64,000 nucleotides of DNA from Deltaproteobacteria bacterium (GTDB lineage Bacteria > Desulfobacterota > Dissulfuribacteria > Dissulfuribacterales > DYLC01): the NCBI GenBank assembly GCA_028695735.1, contig JAQVIJ010000004.1, positions 64,671 to 128,670 on the forward strand. The letters are read 5' to 3'. The translations under genes were made by a program, and so were the position numbers. The notes beneath the pieces are model-generated. The model saw nothing but the letters and a program-made list of their open reading frames with translations, searched no databases and was not told the DNA's origin. Of this stretch, positions 1 to 64,000 are shown piece by piece. Positions within the stretch are counted from its first letter, which is position 1. Each line of letters begins with the position of its first letter.

Positions 1-1
1 C

Positions 2-496
2 GTGGTTGACCTTGGAGATGACCGTTCCTTTGTAATCGCCGATATTCCAGGCCTCATTGAAGGGGCGCATACAGGCACAGGCATGGGGATTGAATTTCTG
101 CGGCACATAGAACGCACGAAGGTGCTGTTGTTTGTCGTGGATGTCTCCGATGAAGACCCTTGCAAGGCCTTTCTAACTGTCTGGAATGAGCTGGAGCGAT
201 TCCACCGGTGCAGCTCACCCCTTACTGAAAAACCATTTTTGATCGCCCTGAACAAGATGGACATCCCCTCGAAGGAAGAGCTTCAGGAAAGGCTCGGCGC
301 CATAAAAAAACTGCCCCAGGTCAGCTCGTCCGCTGCAAATGTAGTCTGCATCTCCGCAGCCACTCATGAAAATATTGCAGAATTACTGAAGACGGTTCAG
401 GGGTTGTTGAGCGAGTATTCGACTCAATCACTTGATGCAGGTCAGGATGGGGGGCAATCTGAAAGGTTCCTTGAAACTATTACCGTCTTGCATTAG
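2..496 (+). CDS. obg: GTPase Obg/CgtA, C-terminal part (5' end outside window)
   Basis: Open from the window edge. Contains IADIPGLIEGAHTGTGMGIEFLRHIERTKVLLFVVD (Obg switch region) and the LNKMD G4 motif. Confidence 0.85.
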   Translation: MVDLGDDRSFVIADIPGLIEGAHTGTGMGIEFLRHIERTKVLLFVVDVSDEDPCKAFLTVWNELERFHRCSSPLTEKPFLIALNKMDIPSKEELQERLGAIKKLPQVSSSAANVVCISAATHENIAELLKTVQGLLSEYSTQSLDAGQDGGQSERFLETITVLH

Positions 497-533
497 GGGA
501 TCTCTACGAACATTCTGATTTCGTAGAGATCCC
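497..533. repeat. Perfect 14-bp inverted repeat (stem-loop) between obg and proB
   Basis: gggatctctacgaa (497-510) pairs with ttcgtagagatccc (520-533) across a 9-nt loop. No T-tract follows, so a terminator role is uncertain. Confidence 0.6.
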
Positions 534-546
534 TTGGGGAAAACCT

Positions 547-1704
547 ATGGATAACGATTTAGATACCGCCGCAAAGGCACTGAACCCGCACAAGCGGGGG
601 CTTGGACACATCAAGAGGCTCGTGGTGAAGGTGGGGAGCGCGGTGCTTACAGACAAAAACGGCCTGGCCCTCGATCGCCTGAACCACCTGGTGACCCAGC
701 TCGCCCAACTGCGCAGTCAGGGTCTGGAGATCACCCTGGTCTCTTCCGGCGCTGTTGCAGCAGGCAGAGGCAGGCTTCCTTCAAAGGCCAGACTCAAGAC
801 TGTAAGGGCCAAACAGGCCCTGGCCGCAGTGGGTCAGGGGATTTTGATGCAGGCATACGCCGCGGCCTTTTCCGGATATGAGATGCCGGTGGCCCAGGTC
901 CTGCTCACAAGGGACGGCCTCATCGAACGGGAGCGATACAACAACGTCAAAAATACCCTTCAAACCCTGCTGGAATGGGATGTTTTACCCATCATCAATG
1001 AAAACGACACGGTGGCCACAGAGGAACTGCAATTTACGGACAACGACCAGCTTTCAGTATTGGTCATGAATCTGACGGATGCGGAACTGCTCGTGTGCCT
1101 CAGTGACATAGACGGTCTTTATGACAGTGACCCTCGTGAGAACCCCAATGCACGGCTTATTCATGAAGTTCAGCACATAGACGCCTCCATTTTGCAGATG
1201 GCCGGAGACAGCCCGGGCCGCGCAGGCCGCGGAGGCATGAAGTCCAAGCTGCTGGCGGCGCGAATGGCAACCTCCTGTGGCATTCCCATGATTGTGGCGG
1301 GAGGCCGAATCCCCAATGTGCTTCTGCGCTTGATGAGCGGTGAGGTCATAGGCACCCTGTTTCACGCAGCAAGGCGCAGAATACACGGCAAAAAGCCATG
1401 GATCGCCTTTACCCTGCCCAGAAAGGGCAGGCTGATACTGGATGATGGTGCTGTGCAGGCCGTTACTCAAGGGGGCAAGAGCCTGCTTGCTGTGGGCATA
1501 AAGGCCCTGGAAGGCAGGTTTCAGGCAGGCAACTGTGTGTCCTGCACGGATTTGGAGGGCAGAGAGGTGGCCATAGGCATTACCAATTATGGTTCAGGCG
1601 ACCTGCAGAAGGTGATCGGTTGTAGAAGCGAAAAGATTTGTAGTATGTTGAAGAATTCACGCGACGAGGTGATACACAGAGACAATCTCGTGGTGTTGGA
1701 ATGA
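547..1704 (+). CDS. proB: Glutamate 5-kinase
   Basis: 385 aa. Has the amino-acid kinase pattern (VVKVGSAVLT, INENDTVA) plus a C-terminal PUA-like region, and sits directly upstream of proA. Confidence 0.9.
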   Translation: MDNDLDTAAKALNPHKRGLGHIKRLVVKVGSAVLTDKNGLALDRLNHLVTQLAQLRSQGLEITLVSSGAVAAGRGRLPSKARLKTVRAKQALAAVGQGILMQAYAAAFSGYEMPVAQVLLTRDGLIERERYNNVKNTLQTLLEWDVLPIINENDTVATEELQFTDNDQLSVLVMNLTDAELLVCLSDIDGLYDSDPRENPNARLIHEVQHIDASILQMAGDSPGRAGRGGMKSKLLAARMATSCGIPMIVAGGRIPNVLLRLMSGEVIGTLFHAARRRIHGKKPWIAFTLPRKGRLILDDGAVQAVTQGGKSLLAVGIKALEGRFQAGNCVSCTDLEGREVAIGITNYGSGDLQKVIGCRSEKICSMLKNSRDEVIHRDNLVVLE

Positions 1705-1725
1705 GTTGCGTTTAAGGAGGAAGAC

Positions 1726-2985
1726 ATGAACGATTTTGAGAGATTGACCCTTGAGATCGGCCAAAAGGCCCGAAAATCGGCCAAAATAACGGCAAATCTG
1801 CCCACAAAAATCAAAAATCAGATATTGCTGGACACAGCAGAGGGCATACTGGCTGCCAGGGAGTTTCTTCAGGCGGAAAACTCCAGGGACCTGGAGAAGG
1901 CTCATGCAAAGGGCATGAGTACCGCCTTTATAGACAGGCTTACCCTTTCGGACAAGGTCATAAACAGCATGGTAAACGGGCTCAGGGAGGTGGCTCAACT
2001 GCCGGATCCCGTGGGCGAGGTGACTCGCATGTGGCGCAGGCCCAACGACCTTCAAGTCGGGCGTATTCGCATTCCCCTTGGCGTCATACTCATGATCTAC
2101 GAGTCCAGGCCCAATGTCACCATCGATGCAGCGGCCCTGTGCCTCAAGGCAGGAAACTCCGTGATCCTGCGGGGCGGATCAGACGCCCTGCACTCCAACA
2201 TGGCCCTGGCCGGTATTCTGCACAAGGCCCTGGCAAAAAACGGCGCTTCAGCCGACGCCGTCCAGGTGGTGCCCACCACCGAGCGCGAGGCACTTACACA
2301 CCTTTTGAAACTGGATGAACTCATTGACCTTGTGATCCCCAGAGGCGGTGAGGGGCTTATTCGATTTGTGGCCGGGAACTCCCGCATCCCTGTGCTCAAA
2401 CACTATAAGGGCGTCTGTCATGTATTTGTGGACGAATCAGCCGATTTTGACATGGCCGAAAGGATCTGTATCAACGCAAAGGTGCAGAGACCCGGTGTCT
2501 GCAATGCCATGGAGGGGCTTTTGGTGCATGAGGCCGCGGCTCAGACCTTTCTGCCTCGCATGGCCGAGGCATTTTTTAGGGAAGGCGTGACCATGCTGGG
2601 GTGCCCAAAGGCCTGCGCTGCCTCACCGAGGATACAGCCGGCCCAGGACACGGACTGGGGCACGGAGTTTCTGGAGCTCAAACTGGTGATCAAGGTGGTA
2701 AAGGACATGGACGAGGCCATGGATTACATCACTCGATACGGCTCCAACCACACCGAGGCCATAGTCACTCGCAACTATGAAAACGCCCAGAGATTTTTGA
2801 GGGAAGTGGATGCCTCCCTGGTATTGATCAATGCCTCAACCCGCTTCAACGACGGAGGTGAGCTGGGACTGGGCGCCGAGATCGGCATCAGCACCTCCAA
2901 ACTTCATGCCTACGGGCCCATGGGACTGGAGGAGCTCACCACCACCAAGTTCATCGCATACGGCGCAGGACAGATTCGCACATAA
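1726..2985 (+). CDS. proA: Gamma-glutamyl phosphate reductase
   Basis: 419 aa. Aldehyde-dehydrogenase-like protein with YESRPNVT and the [33 protein letters not shown] tail typical of ProA. An aaggagg SD lies upstream. Confidence 0.9.
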
Positions 2986-2986
2986 G

Positions 2987-4513
2987 ATGCTGGCTTATAC
3001 TCGCACAGCGGTGGTCATAGGTATTCAGGCCTTTCCAGTCACTGTGGAGATAGATGTCTCTCCAGGGCTTCCGGCCTTTAATATCGTGGGGCTGCCTGAG
3101 GCAGCGGTGAAGGAGAGCCGTGAGCGGGTGAAGGCCGCCATCAAGAACTGCGGCTATCCGTTTCCAACCCAGCGTATCACCCTGAATCTGGCCCCAGCCG
3201 ACCTGAAAAAGGAAGGGGCCGGCCTGGACCTGCCCATAGCAGCGGCGATTCTATGCGCTCAAGGCATCTTGCCGCAGGAGGCCGTTCAGGACCTGTTGCT
3301 GTTGGGAGAACTCTCTCTAACCGGCTCCGTCAAGCCCTCACGCGGGACACTGCCCATAGCCCTGGCAGCCCGCAACTGGTCTGTAAAGGCCCTGGTGACG
3401 CCGGAAGAAAACGCAGGAGAGGCGGCGGTGGTCAGGGATATGACCGTATATCCTGTAAACCATCTCTCGCAACTGGTGGAATATCTGCTGGGTTCCATTG
3501 CCATTTCGCCTGCCGTGGCTCACGTCGGGGAGATTCAGGGGCAGCAGCTCCATATCGAAGACTTCGAGGATGTGGTGGGGCAGGAACAGGCCAAACGCGC
3601 CATGGAGATCACGGCGGCAGGAGGACACAATGTGCTCATGACAGGGCCTCCGGGTTCTGGAAAGACCATGCTTGCCCGCAGGCTGCCATCCATTTTGCCG
3701 CCACTTACCTTTGAAGAGGCGTTGGAGACCACATGCATATACAGTGTGGCCGGCCTTTTGCCCAAGGACCAGCCTCTCATCTTTGCCCGGCCGTTTTGTG
3801 CACCTCACCACACCATTTCCGAGGCAGGGCTCATAGGTGGAGGCAGTGTGCCGAAACCAGGTCAGGTGAGCCTGGCCCACAACGGCGTGCTGTTTTTAGA
3901 CGAGCTGCCGGAGTTTCGAAAGGATACGCTGGAGGCCCTGCGTCAGCCCCTGGAGGACGGTCAGGTGACAGTTTCCCGCGCCATTGTGAGCATCACCTTC
4001 CCTGCCCGCACCATGCTGGTATGTGCGCAAAACCCCTGTCCCTGCGGACACCTGGGTGACACAAGACATGCCTGTACCTGTCAGCCTCAACAGATTGCAA
4101 GATACAGAAGCCGCATCTCAGGGCCCCTGCTGGATCGCATTGATCTGCACATAGAGGTGCCTGCCGTGCCCTATCAGGAGCTCTCACAGGCCAGACGAGG
4201 GGAGCCTTCGGCAGCCATTAGAGAACGCGTGGTGCAGGCCAGAGAGATACAGGGTAAGCGTTTCCAAGGGATACACATACACTGTAACGCCCAGATGTCG
4301 GCTCGCGAGATTCGCAAATACTGTGTGTTGGATGCCCCCTCACAGGCGTTTCTGGAGAAGGCGGCGGCCAAACTGGGGCTGAGTGCACGGGCATATCACC
4401 GTATAATCAAGATAGCCCGCACCATCGCAGACATAGAAGCAAGCCGGGAGATTCAGATCAAGCACCTGGCGGAGGCGGTGCAATACAGAAGCTGGGATCG
4501 ACAGAAAAACTGA
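2987..4513 (+). CDS. comM: YifB/ComM family Mg-chelatase-like ATPase
   Basis: Start placed at ATG 2987 ([10 protein letters not shown]...) because the track ORF start at 2831 overlaps proA. Has the N-terminal Lon-protease-like domain, Walker A GPPGSGKT and Walker B VLFLDEL. Confidence 0.85.
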
Positions 4514-4529
4514 TTGCACCCGTTGACAA

Positions 4530-6182
4530 ATGATTACTCGAAAATTTGCAAGACTTATTCAAAGACAATTTATTACTCAGGATAAACTGAACCTTATTAT
4601 CGAAGAAGCAAATAGGTTAAATATATATCCTGAGGAGTTGCTGCTTGACCATGGCATACCGAAGCATGAGATACTATTTGCTTTGGCAGAGTATTATGGT
4701 TACCCATTTGTTGAGTATGACGAGAAGCTTACCGCATCATACTTAATTGCTATTCATTTAAATATGGAAAGGCATAAAAAGGAGCTATGGCTTCCAATCG
4801 AAATTAAGGAGAATACTGCAAAGATTGTTATATACAACCCCGAACGTACTTCTGTTATTGAAGAGATAAAACAGGCGATGTGCGTAGAACAGTTAGATAT
4901 TCTTATAGCGCTGCCCTCTGATCTCATACGCATCATAGAAAATAGCTTTGATGTAAATCCCGGCTTTTCACAGACTGCTGGCAGGACACCTTTGGCGAAG
5001 GTCAGGACATTTCTTGCAAACAGACGCTCGTATCTTTCCTGCTACCGCGCATCACTGGCGCGCGGGAGAACAGGACTTGCATTTCTCAGAACAGGCATAG
5101 CATCCATTATAATTAGTCTAACACTTTTCAGAATATTCGGCATTGGCTATCTGTTGATTCTGGAACTGCCTCTGCTCATTGCGGGAGTCGTAATGGTGAT
5201 AGACGGCATAAAGTGGCACATGGGCGCCCGCAATACCGGAAAGACTATGCCTGTCTGTTCGGGCACTGAACCTACGTGGGGAACGACATTTCTTGAGGTA
5301 TCGAATACAGAAGATGAGCCGGTTTTTAAACGCACCGCTCCTGTCCCGGATGCGGACAACCTTAGGGCTAAATGGAATAACCTTTCACCTGTAATGAGAC
5401 GCAGGTTCCTGGCCAGCGACCGAACTGATATGGCCGAGGAACGCACCATACTTGCGTGCTATAGAACTATCATGGCAAGGGCGCGCACAGGGCTTGCCTT
5501 CGCAAGGACAGGAATAGCATTTATTGGCCTTGGGATAGCTCTTTTCAGACAGTTTCATGCCGGCCCCTGGACTATTCTGGATTTTTCCTTGATATTCATT
5601 GGTTCCATAATGATCATGGAAGGGTTTTATTGGTATTTTCCAGGCAGAAAGGCCGGAGTGGTTGCCCTTGAATCGTTTAAAACGGCCGGTGGCAAAGCAA
5701 CTATTTGGGACTTCGTCTTTCCTCTGCCTGCACTGAGAAAAGACAATATAACTGAAAGTAATTTGACACAGCCTACCTACATTCCTTTTGTCAAACCATC
5801 TCATTCCCCCGGCATATGGGCAACCACAGGTCTTGCACTGGAAAGGACGCTTCTTGCAGATAGAAGGGGGGTCATGGCAAGATTACGAACTATTATGGCA
5901 CGTTCAAGGACCGGGCTTGCTTTCATCAGGACCGGAATGAGTATCGCATCAGTTGGTGCAGGACTTATGGTTTATTTCGGCACAGACAGCCTTGGATGGA
6001 CGATCTTTAATCTTTTTCTGCTGATGATTGGTTTTATCGCCATCGCAGATGGACTTTATTGGCATCTTCCTGCCGAAAGGATAAGAAAAACTTTGCCATA
6101 TTGTTTTGGGGAGATGGAGATAACCATGGCAGATTATGGCACCCCCGCCAGATTTTGGAGTAAAACTACCTTTCAGCAATGA
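4530..6182 (+). CDS. Membrane protein: N-terminal GspE_N/MshEN-like domain plus three DUF202-like modules
   Basis: Residues about 10-150 follow the T2SS protein E N-terminal pattern (..ELLLDHGIPKHEILFALAEYYGYPFVEYDE.. then ..WLPIEIKENTAKIVIYNP..). Three repeats of the R(T/A)xLAxxRTGLAFxRTG signature follow, each with hydrophobic helices. Confidence 0.6.
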   Translation: MITRKFARLIQRQFITQDKLNLIIEEANRLNIYPEELLLDHGIPKHEILFALAEYYGYPFVEYDEKLTASYLIAIHLNMERHKKELWLPIEIKENTAKIVIYNPERTSVIEEIKQAMCVEQLDILIALPSDLIRIIENSFDVNPGFSQTAGRTPLAKVRTFLANRRSYLSCYRASLARGRTGLAFLRTGIASIIISLTLFRIFGIGYLLILELPLLIAGVVMVIDGIKWHMGARNTGKTMPVCSGTEPTWGTTFLEVSNTEDEPVFKRTAPVPDADNLRAKWNNLSPVMRRRFLASDRTDMAEERTILACYRTIMARARTGLAFARTGIAFIGLGIALFRQFHAGPWTILDFSLIFIGSIMIMEGFYWYFPGRKAGVVALESFKTAGGKATIWDFVFPLPALRKDNITESNLTQPTYIPFVKPSHSPGIWATTGLALERTLLADRRGVMARLRTIMARSRTGLAFIRTGMSIASVGAGLMVYFGTDSLGWTIFNLFLLMIGFIAIADGLYWHLPAERIRKTLPYCFGEMEITMADYGTPARFWSKTTFQQ

Positions 6183-7408
6183 AACATTTGAAGGATGGGG
6201 TCTCCCCAAAAGCTATAGAACGATTCCTTTCACTCGTAAGAGACGAGGTGATTAGAGAGGATGATCTGCGTGCCGCAGCCACCGCAGCCCAGGCTCGCGG
6301 GCTTGACATCGAAGCCATTCTGATTCACGAATATGGTGTACCCCGTCACATCCTGCTGCAAGCCCTCTCAAATTATTACCATTGTCCTTTTATTGAATAT
6401 GACGAAAAAATGCCGATATCACCGGAGTTATTGCAAGCCTTATACGGAAAAAGGTCTGAAATATTAAGATGGTTTCCTGTTATAAAAGACATTGATACAG
6501 ATACAATTGTAATAGCAACAAATGCTCCAACCGATCCTGGTATCCTGGCGGAGGTATCTACATTATTCAAGGCTGAAAAGTATGAATTGTGGGTGGCACT
6601 TAACGAAGATATTCAATGGTTTATTCAAGACTTCTTGCATGCAGCTCCGGGCGAACTCATAGGAACCGAGAGGACAGGACTTGCTTATTGGCGAAATACC
6701 ATGGCTCACTGGCGCACAAGGCTTGCATGTTACCGAACGGATATGGCAAAGGCAAGGACAGATCTGGCTTTTCTGCGATGGGGACTCGGTCTTATAACCA
6801 TATCAAATACCCTCATGTACGCCCCTTCTCCCAAAATGAACTTCCATTTTTATATCATGCTCATGATCGCAGGTGGAGTACTGGGGCTATTCGGCCTGTT
6901 AGGTTATCTACAAATAAGAAAAACCCACATGAAACCACCTGAAAACCAGACGCTTGTGGAAGTAACCGCCGCCACTCTGCATTTTCTTGAAAATTATCAT
7001 TTCATTGATGGATTGAGCACAAAACTTTCGATAAAAAAGACCATGCTCGCCCGCCTCGGTGATCTTCTTGCAGGGCACTCCACTATACTCTATCCGTCTC
7101 CAGCAAGCAGGGAGAGGACACATCTCGCTCGCGAGCGAAACGTCCTGGCAGCACAGAGAACAATCGCTGGCTGCTATCGAACGATATATGCTCGTGCTCG
7201 CACAGGACTTGCATTTATCAGAACGGGGATATCCTTTACAAGTCTTGGAATTGGTCTTATAACATATTTCGGATTCAATGCATCCACATTTTTCGACGCG
7301 GCCCTCATTGGAGCAGGGTTGTTGATGATTATGGACGGCCTTTTGTGGTATTTACCTGTCAGAAAGGAACAGTCCGAGGTTGCACGATGTGTAATTTCGG
7401 CTCAATAG
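6179..7408 (+). CDS. Paralogous membrane protein: GspE_N/MshEN-like domain plus two DUF202-like modules
   Basis: ATGA overlap with the upstream gene. Contains ..ILIHEYGVPRHILLQALSNYYHCPFIEYDE.. and ..WFPVIKDIDTDTIVIATNAP.., then the RTRLACYRTDMAKARTDLAFLRWG and ERNVLAAQRTIAGCYRTIYARARTGLAFIRTG modules. Confidence 0.6.
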   Translation: MKHLKDGVSPKAIERFLSLVRDEVIREDDLRAAATAAQARGLDIEAILIHEYGVPRHILLQALSNYYHCPFIEYDEKMPISPELLQALYGKRSEILRWFPVIKDIDTDTIVIATNAPTDPGILAEVSTLFKAEKYELWVALNEDIQWFIQDFLHAAPGELIGTERTGLAYWRNTMAHWRTRLACYRTDMAKARTDLAFLRWGLGLITISNTLMYAPSPKMNFHFYIMLMIAGGVLGLFGLLGYLQIRKTHMKPPENQTLVEVTAATLHFLENYHFIDGLSTKLSIKKTMLARLGDLLAGHSTILYPSPASRERTHLARERNVLAAQRTIAGCYRTIYARARTGLAFIRTGISFTSLGIGLITYFGFNASTFFDAALIGAGLLMIMDGLLWYLPVRKEQSEVARCVISAQ

Positions 7409-7421
7409 AATTGTAACGGTA

Positions 7422-8849
7422 ATGAAAGTAGAACACCGAATCATATTATCCAATTTTTTCAACATTATAGTGCTCATTATTGTCATTTTCTTCGCCATTC
7501 AAAACCTCAATCTCGTACTGACAAAATTAAAATTTATACAGATAGCGGACGACCTGAATGCCTCTTTTTTAGAGATACGACTGACCGAAAAAAACTATTT
7601 TCTCTACCGAAACAAAATGAATCTGTATGATATCTTGAACAAGATACGTGAAATAAGATATTCAATAGATAATGTCAGAGATGACATAATCAAAGCAGTC
7701 GGCGAAGATAACTTCAAAATACTCAATAAAAACCTTAATGACTATACCAATGTAATAGCATTAATATCGGAAATAGAAGAAACTAAGATTAACAATAACC
7801 AGACGGAGACAAGCATAAGAGAAGCAGGGAAAAAATTAAGAGAATTCTCAGAGCAAATAACACGGCTTGAACGAACTAACACCAATGAATTAATCATGAA
7901 GTCCCAAAAAATATTGTTATATTCATTTTGGATAATCTTTCTTTCAAGCATTGTAATAAGTCATCTGATATCCAAAAAAATATTGCTATCATTAAAATTG
8001 ATACAAAAATTAACATTATCAATATCGGAAGGCAATTTTAAAACAATAGAAAATGTGGACTGTGATCAAGAATGTAATTCTGTCATCAAAGCCATAAATT
8101 TTATGTCAAATGAATTAAAAAATAGAGAAGAACAACTTATACAATCAAAAAAATTGGCGTCAATAGGTGTAATGACTGCTGGAGTTGCACATGAATTAAC
8201 AAATCCTCTTAATAATATATCGATGCTTGCCCAAACCTACATAGAACTTTACGATAATTTGAGCAAAGATGACAGAATCAATTTTATGAGTAAAGTTGAA
8301 GCTGAAACCGACAGAATGAAAGAGATTGTAAAAAACTTCCTTGATTTCTCCAAACCCAAAAAACCACAACTGGAGCAGATTGACATCAACACAGTTATAC
8401 AAAAAGCTATCAAATTAATGCAGAATATGCTATATATTTCAAACATCGAAACACAACTCAAACTCAACGAGAATTTACCACTAACCTTTATAGATAGAAA
8501 TCAAATACAGCAAGTGTTGGTAAATTTAATAACAAATGCAGTGCAAGCAATGACAAAGAATGGCAAACTTATCATAGTTTCAGACTTGGATGAAAATAAA
8601 AAATATATTAAAATAACTATTACAGACACTGGAAAGGGGATACCTCCTGAATTGCTTCAACATATATTCGATCCATTTTTCAGCACAAAAGGTGAAGGAG
8701 GCACTGGACTTGGCTTGTCAGTAAGTCATGGTATAATTAAAAGTCATAATGGCGATATAACAGTTAAAAGCGAGGTTGGCAAAGGTACAACATTTACCAT
8801 AAGATTACCAATTTATACTAAGATAGAAGGGAGCAAGACAGATGAGTAA
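7422..8849 (+). CDS. Sensor histidine kinase (two TM segments, HAMP-like linker, HisKA, HATPase_c)
   Basis: H-box GVAHELTNPLNN. ATP-lid motifs DTGKGIPPE and GGTGLGLSVSHGII. Very AT-rich coding sequence. Confidence 0.85.
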   Translation: MKVEHRIILSNFFNIIVLIIVIFFAIQNLNLVLTKLKFIQIADDLNASFLEIRLTEKNYFLYRNKMNLYDILNKIREIRYSIDNVRDDIIKAVGEDNFKILNKNLNDYTNVIALISEIEETKINNNQTETSIREAGKKLREFSEQITRLERTNTNELIMKSQKILLYSFWIIFLSSIVISHLISKKILLSLKLIQKLTLSISEGNFKTIENVDCDQECNSVIKAINFMSNELKNREEQLIQSKKLASIGVMTAGVAHELTNPLNNISMLAQTYIELYDNLSKDDRINFMSKVEAETDRMKEIVKNFLDFSKPKKPQLEQIDINTVIQKAIKLMQNMLYISNIETQLKLNENLPLTFIDRNQIQQVLVNLITNAVQAMTKNGKLIIVSDLDENKKYIKITITDTGKGIPPELLQHIFDPFFSTKGEGGTGLGLSVSHGIIKSHNGDITVKSEVGKGTTFTIRLPIYTKIEGSKTDE

Positions 8850-9207
8850 GTCACAAATAATGGTTATTGATGATGAAAAGATAGTTTGCGACATGTCAAA
8901 ACTATCTCTTGAACAGTCGGGATATGAAGTTGAGACATTTCTCAGCGCAGAACCGGCACTGGAGCGGCTTAAGGAAAAAAAATTTGATATAATTGTAACA
9001 GACTACAAAATGAAGGGATTGGATGGCATGGATGTCCTGAAAACTGTCAAAAAACTTTATCCTGATACAAAGGTCATCATGATCACCGCCTTCGCAAATC
9101 TCGAAACCGCTATTGAGGCACTGAGATCGGATGTGCACGATTTTTTCCCTAAGCCGGTCAAAATAAAAGAATTGAAGGCATCCATAGAACGCGCCTTGCA
9201 CGCTTGA
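8842..9207 (+). CDS. Stand-alone response regulator receiver (CheY-like)
   Basis: 121 aa. Has IMVIDDE, the phospho-acceptor context DIIVTDYKMKG and the conserved K in FFPKP. No output domain. Overlaps the kinase stop by 8 nt. Confidence 0.85.
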   Translation: MSKSQIMVIDDEKIVCDMSKLSLEQSGYEVETFLSAEPALERLKEKKFDIIVTDYKMKGLDGMDVLKTVKKLYPDTKVIMITAFANLETAIEALRSDVHDFFPKPVKIKELKASIERALHA

Positions 9208-9332
9208 ACAAAAAAACGCTCACATCCACATCTCCTGTACCACTGGCCCAATGGCAAAGCCGTATTGTTGGCAGCAGTAAGCCTGACCTTATCGCCATGA
9301 AAGTCACCTAATTTCGCTTTACCTTACGCTGA

Positions 9333-10199
9333 TTATGAGCACATATCTATTGCATCACATAGTGCATAAATGGCCCTTGCTGCAGGGCTTTGGGCATCAT
9401 ACTCAACCACGGGCAGGCCTGCCACAAGGCCCTTGGGCATGGCCTCATCAAAGGGGATTTTGCCCACCACTTGCACACCCTTTTGAGCGCATCTGGCCTC
9501 TATTTCGTGACTGACCTCTGCATTTATGTCCCATTTGTTGATACAGACAAGGCTCGGCGTCTTGAAGTGTTGAGCAAGGCCCAAAACCCGTTCTAAATCA
9601 TGCAGGCCCGAAAGGGTGGGCTCGGTCACGATGAGCACTTTATTGGCATTGGAGATGGAGGCTATGACCGGACAGCCGATACCTGGCGGGCCGTCCACCA
9701 GAATCAATTCGGCCCCTTGTGCCTCAGCAAGCCGTCTGGCCTTTTCCTTGACCAGGGTCACCAGTTTTCCGGAGTTCTCTTCGCCTATGCCCAGGGCGGC
9801 ATGCACCATGGGGCCATACTGAGTCTGTGAGATATACCACTCTCCGCAGAGGTTTTCTTGCAGAGAAATGGCATTACTTGGGCAAAAATAGGCGCATACG
9901 CCGCAGCCCTCGCAGTTGAATTCGTCTATGACCGCCACATTCTCCACTGTCACTGCACTAAATCGGCATACACTCATACAGGTGCCGCAGCCCGTGCAAG
10001 CGGCCTCGTCGATTACAGGCCGAATGCCGGCGTAAAAGTCATGACGCTCCTGTATATCAGGCTGTAAGAGCAGGTGCAGGTCTGCTGCATCCACATCGCA
10101 ATCGGCTATCACCTTTTGGGGCAGTAACATGGCCAAACTGGCCGTAATGCTGGTCTTGCCTGTGCCGCCCTTTCCGCTTATGACAACTATCTCTTTCAT
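9333..10199 (-). CDS. MinD/ParA-type P-loop ATPase with an inserted 2x[4Fe-4S] ferredoxin domain
   Basis: Walker A GKGGTGKTS, plus CTGCGTCMSVC and CEGCGVCAYFC cysteine motifs. Confidence 0.8.
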   Translation of the reverse strand: MKEIVVISGKGGTGKTSITASLAMLLPQKVIADCDVDAADLHLLLQPDIQERHDFYAGIRPVIDEAACTGCGTCMSVCRFSAVTVENVAVIDEFNCEGCGVCAYFCPSNAISLQENLCGEWYISQTQYGPMVHAALGIGEENSGKLVTLVKEKARRLAEAQGAELILVDGPPGIGCPVIASISNANKVLIVTEPTLSGLHDLERVLGLAQHFKTPSLVCINKWDINAEVSHEIEARCAQKGVQVVGKIPFDEAMPKGLVAGLPVVEYDAQSPAARAIYALCDAIDMCS

Positions 10200-11035
10200 T
10201 GTGTGACTCTCTCCAAAAGGGCCTCAAAGGCATCGCGAAGGTCGGGGCGGCTGTACAACAGCGGCTCACCCCTGGAGTATCCCTGGGCTATTCTGCGATC
10301 AAAGGGTATTTTCATAAGTATGGGAATGCCATTACTTCTGCACCACACCTCGGTCTCATCGCTTCCCATGTCGGCTCTATTGAGCACCACTCCAAAGGGC
10401 TGGCCCAGCCTTTGCAACACACTTGCAGCCAATTTCAGGTCGTGCAGGCCAAAGGGCGTGGGCTCGGTCACCAAAATCGTATAATGCGCATTGCGCACAG
10501 AGGCGATCACAGGGCAGGAGGTGCCAGGCGGTGCATCCACTATTACAAGCCCGCCCGCCTGTTCAAATTCACGGGCCTGGGCCTGCACTGCATGAATAAG
10601 GGGCGGCGACATGGCCTCGCCCACACGCAGACGGCCCTCTACGAAGAGCAGTTCGCCTGCCTTTCCCTCCTGCACCACGCCCACCTCCCGCCTGGCCTCG
10701 GAGATGGCCTTTTGTGGACAGACCAGCATACATCCGCCGCAGCCATGACACATCTCTGAAAAGGTCATGAGATGCCTGCCAAATATGGCTATGGCCTTGA
10801 ATTGGCATATCTCCTGACATTTTTTGCAAAAATCACAGCGAGATAAGTCCACCTCAGGCACAGGCATGGTAACGGGTATGCACCGTTCTATGCGTGGCTT
10901 TAGAAAGATGTGGCAATTGGGCTCCTCCACATCGCAATCTAGAAGGGCTACCCTGCCTGTGGCCGCAAGCCCAAGGCTCACAGCCACAGTGGTCTTGCCT
11001 GTTCCTCCCTTGCCGCTTGCAATCGCGATTCTCAC
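10196..11035 (-). CDS. MinD/ParA-type P-loop ATPase with an inserted ferredoxin-like domain (paralog)
   Basis: Walker A GKGGTGKTT, plus CDFCKKCQEIC and CHGCGGCMLVC. 4-nt overlap with the downstream paralog. Confidence 0.8.
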   Translation of the reverse strand: MRIAIASGKGGTGKTTVAVSLGLAATGRVALLDCDVEEPNCHIFLKPRIERCIPVTMPVPEVDLSRCDFCKKCQEICQFKAIAIFGRHLMTFSEMCHGCGGCMLVCPQKAISEARREVGVVQEGKAGELLFVEGRLRVGEAMSPPLIHAVQAQAREFEQAGGLVIVDAPPGTSCPVIASVRNAHYTILVTEPTPFGLHDLKLAASVLQRLGQPFGVVLNRADMGSDETEVWCRSNGIPILMKIPFDRRIAQGYSRGEPLLYSRPDLRDAFEALLERVTQ

Positions 11036-11700
11036 AGCCCCCAGCCCCTCACAGGCCTTCTTGCCAAGGGACGCCCTGAAACATTTGGGCAGGAGAGGTC
11101 ACGCCGCCTTCTTCTGATGCGCAGACTCAGATTTCTTCCCATGCATCGAAGCGCCTGGCCCATACCCGCAAGCATTGCCGCACAGCGGCCTTGTCCGCGA
11201 CCGCCGCCACCGCCCATGCCACGGCCACCACTCCGGCATCCACCGCCCATACTCCGTCCACCGCCGCCTTGTCCGCGACCGCGGCCTGCGCCTCCAAAAC
11301 TATTGCCGAAACTATTAGTTGAAGGGCCCGTGCCTTCACTGCTATGACCATTTGCATTTGGACTCAAAGACGATGTCGAATTCCCTTGATTAAAGCGCAT
11401 AACAGCCTCCTTAACTGTTCCTGTCTGTTCGGAAAACACCTTGACCCCTGCTGCGTCCAGGATGGCAAAGGCCTTTGGCCCCACCTGACCCGTAAGCAGG
11501 GCCTGTACTCCGGCATCCACCACCATGCTGGCGGCGTTAATGCCTGCCCCATGAGCGGCATTCTGGGATGCACGATTGTCTATGACCTTCACCACCTCCA
11601 GGGTATCGGTCTCTATGATGAGCAGATAATCTGCCCTGCCAAACCTTGGATCCACGAGGGAATCCATGCCCTGACCTGTTGCGCTGACGGCGATTCGCAT
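11032..11700 (-). CDS. NifB/NifX-family (dinitrogenase FeMo-cofactor-binding fold) protein with a Gly/Arg-rich C-terminal extension
   Basis: The N-terminal ~115 aa (MRIAVSA..DPRFGRADYLLIIETD..HGAGINAA..LLTGQVGPKAF..L..AGVKVF) match the NifX/NifB-like domain. The tail is GGAGRGRGQGGGGRSMGGGCRSGGRGMGGGGGRGQGR. Confidence 0.7.
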   Translation of the reverse strand: MRIAVSATGQGMDSLVDPRFGRADYLLIIETDTLEVVKVIDNRASQNAAHGAGINAASMVVDAGVQALLTGQVGPKAFAILDAAGVKVFSEQTGTVKEAVMRFNQGNSTSSLSPNANGHSSEGTGPSTNSFGNSFGGAGRGRGQGGGGRSMGGGCRSGGRGMGGGGGRGQGRCAAMLAGMGQALRCMGRNLSLRIRRRRRDLSCPNVSGRPLARRPVRGWGL

Positions 11701-11796
11701 TTGCTGTCTCCTTGTTTGGGATTATGAGCAAATGTTAAGTTATTTTTGAGAAATGTCAATGGGAATTCCATGGTTATTTTTCAAACCCAAAATTTG

Positions 11797-11913
11797 ACTG
11801 ACCTTCTCCTGTTCTTCTTGGGCCTTTCGTGCTATCATATTCAGCATGTCGATGAGCCATGCCGCAGACGGACACCTCCATCCGTATATTCAGGGGTCAT
11901 TAGAAGAGATATT
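11797..11913 (+). repeat. Left copy of a perfect 117-bp direct repeat (island boundary)
   Basis: Identical at 117 of 117 positions to 26418-26534, checked base by base. Confidence 0.95.
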
Positions 11914-11932
11914 GTTATCTAATGCGCTTTAA
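11846..11932 (+). pseudogene. Orphan 5' fragment of the Dna2-like nuclease-helicase gene
   Basis: MSMSHAADGHLHPYIQGSLEEI is identical to the start of the gene at 26467. It diverges in codon 23 and stops after 28 codons. Confidence 0.75.
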
Positions 11933-11935
11933 TTA

Positions 11936-11964
11936 TTGCAATAGCTATCATATATGGCTATATA
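11936..11964 (+). promoter_or_regulatory. Candidate sigma70-type promoter for the island operon
   Basis: TTGCAA (11936-11941), 17-nt spacer, TATAAA (11959-11964), in the AT-rich 190-bp stretch just inside the left junction. About 135 nt upstream of ATG 12101. Confidence 0.35.
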
Positions 11965-12100
11965 AAGATAATTGAGCAGTTGTGAAAACAGTAAATTCAA
12001 ACAGGCTCAATCTCCAAATTCACGACTATTATGAGTATTACGAACAGCGTAAAATCGGAATACTGTTCTTTGTTGATGTAGGGAACAGCGGGGGGCACTC

Positions 12101-15100
12101 ATGATTAAGACGGTCAAGCAGGCCTGCCGGTTCAATCCAATCATTCGGGACTACCGGATGAGCCAGGGAATCGAGAACCTGGTAGAACTCATCAATGACG
12201 CGGGCGACGGTCGCGAGTTCTTCTCGCGCAACTACGTCACGCACGGCATGGAGCAGCTCTTCCGTGAGGGGCTGCTGCGCCTGTCGGGTAAGTCAGATCA
12301 GGCGGTCTTCGAGCTCACCCAGGCTATGGGCGGTGGTAAGACCCATATGATGATCGCACTTGGCCTGCTCGCGCGTCATCCGCATCTGCGTAAGGACGTC
12401 TTGCCCGCCGACTTGACGTCTCGCATTGAATTTGACCAGGCACGTATCGCCGCCTTCAACGGTCGCAACAACCCAGACAACTACATCTGGGGGGAGATCG
12501 CAAGTCAGCTTGGCGCCGAGGATGCCATCAAGCCCTACTGGGCGAACGGTCCCAAGGCCGTCGATCAGCGAAAGTGGAAGGAAATCATTGGTTATGAGCC
12601 GACATTGATTTTGCTGGATGAGCTGCCGCCCTATCTGGACAACGCCAGCACCCAAGTGTTCGGTCAGGGCACGCTGGCCAAGATGGTGGTCTACAGCCTC
12701 TCCAGCCTCATGAGCGCAGCGCTGGAGTTACCGCGTTGTGCCATCGTGATTGCCAACCTATCTGGCAGTTACACGCAGGCGACCAAGGCCTTGCGTGAGG
12801 CGATCTCCAATCTCCAACAAGAGACGCGGCGTCAGGCCATGACCATCACGCCGGTGCAACTGGCCGGCAATGAAATCTACGAAATCCTCAAGAAGCGCCT
12901 TATCGACGAACTGCCTGATGAGCGCGTCATCTCCGACATCGCGGAGGAGTACGCGCAGCAAATCAAGAAGGCGGAGGACGGCGGCTACATCGTGGCCAGC
13001 AGCATCGAGCAAATCGCAGAAGAGGTGCGCCAGACCTATCCATTTCACCCCTCGTTCAAGCACCTTGTCGCGCTATTCAAGGAGAATGAAGGCTTTCGCC
13101 AAACTCGCGGCCTGATGCAGTTTACCGCGCGTCTCCTCAAAAGCGTCGAGGACCGTGAAACGGATGATGTCTTCCTCATCGGCGCACAGCATCTCAATCT
13201 CAATGATGATCAGGTCAGGGATGAGATCGAGCGCATCGCACCCAAATTGATGCCAGCGGTGACGCATGACATCGCCGACAACGGCAATGCAATTGCCGAG
13301 CACATCGACGACGAGCTGGGGTCGGACGCCGCACGCCAGGTGATGACTCTACTGCTTGCCTCGAGTCTGTCTCGCGTGGTTGGCGGGCGGATCGGCCTTT
13401 CCGAGAGCGAGCTCATCGAGTTCCTGGCCGCCCCGCAGCGCAAGCCGGACGAATTTCTCCAGGCCCTGCAGCGGCTGCGCGAGGCCGCCTGGTACCTGCA
13501 CCGGGAGGAGCAGCGCTTCTTCATCAAAGAAACCGAGAATCTTTCGCGTCAGATCGAGCGCAACGCAAAGGAAATTCCTCAGCCCAAGATTGATCAGGCG
13601 CTGATCAATCGGCTCACCGGCATCCTTGAGCCAGTTCGCAAAATTGCCTACCAGGAGGTGCAGGTTCTGCCCAAGCTCGACGAATTGAAGCTCTCCGGCC
13701 CGCGGACGCTCATCGTCATCAAGCCAGATGGCAAGGTTCCGCCCAGTGAGCTCCAGAACTTCTTTGACTATCAGACGGAAAAGAACAACCTACTGGTGCT
13801 GACCGGCCAGGATAGCTTGTTGGCCGACGCTGTCGAGGAACGGTTGCGCGAGTTATATGCCATCGAGCAGATTCACAAACGGCTTCGCCCTGGAGACACC
13901 CTTTACGAAGAGGCTCGTGATCGTCTGGAAGATGCCGAACAGCGCTTCAACAAAGCGCTCTCGGCGGCCTACAACCGGCTCTACTTCCCGGTGAACGACC
14001 CGGGCGATGACCGTGACGTTTTGGCCGGCGTCACCATCGATCAAGGGCTGAAGCTCGGCCAGGGCGATCAGTCCGCCGAAGCTCAGATCGAGAGTCTGCT
14101 CGCAAGCCCAATAGCGAATTACAAGCTCGTGCGCGAGCTGACAAAAGACAACCTGAACGAATACTTTGCCATGGCCGAGGAGTATCTCTGGCCCAAAGGC
14201 GCAGATAACCGCCGCACGCCGTGGAAAGACGTCGTCACGCGCGCCAAGTGTTCACCCATCTGGCCCTGGATGCCGGGCGCGAGCGGTCTGGATACCCTCA
14301 AGACCGAGGCGTTGAAGCAAGGGCGCTGGCGTCTCGGTGAAGACGGCTACATTGAGAAAGGGCCATTCCCCAAGGACAAGGCCACCGTCAACGTGTCCGT
14401 CATCAACGTCAAGGCGGACACTGGTGAGACGGTGTTGAGCCTCACACCACGCCACGCAGGTGAAAGCCCGGTCGTCTATTGGTCGACCAAGCCTGACGTG
14501 TCCGACAAGGATCACAAGGTCGAGGACTTGGACAACTTCAGTTCGACTGAAGGCACCCTGTACTTCTGGGTCAAGGACACCACTGGGCAACATGAAAGCG
14601 CTCCCCCCGTGCGCTGGCTGGCCGACCTCAAGATCCGTCATCAGGTCGAACCTGCCGCCGACAAGCGCCGTGTCACCCTGGCCGTCACGCCGCGCGCCGA
14701 TCTCTTCTATACCTTGGACGGTTCCAACCCCAAGGACGGCACCCGCTACGACGGGCCGTTCGAGATTGGGTCGGCGAGCTGCCGTCTGCTGGTGTTCGCT
14801 CGTGCAGGCGAAGCTAACAAGACGGCGGACTTTCAGATTCCTGCCAGTGGTGACAAAATGGTTCAGATCGTAGATAGCAAGCCGGCGCGTCTGCAAAGCA
14901 AACGCGTCGCTCTCGACACGACTGACCGCGTCTTCGGCGTCATCAACCGTTTCCGCGATCAGCCGGGCACGCGTTTCAAGGGAGTGCGGGTCGAAATCGG
15001 CGAAGGCGAGAACACCGTGACTGTCCGCTTCCAAGAGCGTGAGGTTACAGCCGCCATCATCGAAGGCGTGGTCAACAGCCTGCGCGAGGTGCTCAAAGAG

Positions 15101-15223
15101 CCTAACGCACCGCTCACCATAGTCATCAACGGTGTTCACTTCGACACTGGCTTCGCGTTGAAGGAGTTTGCCACGCTTGCCGGAATCGAATTGAAGCCGG
15201 GCGAAGTGATTCAGGAGGATTGA
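12101..15223 (+). CDS. Large DUF499-type P-loop ATPase
   Basis: 1040 aa. Walker A AMGGGKTHMM and Walker B TLILLDELPPY. The N-terminal pattern is recognised as the DUF499 family. The C-terminal region has an Ig-like FYTLDGSNPKDGTRYDGPFEI motif. Confidence 0.75.
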   Translation: MIKTVKQACRFNPIIRDYRMSQGIENLVELINDAGDGREFFSRNYVTHGMEQLFREGLLRLSGKSDQAVFELTQAMGGGKTHMMIALGLLARHPHLRKDVLPADLTSRIEFDQARIAAFNGRNNPDNYIWGEIASQLGAEDAIKPYWANGPKAVDQRKWKEIIGYEPTLILLDELPPYLDNASTQVFGQGTLAKMVVYSLSSLMSAALELPRCAIVIANLSGSYTQATKALREAISNLQQETRRQAMTITPVQLAGNEIYEILKKRLIDELPDERVISDIAEEYAQQIKKAEDGGYIVASSIEQIAEEVRQTYPFHPSFKHLVALFKENEGFRQTRGLMQFTARLLKSVEDRETDDVFLIGAQHLNLNDDQVRDEIERIAPKLMPAVTHDIADNGNAIAEHIDDELGSDAARQVMTLLLASSLSRVVGGRIGLSESELIEFLAAPQRKPDEFLQALQRLREAAWYLHREEQRFFIKETENLSRQIERNAKEIPQPKIDQALINRLTGILEPVRKIAYQEVQVLPKLDELKLSGPRTLIVIKPDGKVPPSELQNFFDYQTEKNNLLVLTGQDSLLADAVEERLRELYAIEQIHKRLRPGDTLYEEARDRLEDAEQRFNKALSAAYNRLYFPVNDPGDDRDVLAGVTIDQGLKLGQGDQSAEAQIESLLASPIANYKLVRELTKDNLNEYFAMAEEYLWPKGADNRRTPWKDVVTRAKCSPIWPWMPGASGLDTLKTEALKQGRWRLGEDGYIEKGPFPKDKATVNVSVINVKADTGETVLSLTPRHAGESPVVYWSTKPDVSDKDHKVEDLDNFSSTEGTLYFWVKDTTGQHESAPPVRWLADLKIRHQVEPAADKRRVTLAVTPRADLFYTLDGSNPKDGTRYDGPFEIGSASCRLLVFARAGEANKTADFQIPASGDKMVQIVDSKPARLQSKRVALDTTDRVFGVINRFRDQPGTRFKGVRVEIGEGENTVTVRFQEREVTAAIIEGVVNSLREVLKEPNAPLTIVINGVHFDTGFALKEFATLAGIELKPGEVIQED

Positions 15224-15225
15224 GG

Positions 15226-15858
15226 ATGGCACAAGCCAAGGCCGCAGCCAATACCGAATCACCGAAGCCGCGCTCACAAATGCCGCATACGCTGGGCTTC
15301 GGGGTGCCGGCCACCTCTGACCCGCATCACTTCAAGGTGATTATCCCCAGGAGCAGCACGGGCAAGGTCTTGATCAGCGAGTACCTCGGTCTGCAATCGG
15401 CCTCGGCGGAGAGTGCGGTGATCGACCGCGTCTTGCTCGACAGGCCGCGCTGGACAGCGATCCGTGCCGAAGTGCAGCGAGCCTTCAACGCCCGCCTCAC
15501 CGCACATGGCCTGAAGCCCAGCGCGTGGAAAGTCGGCGAAAACCTGGTGGACCGCCTGCTCGGCAAGGAGCTCTGTGTCCTTGCCTGGGCTGTGGAGCAG
15601 ATGGATGCTGACAGAATTCCTGTTGCCGTGCGGAATTGGCTCGCACTGCGGCCAGAAGAACGCTGGTGGCTGTTTGGCATGACCGCCATGACAACCGGCG
15701 GGGTGATGGATGGAGGCAAGGGGTGGCGTGCCGCCCTTCAGCACGCCTTGGGCGATGTGGTGCAGAGTGAGTTGCTCGCTCTTCGTGCCCGACGTGGCAA
15801 GCTGGAACAGAAAGTTGCCCAGGTCTCATTAGGGCTGTTCGGAGACGAAGTGCCATGA
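15226..15858 (+). CDS. DUF3780-like small protein (usual partner of DUF499/DUF1156)
   Basis: ATG 15226 is preceded by caggagg. The track start at 15220 is a TTG. The family call rests on memory of the conserved DUF499-DUF3780-DUF1156 gene order. Confidence 0.5.
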   Translation: MAQAKAAANTESPKPRSQMPHTLGFGVPATSDPHHFKVIIPRSSTGKVLISEYLGLQSASAESAVIDRVLLDRPRWTAIRAEVQRAFNARLTAHGLKPSAWKVGENLVDRLLGKELCVLAWAVEQMDADRIPVAVRNWLALRPEERWWLFGMTAMTTGGVMDGGKGWRAALQHALGDVVQSELLALRARRGKLEQKVAQVSLGLFGDEVP

Positions 15859-16520
15859 ACACCGTACCCCAGAAGCCCAAAATTTATCACATCGTCCATG
15901 TGGATCGTCTGCCCTCCATCGTGGCCGCCGGCTTCCTCTGGTGCGACGCGGAGGTCATTCGTCGTGCGCTCGCGGGTACGACCATCGGCATGAGCAGAAT
16001 CAAGCAGCGGCGCTTGACCCTGCCACTGAACAGCCACCCCGATCTGCACGTAGGCGACTGCGTGCCGTTTTACTTCTGCCCGCGCTCGGTGATGCTGTAC
16101 CTGATCTACCAGGGCAATCATCAGGATCTGGAGTATCGCGGCGGGCAGGCCCCAATCCTGCATCTCGAAGCGGATCTGCATGCCACCGTTGCTTGGGCAC
16201 AAGCCCAACAGAGGCGGTGGGCCTTCACCCTCTCGAACGCCGGTTCGTACTTCTTCGAGGACCGTTGCGATTTGGCATGCCTCGACGAAATCGACTGGGC
16301 GGCCGTTCAAGCCCTGGACTGGCAGCAGTGCAAGGAAGGCAAGCAAGCCGAGTTTCTGCTGGAGCACAGCTTTCCCTGGCACCTGATCGAGCGCATCGGC
16401 GTGCTCAATTACACGATCTATCAACAAGTTGTGAAGGCCCTTCCGCTAAACGGACACCGACCTACGGTCAAAATCTGCGAGGATTGGTATTACCGAGAAA
16501 TGAGAGGAGCACAGCTATGA
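15855..16520 (+). CDS. darT: DarT ssDNA thymidine ADP-ribosyltransferase (DUF4433 toxin)
   Basis: 221 aa. KIYHIVHVDRLPSI start, CVPFYFCPRSVMLY, and KQAEFLLEHSFPW carrying the catalytic-Glu context. ATGA overlaps on both sides. Confidence 0.8.
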   Translation: MNTVPQKPKIYHIVHVDRLPSIVAAGFLWCDAEVIRRALAGTTIGMSRIKQRRLTLPLNSHPDLHVGDCVPFYFCPRSVMLYLIYQGNHQDLEYRGGQAPILHLEADLHATVAWAQAQQRRWAFTLSNAGSYFFEDRCDLACLDEIDWAAVQALDWQQCKEGKQAEFLLEHSFPWHLIERIGVLNYTIYQQVVKALPLNGHRPTVKICEDWYYREMRGAQL

Positions 16521-17566
16521 TCGAGTTCACCTCGGGTGACATTCTGAAGTGTGAGGCCGACGCGCTGGTCAACACCGTCAACTGCGTCGGCATGATGGGT
16601 CGCGGGATTGCCTTGCAGTTCAAGAACGCCTTCCCTGAGAACTTCAAGGCCTATGAGGCTGCGTGTAAGCGCCAGGCCGTGCAGCCTGGGCTTATGTTTG
16701 TCTTTGAAACAGGGCAGCTCACGCCACCGCGCTTCATCATCAACTTTCCGACTAAGCGCCATTGGCGCGGCAAGAGCCGCATCAAGGACATCGAAGCAGG
16801 TTTGGTCGATCTGGTTCGGGTCATTCGCGAAAAGGGTATCCGCTCCATCGCCATCCCACCGCTGGGCTGTGGCTTGGGGGGCTTGGACTGGCGCGAGGTG
16901 CGCCCCCGCATCGAGCAAGCGTTGGAGCAACTGGCAGACGTGCACGTGCTCGTGTTCGAGCCCAACGGTGCACCCACCACGGACAAGATGACCCATGTGC
17001 GTGAAGTGCCGGCCATGACCGCGGGTCGCGCGGCCCTCGTTGAGTTGATTCACCGTTACCTTAGTGGCCTGCTCGACCCCTTCGTGACCTTGCTCGAGGT
17101 GCACAAGCTGATGTACTTCATGCAGGAGGCAGGGGAGCCGCTGCGCCTGAAGTACGTCAAGGCACCTTATGGCCCCTACGCCGAGAACCTGCGCCATGTG
17201 CTGCGCACGGTCGAGGGACACATGATCGCGGGTTACGCCGACGGCGGCGATGCGCCAGACAAGCCTCTGACGCTGGTTCCCGGCGCCATCCAGGAGGCAT
17301 CCGCCTTCCTCGACCAACATGCCGACAGCCGTGAACGCTTCGAGCGTGTCACCCGCCTCATCGAGGGCTTTGAGTCGCCCTATGGCCTCGAGCTGCTCTC
17401 GACCGTGCATTGGGTCATGACGCGCGAGGGCGGCAGCCAGCTCGATGACGTGGCCGAGCGCATCTACGCCTGGCACCCGCGCAAGCGTCAGTTCACGCTT
17501 CGACAGATTGCTATCGCTGCCGACAGACTGACCGCCCAAGGTTGGGTGCAGGCAGCGACCGCTTGA
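16517..17566 (+). CDS. darG: DarG macrodomain antitoxin (DNA ADP-ribosyl glycohydrolase)
   Basis: Start at ATG 16517 (MIEFTSGDILKCEADALVNTVNCVGMMGRGIALQFK, macrodomain). 349 aa with a C-terminal partner-binding domain. The upstream 192 codons of the track ORF overlap darT out of frame. Confidence 0.8.
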   Translation: MIEFTSGDILKCEADALVNTVNCVGMMGRGIALQFKNAFPENFKAYEAACKRQAVQPGLMFVFETGQLTPPRFIINFPTKRHWRGKSRIKDIEAGLVDLVRVIREKGIRSIAIPPLGCGLGGLDWREVRPRIEQALEQLADVHVLVFEPNGAPTTDKMTHVREVPAMTAGRAALVELIHRYLSGLLDPFVTLLEVHKLMYFMQEAGEPLRLKYVKAPYGPYAENLRHVLRTVEGHMIAGYADGGDAPDKPLTLVPGAIQEASAFLDQHADSRERFERVTRLIEGFESPYGLELLSTVHWVMTREGGSQLDDVAERIYAWHPRKRQFTLRQIAIAADRLTAQGWVQAATA

Positions 17567-17579
17567 AAAACCCCTCGCC

Positions 17580-20519
17580 ATGCACGCACAAACAAGACCC
17601 ACCCTCTCCCCACTGGCGCTGAAAGACGCCCCCGCTCTGATCGAGACGGTCTTTCCGGCGCAGAAGGTGTCCTTCGAGGCGCAGACCGAACGCAAGGCAG
17701 GCCGAGGACAGACCCTTACAGGGCTCGGCTCTTTTTGGAAAGGCCGCAAGCCCCTGATCCTGGTGCGGGCCATCGTGCTGGGCAGCCTGCTCCCCCCCAC
17801 CGATGACCCCGAGGCCGATCTCGCGGTGTTCGAAGCGCTGCTGGCCTTCGACGACGAGGGGCTGGCGCGGCGCGCGCTTGCCGCCAATGCGTTCTCGGCC
17901 GCCAAGCTGCAAGAGATGATCCCGATTGCCGACCCCGAGCGCTACTTCAGCGGTCGCGGCTGGCGGCGTGACGTGAGCAACGACGACAAGCTCGAATTGT
18001 ACCGCCGCGCGCTGGCGACACTGCCCAGCTACGAAGCCAAGGCCGCCCTGTGCAAGCGTCCCGAAGAAGTGGATCAGGACTGGCTCTATGCGCCTGTATG
18101 GCCCAAGGTCAACCGCCACTATGCGCACTTAGGTATCGATGCGCATTCGTTCCCGCAGCTCATCGAGCAACTGGGCATCCTGCGCTATGGGCATCGTCCG
18201 CGCGTCGGCGACACTTTCTGCGGCGGCGGCTCCATCCCCTTCGAGGCGGCGCGTATCGGTTGCGACGTCTATGCCTCCGACCTGAACCCCATCGCCTGCA
18301 TGCTCACCTGGGGGGCGCTGAACATCATCGGCGCCAATCCGCAACGTCGTGCTGAACTTGAACAGGCACAACGTGAAGTCGCTCAGGCGGTGGATGCGGA
18401 AATCACCCGGCTGGGTATCGAGCACGACGAATACGGCAACCGCGCCAAGGCGTATCTCTATTGCCTGGAGACGCGCTGCCCTGAAACGGGTTGGATGGTG
18501 CCGCTCGCCCCCAGTTGGGTCATTTCCAAGACGCGCAATGTGATCGCCCGCTTGGTTCCCGATTCGTCCGCCAAGCGCTTTGTGATCGAGATCGTAAGCG
18601 GCGTGAGTGACGCAGAACTCAAGGCCGCCGAGCGCGGCACGGTGCAGGACGGCGATATGGTCTATGAACTCGACGGCAAGAGCTATCGCACCCCCATCAA
18701 GACCCTGCGCGGGGACTATCGGCTGCCTGATGGCAGCACGGGCAATCGGCTGCGCCGCTGGGAAAAACACGATTTCAAGCCGCGCCCGGAAGACATCTTC
18801 CAGGAGCGGCTCTATTGCATCCAGTGGATCAAGAAGGAAACGATCGACGCCGCCCGCCAAGAGACCTGGTTTGCCGAGCCCACCGAGGCGGACCTGGAAC
18901 GTGAGCGCAAGGTGGAGACCATCGTCGCCAAGAACCTTACCCGCTGGCAGGAAGAAGGCTTGGTGCCCGACATGGCCATCGAGCCGGGGTACAACACCGA
19001 CCAGCCGATCCGCGAGCGCGGCTGGACGCATTGGCATCACTTGTTCAATGCGCGGCAACTGCACATGCTGCAAGCTATCTTGCACCATGGGCGGACTACT
19101 TTCACTTGGCTGGCTATCCTAGGCATCTTGAATTTGCAGTCCAAGCTGTGTGCATGGCATAACGATGGACGGAAGGGAGGGCTTCAGAATGCGTTTTATA
19201 ATCAGGCGCTGAATACGCTCTTTAACTGGGGTTCGCGTGGGCTGATTGATCTCATTGATTACATCCAACTTGACACCAAGAGCTCGCCCGTACGTCAATC
19301 ACTCAGACTGAGCGCAGTCCCAGCTGATCAACTCACCGATCATGCGGAGATTTGGATCACCGACCCCCCCTACGCCGACGCGGTGAACTACCACGAGATC
19401 ACTGAGTTCTTCATTGCCTGGCTGCGCAAGAACCCGCCCAAGCCGTTCGACGAATGGGTGTGGGATTCGCGCCGGGCGCTGGCGATCAAAGGCGCGGGTG
19501 AAGACTTCCGCCGTGGCATGGTGGCCGCCTACCGGGCCATGCGTGAGCACATGCCCGACAACGGCCTACAGTGCGTGATGTTCACCCACCAGGACACCGG
19601 CGTCTGGGGCGACCTGATCGGCATCTTCTGGGCGGCAGGCCTGCAAGTGGTGGCCGCCTGGTATATCGCCACCGAGACCACCTCCGAACTCAAGAAAGGC
19701 GGCTACGTCCAGGGCACCGTGATCCTGATGCTCAAGAAGCGCCCGCCCGGCGAGCGGCCTGGCTTCAAGCAGCGCCTGTTGCCCGCGGTGCGTCAAGAGG
19801 TGGCGCGGCAGATCGAGACCATGATGCACCTGAACGATACGGTGAAGGCGCATTACGGCGAGCCGGTGTGGAGCGACGCCGACCTGCAGATGGCGGGCTA
19901 TGCGGCGGCACTGAAGGTGCTCACGGCCTACACACACATCGGTGGCGAGGACGTGACGACTTTCGCGCTGCGCCCGCGTGCCCGCGGGGAGGTGACCGTC
20001 GTCGATGAGATCGTCCAGCAGGCGGCAGAGACGGCTTCGAGCCTCTTGGTGCCTGAAGGCCTGGCCCCAGACACCTGGGGGCGGCTGACCGGCATCGAAC
20101 GATTCATGTTGCGGATGCTGGACATGGAGACGACTGGCCCGACCAAGCTGGACAACTACCAGAACTTCGCCAAAGCCTTCCGTGTGGAGGACTACAGCCG
20201 CGTGATGGGCGATGTGCGCCCCAACCACGCACGCCTAAAGCGCGTCACCGAGTTCTCCTCCCGCGATTTGACCGAGTCCACGGAGATCGGTGCCACCCGA
20301 CTAGGGCGACTGATCATCGCCTTGCAGCAACTGCTGAAGGACACCGAGCCGCAGGTCATCGTCGAACAGCTCAAGCACGAGATGGCCGACTTCCTGGAGG
20401 TGCGGCCGCTTTTGGTGGACCTGCTGGCCTTTATCGAGCGCAAGTCGCCGGAACCCGAGGTGCGAAATGCCGCCGAGGTGGTGGGTGCGCGGCTTAAAAA
20501 TTTGAGATTTGGGGAGTAA
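17580..20519 (+). CDS. DUF1156-type DNA methyltransferase (N6A/N4C class, DPPY)
   Basis: 979 aa. N-terminal ETVFPAQKVSFEAQTERKAGRGQTLTGLGSFWKGRKPL (DUF1156 pattern), SAM motif DTFCGGGSIPFEAARIG, and catalytic WITDPPYADAVNYHE. Confidence 0.8.
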   Translation: MHAQTRPTLSPLALKDAPALIETVFPAQKVSFEAQTERKAGRGQTLTGLGSFWKGRKPLILVRAIVLGSLLPPTDDPEADLAVFEALLAFDDEGLARRALAANAFSAAKLQEMIPIADPERYFSGRGWRRDVSNDDKLELYRRALATLPSYEAKAALCKRPEEVDQDWLYAPVWPKVNRHYAHLGIDAHSFPQLIEQLGILRYGHRPRVGDTFCGGGSIPFEAARIGCDVYASDLNPIACMLTWGALNIIGANPQRRAELEQAQREVAQAVDAEITRLGIEHDEYGNRAKAYLYCLETRCPETGWMVPLAPSWVISKTRNVIARLVPDSSAKRFVIEIVSGVSDAELKAAERGTVQDGDMVYELDGKSYRTPIKTLRGDYRLPDGSTGNRLRRWEKHDFKPRPEDIFQERLYCIQWIKKETIDAARQETWFAEPTEADLERERKVETIVAKNLTRWQEEGLVPDMAIEPGYNTDQPIRERGWTHWHHLFNARQLHMLQAILHHGRTTFTWLAILGILNLQSKLCAWHNDGRKGGLQNAFYNQALNTLFNWGSRGLIDLIDYIQLDTKSSPVRQSLRLSAVPADQLTDHAEIWITDPPYADAVNYHEITEFFIAWLRKNPPKPFDEWVWDSRRALAIKGAGEDFRRGMVAAYRAMREHMPDNGLQCVMFTHQDTGVWGDLIGIFWAAGLQVVAAWYIATETTSELKKGGYVQGTVILMLKKRPPGERPGFKQRLLPAVRQEVARQIETMMHLNDTVKAHYGEPVWSDADLQMAGYAAALKVLTAYTHIGGEDVTTFALRPRARGEVTVVDEIVQQAAETASSLLVPEGLAPDTWGRLTGIERFMLRMLDMETTGPTKLDNYQNFAKAFRVEDYSRVMGDVRPNHARLKRVTEFSSRDLTESTEIGATRLGRLIIALQQLLKDTEPQVIVEQLKHEMADFLEVRPLLVDLLAFIERKSPEPEVRNAAEVVGARLKNLRFGE

Positions 20520-20523
20520 AGAG

Positions 20524-20937
20524 ATGAAATCCGATTTTTTGGATGCCCACGAACGCCATTGGCAAGACGCCGAAACGCTCTTTTGGAGGAAGCGCTGGGC
20601 TAATGCAGATCATCTTTATGGCATGGCGGCCGAGTGTGGATTGAAACGCTTGATGCTGGCCTTTGGGATGCCATATGACACCCAAAATGATCGCCCTGAA
20701 GAAAAAGAGGATCGGGTCCACGCCAACGGCATCTGGGCACGCTTCGAGAGCTACAGCGGCTATCACCAGGGTGCCGGCTACGCGTTGCCAGCGCCCAATC
20801 CTTTCGGCAATTGGGATGTGGCGCAGCGTTATGCCCACCAATCCAACTTTGACCGTGAGCGAGTGGATGCGCATCGCAAAGGTGCCAATTCGGTGCGCGG
20901 CCTGGTCCATAAGGCGCTGCTGGATGGGTTAATATGA
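20524..20937 (+). CDS. Hypothetical 137-aa helical protein (possible HEPN-like, speculative)
   Basis: ATG 20524 lies 7 nt after a ggggag SD. Helix-rich sequence with an R-x5-H (RERVDAH) near the C-terminus. No confident family match. Confidence 0.5.
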   Translation: MKSDFLDAHERHWQDAETLFWRKRWANADHLYGMAAECGLKRLMLAFGMPYDTQNDRPEEKEDRVHANGIWARFESYSGYHQGAGYALPAPNPFGNWDVAQRYAHQSNFDRERVDAHRKGANSVRGLVHKALLDGLI

Positions 20938-22253
20938 TGACTTTCGACGAGATTCTGCCAACAGTTCGAGAAATGCTTGACGCGCATCAAGCAGATGTGA
21001 AACGGATCGATTGGTTGCTCATCAACCGAGATCTTTATGGTCGGGTGCGGTTGATCGCCCCGGAAACTGCGCGGGAGGATGACGCCTCTCGCACCGCCCT
21101 GGAAACACTGGCGGTGCGCTTCGCCGAGCGGCTCGGTGCACATGCCTACCCGCCCGACTTGGCCATTCTCTATGAAGCCGATAAAAAGCTGGCTTTCCAG
21201 GGCGCCGCAGCCTTCCGGCTCGAAGGCCATGACAACGTGTGGTTGGTGGACCGCCTGGCGACCGAGAGCAACTGGGCAAGCATTGCGCCAGAAAGCACGG
21301 GTGCGCCGCGAGTCGTCTTCTTTTCCATCAAAGGAGGCGTGGGGCGATCGACCGCAGTGGCGGCTTGTGCATGGAAATTGGCGCAGTTGGGCAAACGGGT
21401 GCTGGTTCTCGATCTGGACCTGGAATCTCCTGGGCTATCGACTCATCTACTCCCATTCGAGCGCCAGCCTCGCTATGGGATCACCGATTGGCTGGTCGAG
21501 GACCTCGTGGATAACGGGCAGAGCGTATTCGAGGAGATGTACGCCACCAGTGAATTAGCTCGGGACGGAGAGATTTACGTCGTGCCTGCCCACGGTAGAG
21601 AAGCGGGCGAATATGTGGCTAAACTGGGCAGAGTATGGATGCCAAAAATCCATTCGGAAGGGAGGCGTGACTCATGGTCTCGCCGTTTGCAGCGCCTCTT
21701 GCAGGCGTTGGAAGAGCGTCTCCGTCCGGATGTGATCTTGATCGACTCGCGTGCCGGAATCGATGAGATAGCCTCTGCCTGCGTGACCGATCTATGTGCG
21801 AACCTGGTGTTGTTATTCGCACTGGATGGCAATCAGACCTGGAGCGGTTACCGGATTCTCTTCCAGCATTGGTTGCGCGCCGGCGTTGCGCAGGAGATAC
21901 GCAAAAGATTGCAGATCGTCGCTGCTTTGGTGCCTGAAATCGCCCCTTCTGATTATTTGGCTGATTTGCGTGAACATGCCTATGATCTCTTCCTCGATAC
22001 CTTGTACGACGAGATCGAACCTGCGGATACCGAGGGGTGGAGTTTCGACTTGGCGGATGAAACGGCGCCGCATCGACCGTTGGCGGTGCGCTGGCATCGT
22101 GGCTTTGCCGCCTTACGCACCCTGTATGGAAGGTTTGAGCAGATCGATGAGAATGAGATTCGGCTTGTATTTGGCGATTTGATCGATTTCCTCTTGTATT
22201 ATTTGGAGTGGGGTGATGGGTACATCCAAGTTATCGATGGAGGTAGGTTTTGA
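20934..22253 (+). CDS. ParA/MinD-like ATPase with a deviant KGGVGR Walker A and an unknown ~125-aa N-terminal domain
   Basis: VVFFSIKGGVGRSTAVAACAWKLAQLGKRVLVLDLDLESPGL, and Walker B-like VILIDSRAGIDE. ATGA overlap with the upstream gene. Confidence 0.7.
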   Translation: MMTFDEILPTVREMLDAHQADVKRIDWLLINRDLYGRVRLIAPETAREDDASRTALETLAVRFAERLGAHAYPPDLAILYEADKKLAFQGAAAFRLEGHDNVWLVDRLATESNWASIAPESTGAPRVVFFSIKGGVGRSTAVAACAWKLAQLGKRVLVLDLDLESPGLSTHLLPFERQPRYGITDWLVEDLVDNGQSVFEEMYATSELARDGEIYVVPAHGREAGEYVAKLGRVWMPKIHSEGRRDSWSRRLQRLLQALEERLRPDVILIDSRAGIDEIASACVTDLCANLVLLFALDGNQTWSGYRILFQHWLRAGVAQEIRKRLQIVAALVPEIAPSDYLADLREHAYDLFLDTLYDEIEPADTEGWSFDLADETAPHRPLAVRWHRGFAALRTLYGRFEQIDENEIRLVFGDLIDFLLYYLEWGDGYIQVIDGGRF

Positions 22254-23662
22254 GTAATGAAATTGCCATGATCAATACATACGTCCTGCGGGAAGCCATT
22301 CTCGCCGCACCATTGGAAACCAGCAATTTCGGAGAGGTGCCAAACGCCGGACAGCTCTATGTGCCGCCTTCGCACCTCAAGGCGCTACGCCTGGAAGCGC
22401 AGATCGTCGTGGGTGGTCGTGGCGTGGGCAAGTCATTCTGGACGGGCGTGTTGCAGTCGGATTCACTGCGTTCCTTGGTTAGCAAGGATGCGCAGGAACT
22501 TGCTGATGTAGTGGTTCGGGTCGGTTTTGCGGCTTCAGAAAACATGGCCATGTACCCAAACGCCGATGTCTTTGCAAACTTTCTCGATAAAGAAGGAGAC
22601 CCCTACGATTTGTGGCGCGCTGTGATACTGCGTTGGGTCGCAGAGATGTCTGGACAGAGGATTCCCTGCCAAAGCTGGATGGAGACCGTTGCCTGGATGA
22701 AGGATCAACCGGAAGACGCAGCGCTTCTGATGCAGCAGCCGCGAAACTGGCGTGGCTTGATCGTGTTCGATGCACTCGATCGCACCAGTAACGACTGGAA
22801 TCGGATGGATGTCATCGTACGTGGGCTGCTGCGCGCGATACTGTGGCTCAAGTCTTTCCGAGGACTCTACGGCAAGGTATTTCTGCGCGAAGACCAGGCG
22901 AAACGTACGGTATTCAACTTTCCCGATGCCTCGAAACTGATGGCGACTAAGGCCGAGTTGACCTGGGCCAGGCACGATCTGCACGGGTTGCTCTGGCAGC
23001 GCCTGATCAATGCCCCTAACGAGCATGGAGAAATCATGCGCAAGATTTGTGCCCACGAGCAGCGTGAAGGCATTTGGCGAGTCGCTGCTGAAATGACCCG
23101 TGATTCCGAAGCGCAGCGCAAGGCTTTCGAGCAGTTGGCTGGTCCTTGGATGGGGCGTGATAAGCGCCGTGGTGTTCCTTACACCTGGTCGGTCGGACAT
23201 CTGGCAGATGCCCGCGGCCAGACTTCCCCACGCTCGTTTCTTGCGGCTATTCGTCAGGCAGCGGAGGATTCAAGTGAGCGGTATCCTGATCACGACTATG
23301 CACTACATTACGAGAGCATCAAACGTGGTATTCAGAAGGCCTCAGAAATCAGGGTACAGGAAGTGGCGGAGGATTATCCTTGGATTAAGGACGTTCTCTC
23401 TGTTTTGAAGGGAATGAATGTGCCATGCGCTTACGAGGATATCGTGCAGCGTTGGCAGCAGCAATTTCCAGACGGACCCCAGGGTATATATTCAGAGCGG
23501 CTTCCGGCGCAACATGCCATTCAAGGCTGGGATGGGATTCGTGAGGACTTGATGCAGCTTGGACTGATCGAAGTTAAGAAAGATGGGCGCATCGATATGC
23601 CCGATCTTTACCGCGTGGGTTTCGGCTTGGGCCGCAAAGGCGGCGTGAAGCCCAGGAATTGA
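22250..23662 (+). CDS. P-loop NTPase of unknown function (resembles the family I recall as Sll1717-type)
   Basis: Walker A VVGGRGVGKSFWTG and Walker B LIVFDALDR. The TTG start at 22250 overlaps the upstream stop. An alternative ATG is at 22268. Confidence 0.6.
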   Translation: MSNEIAMINTYVLREAILAAPLETSNFGEVPNAGQLYVPPSHLKALRLEAQIVVGGRGVGKSFWTGVLQSDSLRSLVSKDAQELADVVVRVGFAASENMAMYPNADVFANFLDKEGDPYDLWRAVILRWVAEMSGQRIPCQSWMETVAWMKDQPEDAALLMQQPRNWRGLIVFDALDRTSNDWNRMDVIVRGLLRAILWLKSFRGLYGKVFLREDQAKRTVFNFPDASKLMATKAELTWARHDLHGLLWQRLINAPNEHGEIMRKICAHEQREGIWRVAAEMTRDSEAQRKAFEQLAGPWMGRDKRRGVPYTWSVGHLADARGQTSPRSFLAAIRQAAEDSSERYPDHDYALHYESIKRGIQKASEIRVQEVAEDYPWIKDVLSVLKGMNVPCAYEDIVQRWQQQFPDGPQGIYSERLPAQHAIQGWDGIREDLMQLGLIEVKKDGRIDMPDLYRVGFGLGRKGGVKPRN

Positions 23663-23668
23663 GGCGGG

Positions 23669-26422
23669 ATGGCCATTCGCCGCTTCTCCTCACGCACCCA
23701 CCGGCTCGATGTCAGCTTCCTGATGCAGCATCTGGTCGGTGCCAGGAGCTACAAGCGCATTGCCGGCTACTTCACTAGCTCGCTGTTCGAGGTGGCCGGC
23801 GAGGTGCTGGAAGAGATTCCGGAAGTCAAGATCGTCTGCAATGTGGACATTCACCCGGACGACCTGAAGGTGGCACAGTTGCGCGAAAGCAAGATGCTGG
23901 GCCGTTGGAACGAGCGCGGGATAGAGGCCGAGGCGCTCTTAAACCGCGAACGCTACCGGCGTCTGGATGCCTTTCTCCAGAAGCATGGGCAGGCGGTACG
24001 GGTCGCACCCGACGACATCTGTGGCTTCGTCCACGGCAAGGCCGGAGTGATCACGCTTGCCGATGGCCGCAGACTGGCTTTCATCGGGTCGATGAACGAG
24101 ACAAGAAGCGGCTGGCAGCGCCACTACGAAATCCTGTGGGAGGATGAGTCACCAGAGGGTGTTGCGTGGCTCGAGGAGGAGTTCGAATTCCTATGGAACG
24201 CCGCCAAGCCGCTGCCCCAGGCGGTCATTCGCGAGGTGCATCGCCGTGGCTATCGCCGCGAGGTGGTCTTCGATGAGATCGATGAGGACGAGAACCTTGC
24301 TCCCGCCGCCCTGATCGAGTCGCCGCTCTACCGCGAAGGGCAGCAACTTCAGCCTTGGCAGCAAGGGTTTTTGACCGAGTGTTTGCGCCACTACCGACTC
24401 TACGGCGTGGTGCGGCTGTTGCTCGCCGACGAGGTTGGCCTGGGCAAGACGCTGTCGCTCGCCACCGCTGCGCTGACGCTGTGCCTGCTGTCGGATAAGG
24501 AAAACGGTCCGCGCCGTCCGGTGGTGATCTTCGCTCCCGCCACTCTGACTGAGCAATGGCAGACCGAGATGCTGGACAAGCTGGGCATCCCGACCGCCCG
24601 GTGGGATACCGTGCGCAAGGTGTGGCTGGACGCGGAGGAGCGCGCCATTTCTCCGGCGGGCCGCGAGCAGGTGGCATGTTGTCCGCTGCGCATCGGCATC
24701 ATCTCCACTGGCCTCATGATGCGCGATTCATCGGAGAAGCAGCATCTCCTGGGCTTGCGATTTGGCGTGGTCATTCTGGACGAGGCGCACAAGGCGCGCA
24801 CGCGCCAAGGCTTTGGCAAGGAAGCCGGAACGCCGAACGAACTGCTGGCGTTCATGCGCGAGATCGCCGCCCGGGCCGATCACGTGCTGCTGGGAACGGC
24901 CACGCCGATTCAGACCAACCCTGTCGATCTGTGGGATCTGCTGGGCATCCTGCATCAGGGCTCGGAACGCTTCGTGCTGGGTCATGACCTTGCGCCATGG
25001 CACCGGCCAGAAGACGTGCTCGACATCCTGGCAGGCCGCGTTCAGGTGGAATCGCTGACCCATGCGTGGGAACTGTTGCGGTCGCCACTTCCGCGCATGG
25101 AATCAACCAGTGAGCCTCGCGCCCGGCGCTTGTTCTCGGCCATCCGGCAAGACCTGGGATTGCAAAGCGGGGAGTGGCAAACCAATCGTTCGCTGGCCGA
25201 TCTGACGGAAGAAACGCGGGAGATTCTGGAGGAGGAACTGGAGCGTCGCATAGCAGGTGCCACGCTATTCCAGCGCGAAAACCCTCTGGTACGCCATGTG
25301 GTACTGCGTAAGCGCCAGCAGCTCGAAGAAACGAAGGACAAGGATGGCAGACCCTTGCTGACCCCCGTAGGTGTGGATGTTCATCCCGACCGCGACAAGG
25401 TCATGGAGCAGCGCGGCTTCGATGCCTTGTTTGAAGGCAAGGCATTGCGCACCTCGGAGGACTTCCGCCAGGCTTATTGCGAGGCCCGCGCTTTTGGCAA
25501 GGCGCTGGCCAAACGCGGCAGGGGCAGCGGCTTCATGAAGAACCTGCTGGAACAGCGCATCTGTTCCAGCATTCAGGCAGGACTTGCAACAGCTCAAAGG
25601 CTTTTGCAAGGAGATGCCTTACATGAGGAAGGGGACGAGTTCGAGACAGACCTGAAAGTCGAAACGGACGAAGAACGCAAGATTCTTGAGCATCTGATCG
25701 ACCGTCTCCAGCGGCTAAGTAGCGATCCCAAGATGGAGGCCGTGATCCACTTTCTTGACAAGGAGAAGTGGCTGAATCTTGGCGTGATCATCTTCAGCCA
25801 GTACTACGACACCGCCAAATGGCTTGCAGATGAACTTGCCGCACGATATTCCGAGGAGGCCATAGGCCTCTATGCGGGTGCAGGACGCAGCCGCCTCTAC
25901 CAACGAAGTGACAGCGTTGCTGTGGAGCGTGAGACCCTAAAGCGCATGGTCGCCGAGCACCAGATTCGAATCATGGTGGCGACGGATGCTGCATGTGAGG
26001 GTCTCAATCTACAGACGCTCGGCACTTTGATCAATGTGGACCTACCGTGGAATCCGACGCGATTGGAACAGCGCCTTGGCAGAATCAAGCGCTTTGGCCA
26101 AAGGCGAGAAACCGTTGACATGCTCAACCTGGTCTTTGAACAGACGGTTGATGAGAAGATATACCAAAGGCTGTCCGAGCGTATGCGTAACCGCTATGAC
26201 TTATTTGGGTCCCTGCCTGATACTATCAAAGACGAGTGGATTGAGGACATCGAGTCCCTTGGAGAAAAACTGGATGAATATATCAACGCCCAGAAAAGGG
26301 CGACTGGCTTTGATCTACGCTACACGGCAACCATGAGTCCCCAGGATAGAGAGTGGCGGGACTGCACAGAGGTTTTGTCACGACGGGATGTGGTGCAGTT
26401 AATGACCACCCCCTGGAACTGA
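23669..26422 (+). CDS. PLD-family nuclease domain fused to an SNF2/DEAH helicase
   Basis: Single HKD motif (FVHGKAGVITL..GSMNET). Helicase motif I LLADEVGLGKT, motif II VILDEAHKAR, and C-terminal LATDAACEGLNLQ..NVDLPWNP..EQRLGRIKRFGQ. Confidence 0.8.
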   Translation: MAIRRFSSRTHRLDVSFLMQHLVGARSYKRIAGYFTSSLFEVAGEVLEEIPEVKIVCNVDIHPDDLKVAQLRESKMLGRWNERGIEAEALLNRERYRRLDAFLQKHGQAVRVAPDDICGFVHGKAGVITLADGRRLAFIGSMNETRSGWQRHYEILWEDESPEGVAWLEEEFEFLWNAAKPLPQAVIREVHRRGYRREVVFDEIDEDENLAPAALIESPLYREGQQLQPWQQGFLTECLRHYRLYGVVRLLLADEVGLGKTLSLATAALTLCLLSDKENGPRRPVVIFAPATLTEQWQTEMLDKLGIPTARWDTVRKVWLDAEERAISPAGREQVACCPLRIGIISTGLMMRDSSEKQHLLGLRFGVVILDEAHKARTRQGFGKEAGTPNELLAFMREIAARADHVLLGTATPIQTNPVDLWDLLGILHQGSERFVLGHDLAPWHRPEDVLDILAGRVQVESLTHAWELLRSPLPRMESTSEPRARRLFSAIRQDLGLQSGEWQTNRSLADLTEETREILEEELERRIAGATLFQRENPLVRHVVLRKRQQLEETKDKDGRPLLTPVGVDVHPDRDKVMEQRGFDALFEGKALRTSEDFRQAYCEARAFGKALAKRGRGSGFMKNLLEQRICSSIQAGLATAQRLLQGDALHEEGDEFETDLKVETDEERKILEHLIDRLQRLSSDPKMEAVIHFLDKEKWLNLGVIIFSQYYDTAKWLADELAARYSEEAIGLYAGAGRSRLYQRSDSVAVERETLKRMVAEHQIRIMVATDAACEGLNLQTLGTLINVDLPWNPTRLEQRLGRIKRFGQRRETVDMLNLVFEQTVDEKIYQRLSERMRNRYDLFGSLPDTIKDEWIEDIESLGEKLDEYINAQKRATGFDLRYTATMSPQDREWRDCTEVLSRRDVVQLMTTPWN

Positions 26423-26534
26423 CCTTCTCCTGTTCTTCTTGGGCCTTTCGTGCTATCATATTCAGCATGTCGATGAGCCATGCCGCAGACGGACACCTCC
26501 ATCCGTATATTCAGGGGTCATTAGAAGAGATATT
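26418..26534 (+). repeat. Right copy of the perfect 117-bp direct repeat
   Basis: Identical to 11797-11913. It starts 2 nt before the TGA of the helicase gene and contains the start codon of the next gene. Confidence 0.95.
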
Positions 26535-29391
26535 TCAGGAACAGGATCGCTACGCCATGCGCGTTCGCTGGAATGGACGGTTGTTTCAAGTGAGCGCGGC
26601 TAAAGTCTTTGCCCCCTCTCTTCAGGCCGCACTGTTGCTTTCCCATCACCTGCCCGTGGAGATCTCCCTGATAAATGCCATGCAGAAAGGCGAAGAACTG
26701 CTTCTGGATTTGGCAAAACAGGCATATTTTGTGTTGGAGCCCAATTGGCTCATCAATGTCACCACACTCACACAACTGGATTATTGCAAACGAACCTATC
26801 TCAACCAGCGTTTTTCCATACGCAAAACCAACAGGTTTTTGATCAAGGGTTCCGTCATTCATGCCGTTTTTGAGGATATCTTAAAAAACCATACGGATCA
26901 CGAGGCATTGAGGCAGAAGATGTCGAATGTCTTAAACAGTTATGCCCTGGAGTTTGCATTTCTCGATTTGAATATTGAGGAACTTGAAAGTGATATCAGG
27001 GGACATCTGAACAGGCTCTATCTATATCGCAAACAAAAACTGAAAAAAATCAGCAAGATATTTACAGAACGCTATCTCATTGACAACAGGATGGGCTTGA
27101 AGGGCAAGATCGATGCGGTGGTGGAATACGAGGACGGCAGTCTTCAGGCCCTGGAACTCAAGACAGGCAAGGGCTGGGGCGCCTTTGCAAAGAGGGGGCA
27201 TGCCTTTCAGGCCCAGGCCTATTCCCTGATGCTTAAAATGAAGTTTCCGGAAAAGCGGATACTGGCGCCTGTGATCATATACTCAGGCGAGGATAAAAAG
27301 GCCGAATTTCTTACACGCAGGGTAGCCATGTCCTATGCAGACACGGTCAATCTGATGAACATGCGAAACGAGCTCATAGCAGCAGACCTGACCGGCAGGC
27401 TCGATTTCCAAAGGGATGAAAGGCGCTGCGCCAGGTGTTCGAATCGCTTTGAATGTGAATTTCTGGCGGAGTTGTGCCACGGTGAGGGCGTGGATGCAAA
27501 GGTGTTCAATGTCTATGTGAAGGCCATGCTGGAGGAATACAGCCTCATAAAGCGGACCCAGGGCCGTTATTTCGCCATGAATGCCCAGGAGCGCATGAAG
27601 CAGGGCCGGTGCCTTCAGGTCTTTGCCAGTGAAAAAGGCGATGATACCAGTGAATTGATCCTTTTTTGCGAGAACAATTCTGAACTCAGAGAGGGCGACA
27701 GGTGTCTGCTGAGCGATGCTGAGGGGCCATTGGGGCCTCATTGTGTGGAGTGTGTGCTTTCGCATGTGGAGCATGACAGAGTGGGGGTGACGCTTGCACA
27801 GCCCGTAACCGAACTCTGGTTCAGGCCGGAATATTTAGACATACACTCGTCGGAGACCCTTTTCGAGGTGAATTTTGCTGGATTCATCGAGCTGTTCAGG
27901 AATGCCGGGCTCAGGGACCTGCTGAAACTGTTGCACCAGACCCATGCTGCCGGCCCATGCCAGCCGGCCTTTAGTGGTGTATCGCATGTGCCCGATGTCT
28001 GCTGCGGTGAGGTGTCCTGCGCCGAGGACGACCTGTCGGCCTCTCAGCGTCAGGTCATTCAAAGGTCGCTTGAAGACGAAAGGCATCTGCTGGTACAGGG
28101 GCCTCCAGGCACCGGAAAGACATACACCATAGCCCGCATGATTCATGCCTTGCGCAAGGCGGGTAAGCGGGTCATGGTGGCCTGTTTCACGCATCGAGCC
28201 GTGGAGGAGGTCTGTCTCAAGCTCATGGCCGCGGCGCCTGATCTGGAGTTCTACTGTCTGGGTTTCATATCGAATCTCAATGGACAAATCCCTTGTCTGG
28301 AACAGGTGATATCAGGCCATGCCACTGTAAACGGCCGTATGGCAGTCCTGAAGGACCTGGCTGCCCGCAACCCTGTTTATGTGGCCACCACCCATGCCTG
28401 GTTTTCCGGCAGGTATGATGCCCTGGCCACGGAGGAATTATTTGATGTCGCCATAGTGGACGAGGCAGGGCAGCTTCTGCTTCCTCAGACCATCGGGGCT
28501 GTCAGGCTGGCCAGACGTTTTGTCCTGGTTGGGGATCACAGGCAGCTTCCGCCCGTAGTGCAAAGTCCCAGGGCCGGCCTGCTCAAAGAGACGCTCTTTG
28601 AACTCATGCTGAAACACAGCGATTCGGCGGTGAACAAGCTCATGCTGACCGAGCAGTTCCGTATGCCTGAGCCGGTTGCAGACCTGATTTCAAGGGAATT
28701 TTATGAAGGAAGACTGGTATCGGCCCCTGTATGCACGGTGGACAGGGGCGCATTGCATGTACCCGATGGGGGTATGGCGCTACACGGTGTGAATAATCTG
28801 CTGGAGTGTCTGTGCACCAGCCCCCTGGTGTTGATGGATGTGCCGTCGCCGTCTTGCATGTCCGGCGCTACGGTCAAGCAGAACCTGCACGAGGTAAACG
28901 CCGTAATAGGTGTTTTAACAGCATTGAATTTCAATGGTGCCTGCCTGGAGGTCGAGGGTAAAAGGCCCCCGCTGGGGATCATAGCCCCATTCAGGTCACA
29001 GGTTGCAGCGCTGCGCAAGGCCGTTCAGAGGCATTTTGGTGTCCATCTCAGTGGGCCTTTTGAAGTCAGGGCCATGGTGGATACAGTGGACCGGTTTCAA
29101 GGGGATGAGCGGGATGTCATGTTGTTGTCCCTGTGTATCCCCAACGGAGAGCTGCCTGAGCTCTATGCGGATGCAAGGCGGCTGAATGTGGCGGTGTCCA
29201 GGGCCAGAAAACAGCTCATTGCCATAGGCGATTGGCAATTGGCCGAGAATCTGCCGGTACTGGCCAGCTTCAAGGAAAACGCCCTGAAACAGAAGGGCTG
29301 CCTCTACATAGACAGGGAATCATGCAGGGAGTATGTCTTTGGTGCAGGCTTGCCGGGTCTTTCAGGACGGACAAATGCCCACCAGTTTTAG
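26467..29391 (+). CDS. Dna2-like protein: Cas4-type PD-(D/E)xK/Fe-S nuclease domain plus an SF1B (Upf1/Dna2-like) helicase
   Basis: Start at ATG 26467. Nuclease motifs DYCKR, KGKIDAVVE..ALELKTGK, QAQAYSLM and CARCSNRFEC. Helicase motifs GPPGTGKT, VDEAGQ, GDHRQLPP and RFQGDERDVMLLS..NVAVSRAR. Confidence 0.75.
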   Translation: MSMSHAADGHLHPYIQGSLEEIFQEQDRYAMRVRWNGRLFQVSAAKVFAPSLQAALLLSHHLPVEISLINAMQKGEELLLDLAKQAYFVLEPNWLINVTTLTQLDYCKRTYLNQRFSIRKTNRFLIKGSVIHAVFEDILKNHTDHEALRQKMSNVLNSYALEFAFLDLNIEELESDIRGHLNRLYLYRKQKLKKISKIFTERYLIDNRMGLKGKIDAVVEYEDGSLQALELKTGKGWGAFAKRGHAFQAQAYSLMLKMKFPEKRILAPVIIYSGEDKKAEFLTRRVAMSYADTVNLMNMRNELIAADLTGRLDFQRDERRCARCSNRFECEFLAELCHGEGVDAKVFNVYVKAMLEEYSLIKRTQGRYFAMNAQERMKQGRCLQVFASEKGDDTSELILFCENNSELREGDRCLLSDAEGPLGPHCVECVLSHVEHDRVGVTLAQPVTELWFRPEYLDIHSSETLFEVNFAGFIELFRNAGLRDLLKLLHQTHAAGPCQPAFSGVSHVPDVCCGEVSCAEDDLSASQRQVIQRSLEDERHLLVQGPPGTGKTYTIARMIHALRKAGKRVMVACFTHRAVEEVCLKLMAAAPDLEFYCLGFISNLNGQIPCLEQVISGHATVNGRMAVLKDLAARNPVYVATTHAWFSGRYDALATEELFDVAIVDEAGQLLLPQTIGAVRLARRFVLVGDHRQLPPVVQSPRAGLLKETLFELMLKHSDSAVNKLMLTEQFRMPEPVADLISREFYEGRLVSAPVCTVDRGALHVPDGGMALHGVNNLLECLCTSPLVLMDVPSPSCMSGATVKQNLHEVNAVIGVLTALNFNGACLEVEGKRPPLGIIAPFRSQVAALRKAVQRHFGVHLSGPFEVRAMVDTVDRFQGDERDVMLLSLCIPNGELPELYADARRLNVAVSRARKQLIAIGDWQLAENLPVLASFKENALKQKGCLYIDRESCREYVFGAGLPGLSGRTNAHQF

Positions 29392-29568
29392 CAATCCATG
29401 AGCAATCTTCACCTGTCATCTGTTGTGCCCCCAGTATTGACAGTACACCCCTGTGGGAAAGGGTCGCTTGTGTCTGGGCATCTGGCAACGCATCTTTTTT
29501 TGCGAATTTGACGGGCCTCGCACTCGCAATCTTTGGATAAAGACCGTATAAGAAACTATTATTTTGGC

Positions 29569-29599
29569 TTGACACCGCCTTGACCGTGTTGTTTATATA
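29569..29599 (+). promoter_or_regulatory. Candidate promoter for tRNA-Arg
   Basis: TTGACA (29569-29574) and TATATA (29594-29599) with a 19-nt spacer, ending 13 nt before the tRNA 5' end. Confidence 0.3.
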
Positions 29600-29612
29600 G
29601 AAAAATTTCAGC

Positions 29613-29685
29613 GCCCTCGTAGCTCAGGGGATAGAGCACAGGATTCCTAATCCTGGTGTCGCAGGTTCGATTCCTGCCGGGGGCA
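29613..29685 (+). tRNA. tRNA-Arg (anticodon CCT), CCA not encoded
   Basis: Cloverleaf folded by hand. Acceptor gccctcg/cgggggc with one G-U pair, D-arm gctc/gagc, anticodon stem cagga/tcctg with loop ttCCTaa, and T-arm gcagg-ttcgatt-cctgc. Confidence 0.85.
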
Positions 29686-29705
29686 ATCTTTTTTTGGAGG
29701 GAATC

Positions 29706-30848
29706 ATGTGTCGTTTAGCCCTTAAGACCGCCTCCATTCCCTTTTCTCCCCATGGAGTGCTTCAGGCCATGGAGTCCATGAGAGAAGGTTATGACGGCAG
29801 CGGCCTCGGTTTGCTGTTGCGTGGCGTCAGATTCACTGATTTCAATTATTCTTCCACCGATCCCATCTTTTCAGGTATAGCCCACACTGAACAAGCCCTG
29901 CATCGCTTCAACAAGTTCATGGAAGAAAAGGGATTTCTGCTCAAGTACGACCACCAGTTTGTCACGGACCTGTCTCGCATAGAGGCCAGGGACAGGCACA
30001 AGTATCTGGTGCGTGTGTATAAAAGACCTGAGAGCTGGTCCCGTCTCACACCAGAGGAACAGGAATACGAGTTGATGATGACCCGTCTTAGCCTGCGTCA
30101 CGACGGCGAAAAACACGGTGGCGACCTGACCGCCTTTTCATTCTGGCCTGATGTGGTCATGATAAAGGAGGTGGGATGGCCTCTGGAGGTAGGGGCTGCC
30201 CTGGGGTTGCAGGATGATCGCATTCTGGCCCGTCTGGTAATGGCTCAGGGCAGGCAGAACACCAACTGGGGCATCAATCTCTACGCCTGTCACCCATTCT
30301 TTATTCAGGGCATCGCCACCATGACCAACGGCGAAAACACCGCCTTTGTGCCCATTCGGGACTGGCTCATGGGCAGACGTTTCCCTGGCTATATGGGCTA
30401 TCAAAGCGACAGCGAGGTCTTTACTCACATTTTACATTATACCTTAAACCGCTTGAAGCTCCCACTTGAGGCATATAAGCATGTCATCACGCCCTTAAAA
30501 ACAGAGGAACTGGACCATCATCCACAAGGCGAGTTCCTGAAGGGCCTGCGCAATGTCTGCCGAAGGCTCATCATCGACGGCCCCAATTGCGTGATGGGTT
30601 CATTGCCCGACGAGACCTGTTTTATGGTGATGGATCACAAAAAGATGCGTCCAGGGGCCATCGGCGGCAGGCCGGGTGTATGGGCCATGGCATCAGAACT
30701 CTGTGGAGTGGATGCCATGGTGCCTGACAGGGACCCGGCCCTGGATTTTCAGCCCATGCGTGAGCACACAGTAGTGGTGTCTTCTGACAGAAAGGATTAC
30801 AAGATATGGTCGCAGTTTCATCCATTCCATCTTCCCCAAGCGATCTGA
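29706..30848 (+). CDS. Class II (Ntn) glutamine amidotransferase, glutamate-synthase large-subunit domain 1-like
   Basis: Start set at MCRLALK so the nucleophile Cys directly follows Met. First gene of a three-gene split glutamate-synthase-like cluster. Confidence 0.7.
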   Translation: MCRLALKTASIPFSPHGVLQAMESMREGYDGSGLGLLLRGVRFTDFNYSSTDPIFSGIAHTEQALHRFNKFMEEKGFLLKYDHQFVTDLSRIEARDRHKYLVRVYKRPESWSRLTPEEQEYELMMTRLSLRHDGEKHGGDLTAFSFWPDVVMIKEVGWPLEVGAALGLQDDRILARLVMAQGRQNTNWGINLYACHPFFIQGIATMTNGENTAFVPIRDWLMGRRFPGYMGYQSDSEVFTHILHYTLNRLKLPLEAYKHVITPLKTEELDHHPQGEFLKGLRNVCRRLIIDGPNCVMGSLPDETCFMVMDHKKMRPGAIGGRPGVWAMASELCGVDAMVPDRDPALDFQPMREHTVVVSSDRKDYKIWSQFHPFHLPQAI

Positions 30849-32452
30849 CATACGCTGACCTGCCCTGGCTCATCGAGCACAGGGAGGACAGGTGTGCGGT
30901 CTGCGGAAAATGTACGGCGGTCTGCCCTGTGCAGGCCATTCAGCTCACATACAGGCGTCAGCGCATAGTCGGGCTGGGTATGCTGGGCAAGGCCAAAAAC
31001 GACCCGTCCGTCAACTATCGCACCCTTTACGGCATCAAACAAAAGACCGATGTGGCGCATCGCTGTATTGGTTGCGGCATGTGCTCCATGGTCTGCCCCA
31101 ACGAGGCCATCAGGCCCATGCCCAACCCCAATGACCCACGCCTGAGATTCCACATGAATCAGGCTGGAGACGCCTGGAAACGGGGTGGCCGCAGAAACGA
31201 CAGGGACAGCCTGCTGGACAAGATCATCTTTACGCGCATCTCCATGCTCACTGACCCTGCCCTGGATGCAGGCAGACACGAGTTCTTCCTGAATACCATT
31301 TTAGGCCGTATCCTGCCCCCTGAGGAGTTTCTGCAGAGAAGGGCCAAGGGTGAGTGGATACCGCCCACGCGTGAGATATTCCCCTTCATCATCGGCTCCA
31401 TGTCCTTCGGCGCCCTTTCGCCCAACATGTGGCTTGGGCTTCTGCAGGGTGTGGCGTATCTGAACGAGGTCCTGAAGATACCCGTGGTCATGGCCACAGG
31501 CGAAGGCGGATGCCCTCCCTGGGTGTTGAAAAGCCCGTTCTTGAAATACATCATACTTCAGATCGCATCAGGTTATTTCGGGTGGGACGAGATCATTCGC
31601 GCCATTCCGGAGATGCAGTGTGACCCAGCGGCCATCGAGATCAAATACGGCCAGGGCGCCAAGCCGGGCGACGGCGGTCTGCTCATGTGGTTTAAGGTGA
31701 GCAAGCTCATAGCCAGGCTGCGCGGTGTGCCAGAGGGCGTGGATCTGCCGTCTCCTCCTGTGCACCAGACCCTCTACTCCATCGAGGAAAGCGTCATGAA
31801 GATGATTCAGACCATGTCCATGGCCTGGGGTTTTCGCGTGCCTGTCTATCCAAAGATATCGGGCACCACCTCAGCCAAGGCGGTTTTGAATAACCTGGTG
31901 AGAAATCCCTATGCCAGTGGCATGTTGATAGACGGCATGGATGGCGGCACAGGTGCAGCCTACAACGTCAGCATGGATTCCATGGGCCATCCCATCGCCT
32001 CCAATATCCGTGAGTGTTACTTAGACCTGGTGGCGCAGGGGCGAGAAAACGAGATTCCACTCTTTGCTGCCGGCGGCATGGGTAAAAACGGCAATATCGC
32101 CCAAAACGGCATGGCCCTCATTCTGCTGGGTGCAAGTGGCGTTCACATGGGCAAATACATCATGCAGGCAGCAGCGGGATGTCTGGGCAGTGAGCGGAAT
32201 CGCTGTAATGTCTGCAATATCGGCCTGTGTCCCAAGGGAATCACCAGCCAGAACCCCAAACTCTACAGAAGACTGGACCCGGATCAGGTAGCCCAGCGTG
32301 TGGTGGAGGTCTTTACATCCATTCGCACGGAAATGAAGAAGATCATGGCGCCATTGGGTCGTTCTCAGAGCCTGCCCATCGGCATGTCTGATGCCATAGG
32401 CATCAATGATGCTGCTGCGGCTGAACGGCTCAAGATTCGCTATATCTGTTGA
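30806..32452 (+). CDS. Glutamate synthase FMN-binding (GltB central domain)-like protein with an N-terminal 2x[4Fe-4S] ferredoxin
   Basis: CAVCGKCTAVCP and CIGCGMCSMVCP, then the GltS FMN-domain pattern (..IKYGQGAKPGDGG..PPVHQTLYSIEE..DGMDGGTGAA..). The start overlaps the upstream gene by 43 nt and is uncertain. Confidence 0.75.
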   Translation: MVAVSSIPSSPSDLTYADLPWLIEHREDRCAVCGKCTAVCPVQAIQLTYRRQRIVGLGMLGKAKNDPSVNYRTLYGIKQKTDVAHRCIGCGMCSMVCPNEAIRPMPNPNDPRLRFHMNQAGDAWKRGGRRNDRDSLLDKIIFTRISMLTDPALDAGRHEFFLNTILGRILPPEEFLQRRAKGEWIPPTREIFPFIIGSMSFGALSPNMWLGLLQGVAYLNEVLKIPVVMATGEGGCPPWVLKSPFLKYIILQIASGYFGWDEIIRAIPEMQCDPAAIEIKYGQGAKPGDGGLLMWFKVSKLIARLRGVPEGVDLPSPPVHQTLYSIEESVMKMIQTMSMAWGFRVPVYPKISGTTSAKAVLNNLVRNPYASGMLIDGMDGGTGAAYNVSMDSMGHPIASNIRECYLDLVAQGRENEIPLFAAGGMGKNGNIAQNGMALILLGASGVHMGKYIMQAAAGCLGSERNRCNVCNIGLCPKGITSQNPKLYRRLDPDQVAQRVVEVFTSIRTEMKKIMAPLGRSQSLPIGMSDAIGINDAAAAERLKIRYIC

Positions 32453-32515
32453 GAAATGGAGTGAACGGCTGTCGTCCCATCGGGGCGTAAATGGAAATAG
32501 AGAAAGAGGATTGTC

Positions 32516-34843
32516 ATGTCTGAAACAAACAATACGATTGTAATAAAAGGATTGAATGAGAACGGCCAGCGCATCAGTTCTCAGGAGTTCGAGAAACTGG
32601 TGCAGGAAGCGGCTGAAAGGTCGCAAAACCTCATATTGCACACATACGGCCAGCACAATGTGGGCGGACGCCTTTTAAAGGGCACCGGCTATCGCATAGT
32701 CTTGAAGGGCCCTGTGGGGCAGAGACTGGGGTGCATGGCCAGGCCTGGAGTCACCGTTGTCAGTGAGGGCTCCGCCTCCAATGATGTGGGCTATCTAAAC
32801 ATCGGGGCCGACATCATAGTGAAGGGTGATGCCGGAGATGGTGTCTGCAATGCCATGGCCCAGGGTCGGGTGATGATAGGCGGCTCCATTGGCGCCAGGG
32901 GGCTCACCATGAGCAAATGGAACCCTGAATATGCCAGGCCGGAGCTCTGGGTGCTGGGTTCCGTGGGCGACATCTTTGCAGAGTTCAACTGCGGCGGAAT
33001 CGGCGTGGTCTGCGGCATAAATCCAAAAAATGCAGAAAATGTCATGGGTTACCGGCCATGTGTGGGCATGGTGGGAGGCTGGATATTCTATCGCGGCAAG
33101 ACCGATGGCAGCTTCTCCAAAGGAGATGTGAAGGATACCGTCCCCAACGACGAACAGTGGCAGTGGCTCATCTCACGCTTGCCGGAGTTCCTGGAGGCCA
33201 TAGGCCAGCCGCAGCACCTGGCCACCCTTTCCAACAGGGACGAGTGGCGTATGCTCATTGCCCTTACTCCCCAGGAAAAGACACTCTCCAATCTGGGTTC
33301 CATGCCCATGCAGGACTTCAGGGCCAGGGTGTGGGAGGCTGCCTTTGGCGGGGATCCCTTGAGGGATATCGCCCCTGGCCTGGACAGAAGCCCCATCGGG
33401 CTCATCGTGACAGGCGAGCTCAGGCGTCGTGTCCCTTATTGGGCAAACCGCGCCAATGCCGCACCTTGCACCTTCTATTGTCCCACACACATCCCCACTG
33501 TGGAGCGTCTGCGCCTGATTCGGGAAGGAAAGATAGAGGAATCCTATGAGTTGACGCTGCGTTACACGCCCTTTCCGGCCTCTGTCTGCGGCGCCATCTG
33601 TCCCAATCTGTGTATGGAGCAGTGTTCCAGGCAGGGAGTGGATGCGAGCATCGACATAGCCATGCTGGGCAGAGCGGTTCTGGATGCCAAGTTGCCGCCT
33701 GCAAAACCCAATATCGGCAATAAGGTCGCCATCATAGGCGGTGGGCCTGCGGGCATGAATGCCGCATGGCAACTGGCACAGGAGGGCATCGAGGCCCACA
33801 TCTACGAAAAGGAAGAGAAGCTGGGCGGCAAGATCGAACAGGTCATTCCATGGGAGCGCCTGAATATCGCCATCTGGCAAAAGGAACTGGAGCGTTTTCT
33901 GCGAATGCCCAATATAGTCCTGCATCTGGGACATGCGGTCACTCAAGAGGATTTTGAACAGTTTTTGAAGGAATATGAGTATGTCATAGTGGCAGCCGGC
34001 GCCCATGAGCCCAGGCGTATTCCATTTCCCGGCTCTGAACGGGTCATTACCGCACTGGACTTCCTGAAATCCGTCAAGAGTGGCAAACCCATGCAAATCG
34101 GAAGGCGTGTGGTCATTATAGGCGCAGGCAATGTGGGTTGTGATGTGGCCTGTGAGGCATACAGACATGGCGCCGAACAGGTGATCCTGGTGGACATTCA
34201 AAAGCCCTTGGCCTTTGGCAAGGAGCGTGAGGCGGCTGAGAAGTTGGGTGCTGTCTTCAGGTGGCCTGTCACCACCAAAGAGGTGACGGATGAGGGCCTG
34301 GTCCTGGCGGACGGAGAGGTGATTCCCGCGGATACGGTCATGATCTCCATCGGTGATGTGCCGGCCTTGCCGTTTTTACCTGATACAGTGGAGCGTTTCA
34401 GGGGCTGGATCAAGACCGATGAGGCGGGCAGGACCTCTGATTCCAGAATATTCGCCATCGGAGACGTGGAAAAGCCAGGTCTTATCACCCATGCGCTGGG
34501 CGCGGGCAAACGCACAGCTGAATGTATCATTGCCCTATTGACCGGCAAGGAATGGCAGCCGTTTAAACAGCAGGTCATCGACAAAAAGGCCCTGACCACG
34601 GCCCATTATTGCCCCACTCATGGCAGTGGTTCCAGTGTGACGGACGAGGCGGACAGGTGCCTGAGCTGTGGTTCCTGCCGGGATTGCCATCTGTGCGAGA
34701 CCATCTGCCCCACCAAGGCCATTTCCAGAAAAATCCTGCCTGACGGCGGCTATGAGTATGTCTCCGATGATTCCAAGTGCATTGCCTGCGGTTTCTGTGC
34801 GGACACCTGCCCCTGCGGCATCTGGGTGATGAAGCAGGCGTAA
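32516..34843 (+). CDS. GXGXG-domain (GltB C-terminal-like) fused to a GltD-like FAD/NAD(P)H oxidoreductase and a C-terminal ferredoxin
   Basis: The N-terminal repeated G-x-G beta-helix pattern is followed by VAIIGGGPAGMNAA and VVIIGAGNVGCDVA dinucleotide folds, then CLSCGSCRDCHLCETICP and CIACGFCADTCP. Confidence 0.8.
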   Translation: MSETNNTIVIKGLNENGQRISSQEFEKLVQEAAERSQNLILHTYGQHNVGGRLLKGTGYRIVLKGPVGQRLGCMARPGVTVVSEGSASNDVGYLNIGADIIVKGDAGDGVCNAMAQGRVMIGGSIGARGLTMSKWNPEYARPELWVLGSVGDIFAEFNCGGIGVVCGINPKNAENVMGYRPCVGMVGGWIFYRGKTDGSFSKGDVKDTVPNDEQWQWLISRLPEFLEAIGQPQHLATLSNRDEWRMLIALTPQEKTLSNLGSMPMQDFRARVWEAAFGGDPLRDIAPGLDRSPIGLIVTGELRRRVPYWANRANAAPCTFYCPTHIPTVERLRLIREGKIEESYELTLRYTPFPASVCGAICPNLCMEQCSRQGVDASIDIAMLGRAVLDAKLPPAKPNIGNKVAIIGGGPAGMNAAWQLAQEGIEAHIYEKEEKLGGKIEQVIPWERLNIAIWQKELERFLRMPNIVLHLGHAVTQEDFEQFLKEYEYVIVAAGAHEPRRIPFPGSERVITALDFLKSVKSGKPMQIGRRVVIIGAGNVGCDVACEAYRHGAEQVILVDIQKPLAFGKEREAAEKLGAVFRWPVTTKEVTDEGLVLADGEVIPADTVMISIGDVPALPFLPDTVERFRGWIKTDEAGRTSDSRIFAIGDVEKPGLITHALGAGKRTAECIIALLTGKEWQPFKQQVIDKKALTTAHYCPTHGSGSSVTDEADRCLSCGSCRDCHLCETICPTKAISRKILPDGGYEYVSDDSKCIACGFCADTCPCGIWVMKQA

Positions 34844-34871
34844 TCAATTCTGCTGCAATGTATAAATGAAT

Positions 34872-34919
34872 AAGGACGATGCGGTCACACAGTCCGCATC
34901 GTCCTTATCGGCTTTTTTT
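34872..34919 (+). terminator. Rho-independent terminator of the glt-like operon
   Basis: aaggacgatgcgg / ccgcatcgtcctt stem with a 9-nt loop, followed by atcggcttttttt. Confidence 0.75.
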
Positions 34920-34971
34920 GAAGACTGTCATCGTATCCTGATGTTTTTACGCCTCTTGAGGAGTATGAAAT

Positions 34972-35322
34972 ATGGCATGTTCTACAGAATCAACGGCCGA
35001 ACAGCCTCCCTACCTCATTGCTCATTTAACAAAAGACGGTAAAGAGCAATCCCTTGTCACACATCTTCTTGAAACCTCACAACTGGCTGAAAAATTTGCT
35101 GCAAAGATTGGTCTGCCTGAAATCGGGGAAATTGCGGGCTTGCTGCACGACTTTGGCAAAGCCAGCGCAAAATTTCAAGGATATTTGCGTTCCAAACAAG
35201 GTTTGATAAACCCTGATGAAGACGGTTATGTGGACGCGCAGCGCGGCGAGGTTGACCACTCCACCGCTGGGGCGCAAGCAGAAATGATGAGAGGCCATGA
35301 CTTTCTTGCAGGAGATGAATAA
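34972..35322 (+). pseudogene. Stray N-terminal fragment of a Cas3 HD nuclease domain (116 codons)
   Basis: Contains Cas3-type HD motifs (THLLETS.., GLLHDFGK, DHSTAGA) but stops after 116 aa. Its TAA overlaps the ATG of the full-length cas3 (taATG). Confidence 0.55.
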
Positions 35323-37640
35323 TGGATTGGTTTGCACATAGTGCCAATAAATTCGACCAGTTACATCCAACCCATAAGCATTTAACAAGTGTAGCAACCC
35401 TTGCTCATGGATTTTCCATGAACAGGTTATGGCGAGACGAGGCAACCCTTGCAGGTCTTCTCCATGACCTTGGCAAATATGCCGATCTTTTTCAGGCACG
35501 ACTACAAGGTAAAGTAACAGGATTAGATCACTGGTCTTCCGGTGCTTGGGTGGCCTTGAGCGAGTATCAGGCTGTTGCAGCGGCATTGGCAATCCAAGGA
35601 CACCACATAGGATTGCAGCAGGGGAATAGAGATGCTTTTCGTCAATTGAATCCTGATAAGCTTGCTCAGTGTCATCCCCTTAATTTGAAATTGAGCGATT
35701 CCAATCTTGATAACCTTAAATCCCGTGCCGCCACTGATGGACTATGTTTCATAAAACCAGAATATACTATTATCAATCCACGAGAAATTTTCAGCAAACC
35801 CATTCCCGACATGCTGGATGTCAGGATGCTTTTTTCCTGCCTTGTGGATGCCGATTTTTTGGACACGGAGGCCCATTTTAACGGTGATGAGCATGGTAAG
35901 CGTTACCGTGGAAAAGGGCCGTCGTTGAACGTCGGTGCGGCATTAAAAGTTCTTGCTGATTTCATGGCGACGACAGTCCGTAGCAATACCAAGGCCGAAC
36001 AGCATGTCTTGGATGCCAGAAACTCCCTTTGGGATATGACGACAACAGCGGCGATGCAACCCCCTGGAATCTTCACCCTGACCGCGCCGACCGGTAGCGG
36101 CAAGACATTGGCCATGCTCAATTTTGCCCTAAGACATGCGGCTTGTCATGGTTTGAAACGGATTATTCTTGCCGTGCCGTTTCTGTCTATCATTGAGCAG
36201 ACAGCGGCCATCTATAGGGCTGTATTTCATTCGTTCCCTGATAATTATGTGCTTGAACATCACAGCCTGGCGGGCTTGGGCAGCGAGGAGACCAAGACCG
36301 ACGCGGAAGCCGTTACCGAGCAGGCCCGGCGGTTGATGGCGGAAAATTGGGATGCGCCGATCATCGTCACTACCAATGTGCAGTTGCTTGAATCGCTTTT
36401 TTCCAACCGGCCTTCCGCTTGCCGCAAGCTGCATAACCTAATGGATTCGATCATCATGTTTGACGAGGCACAGACCATGCCCCAGTCACTGGCTGTCCCA
36501 ACCTTAGCGGCCTTATCGCATCTATCTGCCGCTTACAGGACAACGATTCTTTTTGCCACGGCCACTCAACCGGCTTTTGATGCCCTGGATAGAGCTGTGG
36601 CCGAGAAAGTGACGACGGGATGGAGGCCGGTTGAGATAGTGTCGGATCATGCCTCCCTCTACAGTATTGTTCGCCGTTACGAGGTCGTTTGGCCCCGTTT
36701 AAATGAAACAAAGGGATGGGAAACGCTTGCGGATGAAATACGCAATGAGGAGCAGGTACTCTGCGTGGTGAACCTGAAAAATCATGCTGCTGCTCTCCTG
36801 TCAGAGTTGCACAACGATCAAGACATTTTTCATCTTTCCACCAACCTCTGCGCCCTACATCGCCGGGCAGTGCTGGACGCAGTTCGTTGCCGGTTGCAGG
36901 ACAGACTGCCATGCCGTTTGATCTCCACCCAATGCGTGGAGGCTGGTGTGGATGTGGATTTCCCTGTGGTCTATCGCGCTTTGGCCCCACTCGATGCCAT
37001 AGCTCAGGCCGCTGGGCGTTGTAACCGAGAAGGGCGATTGACGGATACCAGCGGCAACCGGAGGCTGGGACAGGTGCGAGTGTTCGAGCCTGATGTGTCT
37101 GGTGATTTTCGGAAACGCTATCCGACTCACGCCTACTTCCAGGCGGCGGAGGTGATGAGGACCATGCTCATCGAAACGGGTGGAGCCGGGCTTGATCTGA
37201 ACGATTCGGCAGTGTTCCGCGACTATTACCATCGGCTCTATGATGTGAGTAAACCGGAAATCCAAAACCGGGAGCTTGCGGAAGCTATGGATGCTGTTGA
37301 TTTTGTTCGCGTGGATAAGGCATACCGCTTGATTGATCAGGCGGCAATCCAGGTGTTGGTACCCTATGCCCCATATGGTGCCCTATTTGAGGAATTGCTC
37401 CAGCAGCAGGATGAGGATGGGATCAGCAGTAAATGGATGCGACGGGCACAGGGATTGGCGGTCAGCATCCTCCGTCCCAGGCTGGGACATCCCGCCTGGG
37501 AGGTGTTGATCCCAGCAAAGTTGCGCTATGGCAAAGGGGTGTCGGACGAATGGTTCATCCTCGAAGACCGCTCGGGTGAACTGTACGACGATGTTTTCGG
37601 GCTGCGGTTGCCGCAGTCCCAACAAATTTTGATTGGCTGA
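35322..37640 (+). CDS. cas3: Cas3 HD nuclease-helicase, type I-C
   Basis: Own complete HD domain (GLLHDLGK, DHWSSGA, VDADFLDTE) and helicase motifs APTGSGKT and MFDEAQ. First gene of the cas operon. Confidence 0.9.
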   Translation: MDWFAHSANKFDQLHPTHKHLTSVATLAHGFSMNRLWRDEATLAGLLHDLGKYADLFQARLQGKVTGLDHWSSGAWVALSEYQAVAAALAIQGHHIGLQQGNRDAFRQLNPDKLAQCHPLNLKLSDSNLDNLKSRAATDGLCFIKPEYTIINPREIFSKPIPDMLDVRMLFSCLVDADFLDTEAHFNGDEHGKRYRGKGPSLNVGAALKVLADFMATTVRSNTKAEQHVLDARNSLWDMTTTAAMQPPGIFTLTAPTGSGKTLAMLNFALRHAACHGLKRIILAVPFLSIIEQTAAIYRAVFHSFPDNYVLEHHSLAGLGSEETKTDAEAVTEQARRLMAENWDAPIIVTTNVQLLESLFSNRPSACRKLHNLMDSIIMFDEAQTMPQSLAVPTLAALSHLSAAYRTTILFATATQPAFDALDRAVAEKVTTGWRPVEIVSDHASLYSIVRRYEVVWPRLNETKGWETLADEIRNEEQVLCVVNLKNHAAALLSELHNDQDIFHLSTNLCALHRRAVLDAVRCRLQDRLPCRLISTQCVEAGVDVDFPVVYRALAPLDAIAQAAGRCNREGRLTDTSGNRRLGQVRVFEPDVSGDFRKRYPTHAYFQAAEVMRTMLIETGGAGLDLNDSAVFRDYYHRLYDVSKPEIQNRELAEAMDAVDFVRVDKAYRLIDQAAIQVLVPYAPYGALFEELLQQQDEDGISSKWMRRAQGLAVSILRPRLGHPAWEVLIPAKLRYGKGVSDEWFILEDRSGELYDDVFGLRLPQSQQILIG

Positions 37641-37655
37641 CAAAGGAGGGAAAAT

Positions 37656-38420
37656 GTGAGTAAACGAACCCATACCATAGAAGTTTGGGGAGAACTGGCC
37701 TGTTTCACAAGGCCGGAAATGAAGGTGGAACGGTTCAGCTATCCGGTGATTACGCCGTCCGCCGCACGGGGGATATTCGATGCCATCTACTGGGAAGGGA
37801 TACGAGACACCCACAGGATCAAGCCCTATTTCCACTGGCAGATAGAGCGGATCGAGGTGCTGGAGATGCCGCGCTATATTGCTTTGAGGCGGAATGAGGT
37901 GAAGGACAAGGCCCCGGCCGACCGTACCATTAAGGCTTGGATGGATGGCAGGTCAGAGCCAGAACCAATTTGGGCGGATGGCGGCAAGGACGAACTGGGC
38001 ACTGATCAGAAGGGTCGTACCCAGCGGCAGACTATGGCTTTGAAGAATGTCCGTTACCGATTAACAGCCAAAATTATTCCCAAGGCACAATTCGCTGGGC
38101 CAGAATATTACAATAAATTTAATAGGATGTTCGAGCGTAGAGCCAGGCATGGCCAGTGTTTTCAGCAGCCTTACTTCGGGTGCCGGGAGTTTCCTGCCTT
38201 CTTCGAGTATGTCCAGCCGCAAGAGACGCGAAGGCCTCCGGCCCCCTTTGACCAGCATATCGGCTGGATGCTGTATGATGTTTTTGATCTACGGCGGGAA
38301 GTGGTCAAGGATGGCAAACCGTTTATTTCGCTCTTCGAAGCCACGGTGGTCAACGGTGTGCTGGAAGTCCCTGACTTTGAAAGTGACAAGGTGCGGAAGC
38401 CGGAAAAGGGAGGTGTCTGA
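37656..38420 (+). CDS. cas5: Cas5c (Cas5d) pre-crRNA endonuclease subunit
   Basis: GTG start after an aaggaggg SD. Contains IEVWGELACFTRPEMKVERFSYPVITPSAARGIFDAIYW, typical of type I-C Cas5. Confidence 0.9.
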   Translation: MSKRTHTIEVWGELACFTRPEMKVERFSYPVITPSAARGIFDAIYWEGIRDTHRIKPYFHWQIERIEVLEMPRYIALRRNEVKDKAPADRTIKAWMDGRSEPEPIWADGGKDELGTDQKGRTQRQTMALKNVRYRLTAKIIPKAQFAGPEYYNKFNRMFERRARHGQCFQQPYFGCREFPAFFEYVQPQETRRPPAPFDQHIGWMLYDVFDLRREVVKDGKPFISLFEATVVNGVLEVPDFESDKVRKPEKGGV

Positions 38421-40234
38421 TGCTGAATCAGCTTGTTGAATATGCCAAGAAAAATATTTCCGGCTCCGAGCCTGGTTTTACAACCCGTACAGTTCGGTGG
38501 CTTGTGGAGATTTCTGCGGCGGGCCAGTTCGTGAATATTTTACCCTTGGGGGAGGAGAAGAAGGGCGAGCAGACGTTAAAGTGTCCAGCAATGGATAACA
38601 TGAATGCCGGGGGGAGGGCGCATTTCCTTGTTGAAACGCTTCAAACCGTGGTTTTATTGTGTAAACCAAGTGAAAATGTAAACAATATCGCCAAGGCACA
38701 GAGGAAACACGCTTTTTTCGTAGAAATGATTAGGTTGGCAGCCAGCGAAACGCCATTGTTGTTACCATTGGCCAATTTTTTAGCCAATGGGGAGCAACTT
38801 GATCTTCTTCGTGAGCGGCTTGTTAAGGAGAAAGCTAAACCCACTGATTGGCTGAGATGGCGTATTGCAGGAACTGATCCTATGCAACAGCCAGCGGTGC
38901 TCGATTGGTGGAGAACATGGCGTGAGTCTGATCTCAAGGGAAAGAGCGAGGCAGAGGAGAAACCTAAGCGGGGGAAAAAAGTTGTTGAATCAGTAGAGGG
39001 TATCTCTTCTGGTGAAATGGTCTGTTTCTTGAGCGGCGAAAAGTTGGTGCCATTACTCACGCAGCCTAAAATTACAGGTCTTTCCGGCGTTGGTGGTTTA
39101 GGGACGGGTGATGTCATGGTCGGCTTCGACAAGGCGGCTTTTTGTTCTTTTGGCTTGGAGCAGGCAAGCAATGCTGCCATGGGCGAAAAGACGGTGAGTG
39201 AATATGTCGATGCTCTCAACCATTTGATAAAAAATCATTCCCGAAAATTGGCTAATGCCTTGGTCGTTTATTGGTACAAGGATAGCTTGGGAGGTAAGGA
39301 TGAGGATGATCTGCTCCATTTTTTGTTTGAACCTCCCGAGATTACTGAGGCCAGTGCCCGCCAGAGAGCCAGGCTCCTATTGGAATCAATTTTTTCTGGT
39401 AAGCGTCCTGATTTAGCCAACAATCGTTACTTCGCCATGACGATTTCAGGCGCATCGGGCCGGGTCATGGTCCGCGACTGGATGGAGGGGAGTTTTGAGG
39501 AATTGGCTGCAAGAATTGATAGATGGTTTTCTGATTTGGAGATTGTTACCAAAGATGGTGGCGGTTTGGCACGGGACCCGGGATTTAACAATGTTTGTGT
39601 CTCGTTAGTTCGCCGTGACGAAAACAGGTCCTTTTCTGAGAATTTAAAACGTTTACCTGCACCAACAGCAACCACTCTTTGGCGTGTCGCCCTGGCGGGT
39701 CTGCCGATTCCGCAACCCCTTATCGTTCAAGCCTTGGGCCGTTTCCGCGCCGACCTTATTGAGGACAAACCATTCAACCACGCCCGTATGGGCCTGATCA
39801 AAGCATACTTCATTCGTAAAGGAGGGAATCATAACATGACAGCCTATCTGAACAAGGAACATCCTGACCCCGCTTACCAGTGCGGACGTCTTCTGGCAAT
39901 GCTGGCCAGCCTGCAACGGTCCGCGCTGGGCGATGTCGGTGCTGGCGTGGTGCAACGCTATTATGTGGCGGCCAGCCAAACGCCTGGCCTTACCATTGGG
40001 CGGCTTATCGCTAACGCCAAGAACCATTTGAATAAATTGGAAGGCGGCCTTGCCTTCTGGTACGAAGGCCAGATCGCCGCCATCATGAGTCAGATTCAAG
40101 ACCGCATTCCGGCGACCCTTGATTTGGAGAAACAGAGTCTGTTCGCTCTTGGCTATTATCAGCAGATTGCCGCTAACCGGGCGGGAAAAAATAATAATGA
40201 AATCAACGAAATCAGCAAAGGAGACAACCAATGA
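38420..40234 (+). CDS. cas8c: Cas8c (Csd1) large subunit
   Basis: 604 aa, located between cas5c and cas7c, with the MLNQLVEYA.. start typical of Csd1. ATGA-type coupling to its neighbours. Confidence 0.85.
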
Positions 40235-41187
40235 GCATTCAGAACCGCTACGAATTTCTTTACCTCTTCGACTGTGAAAACGGCAACCCGAATGGCGACC
40301 CGGATGCTGGCAACAGCCCTCGCATCGACCCGGAGGACATGCACGGTCTCGTTTCTGACGTGGCGCTTAAGCGTCGAGTGCGGAATTTTATACAGGAGAA
40401 ATTCGGCACCAACATTACGACAGCAGCACCAAATGCGATCTATGTGCAACATGCCACAAACTTGAATAAATACATCACAAAGGCACACGAAGAGACAGGC
40501 GGAAAGCCTGAAGGCGGTGGTAACCGTAACCAGGTTAGCAGCGCCCGAGACTGGATGTGCAAAACCTTCTTCGATGTCCGTGCCTTTGGCGCGGTCATGA
40601 GCACCGGTGCTAACGCCGGTCAGGTGCGTGGGCCGGTACAGTTCTCCTTTGCCCGTTCGGTTGATCCAATCCTTCCGCTGGACATTTCCATCACTCGCAT
40701 GGCAGTCGCGGAAAAAGTCAGTGGCGCTAAGACAGCGGCTGATTATGAGAAATGGGAGAATGAGCAGGAAGAAGATAAGCTTCGCACCATGGGCCGTAAG
40801 GCACTCATCCCCTATGGTCTTTATGTGGCCAAAGGCTTTATCAGTGCCAATCTCGCTAAAGGGACCGGATTTTCTGACAGTGACCTGAATAATTTATGGG
40901 AAGCACTCTTAAATATGTACGACCACGACCGTTCTGCCAGCAAGGGAATGATGTCCTGCCGTGGGCTGTATGTATTCAAGCATGTCGGCACCGACAGCGA
41001 CCCGAATCAGCGCGTTAAACAGGCCATGCTCGGCTGTGCTCCCGCTCACAAGCTGCTGGACAAGGGAGCCATTGTCGATATCGTCAGGAAATCGACCAGC
41101 TCGCCCCGAAGCTTCTTGGACTACGAGATTGTCGTTCATCGGGATCGGCTGCCGCCTGGGGTTGAACTGTTGTTGTTAACCCCGTGA
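40231..41187 (+). CDS. cas7: Cas7c (Csd2) backbone subunit
   Basis: [30 protein letters not shown] signature of type I-C Cas7. Confidence 0.9.
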
Positions 41188-41894
41188 TGAAAAAATATAC
41201 AGAAGAAGAACTGCTCCCGCTTTCGCTCATTCAGCATCTTCTTTTTTGCAAACGGCGGGCAGCCTTGGTGCAGATCGAAGGTCTTTGGGAGGACAATCTC
41301 TTCACCATCGAAGGTACGCACCTCCATCAAAAGGTGGATGACGATTTACCTCCCGAGTCACGCGGTGACCTTCGCCTGACCAGGGGTCTCATGCTGCATT
41401 CGTTCAAGCTCGGTCTGTTCGGCAAGGCAGATGTGGTGGAATTTCACAGGGTAATCGAGAATGAAGCGGATTCGCGGTCAATATCAGGTGGTAAGGCCGC
41501 CGCTATCCCGTTGGTTGGTGTTAGCGGTCTGTGGCGGCCTTACCCGGTGGACTACAAGCGCGGCAGAATGCGGCACGAGGAGGGCTTCGAGGCCCAGCTC
41601 TGTGCCCAAGCCCTTTGCCTTGAGGAGATGCTGTGTGTGGCGGTACCGGAGGGAGCACTCTATTACGGTAAACCCCGTCGACGGTTGGCGGTGGTATTTG
41701 ATGACGCCTTGCGGGAAAAGACCCAGGAGGCCGCGCGGCGGCTGCATGAGTTGGTCGATAGCGGCCACACGCCTCAGGCGCGGTATGAAAAGAAATGCGA
41801 GAGCTGTTCCATGTTGTCTGTCTGCATGCCGAAAGTGACCGGGTCGCATCGGAGAGTGCAGGGATATATGGCCAAGGCCCTTACCCAGGACTGA
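41184..41894 (+). CDS. cas4: Cas4 RecB-like exonuclease
   Basis: [14 protein letters not shown], the [12 protein letters not shown] nuclease core, and C-terminal [10 protein letters not shown]. Confidence 0.9.
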
Positions 41895-41901
41895 TGCGAT
41901 T

Positions 41902-42933
41902 ATGCGCCATCTACTAAATACCCTCTATGTGACTACCCAAAACGCCTATCTGGCGAGGGATGGTGAGACTGTGGCCGTGCGGGTTGGACACGAAACGCGG
42001 CTTCGGGTGCCGCTCCATACCTTGGGCGGGATTGTCTGCTTCGGCCAGGTTTCCTGTTCGCCGCCGCTCATGCAGCTTTGCGCCGAGCGCGGGGTGAAAA
42101 TCTCCTTTCTGAGTGAGAACGGCAGGTTTTGGGCAAGGGTTGAGGGACCGGTTTCGGGCAATGTGCTTCTGCGGCGGCAGCAATACAGGTGGGCTGACGA
42201 CCACGGACAATCGGCGAATATCGCCCGCGCCGTGGTCACCGCCAAAATCGCCAACCAGCGGGTTGTTCTTCTTCGCGCCCTGCGTGATCATCCGGAAATG
42301 GCGGCCAAAGCAGAGGTCAAGGCCGCTGTTGAGGAACTGGGGCGTACTTTAGTAATGCTCCAGAAGTCGTATTCGCTTGATAGCGTGCGGGGTATGGAGG
42401 GGGATGCGGCCCGGCGCTATTTCGGTGTGTTCGATCATCTTATCGTGGCTCGGAAAACAGAGTTTTTCTTTAAAGAACGGAGCAGACGACCGCCTCTCGA
42501 TAATATGAATGCACTGCTCTCTTTCCTCTATACCTTGCTGGTGCATGATATCCGTTCCGCGTTGGAGACGGTGGGGCTGGACCCGGCGGTTGGTTTTCTG
42601 CATCGTGACCGGCCGGGAAGGCCAGGTTTGGCTTTGGATCTCATGGAGGAATTGCGCCCCGTGCTTGCTGACCGGCTTGCCCTTTCTCTGGTCAACCGGC
42701 AGCAGGTTAAGGGAAAGGGTTTCAAGACCACGGAAACTGGTGCGGTGGTGATGAATGATGAAACCCGCAAGGAGGTATTGGTGGCTTATCAGAAAAGGAA
42801 ACAGGAGGAATTGCGGCATCCGTTCATTGATGAGAAGGTGGCGCTTGGTCTGCTGCCGTATGTGCAGGCTCTGCTGTTGAGCCGTTATTTGCGAGGTGAT
42901 CTGGATGGTTATCCGCCCTATCTCTGGAAGTAG
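41902..42933 (+). CDS. cas1: Cas1 integrase
   Basis: 343 aa. LNTLYVTTQNAYLARDGETV start, ..NALLSFLYTLL.. and GFLHRDRPGRPGLALDLMEELRP. Confidence 0.95.
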   Translation: MRHLLNTLYVTTQNAYLARDGETVAVRVGHETRLRVPLHTLGGIVCFGQVSCSPPLMQLCAERGVKISFLSENGRFWARVEGPVSGNVLLRRQQYRWADDHGQSANIARAVVTAKIANQRVVLLRALRDHPEMAAKAEVKAAVEELGRTLVMLQKSYSLDSVRGMEGDAARRYFGVFDHLIVARKTEFFFKERSRRPPLDNMNALLSFLYTLLVHDIRSALETVGLDPAVGFLHRDRPGRPGLALDLMEELRPVLADRLALSLVNRQQVKGKGFKTTETGAVVMNDETRKEVLVAYQKRKQEELRHPFIDEKVALGLLPYVQALLLSRYLRGDLDGYPPYLWK

Positions 42934-42942
42934 GAGGTCGGC

Positions 42943-43233
42943 ATGCTGGTGCTGGTGACCTATGATGTCAACACGGAAACTGCGGCAGGCCGCAAGCGTT
43001 TGCGCCGTGTGGCCAGAGCCTGCGAAAATTGTGGGCAAAGAGTACAGTTTTCGGTTTTTGAGTGTCTGGTAGACCCAGGTCAATGGTCTGCCTTGCGGGC
43101 TCGATTGATTGATGAAATTGACGAGGCCCATGACAGCTTGCGGTTTTATTTTCTCGGCAGCAATTGGAAACGGCGGGTGGAGCATGTGGGAGCAAAGCCT
43201 GGTTATGATCCGGAAGGCCCTCTCATTATATAA
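42943..43233 (+). CDS. cas2: Cas2
   Basis: 96 aa. MLVLVTYDVNTETAAGRKRLRRVARACENCGQRVQFSVFEC. Confidence 0.95.
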   Translation: MLVLVTYDVNTETAAGRKRLRRVARACENCGQRVQFSVFECLVDPGQWSALRARLIDEIDEAHDSLRFYFLGSNWKRRVEHVGAKPGYDPEGPLII

Positions 43234-43422
43234 AAAAAGGAGGTGTGCGAACCTGAAGCGGGCATGATTTCTTAGAACCTTTCGCAGGAAAGATAACCTG
43301 TTGTATTTATAGCATGAATGATTTTGCAGGTCTCATTAGATGCCTTTTGGCTGAAGCGTGTGCGATGTTGCGCGCTGGATGCTACGCTTTGTGTTGAAAT
43401 TGCAATATGTTTTTGATCTGCA
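43234..43422 (+). promoter_or_regulatory. CRISPR leader
   Basis: AT-rich 189 bp between the cas2 stop and the first repeat. The degenerate terminal repeat lies at the opposite end of the array. Confidence 0.6.
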
Positions 43423-49199
<5,777 letters not shown>

Positions 49200-49215
49200 A
49201 AATAAACAAACGATA

Positions 49216-49254
49216 GAAACAAGTAAGGGCGGTTAAACCGCCCTTACTTGTTTC
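49216..49254. terminator. Perfect 19-bp-arm palindromic hairpin between the array end and the convergent membrane-protein genes
   Basis: gaaacaagtaagggcggtt-a-aaccgcccttacttgtttc. Likely a bidirectional terminator. Confidence 0.6.
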
Positions 49255-49284
49255 ATGGCATGAATGTTATATGCAATTTCGGGA

Positions 49285-49674
49285 TTAGAACACGCCCAAC
49301 AGATTGAGTGCCAGGATCAACAAACCGGCTGATGCCACACGCTTTACTATCAATGGATTGACCTTTTTGGCGATCTTGGGCCCTATGTAACCGCCCAGAA
49401 TGGCTGCAGGAAACATTACGAGAAAGAGCCACAGGTCGAAGTTGCCGAACTGATAGTGCCTGACGGAGCCCATCAGGGTATTGAAGAAGATGGCCAGAAG
49501 CGAGCTGCCCACCACGATATACATGGGAAGTCTCATGGCCACGGTCATCAAGGGCACCATGAAGGGGCCGCCTCCGAATCCGAACATGGACGACATGATG
49601 GCTATCAAAAAACCACCGATGCAACCTACAACAAGATTGGCCTCAAATTCCTGTCCCCAAAATTCTACTTTCAT
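49285..49674 (-). CDS. TauE/SafE-family (sulfite exporter-like) half-size membrane protein, 4 TM
   Basis: 129 aa with FGFGGGPFMVPLM and GGYIGPKIAKKV motifs typical of one TauE repeat. Confidence 0.7.
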   Translation of the reverse strand: MKVEFWGQEFEANLVVGCIGGFLIAIMSSMFGFGGGPFMVPLMTVAMRLPMYIVVGSSLLAIFFNTLMGSVRHYQFGNFDLWLFLVMFPAAILGGYIGPKIAKKVNPLIVKRVASAGLLILALNLLGVF

Positions 49675-49701
49675 ATTCTATCTCCTTTTTTTCTAAAGTG
49701 A

Positions 49702-51006
49702 TTAGGCCTTGGCCTTTGCAGCCTCTTCAGCCCGTTTCTTGAATTCCTTCAAAATGGCCTGTTCTTTCTTGTTCTTTGCCAGATAGCCTGGAGTGGTCTG
49801 CCACACCATAAGGCCGGACAGGATAATGAGCACCCATCCAAACAGGAATTTGAATTGATCCAGTGTGATGAGCTCTGTCAGCTTGGGGCCGATGAAGCCG
49901 CCCACCAGCATGGCAATGCCTATGGCTATGCCTAGTTTCCAGTTGATGAATTTGATTTTAGAGTAGTTGGCTATGCCGGATGCCTGCGCAAAGAGGACGG
50001 TGGGCATGACGGTTCCTGCCACCACCGGATGCGGTATGGGGAAGAGGGAGATGAGTATTGGGTTCAATATGAAACCTCCACCTGCCCCCATGAGCACGCC
50101 GAATATGGAGATGACCAAGGTCAATAGGAACGGCCATATCAGATTGAGACTGGCGCCTGCATTGCTGAAGTACATGTTGGGGAATGTAATGATGTTTTCA
50201 AAGGTGGCCGGCTCTGAACGCAGCTTTTTGTCAACTGCTGCTACGACCTTGTAGTTACCTGGGGCCAGCCCCTCACGGATCTTGAGTTTTGCCGTGAAGG
50301 TGCCATCGGGTTTTATATCTACATCAGCGCCCAGCAGCTTGTCCACACTTCTAAACCTGGATTTCAAGAGTTGCATGGAACGCTTGCTGTTTTCTTTTGC
50401 ATCCATAGGTGGCAGAAGCTCCCCGCGTGAGCCGATGATACTGGCCAGGATGGTGGCCTTGTAGCGGTCTATTTTGATCTGTGCAGGGACTGAGTAGGCG
50501 GCATCCGCCCCGGTCTTCTTGAGGGCATCGGAGAAGGACCATTTCTTGCCCTCCTTCTTTACCTCTGCGATCTTGTCTTTCATTTCTTTTGGGGCAAATA
50601 TCTTGTAATAAGCCGGCATGTCTTCCGTGAGATACAGAATATAAGGGATCTTTCCTGTTTCCTTGTCCGGCTTCGAGTCAAAGAAATTGGCCTTGACCTT
50701 TTTGTCGGCAGACCAGACCTCAATATAGACCGGCTTGCCTGCAGGAGCCTTGCCTGTGACCGTTATCTCACCGCCGTTGTTCAGGCTGGTTTTGTCGATC
50801 TGAATGGTGACGGTTTCGGGTTTGGCCGCCTCTTGTGGAGCAGGGGCCTTTGTATCAGAGACCTGGGCTGTTTGGGCCTGCTGTTCGGCTGCAGGGGCCT
50901 GGGTTGAGGCGGGTTGGGCAGTGGAAGCTGCGTCCTGGGCCCAGACAGGGACCGTAAGGCACATGGACAGAATGAAACTCAGGAACATGGATTTGTTTTT
51001 TTTCAT
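49702..51006 (-). CDS. Exported ~270-aa domain fused to a TauE/SafE half (4 TM)
   Basis: Signal peptide MKKNKSMFLSFILSMCLTVPVWAQ and a Pro/Ala/Gln-rich linker. C-terminal GAGGGFILNPILISL and GGFIGPKLTE TauE-type motifs. Confidence 0.65.
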   Translation of the reverse strand: MKKNKSMFLSFILSMCLTVPVWAQDAASTAQPASTQAPAAEQQAQTAQVSDTKAPAPQEAAKPETVTIQIDKTSLNNGGEITVTGKAPAGKPVYIEVWSADKKVKANFFDSKPDKETGKIPYILYLTEDMPAYYKIFAPKEMKDKIAEVKKEGKKWSFSDALKKTGADAAYSVPAQIKIDRYKATILASIIGSRGELLPPMDAKENSKRSMQLLKSRFRSVDKLLGADVDIKPDGTFTAKLKIREGLAPGNYKVVAAVDKKLRSEPATFENIITFPNMYFSNAGASLNLIWPFLLTLVISIFGVLMGAGGGFILNPILISLFPIPHPVVAGTVMPTVLFAQASGIANYSKIKFINWKLGIAIGIAMLVGGFIGPKLTELITLDQFKFLFGWVLIILSGLMVWQTTPGYLAKNKKEQAILKEFKKRAEEAAKAKA

Positions 51007-51160
51007 TACTCCCTCCGGTTATGAGTGTTTGAAATGGAAGTGTTATAACTGAGTTAAGATGACGGATTATCTTTCATTGTGTTTTTGTATGTTCGGCTCT
51101 TGCGGTTCATCACCCCCTTTTTTTGATTTTGACCAGGCAAGCCATTGTATCATATGCAAA

Positions 51161-51862
51161 TTATACAGACAGTGCTATGCCGTGAATGGGTAGTGGTGCA
51201 TCGGAATGTATGTCTGACGGTACTTCGAGCTTGTTGGTGTCGCGAGTTATGGCATAGGTGATGTTGTCAAGGAGTATGGTGAAATCAGCATCTTTGACCT
51301 GAATGTCTTTTGGTGCAGTTACCAATGTGCTGGAAAAATTGAGAATGCCTTTTACACCGGCCCTGACAAAGGCATCGGCTGCCTGTTGGGTATGTTCGCT
51401 GTCAATGGCGATCACGCCCAGATCGATGGGATTGTTCTGCATGACTGTATCAAATTCATCTATGGAGTGGACTGTAAGTGAGTGAATGCGTTCACCGGCG
51501 TATCGGCCCGTTATGTCGAAGGCGGCGACGAGATTGTATCCGCGTTTTTCAAATTGTCTGTGCTGCAACATGGCGTATCCGATGTGATCCAGGCCGATCA
51601 GGGCCATATTCCAGCTCTTGCTGAGCCCCAGTATCTCCTGAATGCGCCGCATCAGCTTTTTTACCTCATAGCCCACACCCCTTACACCGAATTTACCGAA
51701 GTATGACAGGTCCTTTCTGAGCTGCGCAGAGTTGACGCGCGTGCCTTTGGCCAGTTCGGCCGAGGATACTGTGTGACAGCCTGCTCTGCAAAGCGTCTGG
51801 AGATAACGATAATAGAGTGTAAGCCGGAAAACGGTAGCCTTTGGAATTTTTGTTGTGTTCAA
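51161..51862 (-). CDS. rex: Redox-sensing transcriptional repressor Rex
   Basis: IPKATVFRLTLYYRYL..VSSAELA..VNSAQLRKDLSYFGKFGVRGVGYEV winged-helix region plus a Rossmann-like C-terminal domain. Confidence 0.85.
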   Translation of the reverse strand: MNTTKIPKATVFRLTLYYRYLQTLCRAGCHTVSSAELAKGTRVNSAQLRKDLSYFGKFGVRGVGYEVKKLMRRIQEILGLSKSWNMALIGLDHIGYAMLQHRQFEKRGYNLVAAFDITGRYAGERIHSLTVHSIDEFDTVMQNNPIDLGVIAIDSEHTQQAADAFVRAGVKGILNFSSTLVTAPKDIQVKDADFTILLDNITYAITRDTNKLEVPSDIHSDAPLPIHGIALSV

Positions 51863-52021
51863 TGTGCACCTCCTGTTTTTAGAGTGAACCTTGAAAAATT
51901 GCCCTTTCGACCGACAACTGTCTTTTCAAGGCCCCCCATATTATTTGAAAGATAACTGCAAAGGATATGCCATTGAACCTTACGAAAAAAAATGGTTGTT
52001 TTGAATGGAATTTCACTTGGT

Positions 52022-52039
52022 TTGTATTGAAAAATACAA
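52022..52039. promoter_or_regulatory. Candidate Rex-type operator (TTGT-N10-ACAA palindrome)
   Basis: ttgtattgaaaaatacaa sits within the perfect 8-4-8 palindrome 52021-52040, about 160 bp upstream of rex. It shares only the outer TTGT/ACAA half-site ends with the Rex box TTGTGAA-N4-TTCACAA. Confidence 0.2.
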
Positions 52040-52176
52040 ATTGGACGCTTCGAAAACCATAAATTGGTGCAACTAAAAAGTTGCATGCAACATCAATGTA
52101 TGCATTTTCACTATTAGGTTCCTTGAAAATAAACCACTACTGTTTTACACGCTGTTTTTCCAACACAGGCGTAGGC

Positions 52177-53571
52177 CTAAGATTTTTCCAATTCACAGGC
52201 GATGGTTTTCAACATATCGAGGAGGTTCTGCTGAGCCGTGCCGCCATAGGATGTGCGTGATGCAACGGAACCCGCGTAGGTGAGCAGGGGAAAGATATCC
52301 TCTTCTATGAGCGGATGATGCGTCTTGAGATCGGTCAGGGTCATTTCAGCCAGGTCTTTTTTGTTTTCGATGCACCAGGCCACGATTCTGCCCACCACTT
52401 CATGGGCCTCTCTAAATGGCAGGCCTTTCCGAGTCAGATAATCGGCCAGATCCGTCGCTGTCAACAGGCCGCGGGGTAGGGATTGCTGAATGTGTTCCGG
52501 CCTTGGCCGCATGTGTTCCACCATGGCTGCCATGACGGCCAGGGAGATGGTGACAGTGTCTATGGCATCGAAGAGGGCCTCTTTGTCCTCTTGAAGGTCG
52601 CGATTGTAGGTCATGGGCAGGCCCTTGAGAATGGTGAGCATGGCCATTAGATGGCCGAATACTCGACCGCTTTTGCCCCTGGTGAGCTCACAGACATCCG
52701 GGTTCTTCTTTTGGGGCATGATGCTGGAGCCCGTACAGAAGCCGTCCGGCAGCTCCACAAAGCCGAATTCACTGCTGTTCCAAAGGATGATATCCTCGGA
52801 AAGCCTGCTCAGATGCACCATGATCAGGCTGGCTGCCCCTAAAAATTCTACGATGAAGTCCCTGTCCGAGACGGCATCCATACTGTTGCGGCTGACGGCC
52901 TCAAATCCCAGTTGTTCGGCTACGAAATGGCGGTCAATGGGAAAGCCGGTGCCGGCCAAGGCCGCACTGCCGAGGGGCAGGATATTTACCCGTTTTCTCA
53001 CATCTGCCAGCCGCTCCCTGTCGCGTTTGAACATCTCGTAATACGCCAACATGTGGTGACCCCAGAGCACAGGTTGTGCCGGCTGAAGGTGTGTGTAGCC
53101 GGGCATGATGAGATTGGGGTATCTCTCCGCCTGATGGTACAGGCTGCGCTGCATGTCCGTCAGCAGAGCAGATATGCGGTCTATTTCGTCGCGCAGATAC
53201 ATTCGAACATCCGTGGCCACCTGATCGTTTCTGCTGCGGGCTGTGTGCAGGCGTTTGCCAGGCTCTCCTATGCGGTTGGCCAGCTCCCTTTCTATGTTCA
53301 TGTGGACATCTTCCAGGGACTGTTTCCATTCAAAATTATTTTGCTCAATGTCATGCAGAATGGAGGTGAGGCCTTGAAGAATGGCATTCATCTCTGATTC
53401 TTTTAGAATGCCGACCCTGGCCAGCATACGGGCATGGGCAATACTGCCCTGAATGTCGTGCCTGTAAAGCCTGTTGTCGAATTCCACAGAGGATGTGAAA
53501 CGTTCTACAATGGGCGCGGTCTGTTCCTTGAACCTGCCGCCCCATGGTTTTTTTGTGCTGTTTGAGGACAT
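52177..53571 (-). CDS. argH: Argininosuccinate lyase
   Basis: Start set at ATG 53571 (MSSNSTKKPWGGRF..), preceded by aaggag. Fumarate-lyase signature GSSIMPQKKNPD. Confidence 0.9.
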   Translation of the reverse strand: MSSNSTKKPWGGRFKEQTAPIVERFTSSVEFDNRLYRHDIQGSIAHARMLARVGILKESEMNAILQGLTSILHDIEQNNFEWKQSLEDVHMNIERELANRIGEPGKRLHTARSRNDQVATDVRMYLRDEIDRISALLTDMQRSLYHQAERYPNLIMPGYTHLQPAQPVLWGHHMLAYYEMFKRDRERLADVRKRVNILPLGSAALAGTGFPIDRHFVAEQLGFEAVSRNSMDAVSDRDFIVEFLGAASLIMVHLSRLSEDIILWNSSEFGFVELPDGFCTGSSIMPQKKNPDVCELTRGKSGRVFGHLMAMLTILKGLPMTYNRDLQEDKEALFDAIDTVTISLAVMAAMVEHMRPRPEHIQQSLPRGLLTATDLADYLTRKGLPFREAHEVVGRIVAWCIENKKDLAEMTLTDLKTHHPLIEEDIFPLLTYAGSVASRTSYGGTAQQNLLDMLKTIACELEKS

Positions 53572-53735
53572 AAAATGGACTCCTTTCAACATTCCTACTC
53601 CCTGCCTGCCTATAGGTCGCACGCAGACAGGTATATGAGCATTTTCGCCCCTGTCTGCGTGCCCGTCTGCGTGCAACGCACAGGCAGGGACGGGCAACGC
53701 AGTTGTGAGCGAAAAGGCAATTTTTCGAGGTTCAC

Positions 53736-54434
53736 TCAACTAAGCAGCGCCCGCAGCCCCCAGATGCTGAGGCCTTTTTCGTGTATGCCGGTTATGATGC
53801 GGGGCAGGTGCGTTTCGATGTCGTCCGGAGTCGCCCTGTCTGCCCTGCATAGAACGATATCCCCCGGCCTTATGCGCCGAAGCAGGGAGGATGTCTTTTG
53901 CAGGGCGTCGGCATTCACGGTGGACGGCATTTCAAAGGATATGGAGGGGTTGATTACGATAAGTCCCAACTCATCAGCGGTATTCAGCAGCCCGATGCCC
54001 TTGAAACCCATGGGCGGCAGAAGAAAGCGGGCCCGGTGCCCCTGCAGGTCATTGGCCAGATGGAGCGTGGGAAGAATGCGTTTTCGAAGCTCGGTCCGGT
54101 TTTTCAGCAGCAGTGGGCTGTAATCCTCGCCGTGTATGCCCAGTTCAAAGCCCAGAAGGGGGATGACCGCCCTGGTATTGGCACGGGTGAGCCGTCCTTC
54201 CAGAAAGAAGGTGGCCGGTGTGCCTGACCGCCTCAAAATGGAGGCGAGCTGTCTGGTGTTTTCATTGGGCGCCCTGTCGAAGATCAGGCTGACCGCATCC
54301 CTGGTCCTTTTGCCGTGGTTGATGACGCGGCCGAACAGAGTGGCTTGGGGGCAGAGGGTCTCGTATAGGGCGAAGGCGGCCATGCCGGTGCCGGCAGCCA
54401 GAAGGAGTTTTGCCGGAAATGAAAGTTTTGTCAT
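53736..54434 (-). CDS. Polysaccharide deacetylase (NodB)-family-like protein, divergent
   Basis: N-terminal hydrophobic segment, ..SLIFDRAPNENTRQLASILRRSGTPATFFLEG.. and ..GFELGIHGEDY... The canonical TFDD and HxxxH motifs are degenerate. Confidence 0.55.
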   Translation of the reverse strand: MTKLSFPAKLLLAAGTGMAAFALYETLCPQATLFGRVINHGKRTRDAVSLIFDRAPNENTRQLASILRRSGTPATFFLEGRLTRANTRAVIPLLGFELGIHGEDYSPLLLKNRTELRKRILPTLHLANDLQGHRARFLLPPMGFKGIGLLNTADELGLIVINPSISFEMPSTVNADALQKTSSLLRRIRPGDIVLCRADRATPDDIETHLPRIITGIHEKGLSIWGLRALLS

Positions 54435-55399
54435 CTTTTTCTCTCCGCTACAAAGTTGGCGATGCGAGTGAGTTGCTGCCGGATGGGACTGTCTTCAAAG
54501 ATACCGAGCCCTTCTACGGCCTTTTGAATGAATTCATGCGCCTTGTTCATGGTGTATGCCAAGGCGCCGCTCTCCTGAATGATTTTTTGAATGCGTAGCA
54601 GGCTGTCGGTGGAAAGGTCTTTTTGAGCCAGCGTTGAGATCAGCCAGGTCTTGTCATCGGCATTCGCCATTTGCAGTGCGGCGGCCAAAGGCAGTGTGAG
54701 TTTGCCCTCACTCAGGTCTGTCCCAATGCCCTTGCCCGCTTCTTTTGGGTCTGCGGTGTAGTCCAGGGCGTCGTCGATGATCTGAAATGCGATGCCGAGA
54801 AAATGACCGTAGTTCCGTGCTGCTGCAACCTGTGTCGAAGCAGCGTCGGCCAGCAGGGCGCCTATTTTACATGAGGCGGCTATGAGAGATGCTGTCTTGT
54901 ATTCCACTATCTGCAGATAGGCATCTTCGTCGAAGGAGGTGTTTCCGATGCGCTGAAGCTGAAGTATCTCTCCTTCCGCCATGCGGGCCACTGTTTCTGA
55001 AATGGCCTGGGCAATGGTGACCCTCCCAAAACTGCTGGCCAGATGAATGGCGCGGGCATAGAGAAAATCACCGGCCAGGATGGTGGCCTTGTTCCCCCAT
55101 ATCCTGTATGCAGCGGGTTTCCCGCGTCTGAATTCTCCGCCGTCTATGACATCGTCATGCAGGAGGCTGGCTGCGTGCAGGTATTCGGGTGTGACGGACA
55201 GGTCGTAGAGCTCCTGAGTGTCAAGGCCGCAGAGCCTGCCGAACAGTACGGTCAGCAATGGACGTATGCGTTTACCTCCAGCGAACAGGATGTGCCCGCA
55301 GATATCGTTCACCAGGGGCAGATGGGATTGGAAGTGCCTTGTCATGGCATCCGCTATGCGATTAAATTCAATGTCGAATTGTGATAATATGTCGGCCAT
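54431..55399 (-). CDS. Polyprenyl diphosphate synthase (IspB-like, chain length unknown)
   Basis: Start set at ATG 55399 (MADILSQF..). First DDxxD box is LLHDDVIDGG and the second is FQIIDDALDY. Confidence 0.85.
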   Translation of the reverse strand: MADILSQFDIEFNRIADAMTRHFQSHLPLVNDICGHILFAGGKRIRPLLTVLFGRLCGLDTQELYDLSVTPEYLHAASLLHDDVIDGGEFRRGKPAAYRIWGNKATILAGDFLYARAIHLASSFGRVTIAQAISETVARMAEGEILQLQRIGNTSFDEDAYLQIVEYKTASLIAASCKIGALLADAASTQVAAARNYGHFLGIAFQIIDDALDYTADPKEAGKGIGTDLSEGKLTLPLAAALQMANADDKTWLISTLAQKDLSTDSLLRIQKIIQESGALAYTMNKAHEFIQKAVEGLGIFEDSPIRQQLTRIANFVAERKR

Positions 55400-55478
55400 G
55401 TTTTTAAAACCGGACTTTATGGATTTAGATTCTTTATGAAATACCATAACCGAGGCAAAAAGGCTATAATTTAGAGAT

Positions 55479-58187
55479 ATGATGCAGGAAGATGCCGCAC
55501 AGAATAGCCGTTTGACCCCCATGTTGAGGCAGTTCAGGGAAGTAAAGGCGCAATACCCTGATGCCATCGTTTTTTTCCGCATGGGAGATTTTTTTGAGAT
55601 GTTCTTTCAGGATGCGGAAGAGGCCGCCAGTATCCTGGAGATCACCCTGACCTCACGGGACAAAAACAAGGAAAACGCCGTGCCCATGTGCGGTGTGCCC
55701 GTTGCCGCGGCAGATGCCTATTTGGCCAAACTGGTGCAGGCAGGCAGGCGTGTTGCGGTATGCGACCAGGTGGAGGACCCCCGAACAGCCAAGGGGCTTG
55801 TGCGCAGGGAGGTGGTGCGGGTGGTCAGCCCAGGTCTGGTGACCGCCGATACATGTCTTTCCGCCAAGGAGAACAATTTTATAGCAGCGGTTTCCCAGGG
55901 GCCTATGGGTCAGCCCTTCGGCCTGGCATTTCTGGATCTGTCCACGGGTGAATTCCGTATAGCCGAGCTGAAGGAATCCCAGGCCTTGCTTGCCGAGATA
56001 TTTCGTATAGAGCCCTCCGAACTGCTGCTGCCCATGTTCTTGAAGGGTTCTCAGGTGGTGCTGTCCATTCAACAGGTCTTGCCTCGAGTCTTTCTGAGTT
56101 TTCGGCCTGATGAATTTTTCGATGTAAAACGCGGGCTAAAGGAGATATTGTCTCATTTCCGCATAGTTGATCTTCAGGGGCTTGGACTTCAGGGGATGAG
56201 GGAAGGTGTCGGGGCGGGGGCAGGCCTTCTGGCCTATGTCATGGAGACACAGAAGGGCCTTGCAGACCATCTGAAGCCCCCTGTCCTGCACAGTGTGCAC
56301 AATTTTTTATTCATAGACGAGGCTGCAAAGCGCAATCTGGAACTGGTGCGCAATTGCCTGGATGGAGGCAGGTCAGGCACGCTTCTCGATGTGTTGGACA
56401 AGACCATGACCCCCATGGGAGGCAGGCTTCTGAGACAGTGGGTGCTCTATCCGTTGCAGGAGATCAAGGCCATTGAGGCCAGATCTCATGCGATTTCTAC
56501 GCTTAGGGAACACAGCGCCATCCTCGATGATCTGCGGAGGTTATTGAAGGGCGTTTACGACCTGGAACGCCTGATGTCCAGAATCTCTATGGCGACTGCC
56601 GGCGGCCGGGACCTGCTTGCCTTCAAACAGTCCATAGGCATTCTGCCGGAGCTGAAGTCATTGGTACATTCGCTGAGGGAGAAGGCGTCAAATCCGTCTA
56701 TCTTCCAGCAGATACTGTGCTCAGTGCATGATGTGTCACATCTTTTTGAGCTGTTGGAGAAGGGGATAAGAGAGGACTGCCCTGCAACCCTTCGGGATGG
56801 CGGCGTGATAAAAGACGGTTATAGCCCGGAATTGGACGAACTCTTTTCCATTCAGCGGAATGCAAGGGGGCTTTTGGCTGAATTGGAGCGTGCGGAACGG
56901 GAACGCACCGGTATTTCTGCGCTTAAAGTGGGCTACAATCGGGTTTTCGGCTACTATATCGAGGTCTCCAGGGCCAATTCTTCCAGGATACCGGCTGATT
57001 ATCAGCGCAAGCAGACACTGGTGAACGGTGAAAGATATATCACTCAGGAGCTCAAGGGGCTTGAGGACAGGATACTTGGGGCTGAGGAGCGCCGGCTGGA
57101 ACTGGAGACAGCGCTCTTTGAGGAGATTCGCATGCGTATAGCCGCTGACACTCAAAAGATATTGGAGATCGCTTCGGCGGTGGCTGTCCTGGATTGTCTG
57201 TGTTCGCTGGCGCGCGTGGCCGAGGACAATGGCTATATCTGCCCTGTGGTGCGAGAGGGGCAGGCCATCGTAATAAGGGAAGGCAGACACCCTGTGGTGG
57301 AACAGTCCCTGCCGCAAGGTGCATTTGTGCCCAATGACCTGTCCATAGGCGCGGAAAACGCCAGAATGATACTGTTGACAGGGCCCAATATGGCGGGCAA
57401 GTCCACCGTGTTGCGTCAGACCGCCCTGCTTGCGCTGATGGCACAGATGGGGGGCCATGTGCCTGCAAGACAGGCCGAGTTCGGCGTGGTTGACCGCATT
57501 TTTTCTCGAGTCGGTGCCACTGATTATCTTTTTAGGGGCCAGAGCACTTTTATGGTTGAAATGATAGAGGCAGCCAATATATTGAACAATGCTACGGAGC
57601 GCAGTCTGGTTATCCTCGATGAAATCGGCAGAGGGACGAGCACCTACGATGGCTTGTCCATTGCGTGGGCCATGGCGGAATCCCTGCTCAATAAGGCTGG
57701 GAAAGGGGTCAAGACCCTGTTCGCCACGCATTATTATGAGATGACCGCCCTTGCGAACTGGTATGCCGGAGTGCAGAACTGGCATGTGGCCGTGGAGGAA
57801 TGGCAGGGCGAGATCGTGTTTCTGCATCGTTTGCAGGCAGGTCCGGCGCAACGCAGTTACGGCATTCAGGTGGCAGCCCTGGCTGGTGTGCCCAGGGATG
57901 TGATAGAACGGGCCATGGAGTTGTTGGATTGGCTGGAATCTGGTAAATCCAAAGAAAAAGCCCATATGCCCTGTCCTGTGACAGGTACTGGTTCAGCCCA
58001 GGCCCCTGCGGTTGTTCAGGGCAGGAAAAGAAGCGGGCAGAAAAGAAGTCCGATAGGTGTTCAGGCGGTGTTGCCGCTGGATGCAGGAGAGTTCTTGAAA
58101 AAGAGGCTGAGCGAAGTGGACATCAACCAGATCACCCCCATAGATGCCTTGAATCTTCTGGCTGAGTTGAAAAAACTGATGGATTGA
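55479..58187 (+). CDS. mutS: DNA mismatch repair protein MutS
   Basis: 902 aa. TPMLRQFREVKAQYPDAIVFFRMGDFFEMF, Walker A GPNMAGKST and DEIGRGTSTYDG. Confidence 0.95.
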   Translation: MMQEDAAQNSRLTPMLRQFREVKAQYPDAIVFFRMGDFFEMFFQDAEEAASILEITLTSRDKNKENAVPMCGVPVAAADAYLAKLVQAGRRVAVCDQVEDPRTAKGLVRREVVRVVSPGLVTADTCLSAKENNFIAAVSQGPMGQPFGLAFLDLSTGEFRIAELKESQALLAEIFRIEPSELLLPMFLKGSQVVLSIQQVLPRVFLSFRPDEFFDVKRGLKEILSHFRIVDLQGLGLQGMREGVGAGAGLLAYVMETQKGLADHLKPPVLHSVHNFLFIDEAAKRNLELVRNCLDGGRSGTLLDVLDKTMTPMGGRLLRQWVLYPLQEIKAIEARSHAISTLREHSAILDDLRRLLKGVYDLERLMSRISMATAGGRDLLAFKQSIGILPELKSLVHSLREKASNPSIFQQILCSVHDVSHLFELLEKGIREDCPATLRDGGVIKDGYSPELDELFSIQRNARGLLAELERAERERTGISALKVGYNRVFGYYIEVSRANSSRIPADYQRKQTLVNGERYITQELKGLEDRILGAEERRLELETALFEEIRMRIAADTQKILEIASAVAVLDCLCSLARVAEDNGYICPVVREGQAIVIREGRHPVVEQSLPQGAFVPNDLSIGAENARMILLTGPNMAGKSTVLRQTALLALMAQMGGHVPARQAEFGVVDRIFSRVGATDYLFRGQSTFMVEMIEAANILNNATERSLVILDEIGRGTSTYDGLSIAWAMAESLLNKAGKGVKTLFATHYYEMTALANWYAGVQNWHVAVEEWQGEIVFLHRLQAGPAQRSYGIQVAALAGVPRDVIERAMELLDWLESGKSKEKAHMPCPVTGTGSAQAPAVVQGRKRSGQKRSPIGVQAVLPLDAGEFLKKRLSEVDINQITPIDALNLLAELKKLMD

Positions 58188-60298
58188 AAGTGAAATACAG
58201 ATTTTTTAAATATATCACCCTGCTTGCTGTCCTGGGTCTTTTTTGTGCAGGGCCTTTGGTGTCTTCGAGCCTTGCGGCGTCGAAGTCCGTGGCCGGCGGC
58301 CATGCTGTATCGCAGCAAGGGTCCAAGACGCATACGCCTGCTGTGCAAGGCGGTCATTCTGCCGTTGCCTCCGATGCCAGGACTGCATATGCACAGGCAA
58401 AAAAACATTACGACTCCCTGAACAACGACTCGAAACTCCGCAAAAACAAGGCCGCATGGGAGGATGTCATTTCACAATTCAGAAAGGTTTATCTGACGTT
58501 TCCTGAAGATGCCGAGACAGCACCCAAGTCGCTCTGGATGCTGGGGAGGTGTTACGAGGAGATGTATGGGTGGACAGGTCAGAAATCGCTGCTGGACGAG
58601 GCCGTTACGCGCTACTCCACGCTGACAGAGAAATTCCCCGGCAATTTACTGGCGGATGACGCCCTGATGGCCGTCGCCAGGATCTATGTGCTTAAAGATG
58701 ACAAGGGCGGTGCCATAGATATCTGGCGTCGTGTTGTCATTGAGTATCCTGATGGAGACATGGTCAACCGGGCGAAGGAACAGCTGAAGGCCCATTCTGT
58801 TTCGCTGGATACGTTGCAAACCGGGGGTGCAAGGGCTAAAAATGCACCGCCGCTCGTCAGTGGCGGTGTTCAGGGCTCAGGGGAGAAGGCTGTAACCCCT
58901 GCGAATGTTGCCGATCGCATTCCTTCGGACGGGCCTGCGACGGATGCCGCAAGTACAGGTGTAGCCCAGCCGGCTTCGGGGGTGGCCGGAAGTACAAATG
59001 GAATAAAAGAGGTGGAGGATGTCAGATATTGGTCTGTCTCGGATTATACACGAGTGGTTATCGCCGCGAGCGGCCCTGTTTCATTCAAGGAGGGCTGGCT
59101 GCCTGGAGACGATGGCAAGGGGCTGCCGAGGCGTTTTTATCTGGATATCTCTCCTGCCCATAAGTCCAAAAAATTAAAGGACCTGACGGTCAAGACAGGT
59201 TTTTTGAAGGGTGTGCGAATCGGGCAATTTGATTCCAAAACCGTTCGCGTGGTCTGTGACCTGGGCAGCTGCAACGATGTCAAGGCATTTTATCTGGAGG
59301 ACCCGTTTCGAGTCATCATAGATGCCTTTGGGGATAGCTACAAGACGCCGAGACCTTGTGTGATACCTGCTGCAAAGGAAAAGGCTGCTGAGGCCAGGTC
59401 ACTCGACCGGTTGCCTGCTCCAAAGATGGAGACTGCCCAGCAACCCATGGTCTCCCGGGAAGAAGGGCCGGAAAAACACGCAAAGGAGGTCAGGGAAGAT
59501 GTAATCCCTCAAAAGGGGCATGTCCCTGAGCCTCATGAAGAGCAGTTGGCTGCCAGGAATCAAAAGATGGCCATGCTGAAAGGCAAGCCCTCCCTGGCCA
59601 GACAGTTGGGTCTCTGTGTGCGGCGCATAGTGGTGGACCCCGGTCATGGCGGCAAGGACCCGGGCGCCATCGGGCCCAGTGGTCTCAAGGAAAAGGATGT
59701 GACCCTCAAGTTGGCCAAGAAGGTGGCGGCCCGTCTCAGGGAGGAACTGGGCGCCGAGGTCATTCTGACCAGGGACAGGGATGTCTTTGTGCCCCTGGAG
59801 CAGAGGACTGCCATTGCCAATGCACAGAAGGCGGATCTCTTCGTCTCCATTCATACAAATGCGGCGCCCTCCTCCAGACTGCGCGGCATCGAGACATACT
59901 ATCTGAATTTTGCAGTGGACGAACACGCCATGCGAGTGGCTGCGTTGGAAAACGCCAGCTCTTCCAGGCGCATGGGCGATCTTTCCGGTATCCTGAACCA
60001 GATATTGAAAAATACCAAGGTGGATGAGTCCTCCCGTTTGGCCAGGGCTGTACAGGACGCCCTGATCCAGTCTATTCGTGGAAATGGAGGAAAGGATCTG
60101 GGGGTCAAACAGGCGCCGTTTTTTGTGCTGATAGGCGCGAAAATGCCTTCTGTTTTGGTGGAAACCTCCTTTATCAGCAACGACGAAGAGGAAAAAATGC
60201 TCAAGGACAATGCGTATCTGGACCAACTCAGCAGTGGTATTGTGTCAGGACTCAGACATTATATGAAAGATATGGGCATGAATGCGGGTGGTGGTTAA
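58184..60298 (+). CDS. N-acetylmuramoyl-L-alanine amidase (AmiC-like) with N-terminal TPR/YbgF-like and AMIN domains
   Basis: Signal peptide, TPR-like region and AMIN-like VRYWSVSDYTRVVI..VRVVCDL. Amidase_3 core VVDPGHGGKDPGA..SIHTNA... The start is TTG 58184 or GTG 58190. Confidence 0.8.
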   Translation: MKVKYRFFKYITLLAVLGLFCAGPLVSSSLAASKSVAGGHAVSQQGSKTHTPAVQGGHSAVASDARTAYAQAKKHYDSLNNDSKLRKNKAAWEDVISQFRKVYLTFPEDAETAPKSLWMLGRCYEEMYGWTGQKSLLDEAVTRYSTLTEKFPGNLLADDALMAVARIYVLKDDKGGAIDIWRRVVIEYPDGDMVNRAKEQLKAHSVSLDTLQTGGARAKNAPPLVSGGVQGSGEKAVTPANVADRIPSDGPATDAASTGVAQPASGVAGSTNGIKEVEDVRYWSVSDYTRVVIAASGPVSFKEGWLPGDDGKGLPRRFYLDISPAHKSKKLKDLTVKTGFLKGVRIGQFDSKTVRVVCDLGSCNDVKAFYLEDPFRVIIDAFGDSYKTPRPCVIPAAKEKAAEARSLDRLPAPKMETAQQPMVSREEGPEKHAKEVREDVIPQKGHVPEPHEEQLAARNQKMAMLKGKPSLARQLGLCVRRIVVDPGHGGKDPGAIGPSGLKEKDVTLKLAKKVAARLREELGAEVILTRDRDVFVPLEQRTAIANAQKADLFVSIHTNAAPSSRLRGIETYYLNFAVDEHAMRVAALENASSSRRMGDLSGILNQILKNTKVDESSRLARAVQDALIQSIRGNGGKDLGVKQAPFFVLIGAKMPSVLVETSFISNDEEEKMLKDNAYLDQLSSGIVSGLRHYMKDMGMNAGGG

Positions 60299-60400
60299 AA
60301 TTCTCTTGATTTTTTTAAAAACGGTGCTTTAATTGCGCTTTAATCGTTCCATGGTGGAGCGATTTTATTTCATTGTATTTTAAACAAGGAGGCGTTTTTT

Positions 60401-60952
60401 ATGAATTCAGTCAAGACAAAATTGATCCTCGTGGGTCTGTTGACTGTTGGGATGGTTGTCGGTTCCATGTCTGGTTGTGCCAAGAAGCCTGTGGAGTCCA
60501 AACCGGCCGCTCCTACTGTGAGCGCAGCTCCGGCCCCACCGCCGCCAGCTCCAAGCAGGACAGATATGGGTGAGGGTATTCGTATGCCGGATGCCATTTC
60601 CGAGGGTAGAACCAGCGCACCCATGTTGCCAGTTTACTTCGATTTCGACAAGTACAATATCCGCCCGGATATGAAGGCCAGAATGCAGACAGATGCCAAG
60701 TTCCTGGCTGACAACCCGCAGGTGAGAATCGAGATTCAGGGCAATTGCGATGAGCGCGGCACCAACGAGTACAACCTGGGTCTGGGCGAGAGAAGGGCCA
60801 AGTCCGCCAAGGATTATCTCACCAAGATGGGCATTGCCCCCAACAGAATGGATGTGGTGAGCCTTGGTGAGGAGCAGCCGTTGGATCCCGGCCACAACGA
60901 GGCCGCATGGGCCAAGAACCGCCGTGACGACTTTGTAATCGTCAAGAAGTAA
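60401..60952 (+). CDS. pal: Peptidoglycan-associated lipoprotein Pal (OmpA family)
   Basis: Lipobox MSGC, then the OmpA_C pattern VYFDFDKYNIRPD..IQGNCDERGTNEYNLGLGERRA..NRRDDFVI. Confidence 0.85.
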   Translation: MNSVKTKLILVGLLTVGMVVGSMSGCAKKPVESKPAAPTVSAAPAPPPPAPSRTDMGEGIRMPDAISEGRTSAPMLPVYFDFDKYNIRPDMKARMQTDAKFLADNPQVRIEIQGNCDERGTNEYNLGLGERRAKSAKDYLTKMGIAPNRMDVVSLGEEQPLDPGHNEAAWAKNRRDDFVIVKK

Positions 60953-61068
60953 TTTCGGCTGTTCATGATATTTCCGGCATTCATGTGTATTGCCGGTAGC
61001 TATTTCTGAGAAGCGCCATGTGGTGCCAATACCTCCGTGGCGCTTTTCTTTCAAGAAGGGGTAAAAAT

Positions 61069-61638
61069 ATGAGGTTTTTCGCTTTATTGATGGGGGCATT
61101 GTTGTTTGCCGTTTCGTTTGGTGCTGTTTGTGAGACCCAGGCCGCTGACGGTCAGGCCAAGATCGCTGTTATAAATATGCGTAAGGTCGTCAGGCAGTCC
61201 AAGGCCGGCCAGAAGGCCACAGAGGAATTGAACAGAAAATTCGAAACGCTCCAACGGACATTGCAGACCAAACAGGATGCCATCAAGGCATTCAAGGATG
61301 ATGCAGAGAAAAAGGCCCCTCTTATGAGCGAAGAGGCGAAGGCAGACAAAGAGCGTGAGTACAGAAAGCTTCTGCGGGAGTTCAAAGAGCAGAGCGATGA
61401 CGCACAGTTCGAGATGCGTCAGGCCGAGGCAAAGATCATGGAGCCCATACTCAAGGTCCTGGAGAACATCATCAACCGTATCGGTGAGACCAATGGTTAC
61501 ACCATGATATTGGAGCACGATATGCCAGGCATGTATTATGTGGCGCCTACTGTGGATATAACCGATGCGGTTATCAAGGCCTATGACGAAGATGCTTCAA
61601 AGTCAAGCGGTGGCGCTCCGGCCCGGAGTGGTAAGTAG
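61069..61638 (+). CDS. skp: OmpH/Skp-family periplasmic chaperone
   Basis: Start at MRFFALLMGALLFAVSFGAV (signal peptide). KIAVINMRKVVRQSKAGQKA and a long charged coiled-coil region. Confidence 0.75.
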   Translation: MRFFALLMGALLFAVSFGAVCETQAADGQAKIAVINMRKVVRQSKAGQKATEELNRKFETLQRTLQTKQDAIKAFKDDAEKKAPLMSEEAKADKEREYRKLLREFKEQSDDAQFEMRQAEAKIMEPILKVLENIINRIGETNGYTMILEHDMPGMYYVAPTVDITDAVIKAYDEDASKSSGGAPARSGK

Positions 61639-61809
61639 CAAGACTTTTTGTCCTCTTTGTGTTTTGTTTTTCGCCCATAGGCAGGCTTGATTGCGCTTGC
61701 CCATGGGTTTTTTTATGGGGTTACCTGCTGGGATAATTTTTTGAAGGCGTTTTTGCGCCGCATGTTTTTGAAGGGCTGTCAAACAGATTTCTATTTTAAG
61801 GAGCAAGGC

Positions 61810-63759
61810 ATGATTCGCGTGGATATGGAACAACAGGTCAATTTGACTTCTGAACAACTGGCAGGGTTTCAGGAGATGTGGAAGAGGTGTGCGACCCGTA
61901 TTCTGCTTTCCACGAGTCTTGCTGCAAGTGGTCATCCGGGTGGTTCCCTTTCGTCTCTGCACAGTCTGCTGGTGTTGTATGCGGTGATGAGGCATAGACC
62001 CGATATGCCTGACTGGGAGGACAGGGACAGACTGGTCATGAGTATCGGCCATGTCTCTCCAGCGGTTTATAGCGTGTTGGTAGAGCACGGATATCTTTCA
62101 GAGGAACAATTTCTGACGGAGTTCAGAAGGGCTGGCTCTTCCTGCGCTGGTCATGTGGAGATGGCTGTGCCTGGTGTGGAATGGAACACCGGCAATCTTG
62201 GCCAGGGGCTTTCCGTGGGGACAGGTTTTGCTGCCGCCGCTCAGCTTGCAGGCAAGGACTGTAAGACCATAGTCTTTATGGGAGACGGAGAACAACAGAA
62301 GGGCCAGATAGCCGAGGCCCGCAGGTTTGCCTCCAAATACGGCCAGAAGAACCTTTTGGCCATAGTGGACAGAAACCACCTGCAGATAGGTGGAGTTACA
62401 GAAGACGTGATGCCTGTGCGTGTGCAGGAGGAGTATCAGGCTGCGGGCTGGAATGTGGTCTATGTGCCTGATGGCAATGACTTTCAACTGGTTTATCGTG
62501 GGCTTCGCCGTGCGTGGTATCGGGATTATCTGGAGCCGGGGCGTCCCACTCTGGTGGTTATGCGAACCACCATGGGTAAGGGCATATCCTTTATGGAGGA
62601 CAAGGCCAAATATCATGGTTCCACGCTGCCGAAGGATGCCCTTGCCGCTGCCCTGCAAGAGATAGGTGTGGATGCCGGTCTGTTCGATGTCTGGAAGGCA
62701 AGGCGGGATGGCCATGTGGTCGTGCCTTCCCATCGGGAGTTGCATGCGCCATATCCGGAGATCGAGACCGGAGAACCTGTGCTTTATGGAGCCGATGTAA
62801 AGGCAGACTGCCGTTCCGCATATGGCAATGCCCTGAAGGACCTGGCTGCCTTGAATAACCTGCCAGGCAGGCCGCCCAAGGTAGTGGGAGTGAGTTGTGA
62901 TCTGGAGGGCTCTGTGAAGATGGATGGCCTGAGAAAGGTCTCGCCTCATGCCTTTATTGAATGCGGTATTCAGGAACACCATGCAGCAGTCCTGGCCGGT
63001 GCCCTGAGCCGGTGCGGCATCTCCACATTCTTCAGCACATTCGGCGTGTTTGCCGTGGCAGAGGTCTATAACCAGCAGCGTTTGAACGACCTGAATCAGA
63101 CGAATGTCAAGGTTGTGGCCACACATCTGGGCCTGGATGTGGGAGAGGACGGCCCCACGCACCAGAGCATTGATTATTTAGGCCTGCTGAATAACCTCTT
63201 GGGTTTTTCCATCTTCATGCCTGCGGATGCCAATCAGACCGACCACATCATCCGTTATGCAGCTCGACAGCCAGGCAACATGTTTGTGGGTATGGGACGC
63301 TCCAAGTTTCCAACCATCCTGAATGAAAATGGCGAGCCTTTTTACGGCAAAGACTATGTGTTTCAGCCAGGCAAGGCGGAGTTGTTACGGCAGGGAGAAC
63401 ACGCCAGCATTCTCAGCTACGGCTCCATTCTCTTTGAGGTCTTGAAGGCCGAGGCCTTGTTGCGGAAACAGGGTGTGCGGGTTGATGTCCTGAACATGGC
63501 CTCCATAAGGCCCATGGATGTAAATGCCGTGTTGAACGCAGCTCGCAAGGGGCCTGTCATAACAGTGGAGGATCACCTTGCTCTGACGGGCTTGGGTGCC
63601 ATGGTGGCCCGCATCCTGGTGCAGCACAATGTCTCTCAGAGGTGCCTGATGCTGGGTGTCACTCGATATGGTTCCTCAGGTGCGCCCATTGACCTCTATA
63701 GAGAGCAGGGCCTGCATGCAGAGGGGATCGCAGAGGCCGTTCAGAACCTGATCAAATAG
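61810..63759 (+). CDS. tkt: Transketolase (single-chain)
   Basis: Start at ATG 61810 after aaggag. TPP-binding GHPGGSLS, GNLGQGLSVG and GDGEQQKG, followed by pyrimidine-binding and C-terminal domains. Confidence 0.85.
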   Translation: MIRVDMEQQVNLTSEQLAGFQEMWKRCATRILLSTSLAASGHPGGSLSSLHSLLVLYAVMRHRPDMPDWEDRDRLVMSIGHVSPAVYSVLVEHGYLSEEQFLTEFRRAGSSCAGHVEMAVPGVEWNTGNLGQGLSVGTGFAAAAQLAGKDCKTIVFMGDGEQQKGQIAEARRFASKYGQKNLLAIVDRNHLQIGGVTEDVMPVRVQEEYQAAGWNVVYVPDGNDFQLVYRGLRRAWYRDYLEPGRPTLVVMRTTMGKGISFMEDKAKYHGSTLPKDALAAALQEIGVDAGLFDVWKARRDGHVVVPSHRELHAPYPEIETGEPVLYGADVKADCRSAYGNALKDLAALNNLPGRPPKVVGVSCDLEGSVKMDGLRKVSPHAFIECGIQEHHAAVLAGALSRCGISTFFSTFGVFAVAEVYNQQRLNDLNQTNVKVVATHLGLDVGEDGPTHQSIDYLGLLNNLLGFSIFMPADANQTDHIIRYAARQPGNMFVGMGRSKFPTILNENGEPFYGKDYVFQPGKAELLRQGEHASILSYGSILFEVLKAEALLRKQGVRVDVLNMASIRPMDVNAVLNAARKGPVITVEDHLALTGLGAMVARILVQHNVSQRCLMLGVTRYGSSGAPIDLYREQGLHAEGIAEAVQNLIK

Positions 63760-64000
63760 TATCTGATCCAGATATAGAGCGTAGAGATTGCCACGGACAA
63801 AATGGTGATGGGCACGCCATAGGCCATAAATCTCAAAAATGAAATGGGCCTTCCGGCCTTTTCGGCAAACCCCACCACTATCACATTGGCGGAGGCGCCT
63901 ATGGCCGTAGCGTTTCCGCCAAGACACGCCCCAAGCGCCAGGGACCACCAGATGGGCATGAGGTCTGCGTGTTGCAGCAGTTGCAACCCTGTTTCATGGG
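63741..64000 (-). CDS. ArsB/NhaD-superfamily permease, C-terminal part (5' end outside window)
   Basis: ..WSLALGACLGGNATAIGASANVIVVGFAEKAG.PISF..F...G.P is typical of the last helices of this permease family. The ORF runs off the window edge. Confidence 0.5.
   Translation of the reverse strand, partial: HETGLQLLQHADLMPIWWSLALGACLGGNATAIGASANVIVVGFAEKAGRPISFLRFMAYGVPITILSVAISTLYIWIRYYLIRF

What the first reader, a model, noticed from the sequence alone, without database searches (positions are those of the whole stretch)
11797..26534. Perfect 117-bp direct repeats bracket a 14.5-kb island that duplicated the promoter and first 22 codons of its target gene, with no recombinase found
**What the sequence shows**
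- 11797-11913 and 26418-26534 are identical at all 117 positions (compared base by base).
- Each copy holds 49 bp of upstream DNA plus codons 1-22 (MSMSHAADGHLHPYIQGSLEEI) of the Dna2-like gene.
- The right copy continues in frame into the 974-aa gene. The left copy hits a stop after 28 codons.
- The right junction is tight: the TGA of the last island gene (26420-26422) lies inside the repeat.
- Spot GC counts on 60-nt lines gave 58 and 72 percent inside the island. I did not compute a full profile.
- I found no integrase, transposase or excisionase-like ORF between 11.7 and 29.6 kb. The tRNA-Arg at 29613 is not part of the repeat.

**Interpretation**
- This looks like a Campbell-type insertion that regenerates the 5' end of a protein-coding target. 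The enzyme would be supplied in trans, or the event was homologous recombination.
- The perfect repeat identity suggests a recent event.
- After insertion, the Dna2-like gene can also be reached by read-through from the island operon.
Basis: seen in the sequence. Interest (0 to 1): 0.65.

Follow-up and report, generated by a model that had tools for sequence, protein, structure and literature searches.

The report
Defence operon inserted with 117-bp target duplication
A 14.5-kb anti-phage operon with no recombinase of its own was inserted next to a nuclease-helicase gene in an uncultured sulfate-reducer-type bacterium, duplicating 117 bp of the target; this is a clean new example of the known but unexplained "insertion with long target duplication".

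Summary
Window 11797-11913 and 26418-26534 are identical over 117 bp and occur nowhere else in the window.

**What lies between the repeats**
- The 14,504 bp form one nine-gene operon.
- Its core is a type-2 BREX-related system: DUF499 ATPase, DUF3780, DUF1156 N6-methyltransferase and a PLD/SNF2 nuclease-helicase.
- DarT/DarG and the PDC-M28ABC module are nested inside it.

**Evidence that it is an insertion**
- Two independent contigs (L006, L016) carry the empty site with a single repeat copy.
- At least seven other contigs carry one or the other junction.
- More distant relatives keep the Dna2-like gene in synteny.

**Mechanism**
- No recombinase, transposase or terminal inverted repeats are present, and no end sequence is shared with 80 related islands.
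- The last gene's native stop codon coincides with the repeat's first 5 nt (ACTGA), which looks like a microhomology joint.
- Three related islands in other bacteria have 70-168-bp flanking repeats at unrelated targets: the rnc 5' end, the tRNA-Phe flank, and downstream of argC.

**Classification**
This matches "insertion with long target duplication", described for restriction-modification systems (Nobusato 2000; Furuta 2010). It meets every criterion of that class. The mechanism remains inferred. I rate it a new member of a known kind, of moderate interest.

The parts
11797..11913 (+). Left copy of the 117-bp direct repeat: 49 bp upstream plus codons 1-22 of the Dna2-like gene.
   Evidence: The same sequence is present once at the empty sites L016 (identical) and L006 (1 mismatch).
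11846..11932 (+). Truncated 28-codon ORF: the Dna2-like N-terminus followed by LLSNAL and a stop. It was created by the insertion.
   Evidence: Read directly from the sequence.
11914..12083 (+). 170-bp AT-rich left end of the insert. It has no homology to the upstream regions of 80 related islands, and its origin is unknown.
   Evidence: Homology to relatives begins at 12084.
12101..15223 (+). DUF499 AAA+ ATPase with FnIII-like domains (BrxC-like), a core gene of the type-2 BREX-related system.
   Evidence: NF042962, 1538 bits against a cut-off of 1200. System described in PMC12839542.
15226..15858 (+). DUF3780 protein, the marker of type-2 BR systems.
   Evidence: NF042961, 279 bits against a cut-off of 200. 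Gene start taken.
15855..16520 (+). DarT, a ssDNA thymidine ADP-ribosyltransferase toxin, nested in the operon.
   Evidence: (PF14487, 5.6e-60).
16517..17566 (+). DarG, a macrodomain antitoxin.
   Evidence: Macro domain; DarG, 5.5e-141. Gene call of 349 aa.
17580..20519 (+). DUF1156 N6-adenine DNA methyltransferase. It contains two mosaic tracts (18188-18363 and 18682-19016) that differ by about 18% between strains.
   Evidence: NF042963, 1400 bits against a cut-off of 1000. Mosaic tracts.
20524..20937 (+). PDC-M28A, a small protein with a HEPN-like predicted fold.
   Evidence: pLDDT 85; top PDB matches are HEPN proteins, probability 0.97-1.0, but E-values are about 0.1.
20934..22253 (+). PDC-M28B, a ParA/MinD-like ATPase of the KGGVGR-motif variant.
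   Evidence: NF047398, 204 bits against a cut-off of 90.
22250..23662 (+). PDC-M28C, an ORC/Cdc6/BrxC-like AAA+ ATPase related to the Sll1717 family.
   Evidence: pLDDT 76. ORC/Cdc6 and BrxC chains, E-values from 7e-5.
23669..26422 (+). PLD (HKD) nuclease fused to an SNF2 helicase, the effector of the system. Its native stop codon lies in the first 5 nt of the right repeat.
   Evidence: NF042964, 1213 bits against a cut-off of 1100; homologues end ...PWN* or ...AWG* at the same position.
26418..26534 (+). Right copy of the 117-bp direct repeat. It continues into the intact target gene.
   Evidence: The same junction is seen in L099, L179, L180 and L181.
26467..29391 (+). Target gene: a Dna2/Cas4-like nuclease fused to an SF1 helicase (974 aa). 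It is a vertically inherited chromosomal gene.
   Evidence: Synteny with the glutamate-synthase genes is kept in relatives that are 76-77% identical.

Best explanation
**What it is**
- The 14,504 bp between the repeats (11914-26417) is a horizontally acquired anti-phage operon.
- Its core is a type-2 BREX-related system. A DarTG toxin-antitoxin pair and a HEPN/ATPase module (PDC-M28ABC) are nested in it.
- It landed in the divergent promoter and 5' region between a nifX-like gene and a Dna2-like nuclease-helicase gene of an uncultured Desulfobacterota (formerly Deltaproteobacteria) population.

**How it arrived (inferred)**
- It is an "insertion with long target duplication", not site-specific recombination.
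- A piece of foreign DNA ending exactly at the operon's stop codon was joined by illegitimate, microhomology-assisted end joining to a broken target.
- The two chromosome ends overlapped by 112-117 bp. This could be a staggered break, or two sister chromosomes broken at different points. The overlap became a direct repeat.
- The break may have been caused by the incoming nuclease acting on a not yet methylated chromosome, as proposed for restriction-modification systems.

**Consequences**
- The duplication spans the start codon, so the target gene stays intact. That is probably why this particular insertion survived.
- The repeats then allow RecA-dependent loss, amplification, or re-integration of a circle. 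Flanking homology lets the island spread between strains.

**Shown versus inferred**
- Shown: insertion, target duplication, absence of a recombinase, and polymorphism in the population.
- Inferred: the joining mechanism and the role of a double-strand break.
For: - The repeat is exact and unique.
- Empty sites with one repeat copy exist in L006 and L016.
- Occupied junctions were assembled independently in L001, L002, L099, L179, L180 and L181.
- Logan island unitigs are 14,564 bp, which equals 14,504 plus 2 x 30.
- The Dna2-like gene is syntenic in relatives that are 76-77% identical.
- All nine island proteins are defence-type with no recombinase. The two unannotated ones fold as HEPN-like and ORC/Cdc6/BrxC-like.
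- No inverted repeats occur at the ends.
- Homology to 80 related islands runs only from 12084 to the stop codon at 26420-26422, so there is no shared att or end sequence.
- Homologues end ...PWN*/...AWG* at the same position. The repeat's first 5 nt, ACTGA, are therefore also the island's native end, giving a microhomology joint.
- The island's closest relatives are Beta- and Gammaproteobacteria, at 79-81% for the methyltransferase and 87-91% for DUF499. Island GC is higher than the flanks.
- 3 of 56 related loci have 54-168-bp flanking repeats at unrelated targets, against 1 of 278 mismatched control pairs.
- All criteria of Furuta et al. 2010 are met: R and M homologues present, insert under 20 kb, repeat over 30 bp, no mobility genes, empty site present. 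That paper also notes that such repeats often span a start or stop codon and so spare the target gene.
Against: - The joining mechanism is not observed.
- The donor sequence to the left of 11914 is unknown, so microhomology at the left joint cannot be checked.
- Treating ACTGA as native island sequence rests on homologues (AAT TGA in L024), not on the actual donor.
- The rest of the genome was not searched for a recombinase that could act in trans.
- In L060 the two rnc copies are mosaic, which fits a carried homologous copy (Campbell-type via homology) at least as well as a fresh duplication.
- Occupied and empty alleles occur in more than one strain background. Most present-day copies therefore probably arrived by homologous recombination rather than by the founding event.
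Confidence: 0.55

Rival explanations
1. Campbell-type integration by a site-specific recombinase supplied in trans. Under this view the island is a non-autonomous, CIME-like element, or the decayed remnant of an integrase-bearing island, and the 117 bp is its att site.
For: - Direct repeats that regenerate the end of a target gene are the classic signature of integrase-mediated integration.
- The same nine-gene operon is cargo on integrase- or relaxase-bearing elements in Stenotrophomonas and other bacteria.
- In E. coli a related core DUF499 system (DUF499, DUF3780, DUF1156, PLD-helicase) sits in an IS-rich island.
- L021 and L019 lie next to tRNA-Phe.
Against: - There is no recombinase or remnant of one within the repeats. 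Only 187 bp of non-coding DNA lie on the left and 0 bp on the right.
- Related islands share no end sequence.
- The repeats of relatives are unrelated in sequence and target.
- Identity is perfect over 117 bp with sharp edges, although the island comes from a distant phylum.
- In L021 the repeat is the tRNA's 3' flank plus only 6 nt of the tRNA, not the tRNA 3' half.
- The repeat is absent from viral contigs.
- Only this cargo, or nothing, is seen at the site.
Confidence: 0.15
2. RecA-mediated Campbell integration. A circle made of the island plus one repeat copy, excised from another strain by recombination between its repeats, re-integrated by a single homologous crossover at the resident 117 bp. 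This explains spread but not how the first repeat-flanked copy arose.
For: - The island is present and absent in at least two strain backgrounds (L179 and L181 against L016; the window against L006). SNP patterns around the site are mosaic.
- The L060 rnc copies are mosaic. Codons 1-12 are 64% identical with synonymous codon swaps, and codons 13-39 are 95% identical.
- Furuta et al. proposed such a "virus-like" cycle of release and re-infection.
Against: - Ordinary double-crossover recombination in the flanks explains spread between strains equally well, without a circle.
- No circular junction could be detected, because k=31 graphs cannot resolve a 117-bp repeat.
- It does not explain the founding event.
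Confidence: 0.2
3. Assembly artefact. The chromosome is empty and the island is a separate molecule that the assembler threaded in through the shared 117 bp.
For: The window comes from a metagenome-assembled genome, and short-read graphs break at the repeat.
Against: The left junction was assembled in two independent JGI samples. The right junction was assembled in four others, and both appear in the MAG. Empty-site contigs come from different samples.
Confidence: 0.03

Closest known systems
Insertion with long target duplication of restriction-modification systems (Nobusato et al. 2000, Gene 259:99; Furuta, Abe and Kobayashi 2010, PMC2853133)
   Same: - A methyltransferase-plus-nuclease defence unit under 20 kb, with no mobility genes.
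- It is flanked by a long direct repeat that is single-copy at the empty site of a close relative. The published range is 26-423 bp; here it is 117 bp.
- The repeat spans a translation start, so the target gene survives.
- The insert differs in GC from the host.
   Different: - The cargo is a BREX-related four-gene system with two nested modules, not a classical type I-IV RM system.
- The host is an uncultured Desulfobacterota lineage.
- A 5-nt microhomology at one joint is visible here.
- The mechanism is unknown in both cases.
Integrase-mediated genomic islands and prophages that regenerate the end of the target gene (Campbell model)
   Same: Direct repeats bracket the element, the target gene's end is restored, and presence/absence is polymorphic.
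   Different: There is no integrase or excisionase, no conserved attP among related islands, different unrelated targets, and a joint at a microhomology.
CIMEs, cis-mobilisable elements flanked by att sites but lacking recombination genes (Streptococcus thermophilus; from my own knowledge, not checked here)
   Same: A repeat-flanked island without its own recombinase.
   Different: CIMEs share att sites with a cognate ICE at the same locus. No such partner element or alternative occupant was seen here.
Type-2 BR (BREX-related, DUF499-centred) defence systems (PMC12839542)
   Same: DUF499 ATPase with FnIII-like domains, standalone DUF3780, N6-methyltransferase and HKD-helicase, in the same order.
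   Different: That paper does not mention DarT/DarG, integrases or direct repeats. Here DarTG and PDC-M28ABC are inserted between the core genes.
Homology-facilitated illegitimate recombination during natural transformation (de Vries and Wackernagel 2002; from my own knowledge)
   Same: Foreign DNA is joined at short microhomologies without a dedicated recombinase.
   Different: HFIR needs one homologous anchor and usually deletes recipient DNA. Here both joints appear illegitimate and the target is duplicated.

Membership tests
Insertion with long target duplication (Furuta et al. 2010 criteria) | Direct repeat longer than 30 bp flanking the insert. | tested here: met
   117/117 identical.
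Insertion with long target duplication (Furuta et al. 2010 criteria) | Empty site with a single repeat copy in a closely related genome. | tested here: met
   L016 has 117/117 and flanks about 99% identical. L006 has 116/117 and flanks 99.6-99.9% identical.
Insertion with long target duplication (Furuta et al. 2010 criteria) | The insert is under 20 kb and contains both modification and restriction (nuclease) homologues. | tested here: met
   14,504 bp, with a DUF1156 N6-methyltransferase and a PLD nuclease-SNF2 helicase.
Insertion with long target duplication (Furuta et al. 2010 criteria) | No linked mobility genes (integrase, transposase). | tested here: met
   Pfam, PADLOC, NCBIfam and PHROGs on all ORFs. 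Fold searches of the two unannotated proteins.
Insertion with long target duplication (Furuta et al. 2010 criteria) | The repeat is not a high-copy genomic repeat. | tested here: inconclusive
   Only two copies occur in the 64-kb window, and one per related contig. The rest of the genome was not available.
Integrase-type genomic island (site-specific, Campbell) | A tyrosine or serine recombinase is encoded in the element. | tested here: not met
   None found.
Integrase-type genomic island (site-specific, Campbell) | attP or end sequence, or the target site, is conserved among related elements. | tested here: not met
   Homology to 80 relatives is confined to the operon. The repeats of L021, L024 and L060 are unrelated and at different targets.
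Integrase-type genomic island (site-specific, Campbell) | A circular excised form and a recombinase acting on the repeat. | not testable with these tools
   Needs reads or PCR, and the rest of the genome.
DNA transposon | Transposase, terminal inverted repeats and a short target duplication. | tested here: not met
   No transposase, no inverted repeat pairing the two ends, and a duplication of 117 bp.
Type-2 BR (BREX-related) system (PMC12839542) | DUF499 ATPase, DUF3780, N6-methyltransferase and HKD-helicase in one locus. | tested here: met
   NCBIfam equivalogs NF042962, NF042961, NF042963 and NF042964 all score above their cut-offs. Fn3-like hits occur in DUF499.
Type-2 BR (BREX-related) system (PMC12839542) | Anti-phage activity and DNA methylation. 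| not testable with these tools
   Needs experiment.
DarTG toxin-antitoxin | A DarT ADP-ribosyltransferase next to a macrodomain DarG. | tested here: met
   PF14487 at 5.6e-60, a Macro domain, and PADLOC DarG at 5.5e-141.

The most novel reading that the evidence does not exclude
BREX-related defence operons of this clade may be self-mobilising without any recombinase.
- Their own nuclease-helicase would break the naive chromosome.
- The operon would be captured at the break with a long target duplication.
- The repeat-flanked unit would then excise, perhaps persist or amplify, and re-enter homologous targets in new hosts. This is the "virus-like life cycle" proposed but never evidenced for RM systems.

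The restriction of flanking repeats to islands that carry the PDC-M28 module (3 of 7 against 0 of 49, p = 0.0013; 4 of 8 with the window) would mean that this ParA-like plus ORC/Cdc6-like plus HEPN module contributes to the process. The mosaic rnc repeat in L060 would be a trace of re-integration.
Probability: 0.1. Interest if true: 0.75.

Novelty: new member of a known kind. Interest (0 to 1): 0.42.

Why it matters
How defence systems move when they carry no mobility genes is an open question. Long target duplications around restriction-modification genes were described 25 years ago and never explained.

This locus extends the phenomenon to the BREX-related family. It offers an unusually clean case:
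- a perfect repeat;
- both alleles present in natural populations;
- one joint resolved to a 5-nt microhomology at the operon's stop codon.

It also shows the same operon family both as cargo of integrase or relaxase elements and as a "naked" repeat-flanked insert. For annotation, it warns that a repeat-flanked island without an integrase need not be a degraded integrative element.

Tried and rejected
- **Recombinase inside or beside the island.** Pfam, PADLOC, NCBIfam and PHROGs found none. ORF 29694-30848, next to the tRNA, has no hit and is conserved upstream of the glutamate-synthase genes in relatives, so it is not an integrase.\n- **PDC-M28A or M28C as hidden recombinases.** AlphaFold models and PDB fold searches give a HEPN-like fold and an ORC/Cdc6/BrxC-like AAA+ fold.\n- **Transposon ends.** No inverted repeat pairs the two island ends.\n- **A conserved att or end sequence among 80 related islands.** None found.\n- **The repeat as a phage attP.** It is absent from viral contigs.\n- **A plasmid or phage vehicle.** There is no near match to the island.\n- **A known RNA in or near the repeat.** Rfam finds only tRNA-Arg.\n- **A promoter in the repeat.** No consensus match on the + strand.\n- **CRISPR spacers against the island.** None.\n- **An ancient fixed duplication.** Rejected, because empty sites exist in near-identical strains.\n- **A fresh target duplication as the sole explanation for relatives.** The L060 repeat is mosaic. 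This remains unresolved.\n- **Circular junction.** It cannot be seen in k=31 unitigs or in the available contigs.\n- **The source genome in the GTDB representatives.** It was not recovered with the island query.
Full report
**1. Checking the observation**

A repeat search of 10-30 kb returns one outstanding family: 11797-11913 and 26418-26534, 117 nt, 100% identical. Direct string comparison agrees. A 55-nt core of the repeat occurs exactly twice in the 64-kb window even with three mismatches allowed, and never in shuffles.

Reading the sequence gives the following:
- Each copy holds 49 bp of upstream DNA, the ATG, 21 further codons and two more bases.
- The left copy reads on into LLSNAL-stop, a 28-codon ORF at 11846-11932.
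- The right copy reads into the 974-aa gene at 26467-29391.
- The TGA of the preceding gene (26420-26422) lies inside the right copy.

Two details need correction. In 1-kb windows the island is 0.55-0.65 GC against roughly 0.33-0.57 in the flanks, a moderate difference. No sigma-70-type promoter is detectable in the 49 duplicated upstream bases, so "duplicated the promoter" is unproven.

**2. What lies between the repeats**

The 14,504 bp form a single, tightly packed nine-gene operon on the + strand. In order:

| Gene | Identity |
|---|---|
| 1 | DUF499 AAA+ ATPase with Fn3-like domains |
| 2 | DUF3780 |
| 3 | DarT |
| 4 | DarG |
| 5 | DUF1156 N6-methyltransferase |
| 6-8 | PDC-M28A, B and C |
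| 9 | PLD (HKD) nuclease fused to an SNF2 helicase |

- The four core genes match the NCBIfam equivalogs NF042961-NF042964 ("anti-phage-associated") above their cut-offs.
- They correspond to the "type-2 BR" BREX-related system described in PMC12839542.
- DarTG and PDC-M28ABC occupy two slots that are filled or empty in different relatives.
- M28B is a ParA/MinD-like KGGVGR-motif ATPase.
- I modelled the two unannotated proteins. M28A (pLDDT 85) resembles HEPN domains, though E-values are only about 0.1. M28C (pLDDT 76) resembles ORC/Cdc6 and BrxC AAA+ ATPases.

Nothing in the island resembles a recombinase, transposase or excisionase in Pfam, PADLOC, NCBIfam or PHROGs. No inverted repeat pairs the two ends.

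**3. The surroundings**

- The left flank carries proB, proA, a ComM-like gene, a histidine kinase and response regulator, two MinD/Fer4 genes and a nifX-like gene.
- The right flank carries the Dna2/Cas4-like nuclease-SF1 helicase, tRNA-Arg(CCT), archaeal-type glutamate-synthase genes and a type I-C CRISPR-Cas locus.
- Exact-sequence look-ups identify the source as a MAG labelled "Deltaproteobacteria bacterium". Its relatives are in Dissulfuribacterales and Desulfurivibrionaceae.
- The ORF next to the tRNA (29694-30848) has no family hit. It is conserved in front of the glutamate-synthase genes in relatives, so it is not an integrase.

**4. Is it an insertion?**

Yes.

*Contigs found through the nifX-like protein*:
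- Two JGI contigs carry the left junction (L001, L002).
- Four Logan unitigs stop exactly 30 nt into the repeat. This is the expected break of a k=31 graph where two paths merge.
- One Logan contig, L006, runs flank, one repeat copy, then the Dna2-like gene.

*Contigs found through the Dna2-like protein and its homologues:*
- The 99% homologue of the Dna2-like protein gave a second empty site, L016. Its repeat is identical and its flanks are about 99% identical.
- Island unitigs are 14,564 bp, which equals 14,504 plus 2 x 30.
- The right junction is assembled independently in L099, L179, L180 and L181.
- In relatives whose Dna2-like protein is 76-77% identical, the gene keeps its position next to the glutamate-synthase genes. 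It is therefore a vertically inherited chromosomal gene, and the empty state is ancestral.

An assembly artefact is very unlikely given six independent junction contigs. The relatives do not all carry two diverged copies.

**5. Age and spread**

- Outside two short tracts, island copies from different samples differ from the window by 0-5 sites per kb outside a denser patch at 25-26 kb (section 9), and some are identical over 6 kb.
- The island occurs both in the window-type background and in the L016-type background. The latter has an extra 5.7 kb downstream of the Dna2-like gene.
- SNPs in the Dna2-like gene are mosaic and do not track occupancy.
- In the left flank the empty L006 differs from the window at one site outside the repeat, 11763. 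It shares that base with the other empty contig.

The picture is a recent acquisition now segregating in a recombining population.

**6. Where it came from, and how relatives sit in their genomes**

A scan of species-representative genomes with the methyltransferase returned 80 loci. All of the closest are Beta- or Gammaproteobacteria, at 79-81% identity for the methyltransferase and 87-91% for DUF499.

- Nucleotide homology between the window and these loci begins 17 bp before the first ATG (12084). It ends at the last stop codon.
- The 170 AT-rich bases at 11914-12083 match nothing, and there is no shared terminal sequence.
- The nuclease-helicase of relatives ends ...PWN* or ...AWG* at the same position. 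For example, L024 ends TGG AAT TGA against the window's TGG AAC TGA.
- The repeat's first five bases, ACTGA, therefore belong both to the island's native end and to the target. That is a microhomology joint. The host-derived duplication is 112-117 bp.

Of 56 loci with both flanks available, three have flanking direct repeats. Mismatched controls gave 1 hit in 278 pairs.

| Locus | Repeat | Target |
|---|---|---|
| L060 | about 100-118 bp | 5' end of rnc, within lepB-ialB-rnc'-island-rnc-era |
| L021 | 70 bp | Terminator flank of tRNA-Phe plus 6 nt of the tRNA |
| L024 | 168 bp, 95% identical | Downstream of argC |

The targets are unrelated. No integrase lies inside any of the three.

Elsewhere the operon travels on recognisable mobile elements:
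- In Stenotrophomonas and other bacteria, the same nine-gene operon is cargo of elements with AlpA, a DUF3987 primase-like protein, a MobA relaxase or a tyrosine integrase.
- In E. coli, a related core DUF499 system (DUF499, DUF3780, DUF1156, PLD-helicase, without DarTG or PDC-M28) lies in an IS-rich island.

Vehicles therefore exist. The window copy is the naked operon.

**7. Mechanism**

A dedicated site-specific system predicts a recombinase, a conserved attP and a preferred target. None is seen.

[quoted passage not shown] - unrelated targets;
- an insert cut exactly at the operon's end;
- a microhomology joint;
- a methyltransferase-plus-nuclease cargo;
- a repeat spanning a start codon so the target gene survives.

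That class covers RM systems of types I-IV flanked by 26-423-bp repeats, with no mobility genes and an empty site in a relative. Its repeats often span start or stop codons (PMC2853133). Those authors proposed that a double-strand break, a property shared by all RM types, is involved. They also proposed that repeat-flanked units can amplify and perhaps be released and re-inserted. They noted that there was no evidence for the last steps.

My best account has three steps:
1. Capture of the foreign operon at a broken target whose two ends overlapped by about 115 bp. This is inferred.
2. Selection for the variant that kept the Dna2-like gene intact.
3. Spread between strains by homologous recombination. 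This is supported by the mosaic SNP patterns.

The L060 repeat is mosaic. Codons 1-12 of rnc are 64% identical, with synonymous codon swaps such as CTT/TTA and CGT/AGG. Codons 13-39 are 95% identical. Two readings fit. The island may have carried a foreign rnc 5' piece and re-integrated by homology. Or a later recombination tract may have ended inside the repeat. I cannot separate these.

**8. Rivals**

- *Integrase in trans, or a decayed integrative element.* This cannot be excluded without the rest of the genome. It is disfavoured by the points above, by the absence of the repeat from viral contigs, and by the absence of any other cargo at the site.
- *RecA-mediated Campbell integration of a circle.* This is compatible with spread but cannot found the structure.
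- *Assembly artefact.* Very unlikely.

**9. Things noticed along the way**

- *Repeats and PDC-M28.* Flanking repeats were found only in islands that carry PDC-M28ABC: 3 of 7 against 0 of 49, Fisher p = 0.0013. This may simply mark a young, recently mobile clade.
- *Methyltransferase mosaic.* The gene has two tracts, 18188-18363 and 18682-19016, that differ by about 18% between strains and are mostly synonymous. That indicates recombination with a diverged homologue.
- *Decaying target gene.* In one island-bearing contig (L099) the Dna2-like gene has a 385-bp deletion and is truncated.
- *Helicase SNP cluster.* Several strains show 14-15 differences in the helicase C-terminal region at 25-26 kb.

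**10. Verdict**

The best-fitting category is the known, mechanistically unresolved "insertion with long target duplication", here extended to a BREX-related system. It is a new member of a known kind, of moderate interest.

Noticed in passing
window 18188-18363 and 18682-19016 (DUF1156 methyltransferase): Two tracts differ by about 18% (92 nt, only 25 amino-acid changes) between the window and island copies in L001, L008, L009, L013 and L014. The rest of the island is nearly identical. This looks like gene-conversion tracts from a diverged homologous methyltransferase.
   Followed up: partly
window 25000-26000 (helicase C-terminal part): A cluster of 14-15 differences per kb in L099, L179, L180 and L181 (7 in L013), against 1-5 per kb in the rest of the helicase gene in these copies. 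This is a second localised mosaic patch.
   Followed up: no
L099 4018-5160 and onward (window 26623-27007 and 28149): In one island-bearing contig the Dna2-like gene has a 385-bp deletion and is cut at window 28149. There it is joined to a truncated ArsP-type permease and AddB/AddA-like genes. The target gene may be dispensable or decaying, or the contig may be chimeric.
   Followed up: partly
window 29430-29449; L016 6796-12471: L016, L179 and L181 carry an extra 5.7 kb between the Dna2-like gene and tRNA-Arg: a hydrolase, an aminotransferase, a HAD phosphatase, TatA, and a histidine kinase with its response regulator. The window has about 18 unrelated bp instead. The segment is flanked by an imperfect ~17-bp repeat, CATCTG(TG)TTGTGCCCTGT.
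   Followed up: partly
window 34847-49212: The type I-C CRISPR-Cas locus (cas3 to cas1 at 35.3-43 kb) and an 81-repeat array (43423-48794) are absent from the syntenic region of relatives L017 and L018. No spacer matches the island.
   Followed up: partly
window 11763: This is the only flank SNP that tracks occupancy. It is G in the window and the five other occupied contigs that cover it, and A in both empty-site contigs (L006, L016), 34 bp left of the repeat.
   Followed up: no
L019-L098 (related islands): Flanking direct repeats occur only in islands that carry PDC-M28ABC (L021, L024, L060; 3 of 7 against 0 of 49, p = 0.0013). L019 and L021 both sit next to tRNA-Phe in the same orientation.
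   Followed up: partly
window 20524-20937 and 22250-23662: PDC-M28A is predicted to have a HEPN-like fold, and PDC-M28C an ORC/Cdc6/BrxC-like AAA+ fold. The uncharacterised PDC-M28 candidate therefore looks like a HEPN plus two-ATPase module nested in a BREX-related operon.
   Followed up: partly
L182-L187 (Stenotrophomonas and others); L188 (E. coli E67): In L182-L187 the same nine-gene operon is cargo of elements with AlpA, DUF3987, a MobA relaxase, IS3 or a tyrosine integrase. In E. coli E67 (L188) a related four-gene core DUF499 system lies in an IS-rich island next to Ag43 and pap genes.
   Followed up: partly
window 7000-9000: The histidine kinase and response regulator pair lies in a markedly AT-rich stretch (GC 0.33-0.38, against about 0.52-0.55 nearby).
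   Followed up: no

Follow-up and report, generated by a model that had tools for sequence, protein, structure and literature searches.

When the genes of a restriction-modification-like cassette are interrupted by two further modules, the arrangement may reflect either a simple stacking of independent defences or a functionally integrated composite. A sequence-only reading of the locus considered here left that choice undecided. The locus lies in a 64,000-nucleotide stretch of DNA, which we refer to as the window. At 12101–26422 it forms an uninterrupted array of genes on the + strand, for which ten genes had been claimed; we count nine (four core genes, the two genes of a darT-darG pair, and a module of three), and every gap is too small to hold another. 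The remaining description of the layout is borne out by the gene coordinates: all genes lie on the + strand, four junctions overlap by 4 nt (15855, 16517, 20934, and 22250), and the other four gaps, of 2, 13, 4, and 6 nt, do not exceed 13 nt. The overlap at 22250 depends on the TTG start assumed for the gene that begins there; the alternative ATG at 22268 would give a protein of 464 aa, as in most homologues, and a 14-nt gap.

Because the genes overlap or are separated by such short gaps, the nine are probably co-transcribed, most plausibly from a single promoter region. The presumed location of that region is the AT-rich leader of the inserted cassette (11914–12100, + strand), which had been singled out by eye and has a GC content of 0.36 vs 0.59 in the cassette. 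In a consensus promoter scan no + strand site within the leader passed, and the sites that were found (8 promoter-like vs 4.9±1.8 in shuffles, and 15 terminator-like vs 12.3±3.9) leave the cassette no richer in either signal than shuffled sequence. An Rfam search over 9000–30000 likewise returned nothing in the leader, its sole match being a tRNA-Arg(CCT) at 29613–29685. The leader shows no homology to any other cassette; the sequence held in common with relatives begins at 12084.

What, then, is the core? Its first gene (12101–15223, + strand) encodes a DUF499 AAA+ ATPase of 1040 aa with a C-terminal Fn3-like region (Pfam DUF499, Fn3_assoc, and CHB_HEX_C_1; PADLOC DUF499, E=0; NCBIfam NF042962, 1537.8 bits, cut-off 1200), which carries Walker A (GGGKT) at residue 77 and Walker B (LLDELP) at 171. 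Directly 3′ of it stands a separate gene for a 210-aa DUF3780 protein (15226–15858, + strand; PF12635, E=2e-74; NF042961, 278.9 bits, cut-off 200), the marker of one BREX-related (BR) subtype, Type-2, and a proposed modification reader (PMC12839542). The third gene (17580–20519, + strand) encodes a DUF1156 N6-adenine-type DNA methyltransferase of 979 aa (PF06634; PADLOC DUF1156_MTase, E=0; NF042963, 1400.3 bits, cut-off 1000), whose predicted activity is consistent with motif I (FCGGGS) at 213 and motif IV (DPPY) at 595. The fourth (23669–26422, + strand) encodes the predicted restriction effector, an HKD(PLD)-SNF2 nuclease-helicase of 917 aa (PADLOC PLD_Helicase, E=0; NF042964, 1213.3 bits, cut-off 1100), in which PLDc_2 (87–176) is followed by SNF2-rel_dom (249–431) and Helicase_C (688–810) in Pfam, with a single HKD-type motif (HGK at 122, then GSMN), DEVGLGKT at 254, and DEAH at 371. 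All motifs previously claimed for the ATPase, the methylase, and the helicase were located, and the DUF499, DUF3780, and DUF1156 family calls made by eye hold under HMM search (Pfam; PADLOC, full length with E=0; NCBIfam, above cut-off). The equivalog cut-offs are in fact exceeded by all four core proteins and by DarT and DarG, and the “anti-phage-associated” titles of NF042961–NF042964 agree with the earlier view of the core as a recognised restriction-modification-like defence cassette.

By gene content and domain architecture, the core is a Type-2 BR system, in gene-for-gene agreement with the name and definition given by Rakesh and Krishnan (NAR 2026, PMC12839542). The four defining genes occur in canonical order and match their dedicated HMMs at full length, the DUF499 protein has the Fn3-like C-terminus found in 53% of Type-2 members (PMC12839542), and the SNF2 helicase carries an HKD domain at its N-terminus instead of a TUDOR domain. 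A plain four-gene version is present in E. coli UMNK88, where RefSeq annotates it as such. The window copy differs in its additional modules, with DarTG separating DUF3780 from the methylase and a three-gene module separating the methylase from the helicase; neither DarT/DarG nor the KGGVGR motif of that second module is mentioned in the main text and text supplement of PMC12839542, where the auxiliary effectors are nuclease-type.

The core had previously been guessed to correspond to a recently named methylation-associated system, MADS, an assignment that gives way to Type-2 BR. The likeness to MADS, a multi-gene operon with a methyltransferase and ATPases, is superficial: MADS is an 8-gene operon, comparison with its preprint and with the PADLOC models spoke against it, and no PADLOC-DB mad model is among the matches listed for the nine proteins (for the helicase, the best 25 of 46), which instead include full-length DUF499, DUF3780, DUF1156_MTase, and PLD_Helicase models. 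We therefore regard membership in MADS as scarcely credible. Canonical BREX was also set aside, as the nine proteins contain no PglZ, BrxA, or BrxB domain and show just weak PglX and BrxH similarity, as was DISARM, for which the helicase gives partial DrmD and DrmA matches (191.6 bits vs an NCBIfam cut-off of 610) and no DUF1998 protein is present. The Hma system (helicase-methylase-ATPase, equivalent to Type-1 BR) follows the same tripartite logic and yields partial PADLOC matches to HmaC, HmaB, and HmaA (E=7e-48, 3e-19, and 5e-37), but it lacks a DUF3780 gene and employs as effector a helicase whose REase domain is C-terminal, in place of an N-terminal HKD domain, which rules it out here; the window proteins score far higher on the dedicated Type-2 models.

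The module between the DUF3780 and methylase genes is a darT-darG pair. DarT (15855–16520, + strand, 221 aa), a predicted ssDNA ADP-ribosyltransferase toxin, matches Pfam DarT (E=5.6e-60) and NCBIfam toxin_DarT NF048013 (246.9 bits, cut-off 150), and aligns with the Thermus DarT structure 7OMV (E=2.6e-31), which we take to be that of a thymidine-specific enzyme; the window protein reads KQAEF where the 7OMV chain has KQAAF, the alanine of which is presumably the catalytic E160A mutation. DarG (16517–17566, + strand, 349 aa) overlaps darT by 4 nt and matches antitoxin_DarG NF048014 (485.7 bits, cut-off 250). Its N-terminal macrodomain (residues 1–152) matches chain 5M3I_A (E=1.2e-57), presumably the M. 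tuberculosis DarG macrodomain, and its C-terminal region (residues 167–339) matches 7YK3_B, a DNA ADP-ribosyl glycohydrolase. Judged from these matches, the pair is an intact macrodomain-type DarTG (DarTG2), and the homology to 7OMV, taken together with a macrodomain antitoxin, suggests thymidine-specific ADP-ribosylation of ssDNA that DarG would reverse. There is precedent for such an arrangement in enteropathogenic E. coli, whose RRDM island, shown by experiment to be active in defence, has DarTG2 lying within a Type I RM operon (PMC12255303). In both cases a macrodomain-type DarT-DarG pair is nested on the same strand among methylation-based restriction genes with an upstream promoter, presumed in the window; the window locus differs in that its host operon is Type-2 BR rather than hsdMSR, in having neither an RptR regulator nor an M48 peptidase, and in possessing a second embedded module.

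That second module had been described as an ATPase trio, which is accurate for two of its members. PDC-M28B (20934–22253, + strand, 439 aa) is a ParA/MinD-like P-loop ATPase with a variant Walker A, KGGVGRS (PADLOC, E=1.9e-183; NCBIfam NF047398 AAA_KGGVGR, 204.4 bits, cut-off 90). PDC-M28C (22250–23662, + strand, 470 aa, or 464 aa from the ATG at 22268) is likewise a P-loop ATPase, with GGRGVGKS and LIVFDA motifs (PADLOC, E=5.6e-204; NCBIfam Sll1717 family, 73.4 bits, just below the cut-off of 75); its structural model (pLDDT 73.6) gives weak Foldseek matches that point to an ORC/Cdc6/BrxC-like AAA+ fold. The 137-aa PDC-M28A (20524–20937, + strand; PADLOC, E=4.9e-57), with a conserved RWANADH motif, is not an ATPase. 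Its AlphaFold model (pLDDT 84.5, pTM 0.82) matches HEPN-domain structures only, at TM 0.5–0.64 and with weak E-values of 0.09–0.5; some of the top PDB matches we take to be HEPN-fold proteins, and others are annotated as HEPN. Its conserved R-x5-H motif lies in a position atypical for HEPN. Based on fold similarity and this motif, we hypothesize that PDC-M28A is a HEPN-like subunit.

As all three models are matched over nearly their full length, the trio is, by profile search, the PADLOC candidate PDC-M28, one of 145 candidates obtained through “guilt by embedding” (Payne et al., bioRxiv 10.1101/2024.01.29.577857). Here too the trio is embedded in a DNA-modification-based system, as in the definition of these candidates; their hosts were BREX, DISARM, and Type I RM systems, whereas the host here is Type-2 BR, and the model-based proposal of a HEPN-like small subunit alongside an ORC/BrxC-like ATPase comes from the present analysis. 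A literature search for PDC-M28, KGGVGR, and Sll1717 found no papers, comparison of PDC-M28C and PDC-M28A with PDB sequences gave no usable match, a PHROGs search gave a generic ParA match only, and the trio DNA had no match among PLSDB plasmids.

How this array came to its present position can be read from its ends. The cassette is flanked by a perfect direct repeat of 117 nt (11797–11913 and 26418–26534, 100% identity), the copies of which are spaced 14,621 nt apart, with 0 chance matches in shuffles. The left copy comprises the upstream region and first 22 codons of a gene for a 974-aa Dna2/Cas4-like nuclease and SF1 helicase (26467–29391, + strand; Pfam Dna2, AAA_11, and AAA_12, with NCBIfam matches as well), which was the insertion target; the right copy contains the stop codon TGA of the cassette helicase (26420–26422). 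A truncated remnant ORF of 28 codons (11846–11932, + strand) lies where the duplicated start of the Dna2-like gene reads on into cassette sequence: it is identical to the sequence from 26467 onward for 22 codons and diverges at the insertion point. The Dna2-like gene itself is kept intact by the duplication. Through a 99%-identical Dna2-like protein we located an empty-site allele in a near-identical strain (L100), where a single copy of the repeat is present, the flanks are 98.9–99.5% identical, and the Dna2-like gene directly adjoins a FeMo-co gene. The repeat and this empty site together show that the cassette, in a Deltaproteobacteria MAG, is a single 14,504-bp insertion at the start of the Dna2-like gene. 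Its GC content (0.59 vs 0.535 in the rest of the window) and the beta- and gammaproteobacterial affinity of its closest core relatives indicate horizontal acquisition.

The perfect duplication could also be an artefact of assembly, since an empty chromosome accompanied by a 14,621-bp circle would give identical k-mer junctions, and Logan unitigs break exactly at the repeat. When metagenomes were scanned with 49 nt of the repeat, the only matches were an occupied site and a contig broken within the repeat itself. However, three independent contigs (the window, L099, and L091) thread flank, repeat, and cassette, and we accept the integrated form with the caveat that k-mers would read a circle alike. 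Long repeats are not a general feature of the flanks of such cassettes: among loci with enough flanking sequence, only the window (117 nt) and L074 (212 nt) have them.

Whether the two embedded modules belong to the core or merely travel with it was addressed by a survey of MTase-anchored loci in GTDB genomes. It covered the 80 that scored best out of 591, and the frequencies given here are accordingly biased towards relatives of the window. Both HMM search and comparison with these loci confirm that the core is split at the two junctions named by the sequence-only reading (darT-darG after DUF3780, and the three-gene module after the methylase), and insertions at both recur in other DUF1156 loci. 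The first slot, between DUF3780 and the methylase, holds darTG at 15 loci and other inserts of at least 550 nt at 24, and is empty at 38; the second, between the methylase and the helicase, holds the trio at 4, darTG at 2 (L072 and L074), and other inserts at 13, and is empty at 50. The commonest state, seen at 30 of the loci where both slots could be read, is that in which neither has an insert. Known or candidate defence modules make up the other occupants: Schlafen-HATPase, HEC-01A/B, RmrA-like, Uma2/PDC-S03, and Gabija GajA/GajB. The only sequence element that recurs at the slot boundaries is TGAGG, a stop codon merged with a Shine-Dalgarno sequence, which is a generic coupling signal and not att-like; it was rejected as a recombination sequence.

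The two modules differ in how they are distributed. All 15 first-slot darTG carriers belong to the core subclade of the window itself, which spans many genera and in which DUF499 is 83–91% identical to that of the window; darTG occupies the same junction throughout, and at loci without darTG the DUF499 identity is at most 83%. The trio, by contrast, also stands by itself, with housekeeping genes around it, in Allochromatium, Acidihalobacter, Tepidimonas, and Achromobacter, and embedded trios are nearest to such stand-alone trios (L020 to L093, 81%; L006 to L096, 80%). Between L016 and L053, DUF499 and the helicase are 92–95% identical and the methylase 74%, and the trio proteins just 48–55%. 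Overall, at least 5 distinct trio lineages occur at exactly the same junction, the trio is 70–80% identical across proteobacterial classes, and its GC3 is 0.60–0.63 vs 0.71–0.79 in the other six genes.

At the level of sequence, these comparisons speak more for autonomous modules that have been stacked than for an obligate composite: the content of both junctions varies, with other known defence modules there in relatives, the trio stands alone among housekeeping genes, and its phylogeny is incongruent with that of the core and its GC3 differs. The opposing possibility is that DarTG, the trio, or both are wired to the BR core so that the nine genes form one machine. The modules might then, for instance, share the DUF499/DUF3780 sensor, or stand guard over the ATPase, methylase, and helicase and be triggered once a phage anti-restriction protein knocks one of these out. 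Such a composite would accord with the 4-nt overlaps, of the kind seen in translational coupling, at the DUF3780/DarT and DarT/DarG junctions and within the trio, with the fixation of darTG at one junction, with the repeated capture of different trio lineages at the other, with the recurrence of the same nine-gene order in Stenotrophomonas, Halothiobacillus, and a Rhodanobacteraceae MAG, and with the published idea of “backup effectors” for BREX and BR loci. Against it, cores with neither module are the commonest, the same slots house unrelated modules, the trio occurs alone in four genera, and darTG is found both at the other slot and inside Type I RM systems (PMC12255303). Repeated trio capture and darTG fixation could equally reflect synergy or a neutral hot spot, and we consider the integrated composite unlikely.

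The co-inheritance of darTG with the core throughout the subclade also speaks for a further proposal, namely that the pair contributes little directly against phage and works chiefly in addiction (post-segregational killing), protecting the mobile cassette from loss. DarTG is a bona fide toxin-antitoxin pair, and the 117-nt direct repeats could delete the cassette by homologous recombination; such possible loss would create a selective niche for an addiction module. Both DarTG families nevertheless provide robust phage defence in E. coli, and the island combining RM with DarTG2 is active (PMC12255303). Defence and addiction are, moreover, not mutually exclusive, and we hold a predominantly addictive role to be highly improbable.

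Our preferred reading, which we consider likely, is that of an acquired 14.5-kb Type-2 BR operon, gained in one insertion, with two self-sufficient modules acting in layers. In the first layer, the DUF1156 N6-methyltransferase would mark host DNA, the DUF499 AAA+ ATPase and DUF3780 would tell unmarked DNA apart, and the HKD-SNF2 nuclease-helicase would degrade it. By analogy with the published BR model the core would thereby confer methylation-dependent protection against phage; among BR systems, PMC12839542 reports an experimental test for the Type-1 (Hma) helicase only. In the second, loss of neutralisation by DarG would release DarT to ADP-ribosylate thymidines in ssDNA, blocking replication. 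In the third, the PDC-M28 trio may be an NTPase-switched sensor that controls a HEPN effector. Sharing one tight operon, the modules would be inherited and expressed together.

This pattern is not new and is found in other bacteria as well, and the locus does not represent a novel type of defence. Descriptions exist of auxiliary effectors within BREX and BR loci, and PDC systems were discovered through their embedding in RM-like operons (the “guilt by embedding” of Payne et al.). With module embedding, DarTG2 in an RM operon, and the trio as a PADLOC candidate all preceding it, the novelty is lower than the sequence-only reading had implied. What is new here is the single insertion of 14,504 bp with its perfect 117-nt flanking repeat and matched empty-site allele. 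A bolder proposal, to which we assign only a small chance, would make the Type-2 BR operon a docking platform: both junctions may be exchange sites for autonomous abortive-infection modules (with at least five PDC-M28 lineages captured), the modules may be tied functionally to the core, which they would guard against anti-restriction, and cassettes may move without a self-encoded recombinase, leaving long perfect duplications of the target, of 117 nt in the window and 212 nt in L074.

On the layered reading that we prefer, the locus offers a clean natural case of layered immunity, in which a methylation chassis is joined by a DNA ADP-ribosylating toxin-antitoxin pair and a three-gene module, with exact insertion boundaries provided by the matched empty-site allele. 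Of use to the field are a Type-2 BR subclade in which DarTG is fixed at one junction, and a candidate PDC-M28 trio that is autonomous, highly conserved, and repeatedly captured at the other, for which the proposed folds (a HEPN-like subunit and two NTPases) are directly testable. One can equally test whether embedded modules guard their host system or are simply inherited along with it.

The cassette is an uninterrupted array of plus-strand ORFs running from 12101 to 26422; the ORF listing gives nine genes, so the ten counted in the sequence-only reading were a miscount. In order, these encode a DUF499 ATPase (12101–15223), a DUF3780 protein (15226–15858), DarT (15855–16520), DarG (16517–17566), a DUF1156 methylase (17580–20519), PDC-M28A, PDC-M28B and PDC-M28C (20524–20937, 20934–22253 and 22250–23662), and a PLD-SNF2 helicase (23669–26422), with junction spacings of 2, -4, -4, 13, 4, -4, -4, and 6 nt. 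These distances bear out the four overlaps reported by that reading; the one at 22250 depends on a TTG start, and the ATG at 22268 gives 464 aa, a length typical of homologues. Every motif it cited was found in the proteins, and the AT-rich stretch that it placed at 11914–12100 has a GC content of 0.36, compared with 0.59 for the cassette. A scan for promoter and terminator consensus sequences gave no more sites than shuffled sequence did.

The DUF499, DUF3780, and DUF1156 assignments, made by eye, hold under HMM search with Pfam, PADLOC, and NCBIfam. Pfam matches comprise DUF499, DUF3780, DarT, Macro (in DarG), DUF1156, and, in the helicase, PLDc_2, SNF2, and Helicase_C. The PADLOC models DUF499, DUF1156_MTase, and PLD_Helicase are matched over their full length (E=0), with strong matches also to DUF3780, DarT, and DarG, and the remaining three genes match PDC-M28A/B/C. 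NCBIfam has "anti-phage-associated" equivalogs for the DUF499, DUF3780, and DUF1156 proteins and a helicase model named "phospholipase D-like domain-containing anti-phage protein"; all four core proteins, DarT, and DarG exceed the curated NCBIfam cut-offs. Of 5,426 complete E. coli genomes, 49 (e.g., UMNK88) already have the plain four-gene version under these names in RefSeq. The named match for the core is the Type-2 BREX-related (BR) system of Rakesh & Krishnan (NAR 2026, PMC12839542), reported from 1,120 taxa and defined by a DUF499 ATPase, often with Fn3-like domains, a stand-alone DUF3780 protein, a DUF1156 N6-methyltransferase, and an SNF2 helicase with an N-terminal HKD; the window DUF499 protein has an Fn3-like region at residues 855–908. 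Hma is the sister Type-1 BR system. Canonical BREX and DISARM were rejected, since Pfam, PADLOC, and NCBIfam place neither the defining PglZ of the former nor the defining DUF1998 protein of the latter among the cassette's proteins. The recently named methylation-associated system suspected earlier, MADS, was rejected in favour of Type-2 BR: mad models are present in PADLOC-DB, and none is among the matches listed for the cassette proteins.

The core is interrupted twice, by darT-darG between DUF3780 and methylase (slot 1) and by the three-gene module between methylase and helicase (slot 2), as the sequence-only reading had it. Using a search of GTDB genomes anchored on a diverse methylase alignment, we classified the best-scoring 80 of 591 loci by tblastn, and insertions recur at both slots. 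Slot 1 was readable in 78 loci and held darTG in 15, the M28 trio in none, another insert of ≥550 nt in 24, and a gap of 250–549 nt in 1, with 38 empty; the corresponding figures for slot 2, readable in 70, are 2, 4, 13, 1, and 50. Besides darTG and the trio, the slots hold established or candidate defence modules, including Schlafen/AlbA_2-HATPase proteins, HEC-01A/B, an RmrA-like HTH-peptidase, a Uma2 nuclease (PDC-S03), and Gabija GajA/GajB.

The window darT-darG looks like an intact DarTG pair of the macrodomain type (DarTG2). DarT aligns with the DarT chain of 7OMV (E=2.6e-31) and has KQAEF in place of the KQAAF of that chain, whose alanine we take to mark the catalytic E160A position. 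The N-terminal macrodomain of DarG matches 5M3I (1.2e-57), presumably the M. tuberculosis DarG macrodomain, and its C-terminal region matches the DarG chain of 7YK3. DarTG2 enzymes ADP-ribosylate thymidine in ssDNA, and phage defence has been shown for the class (summarised in PMC12255303). Among the best 80 of 591 loci, all 15 slot-1 carriers have a DUF499 protein 83–91% identical to that of the window, against ≤83% in non-carriers, so darTG is stably associated with the core subclade to which the window belongs. Two other loci (L072 and L074) have a divergent darT-darG pair in slot 2 instead (49% and 57–59% identity to the window's), a separate acquisition of this type of module at the second junction.

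The slot-2 module was described earlier as an ATPase trio, which fits two of its members. M28B is a predicted ParA/MinD-like ATPase with the Walker A motif KGGVGRS at residues 133–139, in which arginine replaces the canonical lysine of KGGxGK[ST]; this replacement defines its NCBIfam family ("KGGVGR-motif variant AAA ATPase"). M28C carries P-loop motifs (GGRGVGKS, LIVFDA), scores slightly under the cut-off of the NCBIfam Sll1717 P-loop family, and gives a moderate model (pLDDT 73.6) weakly resembling the ORC/Cdc6, BrxC, and RdrA AAA+ ATPases. M28A (137 aa) yields a confident helical model (pLDDT 84.5, pTM 0.82) whose top PDB matches include HEPN-annotated proteins, the remainder presumably also having the HEPN fold; its most conserved block, RWANADH, has an R-x5-H pattern. 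NCBI and UniRef name M28A "SAM-dependent methyltransferase", a label that looks wrong, as no methyltransferase signature was found in the protein and the confident model matches HEPN-domain structures. The PDC systems are 145 candidates proposed through "guilt by embedding" (Payne et al., bioRxiv 10.1101/2024.01.29.577857).

A perfect 117-nt direct repeat (11797–11913 and 26418–26534) brackets the whole cassette and takes in the first 22 codons of the Dna2/Cas4-like SF1 helicase gene downstream, together with the region preceding that gene. L100, a JGI contig of a near-identical strain from a different sample, in which a 99%-identical Dna2-like protein adjoins the FeMo-co gene, matches both flanks (1–3899 against window 8024–11913, 98.9% identity; 3783–6795 against 26418–29430, 99.5%) and has the 117 nt once, at 3783–3899, and is thus the empty site. 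The window therefore contains a 14,504-bp insertion with a 117-bp duplication that left the target gene intact and put a second copy of its upstream region ahead of the cassette. One caveat is that an empty chromosome might coexist with a free 14,621-bp circle, which would give the same short-k-mer junctions; two Logan unitigs from independent SRA assemblies (L097 and L098, 14,564 bp), each consisting of the cassette plus 30 nt of repeat at either end, as k=31 graphs produce at a 117-nt repeat, are equally compatible with it. Three independent contigs, however, thread flank, repeat, and cassette. Integration could have occurred by Campbell-type recombination of a circle or by repair-associated duplication; no recombinase genes are encoded within the cassette. 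Homology to other cassettes is limited to 12084–26417, the leader being unique. Cassette GC exceeds that of its surroundings, and the closest relatives of its core come from beta- and gammaproteobacteria, the host being a Deltaproteobacteria MAG.

Several other features were seen at such loci. L074, a Type-2 BR cassette in a Thermodesulfobacteriaceae MAG, is flanked by a perfect 212-nt direct repeat (5378–5589 and 17846–18057) and has, just upstream of DUF499, a gene for a 62-aa HTH_17 (Xis/AlpA-like) protein (6103–6291). L100 has a second strain-variable segment (~5.7 kb, 6796–12471; absent from window 29430–29449) between the Dna2-like gene and tRNA-Arg(CCT) (window 29613–29685), encoding a hydrolase, an aminotransferase, a HAD phosphatase, TatA, and a histidine kinase/response regulator pair. 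An occupied-site metagenome contig (L091) lacks 385 nt of the Dna2-like gene, out of frame (at 4018/4019; window 26623–27007), and past window position 28149 continues into unrelated sequence with AddA/AddB-like genes (5161–12692); the contig comes from a rearranged strain or was assembled as a chimera. In the window, 7001–9000 holds a histidine-kinase gene (7422–8849) in a 33–38% GC stretch (window average 55%) and may be foreign, and 4530–7408 holds two adjoining paralogous genes, each with the unusual pairing of an MshEN domain and a C-terminal DUF202 membrane domain.

The full nine-gene order also occurs in Stenotrophomonas maltophilia, Halothiobacillus, and a Rhodanobacteraceae MAG, and the trio identities suggest that it was assembled more than once. 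Between two loci (L016 and L053) with DUF499 and helicase 92–95% identical, the trio proteins are only 48–55% identical. In four of seven sampled contexts (Allochromatium, Acidihalobacter, Tepidimonas, and Achromobacter) the trio stands alone as a three-gene island surrounded by housekeeping genes; embedded trios often have such stand-alone copies as their nearest relatives, and GC3 in the window is 0.60–0.63 for the trio versus 0.71–0.79 for the other six genes. Slot variety, stand-alone trios, trio/core incongruence, the GC3 difference, and repeated assembly together favour self-sufficient modules lodged at two junctions that tolerate insertions, an arrangement for which BREX, BR, Hma, and RM systems provide published precedents (including PMC12255303; bioRxiv 10.1101/2024.01.29.577857). 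Functional coupling of the modules to the core is possible, as synergy would also produce repeated capture at an identical junction and darTG fixation. Our literature search found no paper on a DarTG-bearing Type-2 BR subclade or a PDC-M28 association. Public genomes already contain the nine-gene order, and PADLOC and NCBIfam recognise its components one by one. The most fitting reading of the composite is a set of defence layers stacked on a known chassis.

Follow-up and report, generated by a model that had tools for sequence, protein, structure and literature searches.

A Three-Gene Operon within a BREX-Related Cassette

The window (the whole 64,000-nucleotide stretch of DNA that was analyzed) contains three adjacent, co-oriented genes, referred to here as A, B, and C, that lie between the methyltransferase and helicase genes of a larger cassette (Table 1). 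The three open reading frames, their junctions and the motifs quoted for them in the initial annotation are all present in the sequence. The methyltransferase stop and the start of A are separated by 4 nt (agag), A and B overlap by ATGA (20934-20937), B and C overlap by TTGA (22250-22253), and a gap of 6 nt precedes the ATG of the helicase gene. A GGAGG sequence is located 5 nt upstream of the TTG start of C; an alternative in-frame ATG at 22268 would give a protein of 464 aa, which is the length of most C homologs. A scan for promoters and terminators between 11.5 and 30 kb produced signals no better than those of shuffled sequence, and the trio and its host cassette are probably transcribed together.

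Table 1. Positions within the window of the trio, its domains and motifs, and the genes of the host cassette.
Feature	Coordinates	Strand	Evidence or remarks
DUF499 ATPase, host cassette	12101-15223	+	Pfam, PADLOC
DUF3780 protein, host cassette	15220-15858	+	Pfam, PADLOC
DarT, nested module in the cassette's other slot	15855-16520	+	Pfam DarT, E 6e-60
DarG, nested module in the cassette's other slot	16517-17566	+	NCBIfam DarG, 486 bits
DUF1156 N6-methyltransferase, directly upstream of trio	17580-20519	+	PADLOC DUF1156_MTase, 1437 bits
PDC-M28A (ORF A)	20524-20937	+	137 aa, ATG start
PDC-M28B (ORF B)	20934-22253	+	439 aa
B N-terminal domain, ~120 aa	20934-21293	+	family-specific
B ParA/MinD-type ATPase domain, KGGVGR class	21306-21872	+	NCBIfam NF047398
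B P-loop KGGVGR	21330-21347		residues 133-138, within SIKGGVGRST
PDC-M28C (ORF C)	22250-23662	+	470 aa, TTG start
C Walker A GGRGVGKS	22412-22435		
C Walker B LIVFDALDR	22757-22783		
PLD(HKD)-Swi2/Snf2 helicase, directly downstream of trio	23669-26422	+	PADLOC PLD_Helicase, 1389 bits; Pfam PLDc_2, SNF2-rel_dom, Helicase_C

The cassette around the trio is a Type-2 BREX-related (BR) system, a class whose core comprises four genes encoding a DUF499 ATPase, a DUF3780 protein, an N6-methyltransferase and an HKD-Swi2/Snf2 helicase (Rakesh and Krishnan, 2026, PMC12839542). The trio proteins match none of these four, an uninterrupted cassette without the trio is carried by the Stutzerimonas plasmid p1_PM101005, and there was no overlap between 21 plasmid records with DUF3780 and 23 records with a C homolog. 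We therefore rejected the trio as a core component of the DUF499 cassette, in keeping with its original description as lying outside the DUF499/DUF3780/DUF1156/helicase core. The further description of the locus as a mobile island was not borne out: although the cassette exceeds its flanks in GC content and a tRNA-Arg gene lies near its end, the annotated ORFs on either side (547-11700 and 29694-34843) included no integrase or transposase.

Identity and Predicted Domains of the Three Proteins

All three proteins are full-length matches to the PADLOC models for PDC-M28: A to PDC-M28A (PDLC04558; E 4e-57, residues 1-136 of 137), B to PDC-M28B (E 2e-183, residues 1-420 of 439) and C to PDC-M28C (E 6e-204, residues 10-469 of 470). 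Their A, B, C order is also that of PDC-M28, there is no difference at the family level, and distant trios match the same three models, so that as judged by sequence the trio is a copy of this candidate anti-phage system. PDC-M28 belongs to a set of 145 "phage defence candidates" identified by guilt-by-embedding (Payne et al., 2024, bioRxiv 10.1101/2024.01.29.577857), appears as cassette CAS_00115 in the supplement of that work and was entered in PADLOC-DB v2. The module is thus already catalogued, contrary to the initial annotation. Neither the main text nor the supplement of Payne et al. was found to contain a domain description of PDC-M28, and a literature search on PDC-M28, KGGVGR, Sll1717 and HEPN plus ParA-like ATPase returned nothing relevant; the earlier statement that no characterized defense system has this composition agrees with that search.

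The AlphaFold2 model of A is all-helical (pLDDT 85.8, pTM 0.85), and in a Foldseek comparison with the PDB its best 11 matches were all HEPN domains, with probabilities of 0.75-1.0, weak E-values (0.06-1.1) and TM-scores of 0.46-0.61. The window protein had no HEPN match in Pfam, even at E-values up to 10; a homolog from a PDC-M28 operon in Calothrix passes the Pfam HEPN model PF05168 (23.9 bits, cut-off 22), and two other homologs have weak contact with HEPN_AbiV. The HEPN-like fold suspected for the small protein is consequently supported by both the model and the Calothrix homolog, and it is the R-x5-H motif offered with it that did not hold up. The window protein carries RERVDAH, of which the first Arg varies among homologs; the close clade keeps R113-x3-H117, and distant homologs keep neither residue (alignments A1 and A3). 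A conserved Rx4-6H at the start of the last helix was found in neither the close nor the distant alignments of the family. For HEPNs of the PF05168 type the His is often missing, with a conserved His elsewhere (Table 1 of PMC3710099). Residues of A that are invariant into distant homologs are R11, H12, D15, E37, C38, K41, R102, and Y103. We take A to be a divergent protein with a predicted HEPN fold that is without the conserved Rx4-6H motif, and because this canonical motif is not conserved its RNase activity is uncertain.

Residues 125-313 of B comfortably passed the NCBIfam model for KGGVGR-motif variant AAA ATPases (NF047398; 204.4 bits, cut-off 90), and C scored 73.4 bits, just under the cut-off of 75, with the Sll1717 family (NF047389), to which residues 164-447 alone align. 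Family models thus exist for both proteins of what had been described as an uncharacterised module, and C is best regarded as a borderline relative of the Sll1717 family and not as a certified member. B retains the signature Lys133 but has Arg138 in place of the P-loop Lys; KGGxGR is invariant in distant homologs, and the invariant residues comprise K133, G134, G135, G137, R138, D160, D162, and D271. The N-terminal domain of B had no significant match in Pfam (BPL_LplA_LipB_2, at E 0.016, is at chance level), retains F4, R32, D33, G36, and W114 in distant homologs, and counts only 102 representatives in a set of 1.84 billion proteins, nearly all with the domain in an N-terminal position; the full-length matches are 420-460 aa. 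Two larger B homologs (P0426 and P0435) had no fused effector domain. A natural fusion of B and C (P0458), in which the B motifs are degenerate, may reflect a frameshift in the assembly, given that B and C overlap.

The ParA/MinD-type motifs of B, together with weak Pfam matches to CbiA/ParA/ArsA and weak profile matches to ParA, MinD, and BcsQ, would fit a housekeeping system for chromosome or plasmid partition. We consider this reading extremely improbable and rejected it, as the P-loop Lys is replaced (KGGVGRST in B, and not the deviant Walker A KGGxxGK[ST] of ParA/MinD partition ATPases) and no ParB-like gene was identified within the trio or in the flanking regions covered (the window cassette and the plasmid loci). 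In place of a ParB- or MinE-type partner, B is obligatorily accompanied by a HEPN-fold protein and by an AAA+ ATPase. The patchy distribution of the trio, its seemingly horizontal transfer and its placement inside restriction-like operons also argue against a partition role.

The AlphaFold2 model of C is of mediocre quality (pLDDT 68) with a helical C-terminal part, and its Foldseek matches were to Orc1/Cdc6 (E 8e-5), BrxC, and CED-4, those to Orc1, Cdc6, and BrxC having E-values of 8e-5 to 1e-3 and probabilities near 1 but TM-scores of only ~0.3. The Walker A and B motifs are conserved, as is an Arg at the sensor-1 position (R213), and the invariant residues are G55, R57, G58, G60, K61, D174, R213, and D215. 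Alignment profiles of A and of C searched against PDB sequences gave chance-level matches only (Mex67, BUD31, and Ras). Overall, C looks like an AAA+ ATPase of the ORC/Cdc6/STAND type, as far as the model and motifs indicate.

The best fold matches of C, initiators that bind origins and have C-terminal DNA-binding domains, raise the prospect that the module acts on DNA, with an ORC/Cdc6-like C and a ParA-like B binding invader DNA and blocking its replication or segregation, and the HEPN protein serving as an adaptor without catalytic activity or as a subunit that binds nucleotide. As ATP dimers, ParA/MinD ATPases bind DNA without specificity, and the missing Rx4-6H of A would also suit such a scheme. 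The chance of this being correct appears slim to us, as the TM-scores of C to ORC are low, the P-loop Lys of B is replaced by Arg, the B motifs are degenerate in the fusion protein, and the invariant residues of A, other than C38, are polar and look like an active or ligand-binding site.

Genomic Contexts of the Trio

Homologs of each protein number roughly 1000-2400 in the database and span several phyla. Metagenome loci were retrieved with an alignment of closer C homologs (A6), the diverse C alignment (A5) being too divergent as a query, and in all 59 loci with room for the trio A, B, and C were complete and in order. The three genes thus strictly co-occur, and this, together with their overlapping start and stop codons and the B-C fusion, speaks for a single operon. 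The sampled neighbors of stand-alone copies are mostly housekeeping genes and not defense islands. Among 57 informative close-clade loci, 19 have the trio in the methyltransferase-to-helicase slot, 38 have it elsewhere and none is half-embedded. The flanks of 29 stand-alone loci have no recurrent neighbor in common. Stand-alone trios occur among housekeeping genes in Thermodesulfomicrobium and on plasmids of Tistrella, Enterobacter, and Paraburkholderia, and the same Type-2 BR slot as in the window is occupied in Methylococcus, Stenotrophomonas, Chloracidobacterium, and Prosthecobacter. Elsewhere, the trio is nested in BREX type 2 between pglW and pglX in Streptomyces and after pglX in Thiodictyon, adjoins a type III res gene in Calothrix, and lies between the O/P replication genes and ninB/Q in a lambdoid enterobacterial prophage. 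A scan of genome contigs with C alone gave a single truncated locus, a search of 50,697 phage records with C yielded no match, and in E. coli genomes there was no DNA match to the window C gene or to the prophage copy of the trio. A neighbor-joining tree of C mixes embedded with stand-alone copies and implies six or more changes of context. The trio is a widespread, self-contained operon that moves between genomic contexts and, judged by these contexts, is autonomous from the cassette.

The contexts bear directly on whether the trio is a functional accessory (a guard, loader or regulator) of BREX-type methylation systems that depends on the neighboring methyltransferase and helicase. About a third of the informative close-clade loci have the identical slot with no half-embedded case, the tree suggests repeated entry into or exit from that slot, and distant trios lie next to pglX within the BREX type 2 systems of two unrelated hosts; moreover, the window trio is coupled to both neighbors, with no space left for a promoter of its own, and C is similar to BrxC and ORC-type ATPases, to whose class DUF499 also belongs. 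Against such dependence, no cassette genes adjoin the trio in two-thirds of the informative loci, it also stands by itself amid housekeeping genes, on plasmids and in a prophage, plasmids with DUF3780 are not among the records with C homologs and a complete cassette exists without the trio, and known independent systems such as DarTG sit in the same cassette. We consider an accessory role unlikely, and the trio looks like an autonomous module and not like a sensor or regulator of this cassette, informative loci outside the cassette being twice as many as those inside. A more specific version, which we also regard as improbable, is that PDC-M28 is a new two-NTPase-controlled HEPN system functionally tied to BREX-type methyltransferases, in which the ORC/STAND-like C and the Arg-P-loop ParA-like B would form one sensor complex and the module could guard the host system, firing once phage anti-restriction factors have disabled it. 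Two of the three nesting arrangements place the trio immediately next to the methyltransferase gene, and the third puts two small genes between them.

Proposed Function and Relationship to Known Systems

The explanation we favor, and rate a little above an even chance, is that the trio is an autonomous NTPase-controlled HEPN module with an anti-phage/abortive-infection or, equivalently, toxin-like function; we infer the abortive-infection or toxin-like role. C would act as a nucleotide-driven sensor, and B, bound to C, would be a dimerizing nucleotide switch or scaffold that restrains A, following the proposal made for HEPN-ParA/Soj gene pairs, for which there is a precedent as toxin and regulator (Anantharaman et al., 2013, PMC3710099). 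After release or activation, A would damage RNA via an atypical HEPN site (R11/H12 with R102/Y103) or, alternatively, may bind a nucleotide ligand. The occurrence of the trio in Type-2 BR slots, in BREX type 2, next to a res gene and in a prophage is a defense-like distribution. Counting against the sensor step is the conservation of C, whose alignment columns average 81% identity and whose 29 close homologs, drawn from several proteobacterial genera, are 71-78% identical to the window protein; this is unusually high for a sensor of variable phage components. Also weighing against the favored reading are the mostly housekeeping neighbors sampled around stand-alone copies and the failure to find matches in the phage records and E. 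coli genomes.

The same HEPN-ParA/Soj pairs have been proposed as toxin-antitoxin systems (PMC3710099), and the trio might accordingly be an addiction or stabilization module of mobile DNA, with a HEPN toxin and ATPase antitoxins, that has no role against phage. On plasmids the trio adjoins integrases and other toxin-antitoxin genes, and with its variable flanks the trio seems to travel as a unit. Even so, we give this possibility a low probability: at ~3.1 kb and three genes, with two large ATPases, the module is far above a typical toxin-antitoxin pair, and the way it recurs inside restriction-like operons and in the accessory region of a prophage is typical of defense genes. Toxin-antitoxin and abortive-infection roles can also coexist.

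The favored NTPase-controlled HEPN module has likenesses to several known systems and differs from each. The predicted toxin-antitoxin dyad of a MAE_18760-family HEPN with ParA/Soj (PMC3710099) is similar in having a small HEPN beside a ParA/Soj-type ATPase proposed to control it; however, the trio HEPN resembles PF05168 (HEPN-T), with no Pfam match to MAE_18760-type families and no conserved Rx4-6H, its ATPase has an extra N-terminal domain and the KGGVGR P-loop, and there is a third obligatory gene for an ORC/STAND-like ATPase. MNT-HEPN systems (MntA/HepT-type) likewise pair a HEPN-fold protein with a nucleotide-using partner encoded alongside, whereas the trio has two P-loop ATPases in place of a nucleotidyltransferase and the catalytic Rx4-6H is not conserved. 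With STAND/ORC-type sensors (Avs/AVAST-like, BrxC, and DUF499), C shares Walker A and B, the sensor-1 Arg and a helical C-terminal part, but it is much shorter, has no fused effector or repeat-type sensor domain, is highly conserved instead of diversifying, and has low TM-scores in its fold matches. Like the independent defense modules found within BREX, RM or Hma operons (PARIS, BrxU/GmrSD, DarTG, Septu, and the HEC-08 HEPN), the trio is flanked by co-oriented genes of a restriction-like operon, is optional and is also found outside; its composition is different from theirs, and it is a candidate only. The Type-2 BR system (PMC12839542) is host to the trio in the window and in the 19 embedded loci, although the trio is not among its four core genes and is missing from plasmid-borne cassettes.

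PDC-M28 is a widespread family that extends over several phyla and is found on plasmids as well as in a prophage and BREX-family operons; it has a candidate function, and no published domain interpretation of it was found. This analysis supplies a domain reading and candidate residues. The question is thereby sharpened to whether the module works alone or together with the neighboring methyltransferase, and the enterobacterial versions, on the Enterobacter IncF plasmid CP063442 and in the lambdoid prophage, should clone easily in E. coli. If a defense role is true, PDC-M28 would be a HEPN-based system under the control of an unusual pair of ATPases, and a further example of defense modules nesting inside restriction-like operons.

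The three-gene unit and its surroundings

The three adjacent ORFs whose products we term A, B, and C (together, the trio) are embedded between the methyltransferase and PLD-helicase genes of a Type-2 BREX-related (BR) operon. The ORF table and the raw sequence bore out every structural statement made on the ORFs and their junctions in the initial annotation. The methyltransferase stop codon (20517-20519) lies 4 nt before the ATG of A, the A/B junction is an ATGA overlap, the B/C junction is a TTGA overlap with GGAGG 5 nt upstream, and a 6-nt gap separates the end of C from the ATG of the PLD-helicase gene. An in-frame ATG at 22268 would produce a C of 464 residues, a length typical for its homologs. 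The translations contain the motifs SIKGGVGRST (B), GGRGVGKS and LIVFDALDR (C), and RERVDAH (A). Homology searches identified about 983, 2444, and 2040 relatives of A, B, and C, respectively, which excludes chance ORFs and leads us to consider all three to be real genes.

Features of the defense cassette in the window
Feature	Position	Strand	Remarks
DUF499 ATPase	12101-15223		host operon
DUF3780	15220-15858		host operon
DarT + DarG	15855-17566		nested in the other slot, between DUF3780 gene and methyltransferase
DUF1156 methyltransferase	17580-20519		host operon
A	20524-20937	+	137 aa, ATG start
B	20934-22253	+	439 aa
C	22250-23662	+	470 aa counted from TTG
PLD-Swi2/Snf2 helicase	23669-26422		host operon
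Dna2/Cas4-like nuclease fused to SF1 helicase (AAA_11/AAA_12)	26353-29391		1012 aa; partial PADLOC MkoA match, E 1e-64
tRNA-Arg (CCT)	29613-29685		directly after the defense cassette

The host operon represents the "Type-2 BR" system, whose core comprises four genes and whose reported distribution spans 1120 taxa (Rakesh and Krishnan, 2026, PMC12839542). The ORF for the nuclease-helicase begins with GTG, and its first 70 nt coincide with the end of the PLD-helicase gene. This ORF also occurs on a 99%-identical metagenome contig (L019), but the other related cassettes seen lack it. The cassette has a GC content of 0.57-0.64, versus 0.35-0.55 in the flanks, which carry housekeeping genes (proB/proA, a ComM-like gene, a histidine kinase, Fe-S MinD-like proteins, and GltB-like oxidoreductases). 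Within the upstream flank, the region 4530-8849 is low in GC (0.35-0.41 around 6-9 kb) and encodes a histidine kinase along with a pair of MshEN/DUF202 paralogs. The cassette had been described as a mobile island; "island" is reasonable, while "mobile" is unproven, because the annotated flanking ORFs (547-11700 and 29694-34843) included neither an integrase nor a transposase.

Assignment to PDC-M28 and features of the three proteins

The trio had been proposed as a non-core, uncharacterized, defense-associated module of a kind not previously known. The first three attributes hold, however the module is already catalogued: A, B, and C match the PADLOC-DB models PDC-M28A (E 4e-57), PDC-M28B (E 2e-183), and PDC-M28C (E 6e-204) end to end, and by every sequence test applied the trio is a member of PDC-M28. 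PDC denotes "phage defence candidate," and its source is the preprint of Payne et al. (bioRxiv 10.1101/2024.01.29.577857), in which known defense, mobility, and housekeeping functions were excluded and 145 untested candidates entered into PADLOC. In the supplement of that preprint, cassette CAS_00115 (three protein families; tabulated count, 121) bears the entry "Assign as candidate PDC-M28." As the literature searched yielded no mention of PDC-M28, KGGVGR, or Sll1717, we consider the trio to be catalogued but uncharacterized.

Protein A has no match in Pfam, NCBIfam, or PHROG. Its AlphaFold2 model, based on 30 homologs, is all-helical and of good confidence (pLDDT 85.8, pTM 0.85), and in a Foldseek search of the PDB the top eleven matches were HEPN domains without exception, including ST0689, TT1696, SsR10, sacsin HEPN, AF_0298, 4nqf, and TM0613 (probability 0.75-1.0, modest E-values of 0.06-1.1, TM 0.46-0.61). 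A plasmid of Calothrix carries a distant PDC-M28 operon whose first gene passes Pfam HEPN PF05168 (23.9 bits versus a cut-off of 22) and is also labeled HEPN in its record. An R-x5-H motif in the helical small protein had originally been taken as weak evidence for a HEPN-like fold. The predicted fold agrees with that suggestion, but the motif does not, as the canonical Rx4-6H is not conserved in A homologs; the RERVDAH sequence corresponds to R113-x3-H117 in the close clade (the nearest homologs) and is lost in more distant ones. The residues invariant across seven distant homologs are R11, H12, D15, E37, C38, K41, R102, and Y103. In HEPN proteins of the PF05168 type the motif histidine is often missing and a conserved histidine is found elsewhere (Anantharaman et al., 2013, PMC3710099), a pattern with which the R11-H12 pair of A is compatible, although this is not proof of activity. 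A is a putative HEPN protein by modeled fold and not by catalytic motif. Public records frequently label the 138-aa HEPN-fold protein "SAM-dependent methyltransferase" (P0001, P0041, P0058, P0061, P0062, and P0118) and, in one record (L103 7046-8467), a C homolog "KAP family NTPase"; neither label has support from the profile and fold results.

Protein B passes the NCBIfam model "KGGVGR-motif variant AAA ATPase" over residues 125-313 (204 bits versus a cut-off of 90), and has weak matches to ParA, MinD, ArsA, and BcsQ. Its distant homologs all retain the signature Lys133, an arginine (Arg138) where the P-loop lysine would be, a DxDLExPG segment, and the Walker B Asp271. The N-terminal domain of ~120 residues is scarcely seen outside these proteins; it has 102 representatives among 1.84 billion proteins and is at the N-terminus in nearly all of them, with full-length matches of 420-460 residues.

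For protein C there is no Pfam match, and its score just below the NCBIfam Sll1717-family cut-off (73.4 versus 75 bits) precludes its being a certified member of that family. Its model is mediocre (pLDDT 68); the best fold matches, Orc1/Cdc6 (E 8e-5 to 1e-3), the BREX ATPase BrxC, and CED-4, have high probability but a TM of only ~0.3. Invariant features of C are both Walker motifs (A and B) and Arg213, which occupies the sensor-1 position. C-like proteins of 28-31% identity that have no recognizable A or B partners are encoded on Streptomyces plasmids (L098, L099, and L100), hence the C family is broader than PDC-M28.

One homolog, P0458 (929 residues), joins a B part (E 2e-84) to a C part (E 6e-82), has no Pfam match, and has degenerate B motifs (KGGVGC, DLGLE, and LLENCSG). 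Since the B and C genes overlap, P0458 is either an assembly frameshift artifact or a real fusion; a fusion with degenerate B motifs points to joint action of B and C in a single complex, the chemistry of B being dispensable in some lineages.

Occurrence with and without the host cassette

The order methyltransferase, trio, PLD-helicase recurs in exactly the same slot in Methylococcus, Stenotrophomonas, Chloracidobacterium, and Prosthecobacter. The other slot of the cassette is variable and holds DarTG, AAA_21 plus a Schlafen/HATPase gene (Methylococcus, L002), an IS605 TnpB gene with unknown genes (Chloracidobacterium, L006-L007), or, in the absence of DarT, a 185-aa remnant of the C-terminal half of DarG (Prosthecobacter, L008-L010). 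Thermodesulfomicrobium has the trio alone, surrounded by housekeeping genes. We surveyed 80 metagenome loci with C at 55-99% identity, comparing them with the window proteins by tblastn. A-B-C was complete in all 59 loci with room for it; among the informative loci 19 were embedded (methyltransferase and/or PLD-helicase adjacent), 38 had other flanks, and none was half-embedded. No recurrent neighbor was common to the flanks of 29 stand-alone loci, and the neighbors sampled were ordinary metabolic or regulatory genes.

Full-length C homologs (26-45% identity) were found in 23 plasmid records, with the three-gene order stand-alone in Tistrella, Enterobacter (E. asburiae IncF plasmid CP063442, 78224-81560; next to an integrase gene and a TIR gene), and Paraburkholderia, whereas in Calothrix it adjoins a type III res gene. 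Two further plasmid copies are nested in BREX type 2 operons, that of Streptomyces (L016 5005-8419) between pglW and pglX, and that of Thiodictyon (L103 5198-8467) downstream of pglX and upstream of pglY, pglZ, and brxD. The PDC-M28 models are matched by every one of these distant trios. With respect to the methyltransferase gene, the window trio is directly downstream, that of Streptomyces directly upstream, and that of Thiodictyon downstream, two small genes away. In a lambdoid enterobacterial prophage (IMG/VR; L104 8249-11422 and L106 8267-11440; prophage copy IMGVR_UViG_2681813203_000002) the trio is oriented opposite to the neighboring phage genes and is located between the O/P replication genes and ninB/Q, with CII-like, O-like, and P-like genes on one side and NinB and a Q-like antiterminator on the other; identity to Escherichia phage PHB10 is 92.6% in one of the flanks.

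These data show the trio to be a translationally coupled and strictly conserved unit of three genes, found both inside and outside the host cassette, for which it is optional. Membership of the trio in the Type-2 BR core is refuted by the 21 plasmid records with DUF3780, none of which is among the C-positive records, and by the uninterrupted cassette of Stutzerimonas. A role as sensor or regulator of the window cassette, as initially proposed, is improbable given the 38 informative loci with other flanks versus 19 embedded. In a neighbor-joining tree of 61 distinct C sequences the embedded and stand-alone copies are intermixed, with at least six parsimony changes. We are highly confident in the identity and autonomy of the module. 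Excluding the near-identical L019, embedded trios have 64-82% (A), 58-70% (B), and 56-82% (C) identity to the window proteins and are more divergent than DUF499 (79-91%) and the PLD-helicase (76-90%) of the same loci, yet C is very conserved among 30 close homologs (mean column identity of 81%, alignment A2).

Proposed function

The occurrence of the trio on plasmids, in a prophage accessory region, and nested in restriction-like operons, together with its patchy phylogeny, is typical of defense or addiction modules; the possibility that it is a ParA partition system was rejected, as the trio and the flanking genes inspected yielded no ParB-like partner and the P-loop lysine of B is replaced. 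We consider a role in defense or abortive infection to be fairly likely. Against it stand the housekeeping neighbors of many stand-alone copies, the lack of a conserved Rx4-6H motif in A, and the high conservation of C, which is hard to reconcile with the sensing of fast-evolving phage proteins. In the scheme we propose, C, as an ORC/STAND-type ATPase, would sense an infection cue, and B, as a ParA/MinD-type dimerizing switch, would complex with C via its private N-terminal domain and keep A inactive. Judging from Walker A mutants in general, the arginine that replaces lysine in the P-loop of B speaks for binding over rapid hydrolysis. A, the only candidate effector, may act on RNA via a non-canonical HEPN site or may bind nucleotide. 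This specific division of labor is tentative and less likely than not. Among published proposals, the closest is a HEPN and ParA/Soj pair, predicted to be toxin and antitoxin (PMC3710099).

Beyond the catalog entry for PDC-M28, our analyses provide a domain-level reading of its proteins and evidence for the autonomy of the module and for its repeated nesting beside BREX-family methyltransferase genes, as well as a prophage location, a putative B-C fusion, concrete residues, and enterobacterial copies that can be cloned.
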